From Rhizophagus irregularis (lineage: Eukaryota), in assembly GCF_026210795.1 (NCBI RefSeq), contig NC_089434.1:2480001-2544000 (forward strand): DNA of 64,000 nucleotides. Direction: 5' to 3'. Shown here piece by piece: positions 1-64,000 of this stretch. How positions within the stretch are numbered: the first letter of the stretch is position 1; each line of letters starts with the position of its first letter. Both the position numbers and the translations under genes were made by a program. Below the pieces are notes generated by a model. That model was given only the letters and a program-made list of their open reading frames with translations, was not told the DNA's origin and made no database searches.

Positions 1-222
1 TGAAATATATCAAGGGGAAAGATCTGGAGAAATTTAGTGTAATGCGATTTTTCTTTTTTAGATTAATTTTTACTTTATTTTTTCTTAGGAGACTATATAG
101 CTTTGTTTTTAGTTAGTTTTATTTTTATATTTTTCTTTTTATTTTTTGTAAATTGTAAAGCTCGAATAAATTTAATAAAGATAAAGGCTACTATGCCACG
201 TTTGCCTAGTTTTTGACCAGTG
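1..222 (+). mobile_element. 3' end of LINE family B plus the 16-nt CACTG-type cap (continues left of the window)
   Basis: Near-identical to about 49495-49718. Ends ...GCCACGTTTGCC-TAGTTTTTGACCAGTG with a different right flank. Confidence 0.85.
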
Positions 223-444
223 ATGATTCTTTAACTCTTTTACATTCTTAAATTTTAACTTTTAAACTTTGATAGTTTTTCTTGAGTTAATTAAACTTCA
301 CATAATAATTTCTGTTTATTTTATTCTGGACTTGATATTTTTATAATTGAATTATTAATTATTAATCGTTTTTTACAGTAAAACCACAATGATAACTTTT
401 TATTAATATTAATTCTTTATTTTTATTATAATTGAGCTCAGGCA

Positions 445-645
445 GGATCCTGCTTACTTATAATAAAGGTTACCATAGAAAATTGGATTTTTACTAATAA
501 TTTTTACCTTATTTTTTTTTTAAATTCTATTGGTTAATTAGCTAAAAAAGAAAAAAATCATAACAATGTAACATAAAATTTCCTTTTATAGTAGGATCTG
601 CAAAGAATTTTATATATGATTTTTACTTTAGACTTGGGGGTAACC
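445..645. mobile_element. Truncated copy of the MITE at 1041-1263
   Basis: About 200 bp closely similar to 1041-1240 (AGGATCC-GCTTACTTATAATAAAGGT...). The right TIR is missing. Confidence 0.7.
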
Positions 646-1040
646 TGCTCAGACCAAAAGCATTTGACAAAAGCAAAAGTCAAAAGCCAACCTTTTTATA
701 CATTTTAATGTTTTACAAAACTATAACATCTTTCCATTTAGTGTTCCAATCCATTAAGCTGGCGGATAAATGAATAAGGCATTTTATACATATATTTAAA
801 TATATAAGATAAATTCAAATTAGCGTATCAGATACTATCGTGCAGTATAATCTAATAAATTATATAAATTTAGCTCAAGTTAATATATATTCTTACTGCA
901 AACTATAATTATCTGATTATTTACATGGATAAATGAATGAGCCAGATAATTGAGTTAATTCCTGATCTGTAGCGTCCAATATCTATTAGCTTAGGTCAAT
1001 TTATAATTTATCAAAATATACTATAAGATAGACATCTGAT

Positions 1041-1263
1041 AGGATCCGCTTACTTATAATAAAGGTCACTGTAGAAAATTGGCCCTTTACTAATAGTTTT
1101 TACCTTATTTTTTTCTTAAATTTTATTGGTTAATTAGCTAAAAAGGAAAAAAATCATAACAATGTAACATAAAATTTTCTTTTATAGTAGGATCTGCAAA
1201 GAATTTTATATATAATTTTTACTTTAGGCCTGGGTGACTTATTTTATAAGTAAGCAGGGTCCT
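1041..1263. mobile_element. MITE with 8-bp TSD
   Basis: TIRs AGGATCCGCTTACTTATAA / TTATAAGTAAGCAGGGTCCT. CATCTGAT is duplicated at 1033-1040 and 1264-1271. Confidence 0.8.
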
Positions 1264-1307
1264 CATCTGATATATTTATTTGAATTTAGTTTGATATTGC
1301 AAGTATA

Positions 1308-1780
1308 CACAGGTCAAAAAGTGAAAAATCAGGCATCAATTAGTCACCAATCAGGAAGCTTGCTAACTTTTGATCCAGTGATCAGAAAAGAATGAAATAT
1401 AGCTCATTGGAATTGTCTCAACAAGACGAATCTAATGGTAGTAAAATCGCATCTCTAGGATTAATAGTTAATAAAAAATTAAATAAAATATAAATGATAC
1501 ATTTTTATTTTTATATTTTACTTAATTTCTCATCAAGTATTAATCCTAGAAATGCGATTTTACTACCATTAGATTCATCATGTTGAGCCGATTCCAATGA
1601 GCTATATTTCATCCTTTTCTGACCACTGGATCAAAGTTAGCAAACTACCTGATTGGTGATGATATTTGGCGAAAATGCCAATCAGGCACCAATCGGTCAC
1701 CAATCAGTCACCAATCAGTCACCAATCAACTACCTGATTGGTGACTGATTGGTGCCTGATTTTTTACTTTTTGACCTGTG
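1308..1780. mobile_element. CMC/CACTA-type palindromic MITE (CACAGG termini)
   Basis: TIRs CACAGGTCAAAAAGT / ACTTTTTGACCTGTG, 3-bp TSD ATA, internal foldback and GTCACCAATC subterminal repeats. Confidence 0.9.
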
Positions 1781-3129
1781 ATATGTAAACCCATCCTATC
1801 CGTTTATCTATCAGTTTAACGCATTGGAACTTTGGTTCCATATAATTACGCCCATCTTTGAGTAACAACTAATTTCTATTCATACAATGAATTCTCATAT
1901 AATCATTTCATTAATACAATGGTAATTATAAATAAGTATTGTATAATAATATTACATCTTTATACATTATTGTATTCTTCTAATTATTCTTTCTACAGTT
2001 AATTATTTATCTTTCAGTTAAATGTTTATTCTTATTCCATTCAGTATATTATTCTTCTGATCATGTGATTATCCTGGTATCTACAATTATACCAGATTTT
2101 TGAAATTAAAGTAAAAAAGGACTAGTATTATTAACAGAACAATTTTAACACTCATTAGAGGTGAAATTCACCTTTTAGTAAATTTTATCAGTAAAATTAG
2201 TAAAGTTTATCATATTATGCAATTACAAATTTTTTTTCATTTGAATATAATAGTGAATTTTTTTATTTGTAATTTATTTATCGTAATCAAATGATTATAT
2301 GATGTAATGATAAACCAGTACACTATAAAAATTTTATCAAATTGTTTTATTTATAAATACAATATTTTATTTATAAAGACAATGTTAAACTTATAATGTT
2401 TAACTAAATTTTAGAGGCATATACGATTTATTTATTACTTTAAGTTGATTTTATAATAGGACTAGTAGTAAATAGTAAAAAAGACAAAAAAAACAAAGTA
2501 GAAAAAGAGATATAGAATTCATTTGCAGTCTGTAAAAAGAATATAAAATTTGTATAATGGTAAGAAAAATCAAGGTGATGAGGTATAATAGAAATAATAA
2601 AATAAGACAATAAGAAATAATAAAACTAATGAGAAATAATAGTATTAATGAGAAGATGAAAGTAAAAGAAAGAAAAAGAAAGTAAAAAAAATGAAGTTGA
2701 ATAAAATAAAAGGAATGAAATAAAAAAAAATAAAAAGAAATATGAAAATAAAAAGGATGAAAATGAAAATGAAATAAGGTGAAAAAAACAGATATAATGA
2801 AAAAACAGAACAAAAAGAATGTATTGAAAGGATTTTAAACAATATATATAAATGTAGATTTTGAGTTTGGTTAGCCGATATATAAAAATTTTTTCCTATG
2901 TAAGATTTATTATTGCTTATTTGATAACATAATTTTAAAATAGTTAGATATAATTATGCGTAGCAGGTATACTTATCAGCGGAATTGAATTTTTGAATTA
3001 TAACAGACGTAATTAAAATGCCGTAATTCACTGTAATTATATGTTTTATTAGTAAACATTTGTACTGACGTAATTGTTTTTGGCTATGCCGTAATATTTT
3101 GATATTGACTTTTTAATTCTACTGAGAAG

Positions 3130-6118
3130 CAGTGTTGTACACAGACACCTGTCTGCAGCATTTTGCTTGGACGATATTGTCTGTGTCCCATGTCCGTTGT
3201 TCATGTCCCAAAAAATATTCCGATTTGTACTTGTCATACGAATATGTCCAAGTATTTCCGCAAGTTGTCCGAGACAAATTTATATGTCCGGCCGTCTGGA
3301 CATCCATATTCTAAGCCACACTATTTCATTATGCCACCACTTCCGACTTTGATAAATCAATATATTGTCAGAACTGACATTAAAGTTAATAAAAGCAACG
3401 TCCAAACTTTTTGTAAACCATGTATAGAAGAGTTGAGAGAAGAGGAAGGGTGTAAAATATGGTTTCCAAATAAAAAAGATCGTATAATTCAATATTTTAA
3501 AAAGTGTTCTAACTTTTTTACCAAAACAAAAGAAGAAGAACGAGAAGAAATTTTTGCACTTTTACATCTTAATAATGATAATAATACCCCGAATTTAGTT
3601 CCTCAAAAGAGAACATGTAAATATGTTTGAAAGTTAATAGCACATATTTTTTATTAAAAAACTTATAATAATATATATTTATGTTTCAGTTTCTATATCC
3701 TCTCAAGCCTCTTAGCGTCAGGTTCATCTCTCAAAATAATTAACCGTTCTTCATATTATGGACCCATGGATAACTATATTGTTCGATCTTTATCTAAAGA
3801 AGATTTACAAAAATTTTATATGTTATTATTTCGACTTACAGTTTCCTGTAGATGGGCGTTATCATGGGTAAATAACTCTGAAGCAAAAGAGTTATTTGAT
3901 TTCCTAAATCCATTTCTTAAACTACCTGATCGTCGTGTTCTTGGAGGAGATATTTTAAAACAAGTTGTAGATGATGCGGATAAGGCTATGGAAACTGCAC
4001 TTAAAGAAGATCAAATTGGTATAATGTTAACTTTTGACGGATGGGTTAATGTAAAGAATGAGCAATTGTTGGGAACTGTCTTGTTATCTTATGAGAGAAA
4101 ACCTTATCTCTGGAAAGCAGTAGACATCAGTTCTGAACATGAAAATTATACTACAGTAATGGATAAAATTGAAATAATGCTTACTGACTTAAAGAAAAAA
4201 GATATTACTGTTTGTGCTATAGTTACAGATAGCACACCAGCATATGCAGCAGCTCGGTAAGAAATTGGTATTTAATTATAAAAAAAAATAATATTTTAGT
4301 TTATCAATATTTATTAACACTTGATTTTTTATGCAGGCGTCGAATGAGAATTTCAAAAAGATCAATAGTATTTCTGCCATGTTTTGCTCATCAGATCAAT
4401 CTTTGTGTGGGTGAAATATTCAAGGAATCTACAGAATTTAAGACCACAATTGATCGTGCTATTCGGCTTGCTACTTTTTTTAAGAATTCAAATCATAAAT
4501 TCTTTATATCACGTCTAAGAGAACAGCAATATGAAACATATAAAAAATATATAGCGATATCTGTTCCAGGAGAAACGCATTGGAACAGTCTTTATTATAT
4601 GTGTATTAGCCTTTTAAAAACACAACAAGTATTACAAGTAAGTAAATTTATTAATTATTAATTAAATATTCAGTTAGTATTTTTATATTAATACTAATAT
4701 TATTTTTTAGATACTAGCTATCAATTTCAAACCACCAATTGTTGAAACTCGTCACCGGCAAGGAGAAGCACCAACTTTACCACATAAAATCTTTGAAACT
4801 ATTGATTCTTCTATATTTTGGAATCAAATTACGCTTATTAATGAAATTCTTGAGCTATATTGCAAAATACTTAATATGTTACAATGTGATAAGGCACGTT
4901 TATTTCAGGTAGTTCATAATATGAATTATTTAGTTCAATTTTGGTTAAATCGTTCAGATGATGCTCTTGCTACAAAATTAATTGACCGATTGGAAAAACG
5001 TTGGAAAGATTAGGAGCAACCTCTCCTATTATTATCTTATTTACTACATCCGGAATACCGAATGAAGCAATTCAGTAGTAAAGTTTCTAGTATTAATTAT
5101 TCAGAATTTGGAAAATGGTTGATGTATTATTATTATGCATGGTCTGGAAAAGAGCCAACACATATAATTTGCGAATTTGATGATTTTTGGTTGGCTAAAT
5201 ATCCATTTGATCTTGAAATATATAAACAATTTGATAATGATATTTGGCGATATTGGTGTTATGTTAGTGTTTCTACAAAAGAATTGGGTTTTGTAGCTTG
5301 TAGAATTTTTGGTATATGTGTTAATGCTGTGTCAGTTGAAAGACTTTGGAGTTGCATGGGGTTTTTACAAACAAAACGGCGTAATAGATTAATGGTAATC
5401 TTTTTTTTTTATATTTTATTATTATAATACAAATATTTATTAATTATTAATTTTTTTTCATAAATAGTCATCTAAAGCTCTTCAAATGAGCAAATTAAGA
5501 GCTGATATCACATATAGTCATCGACTTCATAATAGCCCAATATCTGTTGAATATACTACCACATTGGATGTTAATAACACAAACGAAACTAATCAAAATC
5601 CTGGTAATTTAAATGATTCGGAAAATAATAAAGATAATGATCCAGTCATTAATTTGGAAGCTGATCCCGAGCAATTAGAAGAAGGTTCAGATGATGAAAA
5701 TACTGAGTCACAATTAGAAAATGATTTTGGTGAGTATCTTCAAGGTTGGACAGATATGTTAAGGGAGAAGGAAAATGCTGATATCCTGGATGAGGAAGAA
5801 AATACTGAGTTCAATAATGAAAAAAGTAATATACCATTAGATGATATTACTCATCCTGCTAATGATGACAATGCTAAATGGAAATTATTAACTCTCTTTA
5901 ATTATAATATGGATATAAACTTACCATTTTAATTGAAATCTTGTGTAGTTATTATGAATATTATCAAATAAAATAAAATTTTCATCTAATTAAAAATAGT
6001 CACGTGATTTATATATAATGTCCGCAAATGTCCAGAACATAAAAAATACCGGACATGGACATGGACAGTCCTGTCCCGTTCTGTCCAATGTCTGTGTCCA
6101 TGTCCCATGACAACACTG
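3130..6118 (+). mobile_element. hAT DNA transposon (degenerate)
   Basis: Termini CAGTGTTGT / ACAACACTG, TGTCC subterminal repeats and an internal hAT transposase. No matching TSD. Confidence 0.75.
3331..5932 (+). pseudogene. hAT transposase, about 5 exons, in-frame stops
   Basis: Motifs TFDGW, IVTDS, PCFAHQINL, THWNS and SVERLWS. GT-AG introns near 3617, 4257, 4638 and 5394. Confidence 0.85.
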
Positions 6119-6184
6119 TCCGGGAGGTGTCAGGTGGGTTTACACTTATAATATAAAAAATATAAATTTGCAAGTACAAAATGC

Positions 6185-6613
6185 TTACTCCTGTTGAGTC
6201 CATTCATTCCACTCCCAGTCCAGTCTCCAAGGATTGCCTCCCCATCTTTGTTCACTTAATGCATACTCTATAATTTGCCTCTCTTGGGGGTCCACGACCA
6301 TCCCATTCTTAAGCATTTTCTCCATAATATAAAGCTGATTCTCGGTAAGGCGGTCCATCCATCTTTTATAGAAGTCGTGTACATCTTCAAACATTATCCA
6401 GTCAATATTCCCTTTTACATACTGATTTCCGAGAGCTCAGATTTCCCAGTACATATTCCCGATTGTAGTGGCATAATTTTTCCACCTCTTATATGCCTTT
6501 TGACGAACCTCTCGCTATCACACGCTATCTACTTTACTCGCTGCAATAAGGTCAGTATCCAGGATCTTTGTGACAATGCGTTCGACTATTTCTACTGGTA
6601 ACCGGTCCAACAT
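6185..6613 (-). pseudogene. F-box-like protein
   Basis: Reads MLDRLPVEIVERIVTKILDTDLIAASKVDSV**REV (F-box pattern) in frame with ORF 6185-6394. Three in-frame stops. Confidence 0.65.
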
Positions 6614-6773
6614 AATGTTATGTTACTTACACTATAGCTATCTTCAATTACTGTATACTTATTACACACGGATAAAAAATATAGACTAAATTCGTACAAG
6701 ACCGCAGGACCACAGGAGCTGCTTATGCAAGAAGTTCTGTTAAGGTATTCTCAGCCTCGTTTTTAGTAATAGC

Positions 6774-6962
6774 TCACTTTGGGGGATTAGTTGATGAGTC
6801 CTTAGTCGCATTATAATACAATTTGAAGAGGACCTCAAGCTTATCTAGGAGAGCTTGTTTATTCTTGTATGATTCGCGGATTTTTGCTATCTTAGCAGTA
6901 TATGCCGCATTATCTGGGAAGAGTTTTCTGGCCACGAACTTCACATATGATACAGTATTCAT
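6774..6962 (-). CDS. Small hypothetical protein of the polB-helicase element
   Basis: 62-aa ORF, co-oriented with its neighbours and bounded by the AAAAAATA(T/A)A junction motif. Confidence 0.5.
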   Translation of the reverse strand: MNTVSYVKFVARKLFPDNAAYTAKIAKIRESYKNKQALLDKLEVLFKLYYNATKDSSTNPPK

Positions 6963-6995
6963 TCGAATGAGAAAAAATAAATATGAACCTCGGGT

Positions 6996-7793
6996 TTACA
7001 CTTGGGATACTGCAAGACAGTAGAAGCGTCGCTCAGCCTTTTGTATCAATAGAGAGACTGGTCTATATAACCGAAAGATAGCAACTTTCTGGATAATCCT
7101 AGCCACTTTATTGTTCCTTCTTTCTATGTATCTCCTAAAGGCTTTTTGGATCGTTTCAGCATGATGAGTATAATAGTCGAATTTAAAATGCTTTGGGCAA
7201 CTATATAAATGTAGTCGTACTACTTGATCCATGGAAGCGTCGTCTCCCCATCTGCGATCAATAAAAGATTTACAGTAGGTACAGTATTACCTATTTAGTA
7301 GTCGTGATTAAGGTTGCTTGTCTAAACCTCTTCAAAATCCTACGATTAGTTTCGTCAAAATTTTACTATAGATTTATTATAGTTTCGGCAGAGTTTCGGC
7401 AGTTTCGGCATTTATAATAAGTTTTGGCAGTTTCGCCTTTCTCCAAAGTTTCGCCAGTTTTTTAATATAACTTTAATATAGTTTCGGCAGAATTTCACTT
7501 TTCGGCGAAACGCCATTTTGCCTAAACCCCTAGGTTTCAGCAAGCAACCTTAGTCGTGATACTATTCTCCTAATATGCACAATATAAGCATATATATCTT
7601 GACGAGACTTTGGATAAGGTGGCCGCTTATGAAAACCTATTCTACTATAAGTCTCATAATATTGCATAGCATTCTGAATACGCCTAGTCCACGTGTGGAA
7701 ACTTTCGTGGTCTTGTCTACCTAATCCATCTAAGTTTTGCATTTGGGTATCTCGTAAGATTACATGTTCTATAGGTTTATTCAATTATGCCAT
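6996..7793 (-). pseudogene. Protein with CxxC..HxxxC and IQ-like motifs, split by a hAT MITE
   Basis: Removing 7309-7560 joins ORFs 7530-7784 and 6996-7232 in frame (IVSRLLNR*YCTYCK...HLYSC). Contains AETIQKAFRRY and ARIIQK. Confidence 0.6.
7309..7552. mobile_element. 244-bp hAT MITE (TIR family of 17334-21766)
   Basis: TIR TAAGGTTGCTTG and perfect 8-bp TSD GTCGTGAT. Confidence 0.95.
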
Positions 7794-7835
7794 CACGGTA
7801 TGTCAGTAAAAAATATACCTACCGGTCCTTAGCAA

Positions 7836-8318
7836 TCATGTCCAGATAACCTTGTTCCCATTTTTCACATGGCAGTATCCCGTGATTTCAAACTTGAAAG
7901 TCTTTAGAGTCGTATCTGCATTTTCTGGATAAGTGAAAAGCGCGGGGTTATCTGGCTGCTTTTCTAAAATAAATCCATCTGTATGGATACGTCGTACTTT
8001 ATCCTTGTATGGTTGAATTGCCTCAGATGTGATTTTGCGACCACGTGCTAATAAGAATGGGGCGATCCTGGGATACTCACCTTTGAAGGGATTACCCGGG
8101 TTTGTAAACTGGAATCGCCACTGGTCAGATCCTACTGGTATGATAGAGTCAAGTGTATGGCCCTCTGGAAATGTAAATGGGTCTGTTTGATCTGTGGTAA
8201 GGGTCTTGTAATTACGCTTCCTCTGGCATAATGCTTCCCATAATGTGTTGAGAATTCGCTTTGCCACACGGCCAGCTACGCTACCCTGGTTTTTAATTTT
8301 AAAAAAGAAGTGTACATA
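7836..8318 (-). pseudogene. Family-B DNA polymerase-like gene, C-terminal part
   Basis: KRILNTLWE (motif B-like) and RIHTDG (motif C-like). Joins 36165 in frame (TVIFGEYVHFFFKIK). Confidence 0.75.
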
Positions 8319-9572
8319 CAGAACCCCGGATATCTCCAAAACAGGTCATAAGTCACACTTTCGGGCAAACATGGCATAGCAGCCTTTATCTTTATTAATT
8401 ATTTATCAAACTTTACAAAATTACATATAAGAAAAAAAAATAAAATAAAAACTAACTAAAAACAAAGCTATATAGTCTCCTAGAAAGAAATTAAAATTAA
8501 AAGAAAGTTCAAAAGAAAATTCGCTAATACTAAAACTTCCTAGATCTCACCCCTTGATATATTCCAACCAAAGTAGAAGCAACTATGCTAACAAAATAAC
8601 GAATGACGCGCCTACTGTTAAAATCGACACTCCATCCTGCAAAAGCGGTTATTAAGTAGCACCGTTAGATGACCTATAAAACCCGAAATGTGATTAAACC
8701 AAGATAATCCATATCGCATCGAGTTTTTTAACCAATCGGTTCCGGAATCACGTGAATCAACATGGGTCGGAGGTGGTAAAGACGAGTAAGGTAAATAAGA
8801 AGATTTGGGCAAACCTTTAGGCCTTGAAGACTGTTTAAGTTTTGAAGAAATGTGCATCGTATGTTCCCATAATCCTTTATCATACGAACGCGGATTCCAA
8901 ATTCGTTCACAGAATTTGTTGATAAAATTGTTATGTATGGCGGCAACCACCACTGGTCGAATGACAACATATCAGAGAAAATTCAGGTACCCGATTCTTC
9001 ACTAATTCTTCACAGATATATATATTATACAATCCCGATACTTATTCCCGATTGGGCTCAGGTTCTTGTTGCATTTCTGGATACAACCGGGCATAAATAC
9101 TTCATAAGTATTGGATTTCTATTGGTGAAGAATCGGGTTTCTGTTATTTTACAAATAAACGCCCAATATTTACCAAATTAATAACTGAATCTTTTGAAGT
9201 TTTAATAAACTATAAGGTGCAAATCGGATAAATATTATGTTAATATCGGATTTCTGATATTTTACTTATATTTATATAATATTTAAGTATTTATTTGGGT
9301 TATCATAAAGTATCGTTAAACGATACAATACACGCCGGGCAGTAATTGAAATCACGATATTTCAAATTGTTTTAATCAATTTATTACTATTCGTTGCAAT
9401 ATATTATATAGCAATATACTAATCAATTTTACAGTAATACATTTGCTTGCTATATTTAATCGTTGTTATATAGAAATAAACTACAAATCATTCTTGCGTA
9501 ATAAAAATATAAACTACAAATTATTATTAATATACGTGCTCTTTTAAATCTAACATTGCATTAATGCATTAA

Positions 9573-11086
9573 TTAAACCTGTTCATCAAGTTCGTTAGGT
9601 TCATCATTAATATTATCGATATTATCGATCTCATCTTGTGGTTGTACGTCGGATCCGTACGACTGTGATATCGACCAATCAGGGGCACCTTCAGGCGGTT
9701 TTGACTCGTCGATCCACGTTTTATCATCATACCAACGATGTCGTGAAAGTTTTACATGACTTATTTTCTCACCAACTCGGTCAGCCAAGCGAAGTAATTT
9801 ACGTCCCTATAAAAATGAAAAAGAGATAATAAGCAAATGTATACAATAACTATACAATTGTTTTATTTGATACTTACACGACGTGACCTCCAGGGCTTGT
9901 CATAAACATGAAGAACATGTTTATCCGTTTCAATTTTATTCTTAGGACGAACATGATCTTCGATTTCTTTTTTGGTGAGCTCTTCATCAGTTTCAGAAAC
10001 TTCATCACTGTGGAATCCTCCTTCATTAAATATGGTTTCACAGTCTTCCTTGAATTCTTCCCAAGATAATGATGACGGTTGAAATTCTTTAAGCGAGGCA
10101 TCATTAATATTGAACATATGCTCGATGCCTTTCTGACGTCGCTCTTTTTTCTATTGCAATCAGATATTAGTGATTAGGATAGAAAGGAACAAGATCAAGG
10201 ATTTTAATTTCATATTTCGGATGTCTTCAGTACTTACATCTTTTCTTCGAGAATTCGTTCCTTTTCTCTTCTTTTCAAATCTAGTCTTATCCGGATCAAG
10301 GCTAACCATCCAGCTTTCTCTACGATGGCGGTGTAGATTCTGTAAGACCCATTTCAATTCTATATCTTTGTATTGAAACCTTCCGGTCAAGACTCTAGCG
10401 ATCTCCTTCATGATGTGTTTTGAAACGTGTGGTGCAATTTCTACCCATTTTTTGGTATGATCCAATTGCAATGAATCATCGAGACCGCTAAGTATCTGCA
10501 CGACCTCATCCTTAATTTTATAAAAAAATATCGATTAAAAAATTTTGCTGAATAACCAATAGTTACTTGATACTCACATGGAACAACTTATATTGATCTT
10601 CGTCCATATCTTCAAGCAAAACCCGAGCACGTCGACGATATCCAGTTTCTGGTTCTGGCGTGAGTGATGTATTTTGTCTACTCCTTGGAACTGGTGTTGT
10701 CTGAGGGGTTGATGGCCATTCAGCTTGTAGGTCGTTCCTTGTTTGAGATTTCTTGAGGGTCCGAACTTCTTCCGTAAGTGCAGTGATAGCTCTGCTTAGG
10801 GCTTCGATATCTGTAAATTGAAATCATGACATTATATTCAAAATATGTAAAATAAAAAACATAATTATTATATTATAACCATACCATCATTCCTATTATA
10901 TCTTGTAGTTGAACACCCTCCTTGTTGACTTGGTGAACGACTATCTGAATAATTAGTCCTATTATGTCTTGTAGTCGAACGTCCTCTTTGTTGACTTGGT
11001 GAACGACTATCTGAATAATTAGAATAAGAAGAACGTCTAGACTTGTTCCTTCTTGAACGATAACGGTGACGACGATGTGGTGACAT
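9573..11086 (-). CDS. CACTA accessory gene, multi-exon, RS-rich N-terminus (exon bounds approximate)
   Basis: Co-oriented ORF segments separated by short AT-rich introns. Starts MSPHRRHRYRSRR and is divergent from the transposase. Confidence 0.6.
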
Positions 11087-14037
11087 TGAGTTTGTTTGAT
11101 GATGGTTGTAAGAGGTTAAATTTGTTGTAGATAAGCGTCTTAAGCTTATTTTCTTAATTTTGAAAGGTCTTCTTCCACGCATTTTTACCAAAATTTGTTA
11201 AAGGATAAAAAAAAAACAATACAATAAGGTAAAAGACGTTCTTTTATACCTTTATTTATTTCCACAATTAAAATATTATGATTATTAATAATATTTTTTT
11301 TTCCTATAATTAGATTAAATGTAATGATTACGATTTTTTTTAATGATTTAGATCAAAGTATAATGATATGGCAGAGAAAAAAAAAATCAGTTCGTGGGAA
11401 GAAAGGGGTCTTTATATATATTTTTTTTTTGTCATATGAGGACCGATAGGTCTGTCGAAAGTAACGAAATAGTCTATTAAATAAGCTTTTTTTGATTGAA
11501 TTTTTTTTTTCCTTTTTTTTCATGCCGATAAGTCTATTGAAAATAACGAAATAGTCTATTGAAGTATAAGCTTTTTTTTGATTCAAATAAAGGAACTTAT
11601 ATTGATTTAAATACAATAAATACAATAAATTGATAGTAACCTAATATGGTCAACAATGTCAATTATCAATCATACTAATATATCCGTTCATCGAAGAACC
11701 GGAAATTCATTTTTAATAAAATTTTTTTATATTATTATTTACAATGACGAGAAAATACCGAAGAACAAAAGCTGTCTTTGTAAAGAAATCCTATAATTTT
11801 AAACAGAAAACATCAAATAAAGTTCCGTGTCATTGCAATAAATGTAAAGGTAACATGGTTGATCCACGTACAAAAAATAGTCATAGTTTAAAAAGGGATA
11901 TTAGACCAAGAGGAGTTATTGAAGAAATTATAGATTTAAATCAAGTTTCATCTGATGACCTAAACCAAGATACATCGGTAGACCTCTTGAATGATCCAAT
12001 GGAAATAGAATCACATAATTCAGATGATGGTCATCATGAACCTATTGTTGATGAGGAAAATTATTCGTTTCTTCCCAAAAAATCGAAATCATCAAAAGCC
12101 AAATCGAAAGATAAACGAAAACATATCGGTAGTGGAAATTCCAAGAATGTATCATACCCTATTGTTGTTATTGAACAAAGTATTTCAGATGATGATACTA
12201 GTGATGCTGATGATGAAGAAAACGATCAAGTTGATAATGACTTTGATCCTATCGAAGAAATACCAAATGAATCTTCATCCGGCTGGTTTGACGCACCGGA
12301 AAATACATACGGTGATGATCCAGAAGCCTCCTTCATTGATTTTACTGAAGACTTTCATTGGATTGTTTTATGGATCTTATTATATCAAGAGAGATATAAG
12401 TTATCCGATGTCACTACCGATTCTTTAGTCAAATTTTTTAGATATCTTTTGGTTCTTTTGGATGCAAACACGTACAATTCTTTTCCTACATCTTTGTATA
12501 TGGCACGTAAAAAACTTGGCGTCTGTGCTCATATTGTCAAATTCGCATCGTGTGAAAAGTGTTGCAAATTGTATAATGTAACAGAAGTATCAACTAACGA
12601 CCCTTACCAAGTTCCAGCCACAATTCATTGTACCTATGTAGATTTTCCGGATCATCCGATGGCAAATCAAAGAAAAAAGTGCAATGCTACACTTGCTAAG
12701 AAAGTTCCGGTTACTAACGGAACAATCTATCGACCTTCTTTAACGTTCCCTACTGTTAGTTTAAAACACCAATTACAATTAATGTATAATCGAAAAGGAT
12801 TTGAGAAATTATGTAGAAAATGGGCGGACCGTAACGATTCTCAATTTTTGAATGATATTTATGACGGAAAGATCTGGAAAACCTTTCAGGATCATCGTCA
12901 AAATATACCATTTTTCCGGAAAGATGTCTCAGACCGCCACTTAGGCATCATGTTAAATATCGACTGGTTCCAACCATTCGATAATTCAACTTATAGTATA
13001 GGAGCTCTATATGGTGTAATATGTAACCTGCCTCGAAATGAAAGATTCAAGCCATCAAATATTTTGACAATGGCTTTAATTCCGGGGCCAAATGAGCCTA
13101 GTTTACATCAACTAAACCATTATATAGCTCCCATCATCGATCAATTAATCGAGTTATGGAATGGGATTGAACTATCGAAAACATACGAAAGCTCTACCGG
13201 AAAATCTATTCGAGCCGCAGTAATATGCTGCTCATGTGATATTCCAGCCGCGAGAAAACTCTGCGGTCATATCTCTGCGCGAGTGGCTTGTCATAGATGC
13301 TTAAAAAAGGCTCAATATGATGATCGAAATCAACCGAATTTTGGCGGATTTGATGATATTGATGAATGGTTTGTCGAAAGAGATATCAACCAGGTTCGAA
13401 GGGATGCGCGAGAATGGTTGAATTGCAATACTAAAGATGCTAGAAATAGTCACGTCCATAATACTTTAGTACGGTGGTCAGAAATGTATCGACTTCCGTA
13501 CTTTGATTCAGTGCGATTTCTCACAGTGGATCCAATGCATTGTTTGTTCTTGGGTATTGCTAAGTGGATCGTGACCAGACTGTGGATCGAGGAGGGCCGA
13601 TTGACACAAAAAGATTTAGAAACAATGCAAAAAAGGGCAAATGCAATAAAAGTTCCAGCAGATATCGGTAGAATTCCCTACAAAATTGCTACAGGTGAAG
13701 GCTTTTCAAGGTTCACCGCTGATCAATGGAAGACTTTTATCTTAATTTATGCCACTTCCATAACATGGGATCTGCTTCGAAGAATCGGATAAATTGATAC
13801 TCGCCAATTTTGTCCGTGCATGCAATATTCTTGTATGCAGATCTATAACAACGAATGGGTTAGAAGAAGCTCATAAAAATCTTCTAGAAGTGGCAAAGCT
13901 CATTGAAGAAAATTACGGCGCAGAAAAAATTACGCCGAATTTACATTTATGCTTACATATTTGCCATTGTGCGTTAGACTATGGACCATTATACGCGTTC
14001 TGGTGTTTCAGTTACGAACGCATGAACGGTCTATTAG

Positions 14038-15324
14038 TAGGGTTGGTAAAATAACCGTTAGTTATGAATTTGGTTAATTAACCGGTTAATTAACGGTTAG
14101 TTAACGGTTAATTAACCCATAAATAACCTGTATATATAATTTTAAGGAAGTTAAAATAAATTTATAATTTATTAAATATTATAAAATTTTAATATATTTT
14201 ATTTATTCTTCATCATCTAAATTAATAACATTTGCTTCAAATCCAAATATACTATCATTATCAGAACTATTATTATTATCATCTTCTTTATTTTCATTAT
14301 CAGAACTATTATTACTATCTTCTTCATTTTCATTAAAATTACTACCCATTTAGCTGTATGAGATTCTTCACCAGAATAAATAGCATCAAAGAATAATGGT
14401 TTTGGAGTACAAATAACAAAATTTTGAACTGATTCTCGATTAATATTAGACCAACCATCTGAAACCATTGTAAGAGATTTAGCTTGTAAAATTTGTTCAT
14501 TACATTCAGCTTTAACTTCATCAAAAACATCATCAAGTAATTCATCAGCAAGTTTTCTTCGATTAGGTAATTTGAATGCTGGACGTAATTGTTGAAAAAA
14601 CTGAATAACATAATTATTTTCAAGAAAAGAAAAAGGAACTCCAGCAGCAAATAATGCTTGAGCTAGTAAAATTTCAAGAGTATCTTGTTCTTCTTCACTC
14701 ATACGATCAACAAAATTCTCAATTGTTGTATTTTTTAAATGCTTTTTTGATGTTTTTACTGTAGGAATAAAAGTAGAAGTAGTAGCATCAGAAGTTTCTA
14801 ATAGTTCAGGAATTTGTTGTTTCTTTGTTTTTGCACTTTCTGGAGCTCTAGGACAACTATCATTAAGATGAACTTGCATTCTTTTAGCTGTACCTTGTTC
14901 AAAAACTTTAGAACAATAATTACAACGTACAGAAGGATGTGTTTTTTTCTTAGACCTACTACTTTCTTCATTACTTTCTGCTTCAGTAATTATTGTCCAA
15001 TGTTTCCAAACAGTTCCCTTTTTTTTTACCATGATAATGAACAATAAATTTGCAAAAAAAAAGTGTTTTTTTAAAAAAAATTTATCTTAAAAAAAAGATC
15101 ATGCAATATGTAGATCATAGATTTAATCAATATTTATATTAATTAATATTTAATTGTGTAACAAAATAATGGATTATCATTTAATCACATGATTTAAATT
15201 CTGCATTTTGATTGGCTAATTATAAATAACGGTTAATTAACCATTTTAAATCAATCATAACTAACAAAATTAACGGTTAATTAACCATGGTTAATTAACC
15301 GTGGTTAATTAACCCCCATCCCTA
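14038..15324 (-). mobile_element. Internally deleted hAT element
   Basis: Termini TAGGGTTGG / CCATCCCTA, perfect 8-bp TSD TCTATTAG and GGTTAATTAACC subterminal palindromes. Confidence 0.92.
14217..15044 (-). pseudogene. Truncated hAT transposase (BED finger plus first catalytic Asp)
   Basis: VWKHW...CNYC...HLNDSC and MVSDGWS, then jumps to the 3' end. Confidence 0.85.
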
Positions 15325-17841
15325 TCTATTAGGTAATTCCAGATTTCCGAACTTATCAATATAATTAAATCAATTTATTAAATAGTCTATATTTATAGGA
15401 TCGTATCATAGCAGTAATAGAAGAATCGAACCAGAATTATTAAAAACCATTCAATTCAACTCTCTTCTTGATCAGTTTTCTTCATGCGCCCAAGACCATC
15501 AACATTTATCGACTTGTATCACACTAATTACACCGAAAGAAACTACCGGCAGTCTTGTAATTCATGATGAAATTAATGGAATAGATTACCGGGAATTTTT
15601 ATCAATGTCTAGAAACGTGGAAGAAATGGCCGGAACAGGTTCGGAACCTTTTCCAGGTACTTTTCTTAATCCTAAAAGGATAGACACCAACCTTTCAAAA
15701 GAAGTATTAGATTTGTTGGTTGAATATTACCGCAATGCCTATGGAAAAGATTTCGCAGCACTATCAGATATCCATGCTGCTCCTTCTGCTATACCGGTAT
15801 TACCAAAAGTGAACACTTATGGACGACTAAAAATTGGATCCGAAGTTTTTGGGTCAATGTATTCTAAAAGGCACGTCACATCGGCCAAAATATTATCCCA
15901 ATTTCTCCATGATAATACTAAAGATACTTATCCCGGTATTGTTCAATTTTATTTTGAACATATTATACATTTTCCGGAAGGTTCTGTAAATCATTCCCTA
16001 GCATTTGTAAAGTGGTACCTTCCGGCAGAAAATCACAAGACTAGATTTCATTGCACAATTAATGGCGATGAAAATTTGTGCAATATAGAACTATGGAAAA
16101 AAGAATTTTATGATCTTAGCAGGGATTGTATTATCCCTGTACACGTAGTATACTGGGTCGGTTTGTTGAAGGTTCTTTTTCAATAGGACGAAAAGAAACC
16201 CGGAAATATGTGTCAGTAATACCGATCAATAGAAAGTTTCATATTTAAAATTTATAATAATACTGTAATATCAATCATGTTTTATATTATGAATATTATA
16301 AATATACAAATAAATAAATATATAATAATTATTATTAAACCTTTAAATTTCTCACCGTCTAATATCAATGTTCTATCAGTATTATTATCTGGATTATGCG
16401 ATGTTTTACCGACGCTTATTTATAAATTAATTACGATCACGACAGATCGGGTGTTTATTTATTAGTCATCGGGAAATCCGGAAGGTAATCAATTTGTTAC
16501 TTATTATCAGCTGATCAAATTTGATATACGTTTAGAATCTATCGGCTTCTTATATAATAGAATCAATAGGCCTATCGGGATACTGATTATTTAATGATAA
16601 AAAAAATAAGAGCCGGTTAAGAACCGAAACCTGATTGGTCCCGATTCTTAACTGGCTCTTAATACACCGATTCTTCATCATTTGACCAGTGCACATTCAT
16701 AGCAGTGAGGTGAGGAATACCTAAGTTTACAAAAACTTCCAGAAAGGCGTTAGGCAAACAACCACGGACGAGACTATAAGAAGACCAGTTGTTAGATGAA
16801 AAAGTCCAGCAAGGGAGGGAAGTAACTCTATTAATTGAAGAAGAGTAATCGCAATTGGCATTATCACCCGCTTCTTTAATTTTTTGGGTAAAGTGGTGGA
16901 GATATAACGTTAAAATTTGATGTAATTTAACGCGGTGCTTTTTGCATAAAAATAAATGCATAAAATCTTCTAAGTGGTCTTCACAAGAACGACAGGTTAG
17001 AATCTCTACGTATAAATCAGGTCGTGTCCTTTTCAGTGATTCCAAAGTAGGCAAGTCCTCCAGGAAAAGTTGAAATTTCAACGTGTGATGTCTAGAGACA
17101 TTTTCCTTAGTAAAGGAATTATCAAATTTGGGTTGGAACATTAACGTATGCCAGGTAAGAGCCCAGTCAACCACGTATTGGGATGGATCTGTTAAAAGAG
17201 AAATAAAACGGAAGCGAGAAAGAGCTAAAAGGTCTTTCATATACAACATCTGATGATATTGTTTAAACAAATGTCTTGGGTTGGTTTCACAGACAATGTC
17301 ATCATAAGACATAATATAATCATGAACCGCGGCTAAGGTTACTTGCCGAAACCTGTTTGGCCTAATGCCGAAAGGTGAAACCTCTTATATAGTGCCGAAA
17401 CGCCGAAACGCCGAAACTGCAAAACCTGTCAAAATTGCGAAACTGCCAAAACATGCCGAAACCTCTATAATAGGTTTCTCCGTAGTTTCGGCATAGTTGA
17501 TCATAAGATTTGCATATAGTTACGCCAAGTTACACCAATTAATAATATAATTTAGATGATCAAATAATCTACAGATAAAAGATTAAACTTCAATATTTTA
17601 CCGTCGTCTTAGTTCTTTTAAGCTTTATCTAGTGTTAGAATTTTCATTTCTAACTCCCATATTAATATTATGATATTACACGTTTTTACAGTTTTTTTTT
17701 AAGGGGCTTATATTCATTAAAGGAAAATGCGTAACATGCATTTAATAAACCCAATTCTGTCATCTCCTTTAACACTGAACTAAAGTTTCTTTTACTTTCT
17801 TCCGTTTTCTTAATAATAATATTAATAATAAACTGTTTCAA

Positions 17842-20151
17842 ATGACTGATCACATAGAAGATTCACCCATTAAAATGAAAAATAGAGGAGGTCAGCCACC
17901 TAATAGCATTTGGGAAGATATTAATAAAGGAGAAGCTGTTGGTTCTGGCAAATTTGCCGCCTCCTGCAAGTACTGTAAGAATACATGGTCATGCGGTGAA
18001 GTTTCAAAGCTCGAAAAGCATCTTTCAAACCATTGTCCAGATGCGTCAGCAGCAGTTGTTAGAAGGTATATGACTAAAGTAATGGAACGGCAAGATAAGT
18101 TCAAGTCATCCAAAAAAAGAAAATACTCTGAAGGTCAAAGTAACATGGATGATTACCATGATTCAACAGAGCTTAACGAACAAAGATGTACACGAATTAA
18201 TCGTGCATTAGTTAAATTTTTTATTGCGTGCGGAATTGCGTTTAGAGTAGTGGAACATCTCTTTTTCATCAATTTTATAAAAGAGCTTAATGCCGGGTAC
18301 AATACACCAACAAGGGAAGTATTAGTAAATCAACTACTTGAACGTGAATTAGCTCAAGTGAACTTCAAAGTTAATTCTGAGCTTGAAAAGGAAACGAATT
18401 TAATGTTAGGTTTGTTAAATTAAATAGGCTATCATACGTCATTTTTATTTAATCTTACTTACTATATATAATATTAATTTATAATTTAGCCTTTGATGGT
18501 TGGACATCTGGTACACATCGTTCAATTTGGAACTTCATTGTAATAACTCCGTTGCGTAAAGAATATCTTTATCAACTTTCTGATTTGTCTGAAAATTTGC
18601 ACACTGCAGAATATCTAGTTACGGTAATTGAAAAGGTTATAGAAGGTATTGGAGAAGATTGAATATGTGCTGTAGTTTCCGATAATGCGGCCAATGTTCG
18701 TAATGCACGAAAAATTATACATGAGAATCATCCAAAGATTGAGAATGTGCGATGCGTTGCACATTCTATCAATTTAATTGCATGCGACATCATCAAGGAG
18801 AAGTTTGGGGAACGTTTATTAAAACGTGTTAATATTTTGACAACCTTTTTTAGAAGTTCTCATCAGGCTAATGCAAAACTTGCTCAAATAATTAAAGAAA
18901 AAGGAATTAGTGGAAGAGGATTAAAATTATATTGCAAGACACGCTGGACTACTGCTAGTGAATCCGTAAATTCAATAATAAATTTGGAATCAGCAGTTCA
19001 GCACTAGAAGAAATGGCCAGCGATCACGATAAAGTGCTAACAAATGATAAAATAAAACCGATTATTCAATCGAGAAATTTTTTTTCAAATTTACGAGTTC
19101 TTGGATTTGTTCTGGATCCTCTAAGAAAAGCGGTACTTTCATTAGAATCGAGAAGAGCTACACTTGCAGATTGTTTCCTGAGCTTGGCAAGACTTGCAGC
19201 TACATTAAAAAAGTTACCCAAATCATTAAATCCTGCATTCCAAAGTCATTGTATCAAAGTAATAAATGAAAGATTTGATGAGTTCGATGATGATAAGTAT
19301 ATTACTTGTTTTTTTATGGATCCCAGATTTAGAAACGCGCCACTTAAAAAATGCGCCCTCATGAGAATTATCAATGTGCAGCTTCAATCAGGAAAAATTT
19401 AGGTTTCGACCGTTACGAAGCTGAAACTTTATGTGATCAAATACAGAAATATATTAATGAGCAAGAGCCATTTGACCTAGATATCGGTTTTGCTAAAGAT
19501 AATCCCGTGAATTGGTGGAAATATATTAATACCAAACCAGAACCAGATGTCCTGCCAAGAATTGCAAGTTATCTATTTGCAATATGTCCTAACTCAGCAA
19601 CTTGCGAACGTGGATTTTCGACTTTAGGATGGCTATTTCATAAACGTCGCTTAAATCTTAATGTGGATAAACTAGAATCCATGTGCAAATTAATTTTGTA
19701 TTGGAAATCCAATTCAAAAACTGAACTTGGATTTTATGGAATTGATCAAAAAAAGAATACTCGTCTTAGTGATGATGAGATCAATATACGTATTGCAGAA
19801 GCTTTTGCAGAAGATGACGATGAGGAATATAATGAGGAGCAAGCTTCTACTCAGAGATTAACTACAAGCGGCGAAACAATACCCGAAGACAATTGCCGTG
19901 TAGTAATCGAAAGTCTATGGATTGATCAATTTGTTAATTTATCGCATGATTCAATTACTAGTGAAATCAGCGATATTCCAAGAGATATATTGAATGATTC
20001 AGATGAAAATAATGCGGAAGATGATGAAGTTGATGATAGTGGTAATAATAAGAGACCCGGAGAAGGTGACTATGATTATGATATAGATGATGTATTAGGT
20101 ATGGATGACGGTGATAATAATGACGATAATTATGATGATAATGAGGAATAA
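17842..20151 (+). pseudogene. hAT transposase with BED finger (intron about 18411-18490; stop and frameshifts)
   Basis: CKYC..HLSNHC, FDGW, SDNA, RCVAHSINL, TRWTT and ATCERGFS. Confidence 0.9.
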
Positions 20152-20772
20152 TAATAATGAGAAATAATTACAATAGTTAATCCAATGAGAATTAATTCTA
20201 ATATCATGTGATTTAAATAATGATACTATTTAGGAAATAAATGATGTAATTATGCAGGGCAAAATATTCGCGATCAAAGTCCAGTTAACATATAATTATG
20301 CAGGCAATGCAGGCAATTGTAATTTTATATTATATTTTAAAACATTGCAATTTAATTAAGGAATAAGGATAAGCATATTATATTTTAAAAATAGTGCAAT
20401 TTAATTAAGGAATAAGGATAAGCATATTATATTAGAATCAATAAGTTTTAAGGACTTCGTTAATTAAATTTATTATATTAGATCAATAAATTTTAAGAAC
20501 TGCGTTACAAAAAAAAATTTAGAACTGCGTTAATTAAATTTATTACATTAGAATCAAAACTGTGTTTATTTTGTTACAAATACTTTAATTATGTAGAATG
20601 TTATTATGTTCATCAGTTCATGTTTTAAACATTATAACGAATTTTAAAATTATTATAAATATTATGAAATTTGAATTTTTTTTTCGCAATTCAAAACCAA
20701 ATTGTATTTTAATTTTCAAATTGTATTTAATTTTCAAATTTCAAGTTACGAAAAAAATCATAAAAATAAAAA

Positions 20773-21446
20773 ATGGCAGCATTAGTACCTTTTGTCCCAC
20801 CGCCACCACCAGTATTCCAATGGACGATTAACGCAGCTAGGCAATTAATCGCGGAGCGGAAAACTTACATCAGCAATTCGAAAGAATTGCAAACCGTCAT
20901 CATGTAAATGCATGGACAATAATAGCAAATAGGGTGTTCATTGCAACGGGATTTGCAGCGACACCCAGGCAATGCCAAACAAAATGGAATGCCCTCAAAC
21001 GAGGTTATGAAAACCTCAGTAGGATAATAAATAATAATGATGACGACATTCCTATTATAAGCCCAAATAGTTTCGATAGAGCGTGTTTTGCTGATATGAA
21101 CGATGAATTCTGGTTACAAACCGGTAATTATTATTAATTATTATTTTAAATTAATTTTATTTAGGCAATTCATTCAATTCATTAATATTTTTATTGGATT
21201 TTAGATCTGTTTAGACGACAGTATCGACGGCAGCATGCTGCGCATGATCGACGTCGATATGAATATAGATTGCGAAGGGAAAGAAGAAGGTCGCGATCTA
21301 GGTCTCGATCAAGAAGTAGATCAAGAAGTAGAGATAGAAGACGAGATAGAAGTAGAGATAGAAGACGAGATAGAAGTAGAGATAGAAGACGGGACAGAAG
21401 TAGAGATAGAAGAAGAAGTAGAAGCAGGTCCCCACATAGAAAATAA
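20773..21446 (+). pseudogene. Myb/SANT (trihelix)-like protein with RS/RD-repeat tail
   Basis: WTIIANRV..GF..TPRQCQTKWNALKRGY, intron about 21124-21203, then RSRSRSRSRDRRRDRSRD...SPHRK*. One frameshift near 20860. Confidence 0.7.
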
Positions 21447-24400
21447 AGATATTATTAAATTTTAATTTTTATTATATTTTTAATCGTGTATTTTATTAGT
21501 TTAATATTAAATATTATAAAATAAATATTTACATACAAAAAATCATATTGTCTTTATTCTTATAAATTGTTTAAATGCCAAAACTCTAATTAAATCATAT
21601 AGAAAGTATTGCCGAAACGCCGAAACAGTTTTGGCAAGTTACGGCAGTTTCGTGATTTTGATAGGTTTTGCAATTTCGGCATTTCTTGATGATTTCGCGA
21701 AACTAGTTTTGGCAGTTTCGCGTACGCCATTCTGCCGAAACCCTCTAGTTTCGGCAAGCAACCTTAACCGCGGCAAGGTCAAGACGGGAAATAAGAATAG
21801 CATCGTCAGATGTATGGGCAGTATTGGCAAGAGAATCAGCGAAGTCATTCCAATAAAAATTAGAGTGAGCTTTAACCTTATGAGGTAAAACTGAAAGTTG
21901 TTTATCCACAATCAGTTGTTGAATGATGGCCCAAAGTTCAAAATTGGTAGTCTTATAATAAAGACGAGAATTTGAATAATCAGATAAGAAACAATGTTTC
22001 AAACCCTCGATGGAAGACTGTGAATCTGTATAAATGTGAACTACGGAGTTGGCAGGAAAAGCTGATAAAGCTGCATAAATAGCAGCAGCTTCAGCACGAG
22101 AAGAAAAAGGCCAATCGTGAATAATACCCCGCTTATAAGTGGCAATAGAATTAAGAAAGCCCGAATCTTTGACAATTTGAACCCAGCCCCATCCCATAAA
22201 AACATCACTAGTTCCTAAATTAATGAGAGAACCATCAGTGTAAAAGGTATATTGTGAGTCTGAAGAAGGCACAACTGATGATGAAGCAGCAACATCGCCA
22301 GCCGTAAGTAAATGTGGAGTAGGCAAAGCCTTGTCGACAGTATCAGAGGAAGTATGGGGAATATCAGCAGCAGGCATCAAGCGAACTGAAGGATTGCAAA
22401 ATGAAGTTACAAAATCCAAGATTTCCGCCCACGACACCGTAGCAATCAAGCTGAATGTGTGATTCAAAATGGATGATTTCTTCATAGGTAAGATCTATGA
22501 CTGACGAAGAGAGGCTGAATAAGAGCAAGAAACAGAACCAGTAGCAACTGATTTCTTTGAATAGGAAGATTTGTGTATATTTAAATTGCAGCCAGGACAA
22601 GGTTGTAGAGTAATCAAATCGCTCGGACGAGATAAGCAGTCTGAAATCCAATGTACAATGGTACAAGTGGTGCGTTTGGGTTGGATCTAGATCTGTTTAC
22701 CGAATAACGGAAGGCCATTATCATTCATCGTGACAATCCAATTCTTCTTATAACCAGAAGGAGGAGTGCAAGGAGCAAGTTCTTTTGCAATCTGGCTCAC
22801 AGGTCGTTTGTCAATCATAAATCGGTCTTTTAACAAACCAGGTTGATCTGGAATCGTAATATTAGCAAAAAGATTTTTGTACCAATTGGAAAGACGGGCA
22901 TTACCACGCTTTTGAACAGAATTAGCATATATAACAGACCAGGAGAGCAAATGTGTTCCTTGAGGTGTCAAAAGTTGCGAAAGGTAAAAAAGGCCACGTT
23001 TTCGAAGTCTTGTTAAGTTGGCTTTAAATACATCCAAAGAAAGACATTGATAAATGGGAGTATGACCATTGGGGTAGGTTAAATCAGGCACAGACGATAA
23101 ATCAGCGCGTGACAAATGGAAGGGAGTCGAGAGTAGTGAGGCTAAAGTATTGGCGATATAATCTTGTTTAAAAATTAATAAAGAAGACCAACAAGTCCAG
23201 TCCAAAACCATCAAAGGAGAAATAGGAATTAAACAATAAAATTGAATAAATCGCAACCTATAATTAAAAAGTGATTTCATAAAAACAGAAGAAGAATTTG
23301 CTAACAAAAATAAATTAGTAAAATGATTTTGTTGTTGAAATGAAAATAAATTGATCAAACCCAAAGCATGAGTTAAATATAACACTACATTAGGAACAGA
23401 ACGTGATAATTTGACCTTGTGTTTAACTAAGGCACGAACTGAAGAAGTAATAGTGGAACATTCAGCCTCAGATAAATGTGTGACTTGCATTTGATAATCC
23501 AATTTCAGAATCAAAACAGTATTATAAAGATACACCACTTGTTGAACAGTCAGTTTCGCAGGGCGAAGAATTGCAGAGAAAGAATTACATTCTCGCTTAA
23601 GTTATTGTCGAACAAAGTTCCTAGAGCCGTTAATGTTGAACCAAACTCCTAAAAACCGGAAAGATGAAAACATAGGAATAGGAGTAACAGTAATGTTGGG
23701 CGTAGAGTTGAGCGATGAAATTGACAAATTAAAGGCTATAGGAAACAAATCTCGAGAAGCAGCAACTGCATTGGTGGCTAAAACATATTTGTTATGGTTG
23801 GCTGAGGTATTGTTTAAACAATAAAATTCTTCAGTAATAGACAACATATGTTCCATTCCTTCTTTAGAAGAAGAGATCAAAGTAGAATCATCCATGAACA
23901 CCAAATTATTAATTTCTAAAACATTCAGAGAGCAAGAAATTGATGGAGCAGTGTAGGGAGCCAATGGAGAAACCAAACAATAAGAGTCTTTCTTCTCATT
24001 TTTGAGAGTTGTAAGCAGAGGGTCTAAATAAATAACCTATAAAAGCGGAGAGATAACTTCACCTTGATCTATTCCAATTTTAACTCTATATGGTGGAGTA
24101 GGGCCATGTGCAGTAATGACACGGTTAGAACGTGACATAAATAAAGAAAGTAAAAATTGAATTGCATTTTGAGGCAAACGTAAACGTTGAAGAGCAAAAC
24201 GCAACATAGATAAATCTACAGAGTCAAATGCTTTTGAAATGTCTTGAGAAAAAATCCACAAGGGTTGTTTAGTGACTACCGAATCATAGATAATGGATTC
24301 CAGTGTAATAATAGGATCACGGCAGGAACCTCCAGGTAAACCCGCGAAATTACCACCTTGGAAAATATGGTGGGAGGCAAGCAAAGGAGCCAAACGATTA

Positions 24401-27400
24401 TAAAAAAGTTTAACCAAAGCCTTACGAATCACCTCAAATAAAGTAATAGGACGTGTATTTTTAAGTTGGCATTTCCATTCATGCGGTTTAGGAATAGGAA
24501 AAACAGTAGCTTGTCTCCATAAATCGGGAATATTTGCTTCTGATAAACAGGCACAAATTAAATTGAAAAGCAAAGTAGAAGCAGAAGGACCTAGGTGTTT
24601 CAACATCTCATACGAGATCATAGAAGGACCTGAGGCTTTGTCATTAGGCATGGAGGAAATTGTTGAGGACCATTCATCAAGGGTAGGAGGATCCATTAGT
24701 GAATCAAAAATAGCTGGAGAAACATCAGCAAGTGGTGCATAAGCGTTAGACCATCGTTCAGGCAAATCCTGTATAGAAGAAGGAGTAGTAGAAGTAATTG
24801 GAACAAAATTTTGAAAATGTTCAATAACTTCTTGATCAATAGCATCTGGAGAAGTTAATAAAGTGGGTTGTGTTAGATGATCAATGAAAACACGATCAAG
24901 AACAATTCGTTGTCTGGTTCGTGACAAAGCAGAATCTATAAAAGTGGAAATATTATTGGTAAAGTTATCATTCCGAGCATCAATTTTAGCCTGAATAGAA
25001 GAGGCTTGAAATTCTTTTTCTTTTAGCAAAAGAAGACTTCGCAAAAGCAAAGTCATATTTTCTAGGGTTTGGAGTAAATTGGCAAAATCATCAATTCTTG
25101 CATCTCGAAGAAAGGGTGGAAAAATAATAGGTGTAACAAAGGTTTGTTTATAAAGGGATAAAATATTATTAAGACGTATATAATATAAAGACCACTTAGT
25201 TTCATGATGCATAGAGTATGAGATAGGGGTCTTATGAAGGGAACGGATAGTTTTAGCCACTTTGGACAAAAATCTATAAGACTGGCATAAACTTTCCAAG
25301 GCTTTAGGCTTCTTTGGAATATAAGTATTGCCCACAGTAACTGAAGGCAATGTGGAATTAGCAGCTTTGATAATCCTAGAATGAAGATATTCACATTTCT
25401 GATTGAGAGGCCAAGCGTCAAAAACAAGTGGATCAATTGGACATAATTTATCCAAATTATCAGCAAAAGCAGTCCATTGATCAGCAGAAATGGAGTCATA
25501 TTTGAAAACACGTCGAGTATTACGACCAAGTTGACGAACTCGTGCAGATTTAATAGCATCTGATAATAACGAAGCATCAAAATATGTAATAATAGGGTTA
25601 TGATCTGAAATGTGTAAATCGTGAGCATCAAAAATAGAAGCTGTTAACATATATTGGCGAAGAAGTGGACAAGACCAAACAAAGTCGATACGGGTAATAG
25701 TGTCCAAATGGTGATAAGTACCTAAGGTACCGGATAAATTAAGGGGGGTGCAATCCTCGTAATTATGAGAAAGCAAATAATGAAATAATTTGTGAATTCG
25801 TTTAGCAGCAACCTGAGGTTGATGCAGAAAGATAGGGTAATATTTATCCAAATTCATATTAAAATCACCGCAAATAGCATGGTGAAAATTTTGTGAAGAA
25901 GTTTGGGAAATTAAAGAAATTAATTGATCAATGACTTCATAACGAAGAACAAGATCATTTGTAGGGGGAATGTAGACGACAAATATACGCAATTTAACAT
26001 TGCCTTTAAAAAACAAGTCTACAGAAAGAATACGGGAGGAATGGGATTGATAAAATTGGACATGAGTGGCTAAAGAGTTATGTATAAATAAAGAAACACC
26101 ACCAGAAGAGCGGCCGTGTTTGGTGGAGTCCAAATCAGAATGAAAAGAAGTATAATCACAAACTCGTTTAGACAAAAATTTCATTTATTTAGGCGATAGG
26201 TGTGTATCAACAATACCGCCAAAGGAAACGTAATTTTGTAAAAAGAAAGAAGAAATTTGGTCCATTTTAAAGGAACCTTGACCAGGAGTTTTAAGACCAT
26301 TAACATTAAAAGAAGAAATGTTAAAAGAATTGGGAATGGGGGAAGTAGAGGAAGAGGAAGAAAATAAAGTAGCAGATAAAGGATCATTAAAAATATCACT
26401 AAAATCAACGGGGTTGGGGGGATTTCGCACAAAGGTATCATAATCTATGTGGTCATTCATCATTATAACACTATGATAGAAACTGCGGGGTGAAAGAAAG
26501 GGATAACAAATTAATCAGACGAAGTCATATTGACTAAGTCCGAGGAAGAGCCACCAGAAATGGAGCTAATAAATCTTTCAATGGAGCCAGATAAGTGATC
26601 AAATTTGTTATCTAAAGAGCGTTGAAATGAATAAATTTCAGCACGTTCTTTATTAATAGCAGCTTCATTAGCATTTTCGGAGATGGGGGAAGAAGAAATG
26701 GTGGAACGGGGAACAGGAACCGTTGGGGGAGGGAGAACCGAGCCGGAAGTAAGCCTGTTCGAAGTGGACGGGTTAGATTGTGTTATATAAGGGGGGTGCT
26801 TTGATGATTGTCAACAAGCATATGTGAAGAATTATTGGGATCAGGTGAAAGAACATCGTCCTGTAGATGCCCAAAAACATGACGTTCCAGCCGAGACATC
26901 CTCTGATCAGCTAATTCAAGAGCATGAATTCTAGTACGTACACTAGCCATATCTTCTTGAAGGCTTTTAAGCACCGAAAGGATCTCTTGAATTTGGGAAC
27001 AATTAGGATCCACCAAGGAAGGTTTGTGGCCAGTCGAGTTGGGAGTAACAATGTTATTACGTTGAGAAGTTGAAAAGGAAACTGAACGGTCTTTGCCTTT
27101 ACGTTCATTAGATCGAGGTCGTTGAGCAGATTGAGTAGAATTACGGAAATTAGAAGAATTAGGCGAAGAAGCATTATTGGTGGTATTGTGATTCCGTTCA
27201 GCATTTTTATCTGGATGGTTACGTTGTTGAGAATTAGAACGATCATTGGATTGAGAACGGGAACGATGTCTACTGCGATTAGCAGAAGAATTATTATTAT
27301 TAAATTGACCAATATTGAAACGTTCTTTCAAGTGTGCTACAGGATTGCGAGTGCGTGAGCGACCTCGAGAGTTGTTCAATGGGCATGCAGTAGGAGCGCA

Positions 27401-28384
27401 GCCAAGTTTGCCGCATCTGTGGCAAAGCTTGTTCGTATTTTCCGGAAGTTCCCACTGGAGTCGATGACCTTGCAAGGCGATTGATTGTTCCATTGCAGTG
27501 TCCATCATTTGTTGCGATTTAAAAGTGATGTAAGCCCATCGTTTAGGTTTATAAGAATTAAGAGACAGGGGATATTAACAGCCATAGCACCAACTGCTCG
27601 TACCAAGGGTGCTAAATGCACATCTTTTGTGTTAGGAGGGAGCTGAGATAAAACAGCAACGAATTCACGTCGCGATTTCTTTTGATCGGGTAAAGGAGCG
27701 TGTATAGTAACGTAAACAAGTAGAATAACAATAGATCGCCCACTGTTTATCCATAAAATGTTGGATGGAGGAGACATCATCATAAACGATACGAGCTTAT
27801 TGGACTTTAGCAATAGCACGTGTATGAAGGCGACAGGACTGTATGTTACCATACTTTTTGAAAAGAGCAGTAATATCATCTTTCTTGATGAAAAACGGGA
27901 TGTCAGTAATTTGAATTGCCCAGAGATCTTCATCAGTTCGGAGTTGTTGAGGGTCATGTAGAAAAAATCGGAGATCGGCAAGATCATCATGTTGGAGAGA
28001 AAGGCAGGCGTCACGTTCAGTAGTTGAATTAAAATGAATGACTAATCTTTTGAGGTCACCAGAACCAGACATGCGAGCACGGCCAGTGTAGGAGTGATAA
28101 CATCGGGAAATTTTTTAAGATGCAGAACTGCGGAGATCTGTAAAATTAGCAGATCTCCGCATTTTTTTTGTGAATTTATGCGGAAGTCTGCGATTTTGCA
28201 GATTTCTGCTTTTTATTTTTTACAAAATTATGCAATAATCTGCAATTTTGCAAGTTTCCGATTTTTTATGTATGCATTTCTGCGGTAATCTGCGATTTTG
28301 CAGATTTCCGCTTTTATTTTTTACAAAATTATGCAATAATCTGCAATTTTGCAAATTTCCGATTTTTTATGTATGTATTTCTGC

Positions 28385-28628
28385 TAAGGTTGCTTGTCTA
28401 AACCTCTTCAAAAACCTACGATTAGTTTCGTCAAAATTTTACTATAGATTTATTATAGTTTCGGCAGAGTTTCAGCAGTTTCGGCATTTATAATAAGTTT
28501 TAGCAGTTTCGCCTTTCTCCAAAGTTTCGCCAGTTTTTTAATATAACTTTAATATAGTTTCGGCAGAATTTCGCTTTTCGGCGAAACGCCATCTTGCCTA
28601 AACCCCTAGGTTTCGGCAAGCAACCTTA
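28385..28628. mobile_element. 244-bp hAT MITE, second copy
   Basis: Near-identical to 7309-7552, with TSD ATTTCTGC. Confidence 0.95.
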
Positions 28629-28937
28629 ATTTCTGCGGTAATCTGCGATTTTGCAGATTTCCGCTTTTATAACTACTATATTACTAACTGAAGAAAACTC
28701 TGTACTAATACTAACTGACGGAAATCATGAGATAAATTGCTATTTTTTACAGTTTGTTTAATTGCTTTAATTTACTAGCAACCCGTAAGATATCATACTA
28801 TTAAAGACTTCCTCTTTTTGTCGATCTGAAAGGCTTTTCATAAAACTAGCGAAAAAAGCTAAAGTGGCGTTTTAGATATACTGTATGGATGATGAAACGT
28901 CATTTTTCTTTATTTAATACAATTTTATTTTGAAGAT

Positions 28938-31900
28938 TTAGAACATATATTTATTTAACAGAAAGCAATTTTCTTTGTTAAACCTCGGAATTATATGAAC
29001 CTTCTGATTGATAGATTCAACTGGAATAATGTTATATTCTTCAGTATAGTATAATTGGGAATAACCATAGACTATAGGCTCTATTGGATGAATGTCAAAC
29101 CAACGAACAAGAGCAAGTTCGTATGGCTCTTTATATGATCCTCGAAAGAATTTTAAAAATAGCAATACCTTAAAAAGAAATAATTTGTAAAGAACTACGA
29201 AGTAAAATCGTACTTACGAATTTTTAAAGTTCACTTACTTTTCCGTACCAAGCACCTTCGTCTTGTCCTTGATCCTCCGCATGAGTTACTGCGACATTGC
29301 TAAACCATTCTTTTCCTTGAAATTCACCCGTTGATCTTAGAATTTCTCCACTTTCTAGATGAACTGAATCATAAATTTTGATAAAAAAATCATTTTCTGA
29401 ATCTTGCGAGGATGTGTCTAAAAAAGTATCCAACGCTGTAATTATTTGTGCCAATCCTTCAATATAATTTGGATGTGGCGGATTTTCAGATTTTTTTAAA
29501 GATTTTATTTTTTCATCAATGGAGTCTAGATTTAATTCCCAAAGAATTTTTCCAAACCCTTCGGTTTTACGATGAATGACTTTCATGCCACTGGTAGTTG
29601 GAGTTAATTCTTTACGCTTTACCTGCAAAAATATTAATAGTTTAGTATTTATGGTTGGAGAAAAGTTAAAAAAATCTTATAAAACTTTTACTAACAGCGT
29701 TCACCAGTTGTTGCATCACGTGTTTTCTATTTGTTGCTCGATATGGAATTTTAATATATAATTTATGGAGCGTTTCGTAAGTCTCCGTTGATAGGCCATT
29801 CAGTGCACCATATTTGACAATGGCAGGTACTGAAATAATTAAATTAAATTAAAATTTGTATAAATTAATAGCCATCTTCAAATTATATTACCTGCATGAT
29901 AACGCCAACTATGCAGCTTTGGAAAACTGCAATCCGTAGTAGATAATGGGGAGAATATCCTTTTAAACTCTATGCACCAATCAATGATTGCTTCCTATTT
30001 TAGTTAGTAGTTAGATCATCTATTAACTTTTAAAGAAAGTTAATTTTTTTAAATTTTTTCTTCTTACTTCAAAGATATTCAGTTCATTTTCGGTATATGA
30101 TTCTTGTCTGCTCATAGTATACATTTTATTAAACTTCGTGTAAAGTTCACAAAGTTCTTTATAAGTTATTTCATTTTCTTCGCTGAAAATTTCATCCAAA
30201 GCAAAAATCGCTATCTTCATAATATGACGATAGTTTGATGCTGTCATTACTTTTAGTTGACCTACTTTACTTAACAATTTAAGGCCTGGAAAACGTGGAA
30301 TTTGTTGAAGACGTTCGTCGAAAATCTTCTGTAATTCCAACCCTCTGACCTTTTTTAAGATTTCCTGCGTAAACTCCAGTTGATATTTAAAAAGTCCAAG
30401 GTCGATATGATGCATACGGTCGGGAACGCACACTTCGTAAATATTCAGATTTCTGTAAAAAAATTTATATATGTAAAAAAATTTTTACAACGTCGTCATT
30501 ACTTATAAAATTTAGTGATATTTACGGAAATTCCCAGAAGGCATTTTTGACGTAATGTACAGAATACTCCTTTCCTTGTCCAGCGCTAACCATTTCCTTC
30601 ATATTTTCATGAGTTCTGGAAAGTATATCTTCTCGTGTAAGTTTCATATCGTTTAAGTTATTTTGCAGAACCATACAAGTATGGCATGGCATTTTACATC
30701 GCGCTCCTTTATATGTAGCGGTCACATCATCTGCTTCGAGCATATCTGCGAGAAAAAAAGAAATTCGTGCAGCAAATGTTTTCGCTTGTCCATTAATCCT
30801 AAAACATAACGTATCAGGTTTCTCCAGTAAAGGCCAAAGCATGATATTAAAGCATTTGTAAAATATTTCACGCTGCAAACTTCAAAAGACTTCGGTAGTT
30901 TTAATGCCTGAATCTTGAACTTTAGGCAAAAAACCTAAAAGTATTTTAGATTCTGGTAGGTTTCGAACCCAATTTGGAACATTTCCAAGCGTTAAAAATA
31001 CTGGATGGCCTGATGTCTTGCCCAGTCCATCGAAAGTGGTCCCATCTGAATATAAGATGATAGACAATAGGTGATTTAATGGCGGAAGAGTCTTCTCCGT
31101 TTCCAGCCACCAGTCGCCTTCATATGGCTCACCAAACACTCTTGTTTCGCTTCCATCATCCTAAGAATATAAACAACCAAAAATATGAGTGATGATCTTC
31201 AGTTTCTTTTTAGTTATTCATAATTATTAAATTTACCCTTTTTTTCTTTAGAATTCCCTTATAGACAAAATTATTAGCTACTTCTGGTCATTGCAGAAGA
31301 GCTTGAATAGCGCGAAATATAAGACGATAGTAGAGTGTAATGTCAATACCGCTGTAGGTTGAAACAACTTTTTCTTTGAAGTCTAATGAAGGTGAAGTTA
31401 TTTGATTGAGATGGTCTTTGCCATTTTTGGTTGATTTCGGTAATGGAGATTCTTCCAGATTGCTATATTTATTAAAGAATTTAATTATTTGATCTCCAAT
31501 TTTGTTAGATATATTACCCTCTACAATTAATCTCATGAAATCTCTGTATGCATCGTTTGGCCACTTTGCTACGCGTTCTGGTAGATTTTTTCCTTCAATA
31601 GCATCTAAAGCATCATCTAACGATGCTCCTTCAAGATCTTCAGGATCTAGATCAATGTTGTCGCATTTACTGGTATTTCTGTTCCCAACTCCTCAAAATT
31701 TTCTTCAAAAATTTCTTCAGCTCTCTCTTCTATATTTTCTGATTTTGATCTTTTTCGCAGATTATAACATGGTTCAGATTCTAAATTGTCTGCATCTTGA
31801 GTTGGAATTTCGTTGATTATTATATCCTCCATCTCACCAATATTATCATCTTGGTATGTGGATTTTTCATGCGAAGTAAATGTATCTGGCATTGTAATGG

Positions 31901-32099
31901 GTGTATTCCATAACTGAACATCATGTTCTGGCATAACCGCTGTTCTTGATGGTTGTCGCGAGAATCTTTGAACGTGTTCACTTGGTTCACTTGGTCGAGA
32001 AGTTGTTGTTCTTCCATGGTGTTTGGCATTAGCGTGCTGTCTCAAACCGCTGGGAGTTGAAAAATATCTCTTGCAAATTTGACATTTATATCTGACCAT
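28938..32099 (-). pseudogene. Plavaka transposase with N-terminal C2H2 finger, multi-exon
   Basis: CQIC..H..KH, WW..E..LP..IILYSDGT..HPVFLTLGN, ADMLE, PDRMHHIDLGLF and KLHSW. Confidence 0.85.
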
Positions 32100-32359
32100 T
32101 TTTCTTTAGAAATCAATGCGAGTTTAGAAATTAACGCAGGAAAATTTTTTTGATAGTTTCACGCGAGAAATATTTATGAAGATTTACTTTTGGTATATTT
32201 TTTTTTTACTGATTATCAAGCGAATATAAATTTTACTGATAATTGATTATTTTTGTTTACTGAAAGATAATTAATTTATTTACTGATTAGTAATTAATTT
32301 TTTTCATTTACTGATATTTTTAATTCGGGAGTAACTGATTTTTTTACCAATTCATTAAC

Positions 32360-32680
32360 AATTAATTTATTTAATTTACTGATCCTTAAATATATTTTAA
32401 TTCAGGAGTAACTGATTTTTTAAAAAACTTCCGGCAAAACTTTTAACCTTACACAATTTTTCAATTATTTATAATGTAAGAATTTTTTCATTTTTTTTCG
32501 GTTGGCTGAATCGTCGCAATAATTAATTTATTTAATTTACTGATCCTTAAATATATTTTAATTCAGGAGTAACTGATTTTTTAAAAAAATTCCGGCAAAA
32601 CTTTTAACCTTACACAATTTTTCAATTATTTATAATGTAAGAATTTTTTCATTTTTTTTCGGTTGGCTGAATTGTCGCAT
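32360..32680. repeat. Tandem duplication, 161-bp unit, between the divergent Plavaka genes
   Basis: 32360-32520 is repeated almost exactly from 32521. Confidence 0.9.
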
Positions 32681-32801
32681 ATTTTTACATTTATATGAAT
32701 CTTAACAATTTTTTTTCAATTTTTCGAATTAATTGTTGTTTGAATTTTTCTCCGCAATATTTTTCCTATACAAATTTTACGAATTTAGAATTTAAGTGAT
32801 T

Positions 32802-34611
32802 ATGGCGTCTAAAAGGTCAAAAAATGCAAAAAACTCAAAAAAAAGAAAGCAAGCACTTGACGTTCCTGAAGGACAAAGAAGAAAACAAGCACTTGACGTT
32901 CCTGAAGGACAGAATGAAAGCTAACAAAATATATTTGCACAAATGTTATCAGGTAGTTAGTCGTCAAGATGCTGATATTTTGCAATTTAACATTATAATT
33001 AACTTTTGCTGAACGCCAACAGTAGAATCTTCAGAAATTCCTAAAGATCAGCGCACAGATCGTGAAAAATCACCTATTGGTCCTTTCGTACTCGTTACTC
33101 TATTTGATGTAGATCGTGGAAGATCTTTAGTTAAATCTGTTTCTTTTACTCCAGCAAATCGTGAGAAATCCTCAACAAATCGCGAGAATTCTTTAGTCAG
33201 GACTGCGCATACTGAAACTTCCGTTTCAACTACATTGACGCCATCTGTAACTCCTATGAGTTATGAAAGAACTTCGAGGACGCCAACTCCCATACTTAGT
33301 CCAATGCAAATTGACCTTGATAAAGAAATTGATTATTATAACGTCGATGACGATGATAACGAAGAACATAATGATAACCGTGATAAAAGTGATACCCGTG
33401 AGCCTTTACCAAAACCACATAATGTAGAGGGTGAACGTTACCTAACTGTGAAAGAGTTTAATTATGCCATGAATGCATTAGATGGAAAGGTAAACGCCAT
33501 CTACAAACTTTGTCGATATATTGGAGATCAGCAACAAAAAAGTATTCAAGATACGCAAAATGTTGCAAAAAGTGATGTATTAAGCGATGATTTCTGGAAT
33601 GTAAGTTAATTAAAAATTATCAACTTGATTTTAATCTAAAGATACTTATAATAACCAAATATCTTCACAGCGCGTTTATAAAAATGTAGCTAAAGAACTT
33701 ATTCCAACGTCTTTATATCCTTCGGATATAGAATACCGAAAGGCTTTAGAAACATATTTATCTAAACATGCAGAACATTACATTAAAAATATTGGGCAAA
33801 ACGCGTGGATTTCTTTATTTTCAGATAAGTTGTTGGCAGAGGTATGTGAAATATTAATAATCGTTAAAAAAAGGTATTTTTTTATATTTATTTAACTTTT
33901 TTTTAGATAAAAACTAAATGCAGAAGCAGGAGAAATGATTTTGCCGCAAGTATCAGGAGTGCCATGTTTTCCGTCTTTGGAGAACAGCGATTGGAACGCA
34001 TAGATAACAATTCTCCTTCTATGAAGATCGCTGAATGGAAACAGAATCAAAAAACGCGTAATGCGTTTTATGAACTTTTCAAAAATCACGATATTCTAAT
34101 GAAAATTGGCCATTCAGTTTTCAAACAGTATAGGGATAAAGAACTTCCTTTTACGCATTGTGCGTATATTTTATCAATATGTGACATCTTGTTAAATTCC
34201 AATAGCTATAGTATTAAGTGTAATGACAAGTCTGTTACGAAAAGAGTCGAATTTTTTCTAGTAAATAATTTTCGCAAATTTTCGCAGTTCTTTTAATCTT
34301 TTAATATTTTACAGATATTAATCTATAATTAATTAACAGCAAGCGTTTAGAAATAAAACGCAAATAACTCCTCGAATAATGGAGGAATTAGCTGAAAAAG
34401 AAGCGAAAGAAGTTAGTCAAAGAACTGATCAATACGAGTCAGCAGTCGCAGAAGAGAGCAGCGATTCAGTTGAAAATGAAAATTATGATGATTTTGTAAG
34501 TTAAAGTTATTATTTATGTTCGATTATACACTTAATTGAATTATTTTACTAAGCTAAATCATCATTTTTTTTTAGATTAATAATCTAGATTCGCAATTTC
34601 CTCAGGATTAA
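32802..34611 (+). CDS. Plavaka accessory gene, multi-exon, unknown function (bounds approximate, possibly pseudogene)
   Basis: ORF segments 33235-33609 and 33964-34296 with GT-AG introns, inside the TIRs. Confidence 0.55.
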
Positions 34612-34980
34612 TTGTATTTCTTTGAAATACTAATTTTTTTATAATTCGTAATTTTATATTTTTTAATTGTATTTCTTTGAAATACTTTAATTTTTTTTAT
34701 ATCATTTTTTTTATATTCTTTAATCGTATTTCTTTGAAATACTTTAATTTTTTTATATCATTTTTTTTTTATATTCTTTAATTGTATTTCTTTGAAATAC
34801 TTTAATTTTTATATCATTTTTTTTATATTCTTTAATTGTATTTCTTTGAAATACTTTAATTTTTATATCATTTTTTTTATATTCTTTAATCATATTTCTT
34901 TGAAATACTAATTTTTTTATAATTCGTAATTTTATATTTTTTAATTGTATTTCTTTGAAATACTTTAATTTTTTTATACT
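34608..34980. repeat. AT-rich minisatellite, about 55-58 bp unit
   Basis: Repeated TATTTCTTTGAAATACT core. Confidence 0.85.
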
Positions 34981-36164
34981 GTAATTCGTATTTTTACGCG
35001 AAATTTTACGTTGCTTTTTTTTGGTAGAAATAAAGAATTGATTATGATTAATTAATATAAATGGACTATAAATTATCATATATTAATTGTATTTTATATT
35101 TCGATTTATTTCAAAGGTTTTTTATTTAAAAATCCGCGCAGAACATTGCTATTTATAAAATCTGCGCAGTTTTTTATTAGAATTTTCCTCTAATGTTTTG
35201 CGCCAGGGTATAAGATCTGCGCAGATATAATTTCTGAAAATCTGCGCAGATCTGCTCCCCAAAAAATTTCCCGATGAAGTTTCCAAAAGGAGATTATTGA
35301 CAGCGTCAATCATAGCCCGATTGGTAGGATATTTTTTAACAAATTCAGGGGAAGTATTAGGCGCCGCAGCAGCCTGATAATCATGTCTAAGAATGGAAAT
35401 AGTGGGCGTGTCAAGGAGAAGAGGAGAAGTATCATTGGTATCCATAATATCCTTATTGGGAGACGCGTTTAAGGGGAAGTTTCTTTGTCTATTGGGGCAT
35501 GTATGGACGTGTCGGTACCAGACGTGACAGAACCATACGCAGAAGGCGCAGTAGGATCGTTAGGAGGAGGAGACGAAAAGTTGTCAGCATTATTTTGTTG
35601 AGGAGGAGTAGTATTACTACCTCCAGCGTCAGCCGCTGAGTCGGCGACGTAGTCTTCTTCCATAGGATTTTCTGGGAGCGTACGGGTACGTTTGGAAGGG
35701 TTGTTTTTATTGTTTGTTTGTTCATTATCAGAGTTCGAAACGTCAGAGCCGAGTCTTTATTTTTGTTTCGTTTGTCTTGACGCTTGGCAGGTCCCCCGTT
35801 AGGGTTATTGCCAGCTTTTTTGTTACCTTTGAGAGACATTTTAGTAGTAAAATAAGAGATGTGTTAGTATGAAGAATAAAAATTTCTTAAGTCACACTTT
35901 CGGCAGATTGGCTTATTTTTCGGGGGGGTTTCAAAAATCGTTTTTTGTAAATATCTCGGCATCCAGTGGTCCAATTTTGATGAACTTTTTTTTATTTTGT
36001 AGAGCTAAATGAGGGCTACAAAATAAAAAAAAGTTCATTAAAATTGAATTACTGGATGCTGAGATATTTACAAAAAACGATTTTTTGAGTTTCAGCAAAA
36101 AGGGGTGTTTTTGGCCAAAAGTCCATTATGACCTTTATATTAGATATCCGGGGTCCTGTACATA

Positions 36165-37534
36165 CTCACCAAATATTACAGTTCCAGGGATTCTCGCTTC
36201 TCTATCATATATCAATGCATTTGGCTTTCCATCCTGTATTAACTGTATATCGAGACCAAGTTTTTTTGCTCATTGTAAGTCGATGAATGTATAGACTCTC
36301 CTCTTATTCTGTCAGAAGAGAATGTTATTACCACTTACCTTAGCACGGAATAATCCATACAAGGCATAACCTCTGTGATCAATAAAGTCTGAAAGTGTCT
36401 AGAATTTGCCCTGTTTGATTGGAAAGTTTGCATTTGATTGTTGAATACTCAGATATAAACTTGTTGCATCGTACTGTCTTCCATAGCCCTTCTACTCGTT
36501 ATCTGCCCAGATTAATCCTCCCATCATTGCATCACTTAACCACTCCGCTTCTATCAGGTCAAGAGGATCATTGGCTGAAATCCCTACACTTAATCGTTCA
36601 AATAACCAGAGAGCCGTTCTTTTGTAAGACCAGTTATAGTATGATAAGTCTATCCCTAGACCAAACTTCTTTGTCACCTGTAAGAAAACATTCCGCTCCT
36701 CGTGGATTCTCTGATATACTTCTTCAAGAGTTTCATATATTTCCGTTTTATGGTTTTTCTCAACAGGAATAAAGGAACGCTTGGAATTCTTACCCTTTTG
36801 AAACTGTCCAATCACGCAAGACTTAACCGTTTTGCCATTGTATATTGTGACTACATTTTTTACTCCATCTTCATGATACACAATGGGCAGATTACACTTC
36901 CTATCTAATTTACTGGGGTGGAGTCTTCCGGGATTTAACGCGAGGGAGTAGTGACCCTCAGACAGGATGAGAGTCGCACATCTATCAGACTTACTCTTAG
37001 AGATTCGGGTAATATCCCCACGATGTTAAGTGCGAGACTTCCTGCGAGTTGTTCGACCCTGTCCATGCATGAAACTGGGATGGGAGCATTACGATTGAGA
37101 CCTAATGCCTTTTTGATATACTCAGGCTTTTTAATTGACTTTGGCATTTTAGAGAATGTGCCGTAGATATATTTTAGGCATTCATACAGGCAATCATTTA
37201 GCTCCCCATTGTATCCTCCTGCGGCCGGTGGAGCATCTCTTATATAAATTATAAATCTTTTGAAATAATTAGGATCTGCGTCGTCTGGTAGTTGTGCTTC
37301 ATCATAATGGTCTAACAGTGAAAAGAGACTTACCGGTTCATTTCCTGATGTCCACCCACTGGGTTTCCAGTTTTCATAGGGAAGTAAAATCTGGAATTTA
37401 TGTGTTAGATACCGGGATTGGAGTCGCTGTCCAAGTCTTGCTATTGCTCCTCTAGAAAATCTTGCGCCTGAATACTGTAATTTTTTGATATCCGGTCTTG
37501 TAGGTAAAGCACAGACATTCTCTGAATAAACCAT
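36165..37534 (-). pseudogene. Family-B DNA polymerase-like gene, N-terminal and central part
   Basis: AMMGGLIW...YDATSLY(L)S...FP, a motif A (DxxSLYP)-like sequence. Stops and a frameshift. Confidence 0.75.
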
Positions 37535-37617
37535 TTGATGTATTTATGAATTGTGTTCAGTTGTAATATAGGTTTTTTATACAAAAAATATAAGATAACT
37601 AAGAAGTGCTTATCTTA

Positions 37618-40201
37618 TTAAAAGGAGTCAATCTTGCTGCATACACGATCAAGATCCTCTTCATTCCAGTCGTCGACGATTCCATTGGCAGTTTCCCACT
37701 GGCGTTCCATCTTGGTCTTTGGACGCTCCTCTGGGATTTCTCGTGCCTTACCCTTATCTGTTCTTAAAGTTTCATAACCAGAGGGGGTGGGGATAATTTT
37801 GGCATCACGATTCTCCTTGTATATTCTTATTATATCTGCGAGTTCTTTACGGCTAGGTGTTTTAGGTAAGTTCCCATTATATTTGATCCAGTCCTTGAAA
37901 CGATTTACTACTTCCCTAAGGTAATACTGGTACTTGTCCTCAACACGTGTTATGGGACATTCCTCTATTTCAAACGCGAGTATATCCCAATCATATTCGT
38001 CTGATATGTCTTAAAACTTGGCCCATAATTCCTTACCTGTATTATAGAGATCATTGAAGACCTAGTTCTTTGAATTCTTGACCCATAGTTTACGATCCCA
38101 TCAGTGTCTTTCTTGCCAAGCCCAGTGTGCTTGAGTACCTTCCTTTGGTTCAGGATCCCAGTCGATTTCTGGTTCTGTGTCAGGTTCTGGAATAAATTGC
38201 TCAGGAGCCAGTTTTACTATTACAGGTTCTGTAGAAGATTTGGAATCCGTGAGGGATTCGGATTTTGCAGAAGATTCTGCAGGTGACTTGGGTTGTTGCT
38301 CAAGAACTGGGTCTGCGGTTGTAGAATCTGAGTCTGATAACAAGTCGTCTAAGACGTCATAGTCATCTGGCTTGGGGGCAGACGGTTTTTTAGGAACTAG
38401 ATCCTCAGCAGACAGCTCCTGTTCTTGGTTGGGTTTCTTGTCAGATAGATAACAGTCTGAGAAGCTATCTATAGGTTCATCAGTGTCTAACTCATTAGTA
38501 TTTTCATCAGCATCCGGTTGTTCTTCCCTTAACTCTTGTAGACGTTCTTTTAAGTGATCAGGCTTGGGTGGAAGCGGTGGAAGAGCCTTGCGAATTACAG
38601 GTACGGGTTTTTCCTTAACAGGTGCAGGTTTTTCCTTAGTGGGTTTCTCGGCAACTAGCTTTACTTTCTCTTGGTCTACTTGCGATTTACTAGCTGAATT
38701 ATATATTTTTACTAAGAATTTTTCTGAAGCTTTGAGGTCGGATGTTAGCTTCTTAGGAGTTTCTGTATCGATTTCTTCTATGTCTATCTCGTCTATTTCA
38801 TGTATCCAGTTTTTGCTGAGGAACTTCTTGTAGAGGTCCTCCCTGGATATGCTGTAGACTCGGGTTGGTTTCTTATCTTTACGAACTAATTTGCTATTTA
38901 TAGCCAACTCATTCGATAGGATTCTAGAAGCGTTTATTTTTAATAGGGGTGAAATGCAATGAGTTTCGCAATATGAAGTATATACCTTATAAAATTCTTG
39001 AACAGGTAGGTAGGTCATATAATTTTTCACTACGAGGTATGTGTCCTTTATAAATTGGAATAGCGGTGGAAGAGTCGAGATGATATGTTCGTATTTGGAT
39101 GTTATCATAGGTGGCAGATTCCCATTGAAGTCTGGGTAAGCATCCGCGATGGCTCTCAAGTAAGCATAGAATGCCTCACTGGCGCCTAGGTATTTCATAG
39201 CGTCACTGAGTTTCTTAAAGTAGTTAGGGTCTCCTTTGCAGGATGGTGATACATCCAAGAACACTGTGCGCCTATCGTCATTCTCCACTCTGAGAGCATT
39301 TTCGTTGGTAAGGACGATGATGGACATAAAGTTCTTGTAATGTGTTGGCGTCTTGTATTTTTCATGGATTTTCATTATATCACTCGTTACTTTATCTTTC
39401 AAAGAGCGATATAGAGAATTCCACTGGCTTTTTTCCATGGGCATTTCCTCGAGAAGAAGAAGAACTTTACCCTATAATTGCCCATTGAAACTTCCAAGAA
39501 TCGTCTGAGGATTGCTAGTCTTATAAACGAGTTGAGTACCTAGGACGCTGCGCTGAATGAAATCTGTTATAATACCTTTGCCCCAACCGACCTTGTCCAG
39601 ATTTTAGGTAGAGAATCGAGTACATCTTCCTTCCAGCAGATACATCAGCTAACCACTTAAATATATACTCAGTGAGATTCCAATCACCTGAACACCAGAT
39701 ATCCTGAATGTAAGAGAAGATAAATTTAACCGCGAGGTGAATTGTAGACTCAAAGGTGGATATCGGACGCAAGACGTGAAGAAATCCCGAGAAGATATTT
39801 AGATAGAGCTGGCCGGTTAAGGATCTGAAGATTCGCTGTTTATGGGGATCACAGGTTGCAATACATACATCAGTATTCTCAACCATAAACCACTTGTAGA
39901 TGTTGAACTCGGTCTTTTGAGAGGGTCCTTGTTTAGGTTGTATGTAGAATGCCTTCGTGATTAAACGGATAAGTTTACCAATATTTTTGTCAATAACGTA
40001 TTTCAAACTTTTACTATCTGGATCCCACCAGAAAACCCCATGAGGATCTGCACAGGGAATGAAATAACTGCAAAGATACCTCTTGGCTTGATCGAGATCA
40101 CTCATACTTTTTGCAGCGATAATAAGCCGTTTAAGCTCATCGATACTGAAGGCTTTCTTTTGTTCACTGAACTTTAGGATAACTTGAGCTTGAGTGGTCA
40201 T
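37618..40201 (-). pseudogene. SF3 helicase (D5/NrS-1-like) with long acidic/Pro-rich C-terminus
   Basis: Walker A SGQGWGKG (after removing a 4-nt insertion), LGSFNG, Walker B LLLLEE, motif C IVLTN and DDRR finger. Confidence 0.85.
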
Positions 40202-40400
40202 TTTTTCGTTTTGTCAAATCGGGATCTAATTTATAGTTACCTAATCTTCAATTGCCGAATATATTTTTTCCAAAGATCTGCACTCCTACCCGGTTATCCT
40301 CCTGCGATTCTACAGACCTTCTAAGGGTTATTGACCTACCTGTTAACTCGGTTTGCTATCTCACTGCCTCCAATAAGAAAATGAATGGAATGCTGAAAGA

Positions 40401-40625
40401 GTAACAGATCGTAACAAATGTAACAGATCTGGGAGGGTAAAAATAAAACTTTTTCTGAGGGGATGTCCTCTCCTATCTTTCTGAAACATCTGTTACATCT
40501 GTTACATCTGTTACTCCCTTCTGATTCTATCGTATTTTCCTCTCTTTTCCCTTATTTTATCTGTTTTTTAGTATATTTTTAGTAACAGATGTAGTAACAG
40601 ATAGTAACGGATCTTGGGTAACCCC
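40401..40625. promoter_or_regulatory. Iteron-like repeat cluster, putative replication origin
   Basis: GTAACAGAT-type 9-mers: 3 forward (40401, 40411, 40420), 3 reverse (40488, 40497, 40506), 3 forward (40582, 40594, 40604). Confidence 0.65.
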
Positions 40626-41207
40626 GCCCCACAGAGGGGGGATATAGGTACTGTGAGGCCGTGAGGCCGAGGTGAGTGGAGCCTGTGACACATACTACCA
40701 GCCCGACAACTATACCTATTGGATTCAGTTTCACATATAGTAGTAATAAACCAAATGATAACTATTGAATAATTACTTAATTTATTTAAATTAATAAATC
40801 CTTTCAATCCGAATAGCCTAAATTTTTATATAGTTATCAATCGGGTATATGCCCTATTGATTACTAATTTTTGGCTAACCTATTAGCCTAATAGTTACCA
40901 ATAGGGTATATGCCCGATTTTTTAGCTTTCGACCTGTGTTCATAAGTCATATAAATTATATGATATTATATGTTAATACTGAAAAACTCTATATAAGTTG
41001 CAATTAAAATAGGTAAAATCAAAAAACATTATTTCAATCAAAAAAAAAATATACATTATTAATAAATATAATAATTTTAATTATAAACAAAAAATTTCAT
41101 ATTGAAATGGAATTTATTGATGTTGTTAAAATTTTAAATTTGAATTATACATGCTGCCCAAATTATTTTGGAATGCCATAATTATAATTTGCACTGGTCA
41201 AAAACCA

Positions 41208-44200
41208 GGCAAACGTGGCATAGTAGCCTTTATCTTTATTAAATTTATTCGAACTTTACAATTTACAATAAAAATAAAAAGAAAATATAAAAATAAAACT
41301 AACTAAAAACAAAGCTATATAGTCTCCTAAGAAAAAATAAAGTAAAAAATTAATCTAAAAAAGAAAAATCGCATTACACTAAATTTCCCCAGATCTTCCC
41401 CCTTGATATATTCCAACCAAAGTAGAAGCAACTATGCTAACAAAATAACGAATAGCGCGCCCACTATAGAAATCGACACTCCATCCTGCAAAAGCTGTTA
41501 TTAAGAAGAGACGCGTTAGACGACCCATAAAACCCGAAAAGTGATTAAACCAAGGCAAACCATATTTCATCGAGTTCTTCAACCAATCGGTTCTGGAGTC
41601 ACGTGAATCGTGTAGGGTCGGAGGTGGTAAGGATGAGTAAGGTATGTACGTTGACAATGGCAAATTAGAAGGCTTCGGAGTAGTTTTCAACTTATAAGTA
41701 AAAACCAGGCAAACGTGGCATAGTAGCCTTTATCTTTATTAAATTTATTCGAACTTTGACAATTTACAAAAATAAAAAGAAAGATATAAAAATAAAACTA
41801 ACTAAAAACAAAGCTATATAGTCTCCTAAGAAAAAATAAAGTAAAAAATTAATCTAAAAAAAAGAAAAATCGCATTACACTAAATTTCCCCAGATCTTCC
41901 CCCTTGATATATTCCAACCAAAGTAGAAGCAACTATGCTAACAAAATAACGAATAGCGCGCCCACTATAAAAATCGACACTCCATCCTGCAAAAGCTGTT
42001 ATTAAGTAGCACCGTTAGACGACCCATAAAACCCGAAAAGTGATTAAACCAAGGCAAACCATATTTCATCGAGTTCTTCAACCAATCGGTTCCGGAGTCA
42101 CGTGAATCTTGTAGGGTCGGAGGTGGTAAAGATGAGTAAGGTATGTACATCGACAAAGGCAGATTGGATGGCTTCGGAGTAGTTTTCAACTTATAGGTAA
42201 TGTTCATCGCATTTTCCCATCTACTTTTCTCATAGAACGCGGATTCCAGATTCGTCTTCTGAATTTCTGGACAAAATTGTTATGAATAGCAGCGATAACT
42301 TTAATCGCAGAAGTTCTCGGAATGGATAAATCAACAAATAAGTCGATGAAAAGTTTGGGTAAGCAACCACGGATAAGGGCGAAGGAGGACCAATTTGTAG
42401 AAGAAAAGGACCAGCATGAAAGAGAAGTAAGTTTAGCTATAAATGGAGTAGGATCAGTATCAACCAAATTACTCGCTTCCAGAAGTTTGGAAATCAAATG
42501 ATTTTGATAAGATTGGAGAATTTGCTGCATAGGCAGACGTCGTCTTTTGCACATAAAAAGGTGCATCAGGTCTTCCATGCGGTCGATACAAGAACGGCAA
42601 GTTAATTCGTCCATGTATAAGTCTGGTCGGGTCCGTTTAAGCTTTTCCAGTGTAGGCAAATCATCCAAGAAAAGTTTGAATTTAAAGGTTAGGTGTCTTG
42701 AAGCGTGCTCAGGAGTAAAAGATGCATCATGAGAGGGCTTAAAATTTGCGTGAACCAAGTAAGCTTCCCAGTCAACAATATAATCTATATTAATTGATAA
42801 TAAAGTAATAAAGTGAAATCGCGTTAAATTTAACAAATCGCGCATTAACTGCGTTTGATAATATTGTTTTAGGAGGTGTCGTGGATTAAATTCACAAACA
42901 ACATCATTGTCATAAATTAAGACAAAATCATGGGCAGAGGCCAGGTCCATTCCAGAGATCAAAATACTGGTTGACGCGGTATGAGCAGTATTGGCCAAGG
43001 AGTCAGCAAAATCGTTTAAGTAATTGCCAGAATGAGCTTTAACTTTGACGGGAAGGACAGTCAAATTTTTTGAGAGGATGGTTCGCTCGATAATAGCCCA
43101 AAGTTCAAAATTTGTAGTTTTATAGTACAAACGACTATTTGAATAAATAGAGGAAAAACAACTTCGGAGACCATCAATGGCAGTTTGCGAGTCAGTATAA
43201 ATAGTAACTTCTGAGTCACGTGGAGAAATAGTTAAAACTGCATAAATAGCAGCAGCCTCAGCACGAGAAGAAGAGGGATTATCACGTATGAGGCCGTGAG
43301 CGATAAGTGGCGATAGAGTTAGGAAAACCTGCATCAGGGACAATTTGCATCACCGAAGACCAGCCCATAGAGACATCGGGAGTGCGCCTAAATTAATAAG
43401 AGACCCATCAGGCTGAAAAAGGTATAACGCGAATCCGAGGAAACGACCAGCGGGGAATTTGCAAAGACAGCAGCAGCCGAGGATTCAATAGTGACAGGAG
43501 TATTAGGGGCTATAGCGGTATCTGCAGAATAAGAATCGGAAACAAAATCCAATCTACTATAATAAAGACGGACACCATCTTCTATATCAGCCCAGGTAAA
43601 AGGTGAAGTCACTTCAGAGGTAGTACGTCTAATTCGTTCATTGGTAGTGGGCAAAATAAGCGAATGGCGTAGAGAGACCGTAGTTGTACATAGGGTTAAA
43701 TCAGCATTCCGTTTTTGGAAGGAGGTAGGGGAATATGGGCAGCGCAGCCAGGGCAAGGAGAAAGTCGAATAAGATCTCCAGGCGAAGATTCGCAATCAGG
43801 AGAGACCCAATGGACAATGGAACAAGTACGCGACTTGTTTGGACCAAAAGTTGTTTGCCGAAGATGGGAGAACCAAGATCGTCTAACGTGACAATCCAAT
43901 TTTTTGTAGTGGGAGGAGAGGATAGACAAGGTTCCAATTCATAAAATGAAGAAGCATTCGTATGCAGAGTAATAAACTGATCCAGCAAACGATTATTGGA
44001 GTCAGGAACAGTGGTAGCTTGTTGGATATCTTTATACCAATAAGGGATACGGCCAGGGCCACGTCGTCCAACCAAATTATCATAGTAAGCCTTCCAGGAA
44101 ATTAAATGAGTTCCTTGAGGAGTAACGAGCTGAGATAAATAAAACAGTTGTCGTTTACGCAAGATGGGAAAATAGGCTTTAAAGGCTTTAGGCGTCATGC

Positions 44201-46486
44201 ATTCAAATAAAGGAACGCATCCATCTATCAAGGACAAATTTGGAAGCTTCGATAATTGAGTGTGAAGCAACCGAAAAGGAGTAGAAGACAAGAGAGCAAT
44301 AGTGCATGCGATATAATCTTTTTTTGAAAGAAAATAGAGAAGACCATATAGACCAATCTTTAATTAAAAGGGGAGAAATAGGAATCAAAAAATTATATTG
44401 AATTAAACTCAATCTATAAATAAAAAGAGATTGAATAAAAACAGAAGAAGAGTTAGCCATTAAAAATAAATTAGTAATATGACATTGTCGTTGATGAGCG
44501 AAACAAATTAATCAAGCCCAAGGCATGAGACAAAAATAAAATGGAATTAGGTAAAGAACGAGAAAAGTTTGCTTTATGCTTTACGACAGATCGTATACTT
44601 CGTTATTAGGTGACAATCAGATTCAGATAAGTGAGTAACTTGCATCCGATATTCAAGTTTCGGTATAAGGACGGCATTATGTAAATACACAACTTGTTTG
44701 AAAGAGAGCTTTGCAGGTCGGATGGTCGCAGCAAAGGAGCAGCATTCGCGTTTGAGTTGCTTCGACAAAATCACGGGAGCTCTTAATGTTAAACCAAACA
44801 CCTAAAAAACGAAAAGAAGTTGTCATGGAAATTGGGGTAATAGTAATGGAAGGAACACTATTTAAAAAGGATAAATCCAAATTAAAAGTGATAGGGGATA
44901 AAGTGGAATTCGGAGTCAAAGGCAACGAATTAGTGATTAACACATATTTGTTATGATTGGCAGAAGTGTTATTGATCTGATAAAATTCTTCAGTAATGGA
45001 TAACATAAATTCCATGCCAGCTTTTGACGAGGAAATAAGAGTGAAGTCATCCATAAATACTAAATTATTAATCTTCAAATCAAGAGAAGGACTTGAAGAA
45101 TCAATTAAAGACGGTGTAGAAAGAACATAAGGGTCCATCATCTCATTCTTCAGAATAGTAAGTAAGGGATCAATATAAATGACCCATAAAAGAGGAGAAA
45201 TAACTTCGCCTTGGTCAATACCAATGCGAACCCTATAGGCAAAGGCGTAGATCCACGAAAGAGCTAGAAAACGCGATTAGTGCGTTTCATAAAAGTGAAA
45301 GAATAAACTTAACAGGCGGAGGCAGGAAGACGTATACGTTCTAAAGCGAAACGTAACATCGTTAAATCAACAGAATCAAAAGCTTTAGAAATATCTTGGG
45401 AAAGAATCCAAAGTGGGTTTTTGTTGATATCAGCATCATGGATAATAGATTCTAGAGTAATAATAGGGTCGCGGCAAGAACCTCCAGGAAGACCAGCGAA
45501 GTTACCACCTTTAAGAACATCATGTGAAGCCATAATGGTAGAAAGGCGATTATAAAAAAGTTTGACAAGAGATTTCCTAATCACTTCAAGTAGGGTAATA
45601 GGGCGAGTATTTTTTAATTGACACTTCCATTCGTGAGGTTTGGGGATAGGAAAAACCATTGCTTGTCGCCATAAATCAGGAATATCAGCTTTGGAAAGAC
45701 ATGCTTGAATCAAAATGAGAAGTAAAGCCGAGGTACGAGATCCGAGATGTTTGAGCATTTCATAAGTAATCATGGAAGGACCAGAGGCTTTACCGTTAGG
45801 AGTGGAAGAAACGGTGGATAACCATTTATCAAGGGTAGGGGATTCATTAAAGAATCATAGATGGAGGAGGACACATCATCCATAGGTTGATAGGCAGAAG
45901 ACCATCTATCAGGTAGTGTATCGATAGATACAGGAGGAGTGGACTTTATAGGTACAAAGTTTTGGAAATGGTTAACAACAGCATCATCTATGTCCTTAGG
46001 AGCAGTCAACAACTGAGGTTGAGAAGGATGGTCGATGAAGACACGGTCCAAAGTGATACGGCGACGGGTGCGAGAAAGCGCTGAGTCAATAAAGGAGGAA
46101 AGGTTAGTGTCAAAATTATTATTCCTATCGTCTAAGTGAGCACGGATGGAGGAGTCTTGGAAATCTTTTTCTTGAAGAAATGAAATCCCCGTAAGGATTT
46201 TGAAATATTGGATAAATCATCAAGAAGTGACTTGAAATTATCTTGTCGACATGATGAAAGAGAAAAGGGCAGAGTAGGAATGAAAGTAAAAATTTTCTTA
46301 TATAATTGAAGAATGTTCTGAAGTCGATGCAAATGTATAGACCACTTATGTTCATGAGCAGCAGAATAAGTTAAAGGATATTTGCGCAATAGACGTATCG
46401 AATGCATTAGGCGATTTAAAAACCGATAATTTTGAGTTAAAATTTCCAGATCTTTAGGAACCTTAGGAGTATAATTATTGCCAACA
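41208..46486 (-). pseudogene. LINE B ORF2 (RT, RNase H), with about 500 bp of the 3' end tandemly duplicated
   Basis: QDISKAFDSV, FMDD, YTDSQ, KVKAHSG and CRSC..HLFMC. About 41200-41700 is repeated at about 41700-42200. Confidence 0.9.
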
Positions 46487-46686
46487 NNNNNNNNNNNNNN
46501 NNNNNNNNNNNNNNNNNNNNNNNNNNNNNNNNNNNNNNNNNNNNNNNNNNNNNNNNNNNNNNNNNNNNNNNNNNNNNNNNNNNNNNNNNNNNNNNNNNNN
46601 NNNNNNNNNNNNNNNNNNNNNNNNNNNNNNNNNNNNNNNNNNNNNNNNNNNNNNNNNNNNNNNNNNNNNNNNNNNNNNNNNNNNNN
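46487..46686. other. Assembly gap (200 N)
   Basis: Run of N. Confidence 1.
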
Positions 46687-49600
46687 GCGACTATTCGCCC
46701 TGCAAAGCTCTCTTCCAAACAAGTTGCGTATTTACAATAATGCCGTCATCTATACCGAAACTTGAATACCGGATGCGGAAGTTACTCATTTATCTGAATC
46801 TGATTGTCACCTAATAACGAGAAGTATACGATCTGTTGTAAAGCATAAAGCAAACTTTTCTCGTTCTTTACCTAATTCCATTTTATTTTTGTCTCATGCC
46901 GTGGGCTTGATTAATTTGTTTGCTCATCAACGACAATGTCATATTACTAATTTATTTTTAATGGCTAATTCTTCTTCTGTTTTTATTCAATCTCTTTTTA
47001 TTTATAGATTGAGTTTAATTCAATATAATTTTTTGATTCCTATTTCTCCCCTTTTAATTAAAGATTGGTCAAATAGGTCTTCTCTATTTTCTTTCAAGAA
47101 AGATTATATCGCATGCACTATTGCTCTCTTGTCTTCTACTCCTTTTCGGTTGCTTCGCACTCAATTATCAAAGCTTCCAAATTTGTCCTTGATAGATGGA
47201 CGCGTTCCTTTATTTGAATGCATGACGCCTAAAGCCTTTAAAGCCTATTTTCCCATCCTGCGTAAACGACAACTGTTTTATTTATCTCAGCTTGTTACTC
47301 CCCAAGGAACTCATTTAATTTCCTGGAAGGCTTACTATGACAATTTGGTTGGACGACGTGGCCCTGGCCGTATCCCTTATTGGTACAAAGATATTCAACA
47401 TGCTACCACTATTCCTGACTCCAATAATCGTTTGATGGATCAGTTTAATTTTACGCCTACGATTGACTCTTCCTTTTATGATTTGACTCCTTGTTTATCT
47501 TCTCCTCCTACTACAAAAAATTGGATTGTCACGTTGGACGATTATGGTTCTCCCATTTTTGGCAAACAACTTTTAGTCCAAGCAAGTCGTGTACTTGTTC
47601 TATTGTTCGCTGGATTTCTCCTGATTGTGAATCTTCGCCTGGTGATCTTATTAGACTTTCTCCTCCTGGTTGCGCTGCTCATACTTTCCTTTGCCTCCTT
47701 CCAAAAAACGGAATGCTGATTTAACCCTTTGTACGCCTACGGTCTCTTTACAACATTCGCTTATTTTGCCCACTACCAATGAACGAATTAGACGTACTAC
47801 CTCTGAAGTGACTTCACCTTTTACCTGGGCTGATATAGAAGATGGTGTCCGTCTTTATTATAGTAGATTGGATTTAGATTCCGATTCTTCTTCTGCAGAT
47901 ACCGCTATGCCCCCATATCTCCCTGTCACTATTGAATCCTCGGCTGCTGCTGTCTTTGCAAATTCCCCGCTAGTCGTTTCCTCGGATTCGCGCTATATCT
48001 TTTTCATCGACGGGTCTCTTATTAATTTAAAAGACTCCCGACGTCTCTATGGGCTGGTCTTGGATGCAAATAGTCCCCGATGCAGGTTTTCCTAACTCTA
48101 TCGCCACTTACGCTCACGGCCTCATACGAGATAATCCTCTTCTTCTCGAGCTGAGGCTGCTGCTATTTATGCAGTTTTAACTATTTCTCCACGCGACTCT
48201 GAAGTTACTATTTATACTGACTCGCAAACTGCCATTGATGGTCTTCAAAGTTGTTTTTCCTCTGTCTACTCAAATAGTCGTTTGTACTATAAAACTACAA
48301 ATTTTGAACTTTGGGCTATTATCGAGCGAACCATCCTCTCAAAAAATTTGACTGTCCTTCCCCGTCAAAGTTAAAGCTCATTCTGGCAATTACTTAAACG
48401 ATTTTGCTGACTCCTGGCCAAATGCTCATACCGCGTCATCCAGTATTTTGATCTCTGGAATGGACCTGGCCTCTGCCCACTGATTTTGTCTTAATTTATG
48501 ACAATGATAACGTTGTGTGAATCTAATCCGCGACACCTTCTAAAACAATATTATCAAACGCAGTTAATGCGCGATTTGTTAAACTTAACGCGATTTCATT
48601 TTATTTCTTTATTATCAACTAATATAGATTATATTGTTGACTGGGAACTTACTTGGTTCACTTTAAATTTTAAGCCCTCTCATGATGCATCCTTTACTCC
48701 GAAAGACGCTTCGCACACCTAACCTTTAAATTCAAACTTTTCTTGGATGATTTGCCTACACTGGAAAAGCTTAAACGGACCCGACCAGACTTATACATGG
48801 ACGAATTAACTTGCCGTTCTTGTATCGACCGCATGGAAGACCTGATGCACCTTTTTATGTGCAAAAGACGACGTCTACCTATGCAGCAAATTCTCCAATC
48901 TTATCAAAATCATTTGATTTCCAAACTTCTGGAAGCGAGTAATTTGGTTGATACTGATCCTACTCCATTTATAGCTAAACTTACTTCTCTTTCATGCTGG
49001 TCCTTTTCTTCTACAAATTGGTCCTCCTTCGCCCTTATCCGCGTTGCTTACCCAAACTCTTCATCGACTTATTTGTTGATTTATCCATTCCAAGAACTTC
49101 TGCGATTAAAGTTATCGCTGCTATTCATAACAATTTTGTCCAGAAATTCAGAAGACGAATCTGGAATCCCCGTTCTTATGAGAAATGTAAATGTGAAAAC
49201 GCGATGAACATTACCTATAAGTTGAAAACTACTCCGAAGCCATCCAATCTGCCATTGTCGACGTACATACCTTACTCATCTTTACCACCTCCGACCCTAC
49301 ACGATTCACGTGACTCGGAACCGATTGGTTGAAGAAGCTCGATGAAATATGGTTTGCCTTGGTTTAATCACTTTTCGGGTTTTATGGGTCGTCTAACGGT
49401 GCTACTTAATAACAACTTTTGCAGGATGGAGTGTCGATTTTTATAGTGGGCGCGCTATTCGTTATTTTGTTAGCATAGTTGCTTCTACTTTGGTTGGAAT
49501 ATATCAAGGGGGAAGATCTGGGGAAATTTAGTGTAATGCGATTTTTCTTTTTTTAGATTAAATTTTTACTTTATTTTTTCTTAGGAGACTATATAGCTTT

Positions 49601-49702
49601 GTTTTTAGTTAGTTTTATTTTTATATCTTTCTTTTTATTTTTGTAAATTGTCAAAGTTCGAATAAATTTAATAAAGATAAAGGCTACTATGCCACGTTTG
49701 CC
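46687..49702 (+). pseudogene. LINE B, second copy (3' 3 kb), inverted
   Basis: Closely similar to, but not identical with, the reverse complement of about 41708-44728. Confidence 0.9.
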
Positions 49703-50293
49703 TGGTTTTTAACCAGTGTTGGGATGCCGTAATTCATTCAGTTTATATATAATTTACTATGTAAAGTGCCAAAATAATTTGGGATGTCATAATTGAATTT
49801 GGGATTTTACTTATAATTACGGCAGCCCAAAATAATTTGGGTGGCATGTATAATTTGAATATTATCACTATGATTTATAATACTAATAGTATAGTTTTTT
49901 TAATATCTAAATATATTGATCATCCTAATTATCTTAGTTGCAATACAGTAGTTTAGCCAAATAACATGAGTCTATTGAACAATAAAAATTAATTGTTTCA
50001 ATTATATCAATATATTACAACAATTAAATAAATTTACTATTAAATTATTGCTATCATTTTTCTTTTACTATATAATTCTTTTATAGCTTTTTGTTAAAAA
50101 AAATACAAGACATATTTTTAACCCTAAAAGCTAAAATTAAAGTGCCAACACTAGTACTTCTTAAAATTACTGATGATTTATATCTTTATATACCGTAACT
50201 TTTGCAATTAATAATTACCAAAAAAAAAATTTAGATAATTAAATGGTAAAAAAAAATTATTTAGTTATAACTTAATTAATATATTATACTAAA

Positions 50294-51389
50294 TTAATTT
50301 TTTCTATGAGAGATCATTATCGGATCATCCCAACTTAAGAATTTACCACTTAAGGATTTAATAGTATCAATTTTTTCACCAGCACAAGAAGCCAAAGAAG
50401 CGAGGATATGAGCTGGTTGATCAGCAGGAACCAAATTATTTGATTTATACAGACTTATAAATTTATCATGTTCAGATTTATTCATTCCCATTTCCATTCC
50501 TATGTATAGTAAAAGAAATGTAAATTTATAAATACAGGAAAAAAGAAAATTAGATTAAAATACCTTTTTCACGTATAAGTTTTTGCATATCAGTATCAAC
50601 AACTCCAGGACGAATTGATATTGCTACAACATCAGGTTCCTCTAATGCAAATGTAGTTGTTAACATATTAAGTGCTGCTTTAGTGCTATTTTAGAATAAT
50701 AATAATAATAATAATTTAATTTCCTGCAATTAAACAACAAAATAATAATTTTAATATCACTTACGTGCTATATGCAGCCCATCCATAATATTCGTTAGTA
50801 GCAGCTCCAGATGACACAGAAACAAAAACCCCTTTATTTTGTTTCAATTGTACCAATGATTTTTTAATTAAATTTACTATCGAAAAGAAATTTACATCGT
50901 AACTTCTAATAATTTAAATTAATGAATAAATAAAATTTTGATTATTGATAAAAGGGTTGTTAAATTATTTTATTATTACCTCTTCCATTCATCAATATCA
51001 GTATTAGCCACAGTACCAATTGAAAGGGTTCTATTAAAATTCAAAATCGATAATGTTTTCTGTTAATTTCATCCTTTTTGATCCTAAAATAAAAGAACTC
51101 AAATGGCTTACCCAGCATTTGCAATAACACCATCCAATTTTCCCCACGTTTTAACAGATTTTTCAATTGCTTCATTAATAACTCGTTCCTCTGTAACATC
51201 TCCAATAACAATTTCAATTTTACCTTTTCCATTTAAATCATTTTCAACATATTGTTTTAATTCTATTAGATCTTTTTCCGTACGTGATATTGCTACAACA
51301 TTATTATTAAATTTTTTAATTAATTCTATCACTGCCGCTCTGCCTATTCCTCTTGATGCACCTGTAACTAAAATTGATTTTGCAGTCAT
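50294..51389 (-). CDS. Short-chain dehydrogenase/reductase, about 5 exons
   Basis: TGASRGIG, NAG, VSSGAA, YxxxK across an intron, PGVVDT. Confidence 0.9.
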
Positions 51390-53415
51390 AATGAAGAGTA
51401 TACATACAAACTAATTTTTCATTTCATCTTTGCGGCATCTCATAATATGTCGTACAAGCACAGATACCCAAAGATACGGAGTAGATCAGCAATCACGGGA
51501 CAAACTGATCGATTATACGCATTGTGAAAATGAATAACTTCATTAAATTCTATAAAATAATATATATATATATATATAATATTTAAAGTTTATGGTATAT
51601 TAAAATTTAGTTAATTATTGAAAGCTATTAATGTTATTAATATTATTAATATTAAATGAATAGAGAGTTTTGTTGTTGAAATTGTTGAAATTGAGATTGA
51701 GATTCATCAGTAACGGCGGCATTTGTATGTTATTGAAACAGATCTTGCATACTTAAATTAGATAGATTTTGCAAATGAGGAAGTAGGTATAATGATAATT
51801 TCGAAACCTGGAATTTCGAATCTAAAGAAATCAAGATAATTTGTTTATTTGAGGAAAATTAAGCGGTGCAGAAATATTTTGAATATTTTGAATATTTTGT
51901 ATATGAATCCTGTGGCGCGTAAGTTGAATTGATCGTAGGTTGAACATTATGTCGATTATTTATGAAAGAGAATGAGGGATATTGCTCATAATAATTGTCG
52001 GGCCATCCGTGGGTTTTTGAATTGTGATGATCTAGATGATCCATTGTATATTGTATATGTAATAATGTATTATCGTATAATGAATTTATTGAGGGCGAAG
52101 ATGAGGAAGAGTCTTTTTATATCATGAAAAAAAAAAATTGTAGTTTCATTGATTATGGAAAGAATGAAAAATTCATCCGTTTCAATCTCTCTTTTGGTGG
52201 TTTTTTGGTTTTTTTTTTTTTGTTATATAAATTAAGTATAATGATAACGAAATGGATGATCAGCATTATTACGTCTATTTTAAAAATAATTTGATTGTTA
52301 AATGAGTATAAACTCTTTTTTTTATTCCCTAAAATGTTAAAAAAATAATATAACTTAGGAATTATCATTACATTTAAATCCGAATTTAACGTTCATCATT
52401 ACTCAGAAGTTCAAATTCCGAAATACAGACCATAAAATAAGTAAAATATATAATCGCTTTATAAAATATGCAACATATATTATTATATTTATATTGTATA
52501 TGTTCTATAAAATTTTAGATCTTTAAAAGGTAATTGTGTATTTTCTATATATATATATACAGTATATGCATAAGTAGATGGAATTTCTTACATAAGCAAA
52601 ATATTGTGACGTGTAGATAAGATAAATTATAAATTTCTTTCATATAAATATTTACGGAAATTTAAATCTTGTGTTATCTTGTACCAATAATAACTTTTTA
52701 TAATAGTTATCAATATTTATTGATAAAATCATTGTTATTTTTGTTACCAATATGCATATGTATACATCAATACTTTTACAGTAATATCAAATGATTATAA
52801 GTAAGGAAACAATTAAATAAATTTTTAAATTAATAATTTGTCTTACGACATAATTATTATTTTTACCATGCTAGGGAATAGGGATGATGAATTGTTTAAT
52901 TTTATATAATGATAGGAAAAATTTTTGAATTGAATGTCAGTATTTCCGCGTGTAAACGTGTTGATAATTTTTAATATAAATAAATTAAAATCTTTCATAT
53001 ATTCTTTTTAATATTTATTTCCACGTTATATTTCCCGCGTTTACACAAATTATTTAGAATTCAAAAATTCTTAATTAAACAATGTACCAATTGTACCATG
53101 TATTATTTATTATAATATAAGACTTACTATTTCGTGTATACATGTCCGACATGAACTTTTGCGCTACATAAAAATTCCTTTTAAAGAAAATATAATAATT
53201 AATTCCTAATGGTTAAAAGGTATGTATGTTTATTGATATGCGTAATCCGCATATTACATATTCCCCCGTACTTTCAAAACTGTATATAAAATGCTTGCTT
53301 ATATCTTTTATAGAATTTTTCATACCTTTCTCCCTTGAAAATTTTTTTTTCGAAATTTTTTTTTTTTTTTTTCAAAAAAAATAATTTTATTTAAAATATT
53401 CATTCTTTATTCATC

Positions 53416-54222
53416 ATGCCTTTAAGATCACGTTCATTTTCAATAGCAAGACCAGCTCCATTAATTCAGAGAAGTCGTAGTAGATGTACTATAAACACTC
53501 TTTCTAATCATCATTATAATAATCTTCCAGAACCACCTTCTCCTGACTCAAAATTCACTGCTGAACTTAAAAGTTCAACGAAAATACCTCATTTACCAAC
53601 TTGTAAATGTGTTGCATGTAAAGAGCAATTGGAGTCTCGATTGGCTCATGATGCTATAGTTGAAGAAGTAGCAAAGAAATTAAAAAGTCCTGCTTTTGAA
53701 GCTTTTTTAAATCAACGTGTTTCTTTAACCACCGATCAATTAGATAGAATTGAGTTGGCTAAATTACATGCGAATGTTGATAAATTACCACAAAGATATC
53801 CTGCTCAGGTAAGAATTAACCTTTTAATAATATTAAATATACTTTGAAATAATTATTAATTAATATTAAAAAAATTAATTTAGGATGGTTATTTAAGAAA
53901 AGATATTCATAAAATGTATTTTAATACATTGGCCGAAAATCTTTCACGTCTTGAGGATCCAATATTATACGAACGTCAAAGGTTCGTTTTATCTAATGAA
54001 AAAGAGGAAGCAATGTATACTCAACGTATGTTTAAACGTGTGAGTAAAGCGTTAAAACATCGTTTTGTCTCTCAAGATGCTGAATTTTTACCACCTGAAG
54101 AACGTAAATTACAAAAATTTCGTGAAGTTGAAGGAAAATTAAATAGATTGGTTGATACTTTCCCTCAATTTGATAATCAACGTGTTGAAATGAGTCCTAA
54201 TAAACGTAAATTAACGATATAA
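53416..54222 (+). CDS. Hypothetical protein, 2 exons (53416-53808, 53884-54222)
   Basis: Two ORFs joined in frame by a GTAAGA...TAG intron. Confidence 0.8.
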
Positions 54223-55299
54223 AATGTTATCATTTACGGACACTTTTTATTATTATAAATAATATAATAGTAAATTATGTATTTTTTTTTCATGATTTGT
54301 AAAAAAAAAAAATTAGTTCAGATTCATTTGTATAATAATTAAATTCTTGTGCAGTGCACAATTTTTTTAATAATAAAACCTATAAAACAAAACGCATGCA
54401 AGTTTATTTTAAAGAAATTTAATTTCATATCCAGTACTTCAATAATACTTTAATGAAATTTTAAAAAAAGATGTTTATTTTCTTTTTTAGGATAACAATG
54501 GAATTCTCGATCACTTTATTCATTAAATTTAGCGTTTTAAATTATATAATGACATCTATAAATGGGTAGAAATTAAATTTTGTAAAAAATTTTCTTTGTT
54601 AGAAATTATAAAGCCTTTCTCAGTTTTTTTAGTCCTGCGCCATAAAAGCGTTCTTCAGTACGTAAAACAAATTAAAATTGAAGGTATCACAAATGAAATT
54701 GTCAATCGACGAAAAGTTTGATTTATCAATTTTGGTTAGATCATTAAAATGTTTTTAACAAAATTTGGTATAATGTAAAGTAAATCTAATAACTGGTAAA
54801 TCTTTTCAGATTAGTTGTTTCAGAATCTTATTATTCGTTAATAAAAAGTCCGCAAGTAATAAATTACTTGCAGGTTGCTCACGAATATCACATGCACTTT
54901 AAATATTGAAAAAATGTACCGTAAAATTTCTAAATTTTATTTTTTAGGTTTCATTCATATCCCCCGTTCATTGTTTTTAAAAATTATCAGTTATATTATT
55001 AGTAAATATATCCCTATTTATAATTCATTAAATTTGCCTTAATTAGGAATTTTTTTTTTTTCAGGGGGGAAAAATAAAACCAATGAGATGTTAATATTTT
55101 ATATTCATTCTATTAGTTGCACGATAATTTTTTAAATCTCAGATATGATTATCCAATATTAATTAACCATCATTGTAAGTAGAGAATATTATAATATAGG
55201 TCTTTGTTTTATTTTTCCTAGCAGTTTCATTCTTTTCTACTGCAAAGACCCCAATTTATGATAAAAAATACTACAGATATTAAAAATATTGCATTTTAA

Positions 55300-56090
55300 A
55301 TTTTAACCATTATCTTTTATAAATGATTTGTATATAAAAGTAAATTTTATCTATAACTATACATTGGTCTACAATAAATTACCAGATTTCTTAAAATGCT
55401 TAGTAATTTTTTACAATGCAAAATTTTTTTTTATTTAAAAGCTAATCCATTGTAAATTTTATATTTTAAACATAAAGAGAATATTTTAAAGTATAAAAAA
55501 AAATTATCTGATCATAAATAATGATAATTTTTTGAGGTTATTTTATGTATTTATTTGCATATAAATAACTTTTGGAATTTTAAATATAAAATATCCTTAA
55601 ATTATATAAAAAAATTTGACAGACTTTTATATATCTGAAGAAATGCTGATTTTACTATATTTTACTATGTATTTCTCAAATTTATTAGTAATTTGCAATA
55701 AAATTGACATTTTTCAAAACCATCAATTCTTGTTATTTTATAACAAATTTTTTTTTTTATTTAAAAGCTAATCAATTGTAGTTTTAAAAATGTAATTAAA
55801 GAATGTTTTATGTTTGAAATTTTAAAAGTTATATATATGCAAATAAATATAAAAATAATTTTAAAAATTGTTATAATTTAAGATCAGATAATTTATTTTT
55901 ATATCTTAAAAATATTTCTTTTTATTTAAAATATAAAATCTAATTTATATGATTTCATTGAAATTTATGAATTTTTATGCAATGTAAAAATTATTATGCA
56001 TTTTAAAGAAATCCAAAAATTTATTGTAAAGTAGTGTATAAGACATTAATTAGTTTTTTATAAATATTTTTTATAAAGAAAATTAAAAAA
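55300..56090. repeat. Degenerate AT-rich foldback element (bounds approximate)
   Basis: About 55465-55580 is an imperfect reverse complement of about 55818-55938. Confidence 0.5.
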
Positions 56091-56265
56091 TCATAAATTT
56101 TTAGTAGTTAAAATAAAATTCAAAATTCCAAACTATTAGTACATTACAAAATTAAGAAATTATTTAACTTATATTTATTAAATACAATTATTTAATAAAT
56201 ATTAAAATCAATATTTAAAAACATACTAGAAAACAACTGATTTCTCTCAATTAGTAGCCTTAAAC

Positions 56266-56562
56266 CAGGGTTGTAGTAGTACACCTGTACTAGCAAAATT
56301 CTAGTACGTACTGTACTAGCAAAAAAATTTTGTACAAGACACGAGACACTGTACTAATACAATTATTACTTTTTAGGATATAATTTAACCATTTTAGGTA
56401 AATATCATGTGATCAATATTGTTTATATTTATAAAATTAACCAATAAAATTTATTAATAGTATGTACTAAAATTGTATTTGCACAAATTTTCAAGTACAA
56501 GTACAGTACTTAGTACTGTACTATACTGTACTAGTACTGTACTAGTACAATTCCCAACCCTG
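56266..56562. mobile_element. hAT MITE
   Basis: CAGGGTTG / CAACCCTG termini, TSD CCTTAAAC and GTAC repeats. Confidence 0.92.
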
Positions 56563-57046
56563 CCTTAAACCACTCCTATCCTTAACTGATTGAAATCTGA
56601 TTGGCTAATTAAATTATTATTATTAAATATTATATATTATATACAATGACTTTTAAAAAAAAAAATACTAAAATTTATAAATCACAAAATCATGTATCTG
56701 TTGATTAAAATAAATCTATATTTTTAAAATAAATAATATTGATGTAGATTTTTAAAATTATATAAAAAAACTCTTACGTACTATACAATTATGCTTACAT
56801 TACTTTTTTTCTTAAAACTATATTTTGATACTTTTCGTGCTGTAAAAAATGTAAAAAATAATGTTTTAAAATTTTTTTATATTTTATATTAATATATTTA
56901 TAAAAAATTTTTTCTATATATACTTTTTAAAAAAATATATATTTTTTTATAATTATTTGTAAGCCTTAATTATATTAAATAGAAAGCTTAAACTATTATA
57001 TTACTTAAAGAGGAATATACAACAAGAAAAATTGCTGCTAAAATTA

Positions 57047-57359
57047 CTGTATATCACGAGCCATAGTACCCCCCCTATGCATAATACTCCTCTTGAAAAA
57101 TTTCATAAAATTGTATAATACCCAGGAGATATTTTACAATTATCTTGTGATTCAGTGATCAGATTTGAGCCATCTTTTTTTTGTTAATAGCTCTCATTGA
57201 GCTCTTCAAAATAAAAAAAATATCATTCAAATTGGACTGGTAGATCGTGAGATATTCGCAAAAAATGGAATTTTTAGGCTTTATTTAGTATCCAGGAGTA
57301 CAGGGTCAAACCCCCAATTTTTGCAAGATACCCAGGATACTGTGGCCCGCTATATACGG
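57047..57359. mobile_element. Tc1/mariner-pogo-type MITE
   Basis: C(T/C)GTATAT termini, about 25-bp imperfect TIR and TA TSD. Confidence 0.75.
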
Positions 57360-57485
57360 TAACTGTAAAAGTCATACAACTATTATAAGATTGAAAAAGA
57401 AATATAAAGAAATAGGTAAAGTTAAAAATAAACTTATTTCAGACTGTCTATATTTGCTAAATAAATGGGATAAACATAATATTAT

Positions 57486-58241
57486 CCCTTAAAGTCGCTT
57501 AACAATTGCGGGCAAATTTGCCCGCAATTTTACCAAATTTCAGCTCTCATCTAATTTTATGAAAAATAAAGCAATTTTAATAAAATTTTTTTCCAAGATA
57601 GTTTAAATTATATATTGTGCAGCAATTATTATCATTTATTAATTATATATTAGAAAATCGAAAATTACCCATTGGTCAAAAGTTGTATTTTAAGATAATC
57701 ACAAAATTTTAAAAAACTTTGCACTTAACTTCGACGATTTCATTGATAATTAATTGTAGCTATATAAAAGCTTAATAGAATATGTAGAATTTGGTATGAG
57801 AAACGACTTTTGTTAATATGATTTTTGATATTTAAAAGTAGGATTTTGACTTTATATAGAACCTTAATGAAAATTTTATTATGCATTTTAATTATAAATT
57901 CATAACAATTGATTTTTTTTATCTCTATTTTGTTTATTATAATGCAAAATTTTTATAATAAAAATAAAAAGTTATAATAAATATTCAAATAGAGAAAAAA
58001 TATGGTAAGAAAAGTTTAAATTTTATTATATAAAAATTCCGATACTATTTTTGCGGGTTAATTTCCAATCCAATTTTAATGATCAACTGTATATCTAACT
58101 CATACAATTTATGGCCAGAATGTAGATCAATTTGACTGCAAAATTATGTGACGATCTGGCCAAAATTAAAGAATTTTTTATAGCGTCATTTATTCTAATT
58201 TAGAAATTGCGGGCAAATTTGCCCGCAAAACAGTTTAAGGG
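57486..58241. mobile_element. Non-autonomous element with CCC/GGG termini and probable 2-bp AT TSD
   Basis: CCCTTAAA / TTTAAGGG termini, with the 22-bp palindrome TTGCGGGCAAATTTGCCCGCAA near both ends. Confidence 0.8.
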
Positions 58242-61200
58242 ATAAAAAGTATAATAATAAATTAATGTTTTAATATAGTTCAACTTTAAAAAGTTTTAAT
58301 AGTTAATAATAATATTAAAGTAAACTGTAAACGTAAACACAGTATATAGAGTATTAAAAAAATGGTTTAATAGTTTGAGTAAAATATAAGAAGCCGCTAT
58401 TAGCAAAAAAACATTATGAGAAATATCTTAATTTTGCAAAAATATATAAAAACTGGACTGTAAATGATTGAAATAAGGTAATATAATCAGATAAATTAAA
58501 ATTTTGAATATTTGATTCAGATGTTCATCAGTATTACTGAAAATGTCTAGGAGATCTACTTCAAACTATACATATAAAACTTACTATTAAATTTGAAGAA
58601 AATAATATTTTTGTATAAAGATGTTTTATATCATTAAGTATAAAATACTTGGTTAAAATTAAAGGAGGACTAGATGTAAAATTATATTGTAAAGTATTAA
58701 ATGAAATCCCTTTCTTTTAATTTATCTTCAAGTCAAAATCCAATTTCGAAAGGTGTTCCTTAGAAAATAAAGTAAAAGAAATATTTTAAATAATTTAAAT
58801 TCTGAAAAAAAAAACTGAAAAAGAAGACTGAAGATGCTCTAAAAAATAAAAGAAAATTCTTTTTTAAAAAAAAAGCAAGCTAATAAAAAAAAAATATCAG
58901 ATTTGATCAAATTATTTGATTAATTTGATCAATTTGATTATCTATATAACATCTAATAATCATCCAACAAATCCATCCAGATTTTTTGAAATCTGTTTAT
59001 TTTTAATTCAGATTATCCAATCCAGTTATAATAGATTGAATGGATTTCATCAGAGAATATCTCTATTTGGCAATTATATTGTTTAGATCATTTTCTGAAT
59101 CACTCTTTTTAAAAAGTGAACTCAGAGTGATATTTATTCTTGTTTAATATTTTATTTATATTCACAATCCATATTTTTTAAAAAAATTTCAATAATTAGA
59201 ATGATTGTTTATAGCTAATGCATCCTTTATCTTTTATTTTTATTTCTAAAATTAAAATAATTATTAGTAATTTTCAATATTACTTAAAAATTTAAATATT
59301 TAATTAACTTACTTCTAATAAACGGTTAATTATATGGTTTATTACTTTCTTTTATTTTTTTTTTGCCTTGTTAAGCTGACTTTCTTTTTATTTATGTCAA
59401 CTATTTTTATGCAAATCTAAGAAATAATAAGAATACTTTAACTATACTTAATATTGTACAGAAATCATATTATTTAAAAAGTGATTAGTTGAATATAAGA
59501 AATCAGATTCTTTTTTAATTATAATATTATTTTACCAAACTTCTTTGTATAATCAATAAGAATTAATCAATTTTTACACTATAAATTAGAATTTTAATTT
59601 CATCCTATAATGAAAATTGATAAATTAATAAGTTTAAATGTTATATAAATAATAAAAGTATACCAAATTTAAATATACTTTATTTCTTTTCAATATTTCT
59701 TATAATATTGTATTTGTGATGTTTCTTGCAACAAATATAGATTATTTTAGAAATATATTCTTCATTGTTTTATTTATCATGTTCATTTTCATTATCTTCA
59801 ACCTGAATATATTCATTAGTTAATTTTGTCATAAATATTCTTATAAATTTAGAGAATGCTCTATATTCTTATTATTTGCCTGAATCCACTGGTCATTTGT
59901 TCTTGAATGGATGACATTTCTCTTTCAAGTCATGAAATATGCTTTTTAACCAAAATTAAAATACTAAAAAATTATGATCTAAATTAGATAAAATAATATT
60001 TGATCAGATTTACTTTTTATAAAAGATATATTTTTCACAAATTTTAAAAGGGATATACTTTTATTTCTGTTTTATTATATATAAATTTTATAGAGTTTTG
60101 CTAACTTGCCTTTTGAGTTAAATAACCTGGATTAAATCACCCCCTTAAAATTTATATTTTACAACAATCATTTCTTTTTTTTTCAAAAAAAAATTATTTG
60201 TGTTATTATTCATTTTACTTTATATAAATCATATGGGCTGATCCTTGGAATCTAATTTTTTTACACAAAAATAATTTTATTAAAGCAAATATAAATTATC
60301 ATTTATATAAGAATAATAAATTTATACCAGATAATGCAAAAAAAACTAATTAATTATATAATTTTTAATTTTTTTTTAATATAAGATATCATTAAAATTT
60401 AAAAGATCAAATATAACTCTCATGACAAAATCATTGATAATTCTTCGTAGAAATAAGCTATACAAATAAATTTACATTCATTTGAAAGAGAAAATCAAGA
60501 TCTATCTAATGAATCTAAAATCAAGTGAATTGAATCACTAGTTGTTCAGTAATCACGTTCAGTATATTATTGAATTTTATCTAAATTTGATCATTAATTA
60601 CTTCACATATAGTGATCCAATTTTCCTGATCTTTGATTCTTACGATAGAGCAAATTCTCAGCTTTCAAATGAATGTAAAATGATGACGTTAGCATATCTC
60701 CAGGAATAATAATGCACGATTTTGTCACCTGCATAAAGTCCGATCTGAAAATTTTATTTCTTACCAAAAAATGCTTTCATAAGAGAATCCCAAATTCTTT
60801 TACTTTATTTAAAAGATTTTATTTGCCATTTAAGGATTTTAGTAGAATAAATCTAATAAAATAATTTTAAAAGATAAAAAACAAATATATAATTAGTTAT
60901 TTTGAAAAAAAAGAATATCTTATTATTCATTTTACAACTATTTTACATCATAATTATTTTTTATTTGCATGTATTTTTTACAAAGAAAAAACAATAAATT
61001 AAAGCTAAAAATTATGAAAAAATATGTCTTATCTATGTATATAAAATATTAAGTTTTTTCTTTTACTTACCACTTAAAAATAACTGCTATATTTGCTTAT
61101 AAACTTTTTTGTCATATTTAATAAAAGTGAATAGAAAAATGATGGAAAAGTGATGGGAGTGATGGGGAAAAAGAAGTGGTTATTACCGTTATTTTTGAAT

Positions 61201-61925
61201 ATTGATTAAAAAAATTTTTTTTATTTTTTATTAAATCTGAGTTACGTAAATATGTAACACATATTTAATTTAGATTTGTGTAATGTTAATCTTACTAAAA
61301 TATTAATTTTTATAAAAATCTTAATTTAGACTAATTCCAAAAATCGGCACATATGTTTTATTAATTTGAACATTATAAAGCATAATGACTGAGTTTTCTT
61401 ACATTTTTGATAATGTCTCTTTTTAATTGTGTCCATAATTTACATTTTTTTTTTTTGAAAATTTGGGCAAATTATATAATTAAATAAAATTTACTAATAG
61501 GTTAAATCACCCAGGTTAAATTAGTCTTATACAATTTTATAATACATTTATTTTGTTCTAATATTACATAAAAATCTTTATAAAATTTATAATTAATGAT
61601 ATTTAGATCTTTTTTTTCTACTTTTAGATTTTTTTTCTTTTTTCTTTTTATTTTAGCTCTACTTTTATTTTTACTTTTTCATTTATTTCAATTTGGAAGA
61701 GTACAGATTATGAAAAGCAATAATAGGTTCGCGAAAAATATTGGGATCAGGATCAAGTTCGCAAGAGTGAATCTTATTTTAAGAGATCAAAAGATTAATT
61801 CGCTTAATGTACGATGATAGTAAAACAATCTACATCAGAATATTGATGTTATCGAAGAGCTGTCTACAATTTACCAATTCATAATTTGAGCATAATAATT
61901 AATTATATTGGGAAGTAAGATTTAT

Positions 61926-63363
61926 TTATGCCGAAGGTTCTTCAACCCGTACTCCCAATTCTTTAAAAAAATTTGTCCAGACCTTCATAAACATATCCTT
62001 GAAAATTCGATCTGAATTTCTTATGGATCCATGACTTGTAAAATATTCTTTAAACATTATCCACTCCTTTTTTAAAAAGTCAACTAACTTATCGGCTCTT
62101 TTTTTATCAAAAATATTTACGAGTATATTCCATTGTCTAAGCAATTTTTCCATCATTTCACAGTCGATCTGATCAATACCTTTATGAACATGGTTTTGTC
62201 TGTAAAACATTTTTGGCTTGATAATTAATGGTGATAATGTACCGTTAATCATCAATTTTTGTTCTTGTCGAACACATTCTATTAATTTGTTACGATATTT
62301 CAAATAAAAAGTTTCATCATAATATGAAATTTTTGCCAGCATCCAAGGATGTAATATCCAAATTTTTGGTTCCAAAACTGCAGTGTTCACTTCTAGATAA
62401 GGTAGTCTTGGTTTTTCATCAACTATTGACAAAATATAATCCAGTAAAGGTCCATACATATTTGCTGATCTAATTGGTTCTCTTTCACCTTTATCAAGAT
62501 ATCTTTCACGAGTCTCGAGTGTTATTATATAAGCATGAAAGAGAATTTCCTAAAATGAAAATATTGACATTTAACCTTATGATGATAAATTTTAAACTCA
62601 ACTTCTTACCATATTTTGTGGCGATTTATTAATATATTCAGAAAAATTTTTTATTATTAAATATTTATTATATTGGGGTAGTCCACCTTCGGTGGTATCT
62701 CTTGAACAATCTCGTATAAGTAATTTTGCGGCGGCGCGATATGAAATAGTTTTCGGTAACAATTTAAAGGAGTATTCTTCTTTCAATAATGACATAATAT
62801 TATTATCTCTAGCATTTGTTGGGTGATTTATACTTCTGAGATAAGATGCGCTTCCCAATAAAGTCATCTGAACTTCTGTTAATACATCAGCTGTCACCGC
62901 AGGTTTGCTTCCTATTGTGACATCCTAATTTTAAAGGAAAAAATTATTATAAAATAAAATAAAATATTTTTAATTCGTAATTAATTACCTCCACGATCCT
63001 CTTTTTTATATCACCATCATAAGTTTCTATGACATAAGCAAGAATATCAAAACTTAGATATGGATTGGTTAGTAAAGTTCTGTATAATAAACGTTGACTG
63101 TTAAAAATCTCATCTATTGTAGGTATTGTTTTTTCAACGTCACAAGCTTTTGTTGTCTCTTTTATTTTTTCTACAAGTTTATTAAAAATATGTTTTTTAT
63201 ATTCTGTATTATTTTTAATATCGGATAAATCAAATACTACTTCAGTTGCAAGCTTTATACAATTTTGTATTTTTTCTCTGTCCCAAGTACCGATCAGCAT
63301 TGTTTTCGCTTCTGAAAGTAACAAGACAAATTTATAAATTTGATCGATTAATTTTATATCCAT
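61926..63363 (-). CDS. Three-exon gene, FANCF-like by eye
   Basis: Three co-oriented ORFs with introns near 62926-62987 and 62550-62604. N-terminal L..F..LL..TWD...A pattern recalls FANCF. Confidence 0.55.
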
Positions 63364-63624
63364 TTTAAATTGAGAAGAAAGAAATCTGAAGTTACGCGTT
63401 TTTTATAGCTGTATTACGTCATCATCTACATATCAAAATTTTTGGCGTAACAAGCAGTACTATTATGCTCCGCTGAATCTTTATATAAAAAATTTTCATA
63501 TTTAGTTGAGTAAAAATTATTGAATCACTTTTATAAATTTATTTTGTAAATTATTAATTTCTTATACTTTTATACTTTACATAAAAAATTGCTTTTTTTT
63601 GATATATCTGATATATTATTATAA

Positions 63625-64000
63625 GTATACATGTTGCCAAAAATATATTAGACAAATCCCAAATCCCAAATTAATTATGGCATCCCAAATGTACAAATCC
63701 CAAATTATTACGGCATCCTAAAATAATTATGACATCCCAACCCTGCAAAAAATCTGATCTGTGTTTTATCTTTCCATGTTTTTTCTGTGAATGTATCATT
63801 TTAATGGAATTTATAGCCTTAATCATGGAAATTTTATAGCCTTAATCATGGAAATTTTCATTTCACTAACATGGATATCATTTTTATGGAATTTTTACGG
63901 AAGACACGGAGAAATAATGGAAATATTCAGATAAAAATTTTTTATAGGGCAAATGTACAAATCCCAAATTATTATGGCATCCCAAAATAATTATAACATC
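63625..64000. repeat. MITE fragments with GGCATCCCAAA-TAATT repeats
   Basis: Same repeat family as the flanks at about 41135-41191 and 49719-49860. hAT-like end CCCAACCCTG at 63745. Confidence 0.6.

What the first reader, a model, noticed from the sequence alone, without database searches (positions are those of the whole stretch)
6119..40938. Hidden self-replication module: SF3 helicase + compact polB + origin + F-box/IQ genes, without capsid or integrase
Seen: removing the nested 27.8 kb insert (TSD TACATA) rejoins 37534-36165 and 8318-7836 into one frame with YDATSLY, KRILNTLW and HTDG motifs. It lies downstream of a helicase and upstream of three small genes, all intronless, co-oriented and tightly packed, unlike the intron-rich neighbours. 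Established: these are family-B polymerase and SF3 motifs, and Polintons/Mavericks normally also carry an integrase, packaging ATPase and capsid proteins. Inference: a minimal virus/plasmid-like or self-synthesizing element that does not fit Polintons. This copy is dead, and its left end may be deleted.
Basis: partly seen in the sequence, partly recalled or inferred. Interest (0 to 1): 0.9.

Follow-up and report, generated by a model that had tools for sequence, protein, structure and literature searches.

The report
Broken fungal Polinton with Gag-bearing relatives
This is a dead, cut-short copy of a virus-derived jumping DNA element of a mycorrhizal fungus; longer relatives carry the integrase that is missing here and, where a DNA-virus shell gene would be expected, a gene predicted to fold like a retrovirus shell protein, which may explain why no capsid was ever found for these elements.

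Summary
A 27,840-bp transposon splits a 617-codon family-B polymerase gene that lies behind an SF3 helicase and an iteron-like repeat block. The 'minimal module' reading does not hold. The host is a Rhizophagus-like fungus. The polymerase is mavirus-type (terminal protein, vOTU, palm, exonuclease remnant; best structural hit mavirus pPolB, E 1e-27). The copy is cut off by a hAT at 6118. In R. irregularis assemblies, polymerases 68-86% identical to this one have an rve-chromodomain integrase and/or a Gag-protease gene within 15 accession numbers, and more distant soil relatives carry an A32 ATPase. The family is very likely the known capsid-less Polinton of Glomus/Rhizophagus (pMVRE group 1, about 14 kb with TIRs). 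What the main texts read here do not describe: an 11-kb relative has no jelly-roll capsid or cysteine protease, but has a two-domain retroelement capsid fold followed, across a poly-A -1 frame junction, by an aspartic-protease-like gene, with no reverse transcriptase. A 2021 figure legend already labels Gag/retropepsin in some PolB element. Particle formation is untested and the protease motif is non-canonical.

The parts
40401..40611 (-). Iteron-like block: three groups of three TCTGTTAC-type repeats (forward, reverse, forward), 9-12 bp period, groups 87-97 bp apart; candidate origin or helicase-binding site
   Evidence: The same layout with another motif (CTTGCCA) lies upstream of the helicase in L014 and L012.
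40612..40690 (-). Probable helicase-side terminal region; family-shared sequence ends near 40690
   Evidence: Depth drop in X1 and X2. No matching inverted repeat near 6119.
37618..40201 (-). D5-like SF3 helicase pseudogene (DUF5906, winged-helix in relatives, long acidic tail); frameshift near 39589, 4 internal stops
36159..37534 (-). 5' part of mavirus-type pPolB pseudogene: terminal-protein-like domain, vOTU (NDCL/GHY), exonuclease remnant, motif A, TPR1-like region; frameshift near 37017, 4 stops
8319..36158 (.). Inserted TIR transposon (Transposase_21 at 11720-13792) with nested hAT, LINE and Plavaka-like pieces; not part of the element
   Evidence: variable flanks at 36157 in other contigs
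7836..8318 (-). 3' part of pPolB: motif B (KRILNTLW), TPR2-like region, motif C (HTDG), short tail
6999..7742 (-). Small gene 1, relative of L020:984-1478 (73-83% aa), weak IQ-like hit; split by a MITE
7309..7552 (.). 244-bp MITE with TAAGGTTGCTTG ends and 8-bp target duplication; second copy at 28385-28628
6726..6953 (-). Small gene 2, 3' half only (92% to L001 aa 81-156); homologues follow pPolB in L001, L002, L005, L006, L010, L015, L017, L018, L024
6188..6613 (-). F-box-like small gene with internal stops (78% to L001 gene)
6119..6187 (-). Last element-derived bases before the break; L001 matches to 6119 and runs on for 148 bp
3130..6118 (+). hAT transposon (CAGTGTTG ends) abutting the element; its 8-bp flanks match at only 3 of 8, consistent with a deletion that removed the rest of the element

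Best explanation
The window holds a dead, transposon-riddled copy of a multicopy mavirus-related element of a Rhizophagus-like fungus, cut off at a hAT after its F-box-like gene; it is very likely the left half of a ~14-kb Polinton-type element whose longer relatives encode an rve-chromodomain integrase and a protein predicted to fold as a retroelement capsid, followed by an aspartic-protease-like frame. Inferred cycle of intact copies: the element is released as linear DNA with terminal inverted repeats. The pPolB primes synthesis with its own N-terminal domain, which the vOTU protease would cut off. The SF3 helicase unwinds the template in place of the lost exonuclease-linked functions and likely binds the iteron block through its winged helix. 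The integrase inserts new copies. Gag would be made in excess and Gag-protease at a lower level by a -1 slip on the poly-A run, so Gag likely builds a shell or scaffold around the replicating or integrating DNA in place of the lost jelly-roll capsid. Shown here: gene content, order, motif conservation, predicted folds, and linkage (two contigs plus accession neighbourhoods). Taken from the literature: protein priming and vOTU cleavage. Inferred and untested: origin function, frameshifting, particle formation, packaging.
For: Host and copy number: 84 homologues, the best from R. irregularis at 86-89%. Polymerase type: model matches mavirus pPolB first (617 aa, E 1.4e-27); residues 106-207 match OTU domains (Z 6.8, rmsd 3.4, 92 aligned; the first 15 rows are all OTU); vOTU Cys and His and motif A Asp are invariant in 127 of 127 distant representatives; about 155 aa lie between vOTU His and motif A, with one invariant acid. 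Truncation. Longer relatives: L006 has polB, F-box, Pox_A32, coiled coil, Gag-like, Asp protease, rve-chromo and DUF5679; L014 has helicase, polB, A32, coiled coil and Gag-like. A32 follows polB in 6 of 38 metagenome loci, most of the rest being too short. In R. irregularis, 8 of 19 listed CAB44-series polB accessions have a Gag or integrase accession within 15 numbers on the same contig, and 11 of 19 listed Gag/integrase accessions have a polB; also GET50944/48/49. Seven of these polBs were measured at 68-86% to the window's. One (P0436) is joined by its gene model to the window's small gene 2. Size: L014 start plus L006 gives 13.9 kb; 56 of 100 published R. clarus elements are 13-15 kb and 2 are under 9 kb. 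Gag: Retrotrans_gag hit in 22 of 35 homologues (best E 3.6e-5); model (pLDDT 73) matches the PEG10 CA C-domain (Z 9.4, rmsd 4.0, 88 aligned) and spans both HIV CA domains; 16 of 16 stand-alone homologues end in KK[KR], against 1 of 260 control proteins; in L006 and L014 the downstream frame is -1 and opens just before an A10G run. The L006 integrase is 34-40% identical to those of IMG/VR elements with the same polymerase type.
Against: 11 of 19 listed polBs had no listed partner (the partner list is incomplete). An ATPase was not shown in the window's own subfamily, and Wei et al. list Pox_A32 with pPolB only 9 times in group 1. Only 2 of 38 metagenome loci reach the Gag position; L006 itself has a stop within Gag and lacks the helicase, and the L014 ATPase is split. 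The protease motif is DTCA in 16 of 16 gene models and DSAS in L006, not D[ST]G; no zinc knuckle is present. No strong RNA structure follows the A-run (about -7 kcal/mol). The Gag Foldseek E-values are weak (0.018 at best). The polymerase half of the pPolB model has low confidence.
Confidence: 0.82

Rival explanations
1. One reading: a genuine ~6.5-kb minimal or non-autonomous subfamily (helicase, pPolB, small genes) that spreads without its own integrase.
For: No integrase, ATPase, Gag or protease anywhere in the 64-kb window. Many other copies diverge from the window at 6155-6171. 2 of 100 published R. clarus elements are under 9 kb. 11 of 19 listed polBs have no listed partner.
Against: The break sits exactly at a hAT end without a target duplication, and L001 continues past it. 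There is no TIR near 6119. Polymerases up to 86% identical are linked to Gag or integrase.
Confidence: 0.08
2. The element is a capsid-less transposon or plasmid, as Wei et al. suggest, and the Gag-protease cassette is captured cargo that forms no particle for the element (for example a scaffold, decoy or restriction factor, or a decaying passenger).
For: Non-canonical protease motif and no zinc knuckle; an insertion of about 100 aa in the CA N-domain; no Gag relative among IMG/VR viral contigs (151 pattern hits, 0 confirmed); A32 ATPases are known with jelly-roll capsids (PMC4028283).
Against: The cassette has the same position and the same poly-A junction in lineages whose Gags are 36-60% identical. 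Retropepsin-type domains co-occur with pPolB 56+29+6 times in group 1 and are never listed with MCP. This rival shares the anatomy of the best explanation and differs only on what Gag does.
Confidence: 0.45
3. The element is an endogenous virophage or Polinton-like virus with an unrecognised jelly-roll capsid, or part of a giant endogenous virus.
For: The polymerase, integrase and helicase relatives are virophage-like IMG/VR contigs. Capsids of other 'capsid-less' Polintons were found later (PMC7805220). L006 is not shown to be complete at its 3' end.
Against: In L006 every ORF over 250 aa is accounted for (polB, ATPase, coiled coil, Gag, protease, integrase), and the summed length already equals the published element size. 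The window's flanks are transposons, with no NCLDV genes among the ORFs scanned.
Confidence: 0.07

Closest known systems
pMVRE group 1, fungal lineage (Wei et al. 2026, PMC13215967; seen: parts 1-3 of 6 of the text, passages, parts of supplementary tables 1-5; figures and mmc1.docx not seen)
   Same: Glomeromycota hosts, mavirus-type pPolB, DUF5906 helicase, rve, chromodomain, DUF5679, F-box, retropepsin in the domain table, ~14 kb. Very likely the same family (inferred; sequences not compared directly).
   Different: The paper calls them likely plasmids without structural proteins; 'gag', 'retropepsin', 'aspartic' and 'frameshift' occur 0 times in its main text. The window copy is truncated and has no TIR pair.
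Polinton of Glomus intraradices / R. irregularis (Kapitonov and Jurka 2006; not read, cited through passages of PMC7805220 and PMC11296320)
   Same: Same host group; described as having no detectable MCP; A32 genes reported from Glomus and Rhizophagus (passage); Mavericks recently expanded in R. irregularis (passage).
   Different: Identity with the Repbase entry was not tested. A Gag-type capsid fold is not mentioned in the passages read.
Cafeteriavirus-dependent mavirus (Krupovic et al. 2024, PMC11161782; passages)
   Same: TP-vOTU-PALM pPolB of 617 aa with exonuclease remnant and a separate S3H. An rve integrase is shared and an ATPase occurs in relatives.
   Different: Mavirus has a jelly-roll MCP, a penton and a Ulp1 protease; the fungal relatives show Gag-like and aspartic-protease-like genes instead. 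Helper-virus dependence is untested.
MELD-related element with 'Matrix/Capsid/NC/Pro' labels (Starrett et al. 2021, PMC8502044; section 3.4 and legends, figure not seen)
   Same: The Fig. 5 legend lists similarity to retroviral Gag and retropepsin and a D5-like S3H among PolB elements; Rhizophagus PolBs are mentioned in the Fig. 3 legend.
   Different: The host of that element is not visible in the text, and section 3.4 does not discuss it. It may be this family, which would mean the Gag similarity was already noticed.
Ty3/gypsy-derived Gag proteins (PEG10, Arc) and retroviral gag-pro
   Same: Two-domain CA fold (predicted); a protease in the -1 frame behind an A-rich run.
   Different: No reverse transcriptase or RNase H, no zinc knuckle, non-canonical protease motif; the integrase is a separate, opposite-strand, virophage-like gene.

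Membership tests
Mavirus-type pPolB elements (pMVRE group 1) | pPolB with TP-vOTU-PALM order | tested here: met
   (TP only by position and weak fold hits, Z about 4.4)
Mavirus-type pPolB elements (pMVRE group 1) | Exonuclease reduced to a remnant | tested here: met
   142-175 aa between vOTU His and motif A, one invariant acid in 127 representatives
Mavirus-type pPolB elements (pMVRE group 1) | Separate SF3 helicase gene (DUF5906) | tested here: met
Mavirus-type pPolB elements (pMVRE group 1) | Placement in the pPolB clade with mavirus | tested here: inconclusive
   No mavirus sequence in hand for a tree; the FastTree shows a 24-row clade of fungal-type polBs (SH 99) among virophage-like relatives; structural top hit is mavirus
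Mavirus-type pPolB elements (pMVRE group 1) | Terminal inverted repeats | tested here: inconclusive
   Only one end is present in the window; no fetched locus holds both ends. TIRs are published for R. clarus and R. irregularis copies.
Canonical Polinton/Maverick | Full-length pPolB with exonuclease | tested here: not met
Canonical Polinton/Maverick | rve integrase | tested here: met
   Absent in this copy; present in L006 and linked in R. irregularis copies
Canonical Polinton/Maverick | A32-like packaging ATPase | tested here: inconclusive
   Present in 6 of 38 metagenome loci; not shown for the window's own subfamily
Canonical Polinton/Maverick | Double jelly-roll MCP and penton | tested here: not met
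   By ORF accounting and Pfam on L006 and L014; caveat: neither contig is complete and only polB and Gag were folded
Canonical Polinton/Maverick | Ulp1/adenain cysteine protease | tested here: not met
   No hit in 27 proteins scanned from L001, L002, L006, L014, L030; an aspartic-protease hit instead
Canonical Polinton/Maverick | Target-site duplication around the element | not testable with these tools
   No complete copy with flanks; no genome held
LTR retrotransposon | Gag with CA fold | tested here: met
   In relatives only
LTR retrotransposon | Reverse transcriptase and RNase H between protease and integrase | tested here: not met
   In L006 the protease gene ends at 9423 and the convergent integrase at 9449
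LTR retrotransposon | D[ST]G protease motif and zinc knuckle | tested here: not met
   DTCA in 16 of 16 gene models, DSAS in L006, no CCHC in 62 homologues
Giant endogenous virus | NCLDV core genes in the flanks | tested here: inconclusive
   None among 27 window ORFs scanned; a few ORFs at 53-63 kb remain unassigned

The most novel reading that the evidence does not exclude
The Glomeromycota Polintons are virophage descendants that swapped their jelly-roll capsid and cysteine protease for a retroelement Gag and aspartic protease, expressed by -1 frameshifting, and package a protein-primed double-stranded DNA genome (possibly with the retained A32 ATPase) into a retroviral-type shell: a DNA virus or virus-like transposon that joins two viral realms, living in the dominant plant symbiont.
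Probability: 0.3. Interest if true: 0.92.

Novelty: new variant of a known kind. Interest (0 to 1): 0.6.

Why it matters
The missing capsid of the Glomus/Rhizophagus Polinton has been noted as open (PMC7805220), and a 2026 survey filed these elements as likely plasmids. A conserved CA-fold gene with a gag-pro-like junction gives a concrete candidate and makes the question testable with one protein and one fungus. If particles form, a retroelement capsid would serve a DNA genome replicated without reverse transcriptase, and a recently expanded element family in arbuscular mycorrhizal fungi would have a possible vehicle between nuclei or strains. The window copy itself is only a decayed fragment.

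Tried and rejected
No genome was held for the window, so no copy census was possible. IMG/VR scans with the R. irregularis polB, the L006 ATPase and the Gag alignment found nothing. A GTDB scan gave 3 short MAG contigs at 29-31%, probably mis-binned virophage-like pieces. Sequence searches of the PDB failed for polB, the ATPase and two putative capsids of IMG/VR relatives, and Pfam did not name those capsids, so their capsid identity is unconfirmed. The Gag profile gave only weak PDB hits (PEG10 E 0.67). The Gag trimer prediction returned no answer (score 0.00). The ESM Atlas gave no result. The IQ-TREE run did not finish and FastTree was used; the 'AMF' label there was assigned by score for metagenomic rows, and P0095 fell outside the clade. 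RNA: no RNA holder was listed; three raw-read runs (24-30% read) gave 133-192 reads, mostly partial and under 95% alike, which says nothing about this copy. A crude integrase motif count (25 of 62) was not used. The idea of a short CAGGT terminal repeat at 6135/40935 was dropped because L001 continues beyond it. Earlier-findings look-ups returned nothing. Literature: 8 searches found no main-text description of Gag replacing the capsid in fungal Polintons; figures, Wei's mmc1.docx, bioRxiv supplements, Repbase and subscription papers could not be seen and may hold one. In one search one of 101 rows was mistyped and dropped.


Full report
Observation. The hexamer TACATA lies at 8313-8318 and 36159-36164 and encloses 27,840 bp with terminal inverted repeats. 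Intact 617-aa proteins from Rhizophagus irregularis align in three consecutive pieces to 37534-37016, 37019-36156 and 8318-7839 at 84-92% identity. The uninterrupted site is present in three metagenome loci and in contigs of run X1. The split gene is real. It also has a frameshift and four stops, and the upstream helicase (DUF5906, E 4e-9) has a frameshift and four internal stops. Against locus L001, 164 of 319 differences are C>T or G>A, which fits decay of a methylated copy (inference).

Host and family size. A protein search gave 84 homologues, mostly R. irregularis, best 86-89%. A profile search of 1.84 billion representatives gave 883 clusters at E<=1e-30; most of the 150 listed are about 600 aa. 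In 127 distant representatives (25-33% identity) the vOTU Cys and His, the motif A Asp and the motif B Gly are invariant, and motif C is almost always HTDG or HTDS. The odd motif and the small size are therefore family traits, not decay.

Polymerase type. The AlphaFold model (pLDDT 63, polymerase half weak) matches OTU proteases at residues 106-207 (Z 6.8, rmsd 3.4, 92 aligned), phi29 polymerase weakly (E 0.003), and mavirus pPolB best among viral structures (617 aa, E 1.4e-27). Only about 155 residues with one invariant acid lie between vOTU and motif A. This is the TP-vOTU-PALM organisation that Krupovic et al. describe for mavirus, where loss of the exonuclease goes with a separate SF3 helicase (passages). 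Seven distinct IMG/VR contigs with this polymerase all carry an rve integrase (four by Pfam, three by BLAST), and four have an A32-like ATPase; their putative capsids were not confirmed here.

The copy is truncated. L001 (88% nt) matches up to 6119 and continues 148 bp further. In the window a hAT end sits at 6118, and its flanks do not form a target duplication. No inverted copy of the helicase-side end exists near 6119. The small genes are a patchwork of an L020-type gene and the 3' half of an L001-type gene. On the helicase side the family-shared sequence ends near 40690.

What longer relatives carry. Of 38 metagenome loci, six reach an A32 ATPase and two reach beyond it. L006 reads polB, three small genes, F-box, A32 ATPase, coiled coil, Gag-like, aspartic protease, rve-chromo integrase, DUF5679. 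L014 reads helicase, polB, small genes, ATPase, coiled coil, Gag-like. For the window's own subfamily I used accession neighbourhoods. Of 19 listed CAB44-series polB accessions, 8 have a Gag or integrase accession within 15 numbers on the same contig, and 11 of 19 listed Gag/integrase accessions have a polB; GET50944, 48 and 49 give polB, Gag-protease, integrase in order. Some look-ups were chosen by matching contig length, one such contig did not show adjacency, and the partner list is incomplete. Seven of the linked polBs were measured at 68-86% to the window's. L014's start plus L006 sum to 13.9 kb, and 56 of 100 published R. clarus elements measure 13-15 kb. An ATPase in this subfamily is not shown.

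The unexpected part. No jelly-roll capsid or cysteine protease gene was found in L006 or L014, and L006 has no unassigned ORF over 250 aa. The Gag-like protein hits Retrotrans_gag weakly in 22 of 35 homologues. Its model (pLDDT 73) matches the PEG10 capsid C-domain (Z 9.4, rmsd 4.0, 88 aligned) and spans both domains of HIV CA, with an insertion of about 100 aa in the N-domain. All 16 stand-alone homologues examined end in KK[KR], against 1 of 260 control proteins. In L006 and L014 this is an A10G run; the next frame is -1 and opens just before the run, and in L014 it has no ATG in the stretch read. This is the layout of a gag-pro frameshift (inference). There is no room for reverse transcriptase, and the integrase is 34-40% identical to virophage-like ones. 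Against a working retro-type particle: the protease motif is DTCA or DSAS, there is no zinc knuckle, no strong RNA structure follows the run, and no Gag relative was found in IMG/VR.

Origin. At 40401-40611 three groups of three TCTGTTAC-type repeats alternate in direction. L014 and L012 show the same layout upstream of their helicase with a different motif. A conserved layout with a changed motif suggests a protein-binding site, plausibly for the helicase's winged helix (Pox_D5 hits in relatives). Origin function is not shown.

Comparison. Wei et al. 2026 report a fungal lineage of pMVRE group 1 without structural proteins, 'likely plasmids', with TIR-bounded copies in Rhizophagus, Gigaspora, Diversispora and Glomus. 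Their group 1 domain table pairs pPolB with rve 109 times, retropepsin-type domains 56, 29 and 6 times, MCP 25 times and Pox_A32 9 times, and lists no MCP-retropepsin pair; their main text does not mention Gag or retropepsin. Bellas and Sommaruga note that the G. intraradices Polinton still has no MCP. A figure legend in Starrett et al. labels Matrix/Capsid/NC/Pro and S3H in some PolB element; the figure could not be seen and may show this family.

Verdict. The element works like mavirus in replication and integration and very likely belongs to pMVRE group 1. It fails canonical Polinton membership on exonuclease, jelly-roll capsid and cysteine protease. The family is known; the Gag-for-capsid reading is at most noted in a legend and untested. 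Interest 0.6; most novel reading probability 0.3.

Noticed in passing
window 41700-49700: A LINE-like element appears as a large inverted duplication (arms 91-100% alike) around the 200-N gap at 46487-46686; it may be an assembly artefact.
   Followed up: no
window 8319-36158: The insert is a stack of nested elements: Transposase_21 (11720-13792), two hATs (14217-15086, 17779-20151), a LINE with endonuclease, RT and RNase H (21745-26184) and Plavaka-like ORFs (29224-32105). Its superfamily is unclear because the target duplication length is ambiguous.
   Followed up: partly
P0006 versus P0063: Near-identical polBs in R. irregularis are preceded by two different D5-like helicase types, which suggests helicase exchange within the family.
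   Followed up: no
L010:2286-2891: A different CA-like ORF (40% to the Gag C-domain, E 2e-8) sits directly behind polB in this locus.
   Followed up: no
window 40830-40924: A 61-bp-spaced direct repeat with a 28-bp inverted repeat lies in lower-copy DNA outside the family-shared end.
   Followed up: partly
L006:5995-7230 and L014:7976-9301: A conserved ~420-aa coiled-coil gene overlaps the Gag start codon by 16-19 nt in both loci; function unknown.
   Followed up: no
L043: A fragment of this polymerase type lies at the end of an IMG/VR contig that also encodes an NCLDV major capsid protein.
   Followed up: no
window 53395-54222 and 61926-63402: Several ORFs with no convincing Pfam hit, probably host exons.
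   Followed up: no

Follow-up and report, generated by a model that had tools for sequence, protein, structure and literature searches.

A nine-repeat candidate replication origin beside the helicase gene of a mavirus-related element in Rhizophagus irregularis

Here, we describe a 64 kb stretch of DNA from Rhizophagus irregularis (the window) in which the remains of a mobile element carry an SF3 helicase gene, a compact family B polymerase (PolB) gene and, upstream of the helicase gene, a block of short repeats (Table 1). The surviving element is about 6.8 kb long and keeps one end only. This copy is dead, with both genes broken and the far end gone.

Table 1. Features of the element and of its repeat block, in window coordinates.
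Feature	Positions	Strand	Remarks
Accessory region	6119..7838	-	decayed small ORFs, downstream of PolB
PolB gene, 3' part	7839..8318	-	residues 467-626 of the intact L001 relative
Nested insertion inside the PolB gene	8319..36158	none	28 kb
PolB gene, 5' part	about 36159..37534	-	compact mavirus-type family B polymerase, broken; residues 7-469 of the intact L001 relative
Helicase gene	37615..40201	-	SF3 (D5/DUF5906), RFX/Pox_D5-like winged-helix domain, low-complexity tail; broken
Proximal iteron trio	40401..40428	+	GTAACAGAT, GTAACAAAT, GTAACAGAT; periods 10 and 9 bp
Spacer 1	40429..40487	none	59 bp, 59% AT, flanked by converging trios
Middle iteron trio	40488..40514	-	three perfect copies, 9 bp period
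Spacer 2	40515..40581	none	67 bp, 73% AT, 81% pyrimidine; predicted unwinding site
Distal iteron trio	40582..40612	+	periods 12 and 10 bp
Imperfect palindrome	40616..40624	none	GGGTAACCC; tenth GTAAC core
Outer sequence to the inferred element end (~40700-40800)	40626..40775	none	no notable DNA fold, z 0.13

The helicase gene has a frameshift at Walker A and premature stops and matches DUF5906 (E 5e-17); of its 98 homologues most come from Rhizophagus, with identities of 85-99% for the best. Weak Pox_D5 and RFX matches were obtained with the C-terminal domain, whose only PDB hit is RFX5 (E 0.034), and a profile match to phage D5 helicases (95.5%) spans the wing of the winged helix. No primase family was recognised on five full-length homologues. 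Upstream of the helicase ATG, a T run with a AGATCTGCA motif lies at 40259-40281 and recurs in a metagenome locus (L004:56-80), the two being in opposite orientations; it is possibly a promoter or regulatory site.

The PolB gene, which matches PF03175, was modelled on an intact relative (P0099) with a 37-row alignment (pLDDT 67, pTM 0.50; single-sequence model, pLDDT 33). The closest fold to this model is that of mavirus PolB (E 4e-34, TM 0.58, 617 aa) and the best solved structure is phi29; a PDB sequence search with the PolB alignment gave no match. In the alignment, OTU-like positions are occupied by an invariant His and by a Cys conserved at 97% or more, the N-terminal domain is conserved, and motif C reads HTDG, with its first Asp replaced. 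Mavirus PolB itself has been described as a TP-vOTU-palm protein with a remnant exonuclease, lacking the first Asp of motif C and partnered with an S3H helicase (bioRxiv 2024.03.18.585575).

The PolB gene is split by a nest of insertions three levels deep. The outermost is a MITE flanked by an exact 6 bp target duplication (8313-8318, 36159-36164), which is interrupted by LINE-like DNA at an exact 16 bp duplication (8349-8364, 35888-35903), and this DNA in turn carries hAT, CACTA and Plavaka insertions; both duplications are intact. Downstream of PolB, the accessory region includes an F-box-like ORF (6600-6395; 67% match to metagenome locus L001) and a small ORF with an IQ-like motif (7000-7286, reverse strand; weak Pfam match). 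It ends at 6118 in the end of a hAT-like element (DUF659; 3130-6118) that truncates the helicase-PolB element. The target duplication of hAT elements is 8 bp; the two 8-mers flanking this one differ, which suggests a deletion at 6118, and the element perhaps lost its far part by recombination between copies. Capsid, packaging ATPase and rve integrase genes were absent among the window ORFs scanned, as they were from L001 and L003; an integrase could have been encoded in the half that is lost. Further afield in the window, two inverted LINE-like RT/RNase H copies (41140-49860, 91-100% complementary) surround a 200 N assembly gap (46487-46686), and may be a real pair or an assembly fold-back.

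The pairing of the two genes recurs, as helicase and PolB are adjacent in metagenome loci L001 and L003, and their locus tags are neighbours at five places of a single assembly. In L003 both genes are intact and are accompanied by a divergent third ORF on the other strand. Additionally, many intact PolBs of 620-650 aa (54-63% identity; one cluster with 139 members) occur on short soil-type metagenome contigs, possibly as active or free elements of other hosts. Related loci were found neither in viral contigs by helicase or single-PolB scan nor in prokaryotic genomes by helicase alignment or by the fungal repeat pattern.

In genes and host, the element family matches the capsid-less pMVREs of group 1 in Rhizophagus. 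A large capsid-less fungal lineage with DUF5906 has been reported in this group (Wei et al. 2026, PMC13215967), together with 116 co-occurrences of truncated pPolB and DUF5906 helicase, over a hundred complete Rhizophagus pMVRE copies (110 rows) and complete R. clarus pMVREs of mostly 13-15 kb; the Rhizophagus pMVREs among the entries examined are all of group 1. Shared with that group are the truncated pPolB, the DUF5906 helicase, F-box-like accessory genes, the Rhizophagus host and the lack of a capsid gene, whereas the window copy is shorter than the usual 13-15 kb, has one end and shows no integrase. With mavirus and the EMALEs the element has in common a PolB of ~620 aa with matching fold and replaced motif C Asp, an S3H partner and a helicase gene lying 5', but the window copy lacks capsid, packaging ATPase and rve integrase, and no rve lies between helicase and PolB as it does in loci L189 and L191. 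Three virophage-like IMG/VR contigs with a related PolB also encode a helicase, an rve integrase and an ATPase, and one of them capsid proteins; no GTAAC array is seen in them, although contig ends may be missing. Mavericks have also been described as expanded in Glomerales, under the canonical Maverick/Polinton label (PMC11952901). The likeness to these extends to the pPolB base, the expansion in Glomerales and probably long terminal inverted repeats (TIRs); in contrast, the window PolB is short and of mavirus type, the first gene encodes a D5 helicase, and the integrase, protease, ATPase and capsid of canonical elements are not seen in the window copy.

The repeat block is built on the 9-mer GTAACRRAT, of which the pattern count finds 11 matches in the window, nine of them within 40401-40612, against a mean of 3.08 per whole window in 100 shuffles. 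Forward-strand matches start at 40401, 40411, 40420, 40582, 40594 and 40604 and reverse-strand matches at 40488, 40497 and 40506, so that the count bears out the arrangement of three forward, three reverse and three forward 9-mers given in an earlier note on this DNA; the T-rich spacer of that note corresponds to spacer 2, and its distance of 200-420 bp upstream of the helicase ATG (40201, reverse strand) was measured at 200-416 or 200-424 bp. The palindrome reported to follow the repeats is present, but it is imperfect and of odd length, its central base having no pairing partner. The densest GTAAC/GTTAC stretch of the window holds 10 cores per 230 bp and the runner-up 3. The supposed absence of such a cluster elsewhere holds for the GTAACRRAT motif but not for the layout: seven other two-way clusters, made of other 9-mers, lie near 1.6, 14, 15.2, 21.6, 28.2, 35.1 and 56.4 kb, with none in eight shuffles of the window. 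The two-way layout alone is therefore not special in this transposon-rich window. Similarly, spacer 2 is among the least stable parts of the element, only 0.4% of the 40-mers in 36160-40775 being less stable, but is not unusual for the AT-rich window as a whole, where 8.7% of 40-mers are less stable.

The position of the block within the element was approached through summed contig depth, which differs from copy number and in which a step marks the edge of a repeat family. In four runs, depth stays similar from the helicase through the block to 150 bp beyond it, and in all four it then drops by a factor of about 6 to 21 between bins 40524-40774 and 40775-41025. Because the fall lies just outside the block, the block appears to be subterminal. 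A weakly supported joint in two of the four runs, one side of which is only 23 letters long, skips 40332-40434 and thereby removes the proximal trio. From the helicase ATG to the inferred element end there are about 575 bp, and the TIRs of six complete R. irregularis pMVREs measure 642, 665, 285, 862, 637 and 919 bp (PMC13215967); on this comparison the block probably lies inside the TIR of the element, from which it would follow that intact 13-15 kb elements carry it at both ends. No second copy of the block was found in the window, which keeps only one element end, and no TIR was found between the two surviving ends, the far side being cut at the hAT end without target duplication. A stable terminal hairpin was not found at the element end, nor did inspection by eye near 40700-40790 find, in the right orientation, a Helitron end or a Polinton-type terminal hexamer. 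Just beyond the inferred end lies an 80 bp imperfect inverted repeat (40839-40919). Among relatives, the L001 sequence ends at a single variant repeat, 180 bp before its ATG, a distance similar to that in the window. From the metagenome scan came five short loci in which no more than 188 bp precede an intact gene start. The sequences upstream of these genes do not align to the window, and L003 and L004 are too short to include a block.

Phage loci provided a broader context for the motif. A search of viral sequences with an 18-mer of two repeats returned 89 stretches, of which 80 of at least 2 kb formed 31 clusters, and a control 18-mer of the same composition returned 86 stretches, of which 80 formed 60 clusters. 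One filter was applied to both sets, in which ORFs with a Walker A motif within 4 kb were scored for DUF5906/D5/VapE; two test-set ORFs of more than 1500 aa were left out of the Pfam scan. A helicase of these types lies within 4 kb in 9 of the 31 motif clusters versus 2 of the 60 control clusters (Fisher p 8e-4), or in 11 of 31 when two partial ORFs are added; one of the nine strict hits (L024) is probably due to chance. Non-coding two-way arrays occur in 12 of the 31 motif clusters and in 0 of the 60 controls, and the identical 9-mer adjoins D5 helicases of Firmicutes prophages. At each of the 11 motif-picked loci that have a helicase, the array lies downstream of the helicase gene, whereas it lies upstream in the fungal element. 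At 5 of 14 two-way arrays no SF3 gene was present among the scanned ORFs. A DGR or coding-repeat origin of the phage matches was considered and rejected; 12 of the 31 clusters are coding, mostly without two-way arrays. The prophage family of the L051 cluster (L007, L009, L033, L048 and others) has GTAACAGAT arrays at two places ~24 kb apart on the same contig, with no SF3 helicase among the scanned ORFs within 4 kb. In phages L008, L070 and L085, a VapE-type helicase gene borders the GTAAC array on one side and a separate gene for a Prim-Pol with a CHC2 zinc finger on the other.

The converse approach started from the protein. The fungal helicase matched 151 phage and plasmid records, eight of which were examined; five of these eight have a two-way array right after the helicase gene, each with its own motif and mostly with a 9 bp period and an AT-rich gap. 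The array of Vibrio plasmid pMP1 (three reverse, AT-rich gap, three forward, three reverse) has the same 3-3-3 layout as the fungal block. None of the eight carries the GTAAC motif. Among 26 entries, an HMM of the fungal winged helix gave its highest scores (13.8-39.5 bits) to the seven D5-type helicases, from five clusters, that neighbour GTAAC arrays, against -1.7 or less for the eight relatives with other or no motifs; the four VapE-type helicases beside GTAAC arrays gave no score. An HMM of the ATPase ranks them in the opposite order, partly by construction. A further 11 helicases were selected by protein: P4 alpha, plus 10 taken from 30 rows spread across 882. Those with GTAAC-type arrays, four in number, received the top four winged-helix scores (21.0, 7.0, 5.0 and 4.6, against 3.0 or less); only the score of 21.0 is significant, it belongs to a helicase close to the query, and one array, that of L196, is degenerate. 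Taken over these helicase clusters, which are phylogenetically non-independent, the motif appears from sequence comparison to track the winged-helix domain of the helicase and not its ATPase.

We propose, at a probability of roughly 0.55, that the nine GTAAC-core repeats are a candidate replication origin near the inferred element end, bound by the winged helix of the neighbouring helicase and serving a protein-primed polymerase. The helicase would bind the opposed trios through its winged helices, load at the block and open the pyrimidine-rich spacer, and would then unwind the DNA for the predicted protein-primed polymerase of the element. As the helicase comes without a primase, we infer that priming would take place on the terminal-protein domain of the polymerase at the DNA end, 100-370 bp from the block. 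The broader statement that the repeats are cognate sites of the helicase, terminal and internal origins taken together, seems to us clearly probable.

This broader statement would also be satisfied by a free-standing internal origin, where the helicase would open the spacer and two forks would then be started by host primase; the element might thereby be amplified in place within the chromosome. SaPI/P4 origins and the helicases of SV40 and papillomaviruses work in this way. The motif and winged-helix evidence is common to both models, the layout is typical of internal two-way origins (PMC9371898), the block lies 100-370 bp inside the inferred end, and the window holds no second copy. We nevertheless regard an internal origin as unlikely, in view of a partner PolB of the protein-primed mavirus type with its conserved N-terminal domain and OTU-like Cys/His pair, the absence of an encoded primase, and published TIRs of the family that are long enough to contain the block (PMC13215967).

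The subterminal position would equally suit binding sites for another protein of the element, such as an integrase partner, a terminal protein or a small DNA-binding ORF product, with sites that serve integration or end pairing as the subterminal repeats of DNA transposons do and a likeness to phage arrays that is convergent. Consistent with this are the seven similar two-way clusters in the transposon-rich window, the 5 of 14 phage arrays without a nearby SF3 gene, the one prophage family with arrays near both contig ends, and the different motifs of the closest protein relatives. Such sites would, however, leave unexplained both the enrichment of SF3 genes beside the motif and the top winged-helix scores of GTAAC-linked helicases, and retroviral-type integrases are not known to use other than short terminal sites; we consider this reading quite improbable.

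With the block directly upstream of the first gene and every core near an RFX half-site, which GTAAC resembles, the repeats could also be promoter elements through which a host RFX-type factor controls the helicase and PolB genes. Over 40200-40800 neither strand contains a full X-box; an RFX-like domain is part of the helicase that the element itself encodes, and bacteria, which lack a host RFX, carry the same arrays, so that we give a host promoter little credence. That the block is an unrelated MITE or small insertion, as a window full of nested insertions might suggest, is hardly credible given that no inverted ends or target duplication bound it, that coverage runs from gene to block at a similar level without a spike such as the MITE at 36.0-36.2 kb produces, and that the variant repeat of L001 is about equally far from the ATG of that locus.

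The candidate origin near the element end can be set beside the iteron origins of SaPI/PICI, P4 and small plasmids. SaPI-type origins have opposed iterons around an AT-rich region and are internal and two-way, and it is with a C-terminal winged helix that SaPI Reps recognise these iterons (PMC9371898). As in those origins, the fungal block has opposed iteron groups, with two or more iterons flanking the AT-rich spacer on either side and a 9-10 bp period, and is linked to an SF3 helicase with a C-terminal winged helix. In contrast to them, it stands near the element end in a eukaryotic host, and its helicase is partnered with a protein-primed PolB; there is no primase gene or domain, fused or adjacent, the neighbouring gene being PolB. 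The iteron reading and the SaPI/P4 likeness put forward in the earlier note are thus upheld in part. The same 9-mer in two-way arrays beside phage SF3 genes, its apparent tracking of the winged helix and the opposed iterons speak for them, but no primase domain is recognisable in the helicase and the block is upstream of the gene and not downstream, as in SaPIs. For such an upstream array P4 ori1 offers a precedent, as it lies upstream of the alpha operon, the annotated P4 crr with its 9 bp spaced repeats being downstream of alpha. Beyond the scope of the earlier note are the pairing of a mavirus-type helicase with a protein-primed PolB in one replicon and the location of the block near the inferred element end.

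Both the element family and the origin type are already known. In a search outside which most subscription papers fell, including the first mavirus and Maverick papers, no description of a mavirus-type or Polinton-type element was found to report an iteron array. The available main text of PMC13215967 contains no mention of iterons and no description of an origin, and the word 'iteron' was likewise not found in the available text of PMC8547959. As to the role of the SF3 helicase in mavirus-type elements, one review states that it likely unwinds DNA (bioRxiv 2024.03.18.585575).

The block addresses the questions of why a protein-primed polymerase needs an SF3 helicase and how replication of mavirus-type elements starts. 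Because the DNA target is short and well defined, and a domain predicted to bind it is available, the role of the helicase can be tested by gel shift, and the block offers a first handle on the copying of a family with over a hundred complete copies in Rhizophagus. It also provides a clean case in which a DNA motif appears to track a winged-helix domain across bacteria and fungi. More tentatively, and with somewhat less than an even chance, the fungal mavirus-related elements could be hybrid replicons, combining an iteron origin in each TIR and winged-helix loading of a primase-less SF3 helicase with an exonuclease-less protein-primed polymerase; the winged helix would be one in common with Firmicutes prophage helicases that use this 9-mer. 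If so, the S3H helicase of mavirus-type elements would do more than help with unwinding and would act as an origin-binding initiator, and a recognition pair of protein and DNA from bacteria would have been carried over into a high-copy eukaryotic element.

What the first reader, a model, noticed from the sequence alone, without database searches (positions are those of the whole stretch)
41189..49721. LINE pair packaged with a CACTA transposition signature
Seen: two LINE B copies point outward, and each 3' end is followed by the same 16-nt cap. The cap shares CACTGGTCAAA with the right TIR of the CACTA at 8951-16691. The whole unit is flanked by TTG, and removing it restores the host MITE repeat ATAATTTGGGATGCCGTAAT. 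The same LINE-cap junction occurs at 1-222 with another flank, while LINE A lacks the cap. Inference: either a composite DNA transposon whose multi-kb TIRs are LINEs, or a LINE that targets a fixed position in CACTA TIRs (as Tx1L does in Tx1D).
Basis: partly seen in the sequence, partly recalled or inferred. Interest (0 to 1): 0.75.

Follow-up and report, generated by a model that had tools for sequence, protein, structure and literature searches.

The report
LINE that targets CACTA transposon ends
In a mycorrhizal fungus, three copies of a retrotransposon sit at the same spot 16 bases inside the two ends of a cut-and-paste transposon, likely because this retrotransposon aims at those ends, a habit so far described mainly in frogs and crocodilians.

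Summary
Outward-pointing LINE copies end in a 16-nt CACTA-type cap (41192-41207, 49703-49718), TTG flanks both sides, and the host MITE carries one TTG when empty. The arms are not one duplicated TIR: differences are mostly synonymous (pN/pS 0.15) and 20 of 33 amino-acid differences are family polymorphisms. In public contigs, 15 of 20 listed near-identical LINE ends carry the cap, with varied flanks. The sister LINE A is one full-length element with an ordinary 16-bp TSD. Best reading: a Rhizophagus APE-RT-RNase H LINE likely inserts by target-primed reverse transcription 16 nt inside the ends of a CACTA family, and this locus is a CACTA copy hit three times (0.65). It works like Tx1L in Tx1D. 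Still unseen: the empty CACTA element, the gap contents, and whether capped units move as DNA.

The parts
41143..41188 (.). Left half of the host MITE (183 bp when empty)
   Evidence: 45-nt inverted match to 49811-49855; empty copies in contigs join it to the right half
41189..41191 (+). 3-bp target-site duplication TTG, left copy
   Evidence: Sequence; one TTG in empty MITE copies
41192..41207 (+). Left cap: terminal 16 nt of a CACTA/EnSpm-type end; 41200-41207 is the 8-nt stretch duplicated by the outer LINE insertion
   Evidence: same start as other CAC[AT]GGTC[AG]A ends at 1308, 1780, 8951, 16691 and 40938
41208..41699 (-). Outer-left LINE B copy, 492 bp, 5'-truncated, with 2-nt microhomology at its 5' junction
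   Evidence: 13 substitutions and 7 indels against its neighbour, whereas the neighbour has 5 and 3 against the right arm; junction shown
41700..41707 (-). Second copy of the cap's first 8 nt (TGGTTTTT on the LINE strand): inferred TSD of the outer-left insertion
41708..46486 (-). Inner-left LINE B copy (RT, RNase H, CCHC finger; frameshifted); 5' part lost in the gap
   Evidence: Pfam RVT_1 and RNase_H; 97% to P0003 over the RNase H region
46487..46686 (.). Assembly gap of 200 N; predicted to hold both LINE 5' junctions and any CACTA interior
   Evidence: contents not seen
46687..49702 (+). Right LINE B copy, from a different source lineage than the inner-left copy
   Evidence: 49 synonymous vs 24 nonsynonymous single-base codon differences in 609 codons; alleles match P0004/P0005 where the left arm matches P0003/P0018
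49703..49718 (-). Right cap (one mismatch to the left cap)
49719..49721 (+). 3-bp target-site duplication TTG, right copy
49722..49855 (.). Right half of the host MITE
1..222 (+). Another LINE B 3' end (1-206) with cap (207-222) and a different flank
8349..35903 (-). Comparator: sister LINE A, one full-length copy split by nested inserts, tail-less 3' end, 16-bp TSD (8349-8364 and 35888-35903), no cap
   Evidence: contiguous protein coordinates across the pieces; the 16-mer occurs twice in the window
8951..16691 (+). Comparator: transposase-bearing CACTA element with related termini and TSD CAC; possible kind of transposase donor
   Evidence: PF02992

Best explanation
Three LINE copies end at the same junction 16 nt inside the two CACTA-type ends of this unit, likely because this LINE family inserts by target-primed reverse transcription at that fixed site, so the locus is likely a CACTA copy whose two ends were hit three times. 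Inferred order: (1) a CACTA element inserted into the MITE and made the TTG duplication; (2) the LINE endonuclease nicked the strand that reads the cap 5' to 3' just after nt 16, and that 3'-OH primed reverse transcription of the tail-less LINE RNA, which points every copy outward; (3) a second nick 8 nt away made the TGGTTTTT duplication; (4) each insertion regenerates the target, so a later truncated copy stacked on the left arm. Read-through RNA that includes the cap may help targeting by pairing (untested). Shown: the anatomy, both duplications, separate source lineages, and recurrence of the junction. Inferred: the nicks, the order of events, and the CACTA interior.
For: Tandem copy at the same junction with an 8-nt duplication, 5' truncation and 2-nt microhomology; it is less like its neighbour (13 substitutions) than the neighbour is like the far arm (5). 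Arms differ under purifying selection: pN/pS 0.15, 0.28 in the worst case, Fisher p 7e-16 and 6e-10; 20 of 33 amino-acid differences have both alleles among 16 homologues. At >=96% identity, 15 of 20 listed 3'-end junction contigs in four runs carry the cap, with several different flanks starting at or within 6 nt of the cap's end (21 of 26 rows shown; some loci recur between runs; best single run 7 of 8). One 5'-junction contig in run X1 ends in TGG just before a LINE T-run, the same duplication (TGG by chance about 0.006 per junction; one case). P0258 from another R. irregularis assembly ends RLPSF, the reading of LINE end plus the cap variant seen at 207-222. The family keeps APE, RT and RNase H motifs in most of 26 aligned proteins. 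The sister LINE A shows ordinary TPRT with a 16-bp TSD and the same tail-less end. 8 of 120 predicted proteins run from a LINE C-terminus back into earlier LINE sequence, as tandem arrays would give. Precedent: PMC1950540 and PMC4494074.
Against: No empty element with this 16-nt end was found: not in the window, not in viral contigs (10 hits, none resembling the window), not in the supplements searched. The 30 letters upstream of the X1 junction lack the ATC[AG]GG stretch that most other CACTA ends of the window show, so they may not be TIR interior. 5 of 20 near-identical ends lack the cap (two distinct flanks), and at >=88% identity run X4 shows 7 capless against 6 capped contigs and X15 shows 8 capless, so targeting is not strict or related families differ. 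Divergence along the arms is uneven (p 2e-8), so recombination or conversion could have swapped LINE bodies under an old cap. The tandem junction was not seen in any run. The gap hides both 5' junctions.
Confidence: 0.65

Rival explanations
1. Capped LINE ends work as transposon ends: a CACTA transposase moves pairs of outward-facing capped LINEs as one composite DNA element, and the TTG duplication was made by such a move after the LINEs were in place. This can coexist with targeting.
For: The unit has CAC..GTG ends and a 3-bp TSD in a MITE. Capped ends are numerous: an exact-junction contig has depth 2067 against 34 for a unique-flank contig in run X7 (rough, the tool warns depth is no copy number). 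A transposase-bearing CACTA with related ends lies in the window.
Against: The arms come from different selected lineages, so they are not one duplicated TIR. Only 16 nt of end remain outside the LINE, and plant CACTA transposition needs subterminal repeats (recalled, not tested here). No second copy of this composite was seen.
Confidence: 0.2
2. The cap was captured once and is now the 3' end of the LINE B RNA; capped copies retrotranspose to ordinary sites, and this locus arose when two RNAs primed opposite strands at nicks 3 nt apart.
For: These LINEs have precise tail-less 3' ends, so a 16-nt longer end is conceivable. Most near-identical ends are capped. The empty CACTA was not found.
Against: The inner-left copy has only half a cap, with no second full cap after the stacked copy. 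LINE-made duplications here are 8 and 16 nt, while this unit has the 3 nt typical of CACTA (PMC12730594). Capless near-identical ends exist.
Confidence: 0.1
3. The pairing is an assembly artefact: two contigs that end in LINE copies were joined across the gap.
For: A 200-N gap separates the arms, and the arms carry many small indels (39 in 3 kb). No read spans the unit.
Against: The outer flanks are the two halves of one MITE and share the TTG. A 60-nt contig in run X1 matches the left MITE-cap-LINE junction without a difference over its 48 laid letters, with 30 letters on each side, one short of the tool's bar for bridging. A mis-join would not explain the cap or the tandem duplication.
Confidence: 0.05

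Closest known systems
Tx1L in Tx1D (Xenopus laevis)
   Same: APE-type non-LTR retrotransposon inserted at a specific sequence within a DNA transposon (PMC1950540 and PMC4494074, passages read).
   Different: Tx1D is a non-autonomous piggyBac; here the target is a CACTA-type end. The site lies in the terminal repeat, so both ends can be hit and give an inverted pair. This LINE carries RNase H and has no poly(A) tail, and the host is a fungus. The primary Tx1 papers were not held.
Tx1-Mar/SINEU in Mariner-N4_AMi and Tx1-9_AMi in Harbinger elements (crocodilians)
   Same: LINE preference for a position inside DNA transposon families (PMC4494074, section 15 and passages).
   Different: Those sites lie about 240-300 bp inside the element and are preferences of Tx1-clade elements. 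Here the junction is fixed to the base, 16 nt from the terminus.
CACTA/EnSpm (CMC) DNA transposons and their non-autonomous forms
   Same: CAC..GTG termini and a 3-bp TSD, given as the EnSpm marks in PMC12730594 (passage). CMC-EnSpm families are abundant and expressed in R. irregularis (PMC11075540, PMC8647823, passages).
   Different: No transposase or subterminal repeats in the sequenced part; LINE DNA starts at nt 17 from each end.
Bacterial composite transposons such as Tn10 (recalled, no call)
   Same: Two related mobile elements in inverted orientation bound a unit with one TSD.
   Different: The arms here encode no transposase, the ends belong to another element, and movement as a unit is not shown.

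Membership tests
APE-type LINE (non-LTR retrotransposon) | RT of non-LTR type, with APE endonuclease upstream | tested here: met
   RVT_1 in the window copy. Best PDB matches of the family profile are R2 and L1 ORF2 proteins. APE motifs are kept in most of 26 homologues; PF14529 passes its cut-off in LINE A and is weak in P0009 and P0012. The APE of the two long window copies lies in the gap.
APE-type LINE (non-LTR retrotransposon) | TPRT marks: TSD and 5' truncation with microhomology | tested here: met
   8-nt duplication, truncation and 2-nt microhomology at 41699/41700; 16-bp TSD of LINE A
APE-type LINE (non-LTR retrotransposon) | Poly(A) or simple-repeat 3' tail | tested here: not met
   All five 3' ends in the window stop at GTTTGCC without a tail
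Tx1L-like LINEs that target DNA transposons | Recurrent insertion at one position of a DNA transposon | tested here: met
   4 of 4 LINE B 3' ends in the window share the junction (one with the 8-nt part only); 15 of 20 listed contig junctions
Tx1L-like LINEs that target DNA transposons | The empty target element exists | tested here: inconclusive
   Not found in the window, viral contigs or supplements; no genome is held
Tx1L-like LINEs that target DNA transposons | Membership of the Tx1 clade by RT phylogeny | not tested
   No Tx1 reference sequences were at hand; R2 scores above L1, which does not place the clade
Tx1L-like LINEs that target DNA transposons | The endonuclease nicks the target specifically | not testable with these tools
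   Needs an in vitro nicking assay
CACTA/EnSpm DNA transposon | CAC..GTG termini | tested here: met
CACTA/EnSpm DNA transposon | 3-bp TSD | tested here: met
   TTG on both sides, single in empty MITE copies
CACTA/EnSpm DNA transposon | Transposase gene or subterminal repeats inside the ends | tested here: inconclusive
   None in the sequenced part; the gap is unseen
DNA transposon with multi-kb TIRs made by one duplication | Arms descend from one copy and decay neutrally and evenly | tested here: not met
   pN/pS 0.15, shared family alleles, uneven divergence; the left arm holds an extra copy

The most novel reading that the evidence does not exclude
The LINE does more than parasitise CACTA ends: by landing 16 nt inside the terminus it keeps a working transposon end on its own tail, so pairs of capped LINEs are cut and pasted by the CACTA transposase. 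The family would then spread by two routes, RNA and DNA, and could carry whatever lies between two capped copies.
Probability: 0.22. Interest if true: 0.78.

Novelty: new variant of a known kind. Interest (0 to 1): 0.52.

Why it matters
The cases of LINEs aimed at DNA transposons that I read about are animal Tx1-clade elements. Eight full-text searches gave no report of a fungal LINE aimed at CACTA ends; Repbase and the GitHub TE library of PMC11075540 were not seen and may hold it. If true, this adds an independent origin of such targeting, with the site inside the terminal repeat. That would let a retrotransposon either disable or ride on a DNA transposon. It would also explain large inverted LINE pairs and tandem arrays, which break short-read assemblies and inflate gene models in R. 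irregularis. It offers an APE endonuclease with a defined 16-nt candidate target to assay.

Tried and rejected
No whole genome is held for this window, so the genome-wide junction list could not be made. The LINE 3' motif found nothing in metagenome, viral or prokaryote contigs. A profile search of metagenomes returned 80 distant relatives (22-33% identity); one has a CACTA-like 10-mer, far from any LINE end, and the only full-length one (L001) ends in an A run without a cap. The profile found nothing in viral contigs. Ten viral hits to the cap motif show no likeness to the window. Runs X4, X15 and X7 have no cover at 41174-41185, so they may lack this insertion, but absence in contigs proves nothing. 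I considered that LINE A also targets a transposon end: it lies 30-45 nt inside a 301-bp MITE, but chance alone gives about 0.3, so I do not count it. An 11-of-16 likeness between LINE A's flank and the cap belongs to that MITE's TIR. Small predicted proteins were searched for translated junctions: 1 of 258 held one. Earlier scan notes held nothing. The 18-nt motif from the X1 junction has only a chance-level match in the window.

Full report
Source. The RNase H region of the left arm is up to 97% identical to proteins named as Rhizophagus irregularis, and all 120 listed hits of 139 are named Rhizophagus. No whole genome is held, so the tests rest on the window, on predicted proteins, and on contigs of five public runs (X1, X2, X4, X7, X15 of 24 listed).

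Observation. The unit runs from TTG (41189-41191) through a 16-nt cap, LINE DNA on the minus strand, a 200-N gap (46487-46686), LINE DNA on the plus strand and a second cap to TTG (49719-49721). The arms align over 3046 bp at 94.3%. The flanks are two halves of a 183-bp MITE whose ends match at 40 of 45 positions. In one search, 5, 42, 24 and 24 contigs of four runs continue from the right half directly into the left-flank sequence with one TTG. These are family copies, not proven orthologous sites, but they show that the unit is an insertion with a 3-bp duplication. CAC..GTG ends with a 3-bp TSD are the EnSpm marks given in PMC12730594 (passage). The window holds other ends that begin CAC[AT]GGTC[AG]A: a MITE at 1308-1780, the transposase-bearing element at 8951-16691 and a lone end at 40938. 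None shares the full 16-nt cap.

The left arm is two copies. A 492-bp 5'-truncated copy (41208-41699) lies outside a long copy (41708-46486), and between them stand the first 8 nt of the cap, TGGTTTTT on the LINE strand. This is the pattern of a second insertion at the same junction with an 8-nt duplication (6-8 nt, as two T are shared with the LINE). A local tandem duplication is unlikely: over these 500 bp the outer copy differs from its neighbour by 13 substitutions and 7 indels, while the neighbour differs from the far right arm by 5 and 3. The outer copy shares two diagnostic characters with the copy at 1-206. One contig of run X1 has a 5' junction at 49628 whose loose end finishes in TGG just before a LINE T-run, which would be the same duplication; it is a single case.

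The arms are not one TIR. In 609 codons aligned through P0003, single-base differences are 49 synonymous and 24 nonsynonymous, and 10 codons differ at several sites; pN/pS is 0.15, or 0.28 if each of those counts as two replacements (Fisher p 7e-16 and 6e-10). For 20 of 33 amino-acid differences both alleles occur among 16 close homologues; the left arm follows P0003 and P0018, the right arm P0004 and P0005. The arms therefore descend from different active lineages. Divergence is uneven along the arms (p 2e-8), so conversion or recombination may have contributed. The 39 small indels may be partly sequencing error.

Recurrence. At >=96% identity to the left junction, 15 of 20 listed 3'-end junction contigs carry the cap (X1 2 of 3, X4 3 of 5, X15 7 of 8, X7 3 of 4), with several different flanks; 21 of 26 rows were shown and some loci recur between runs. 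The five capless contigs come from two flanks. At >=88%, X4 shows 6 capped and 7 capless contigs and X15 8 capless (24 of 335 rows shown); the capless ones likely include related families such as LINE A (inference). In X7 an exact-junction contig has depth 2067 against 34 for a unique-flank contig, which hints at tens of capped ends but is no copy number. P0258 from another assembly ends RLPSF, the reading of LINE end plus the cap variant at 207-222 (1 of 258 proteins scanned). 8 of 120 LINE proteins return from the C-terminus to earlier LINE sequence, as gene models over tandem arrays would.

The sister family. LINE A and the LINE at 21766-28100 are one element. Protein coordinates are contiguous across nested inserts (P0043 residues 1-1365, 1359-1576, 1576-1685), and a 16-bp repeat found twice in the window flanks it at 8349-8364 and 35888-35903. 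It ends in the same tail-less GTTTGCC. So the lineage moves by ordinary TPRT, and its natural 3' end lies before the cap. APE, RT, RNase H and CCHC motifs are kept in most of 26 homologues, and the nearest solved structures are R2 and L1 proteins.

Mechanism. Most likely (0.65), a CACTA copy entered the MITE, and LINE B then inserted three times at the junction 16 nt inside its ends. The strand that reads the cap 5' to 3' would give the primer, which forces outward orientation at both ends; a second nick 8 nt away would give the duplication; each insertion would rebuild the target. The second nick would fall at TTTT/G, near the L1 motif TTTT/AA given in PMC1950540 (passage). Read-through RNA with the cap could add pairing, an effect that PMC4494074 cites for R2 (passage). 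The nicks, the order and the CACTA interior are inferred. Rivals: movement of the doubly capped unit as DNA (0.2, compatible with targeting), the cap as part of the RNA (0.1), a mis-join (0.05). Against the main reading: the empty element was not found, the sequence upstream of the X1 junction does not look like the other CACTA ends, capless copies exist, and the tandem junction was not seen in any run.

Comparison. It works like Tx1L in Tx1D, Tx1-Mar in Mariner-N4_AMi and Tx1-9_AMi in Harbinger elements. I did not test Tx1-clade membership and do not claim it. Papers seen: PMC11075540 (passages; its one supplement searched; its TE library is on GitHub and was not seen), PMC8647823 (passages; supplements searched, file 1 not), PMC11952901, PMC13443276, PMC12730594 and PMC1950540 (passages), PMC4494074 (passages and section 15). 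PMC85248 and PMC362770 were not held. The passages read on mycorrhizal fungi do not mention LINE target preference, and eight searches listed no such report.

Verdict. A real feature and a new variant of a known kind: a fungal, tail-less, RNase H-bearing LINE that most likely targets CACTA termini. Interest 0.52; 0.78 if capped pairs prove mobile as DNA.

Noticed in passing
window 7839-8318 and 36156-37534 (minus): One family B DNA polymerase gene (homologues carry PF03175) is split by a 27.8-kb nest of insertions: residues 1-460 and 458-617 of P0141 lie on either side. A D5-like primase-helicase lies upstream (38101-40213), which suggests a Maverick-like element.
   Followed up: partly
window 8319-8363 and 35904-36158: A 301-bp MITE with CAG..CTG ends and a 6-bp TSD (TACATA) is the outermost insert in the polymerase gene and the host of LINE A. 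Superfamily not determined.
   Followed up: partly
window 8364-35887: LINE A holds three nested inserts: the CACTA at 8951-16691, an element with hAT-type genes at about 17336-21765, and an element at about 28101-35276 with 37-nt inverted ends and genes that look Plavaka-like (label recalled, not tested).
   Followed up: partly
window 14217-15086 (minus): A zf-BED/DUF659 (hAT-like) fragment lies inside the CACTA at 8951-16691.
   Followed up: no
window 40938: A lone CACTA-type right end lies 250 bp left of the unit; no matching left end was found upstream other than the ends at 1308 and 8951, which have their own partners.
   Followed up: partly
window 1308-1780: A 473-bp CACTA-type MITE with 51-bp inverted ends and TSD ATA.
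   Followed up: partly
run X1, table 5 (49717 back to 49050 or before): One contig runs from an almost full cap back into LINE sequence: possibly a tandem copy behind a nearly complete cap; the letters between are not known.
   Followed up: no
runs X4 and X15, loose ends behind 49703: The mixed consensus of capless ends contains ATAAGGACA in both runs; it may mark a second recurrent target or just shared loci.
   Followed up: no
window 7309-7552 and 28385-28628: Two 97.5% identical copies of a 244-bp MITE whose ends resemble those of the element at 17336-21765.
   Followed up: no
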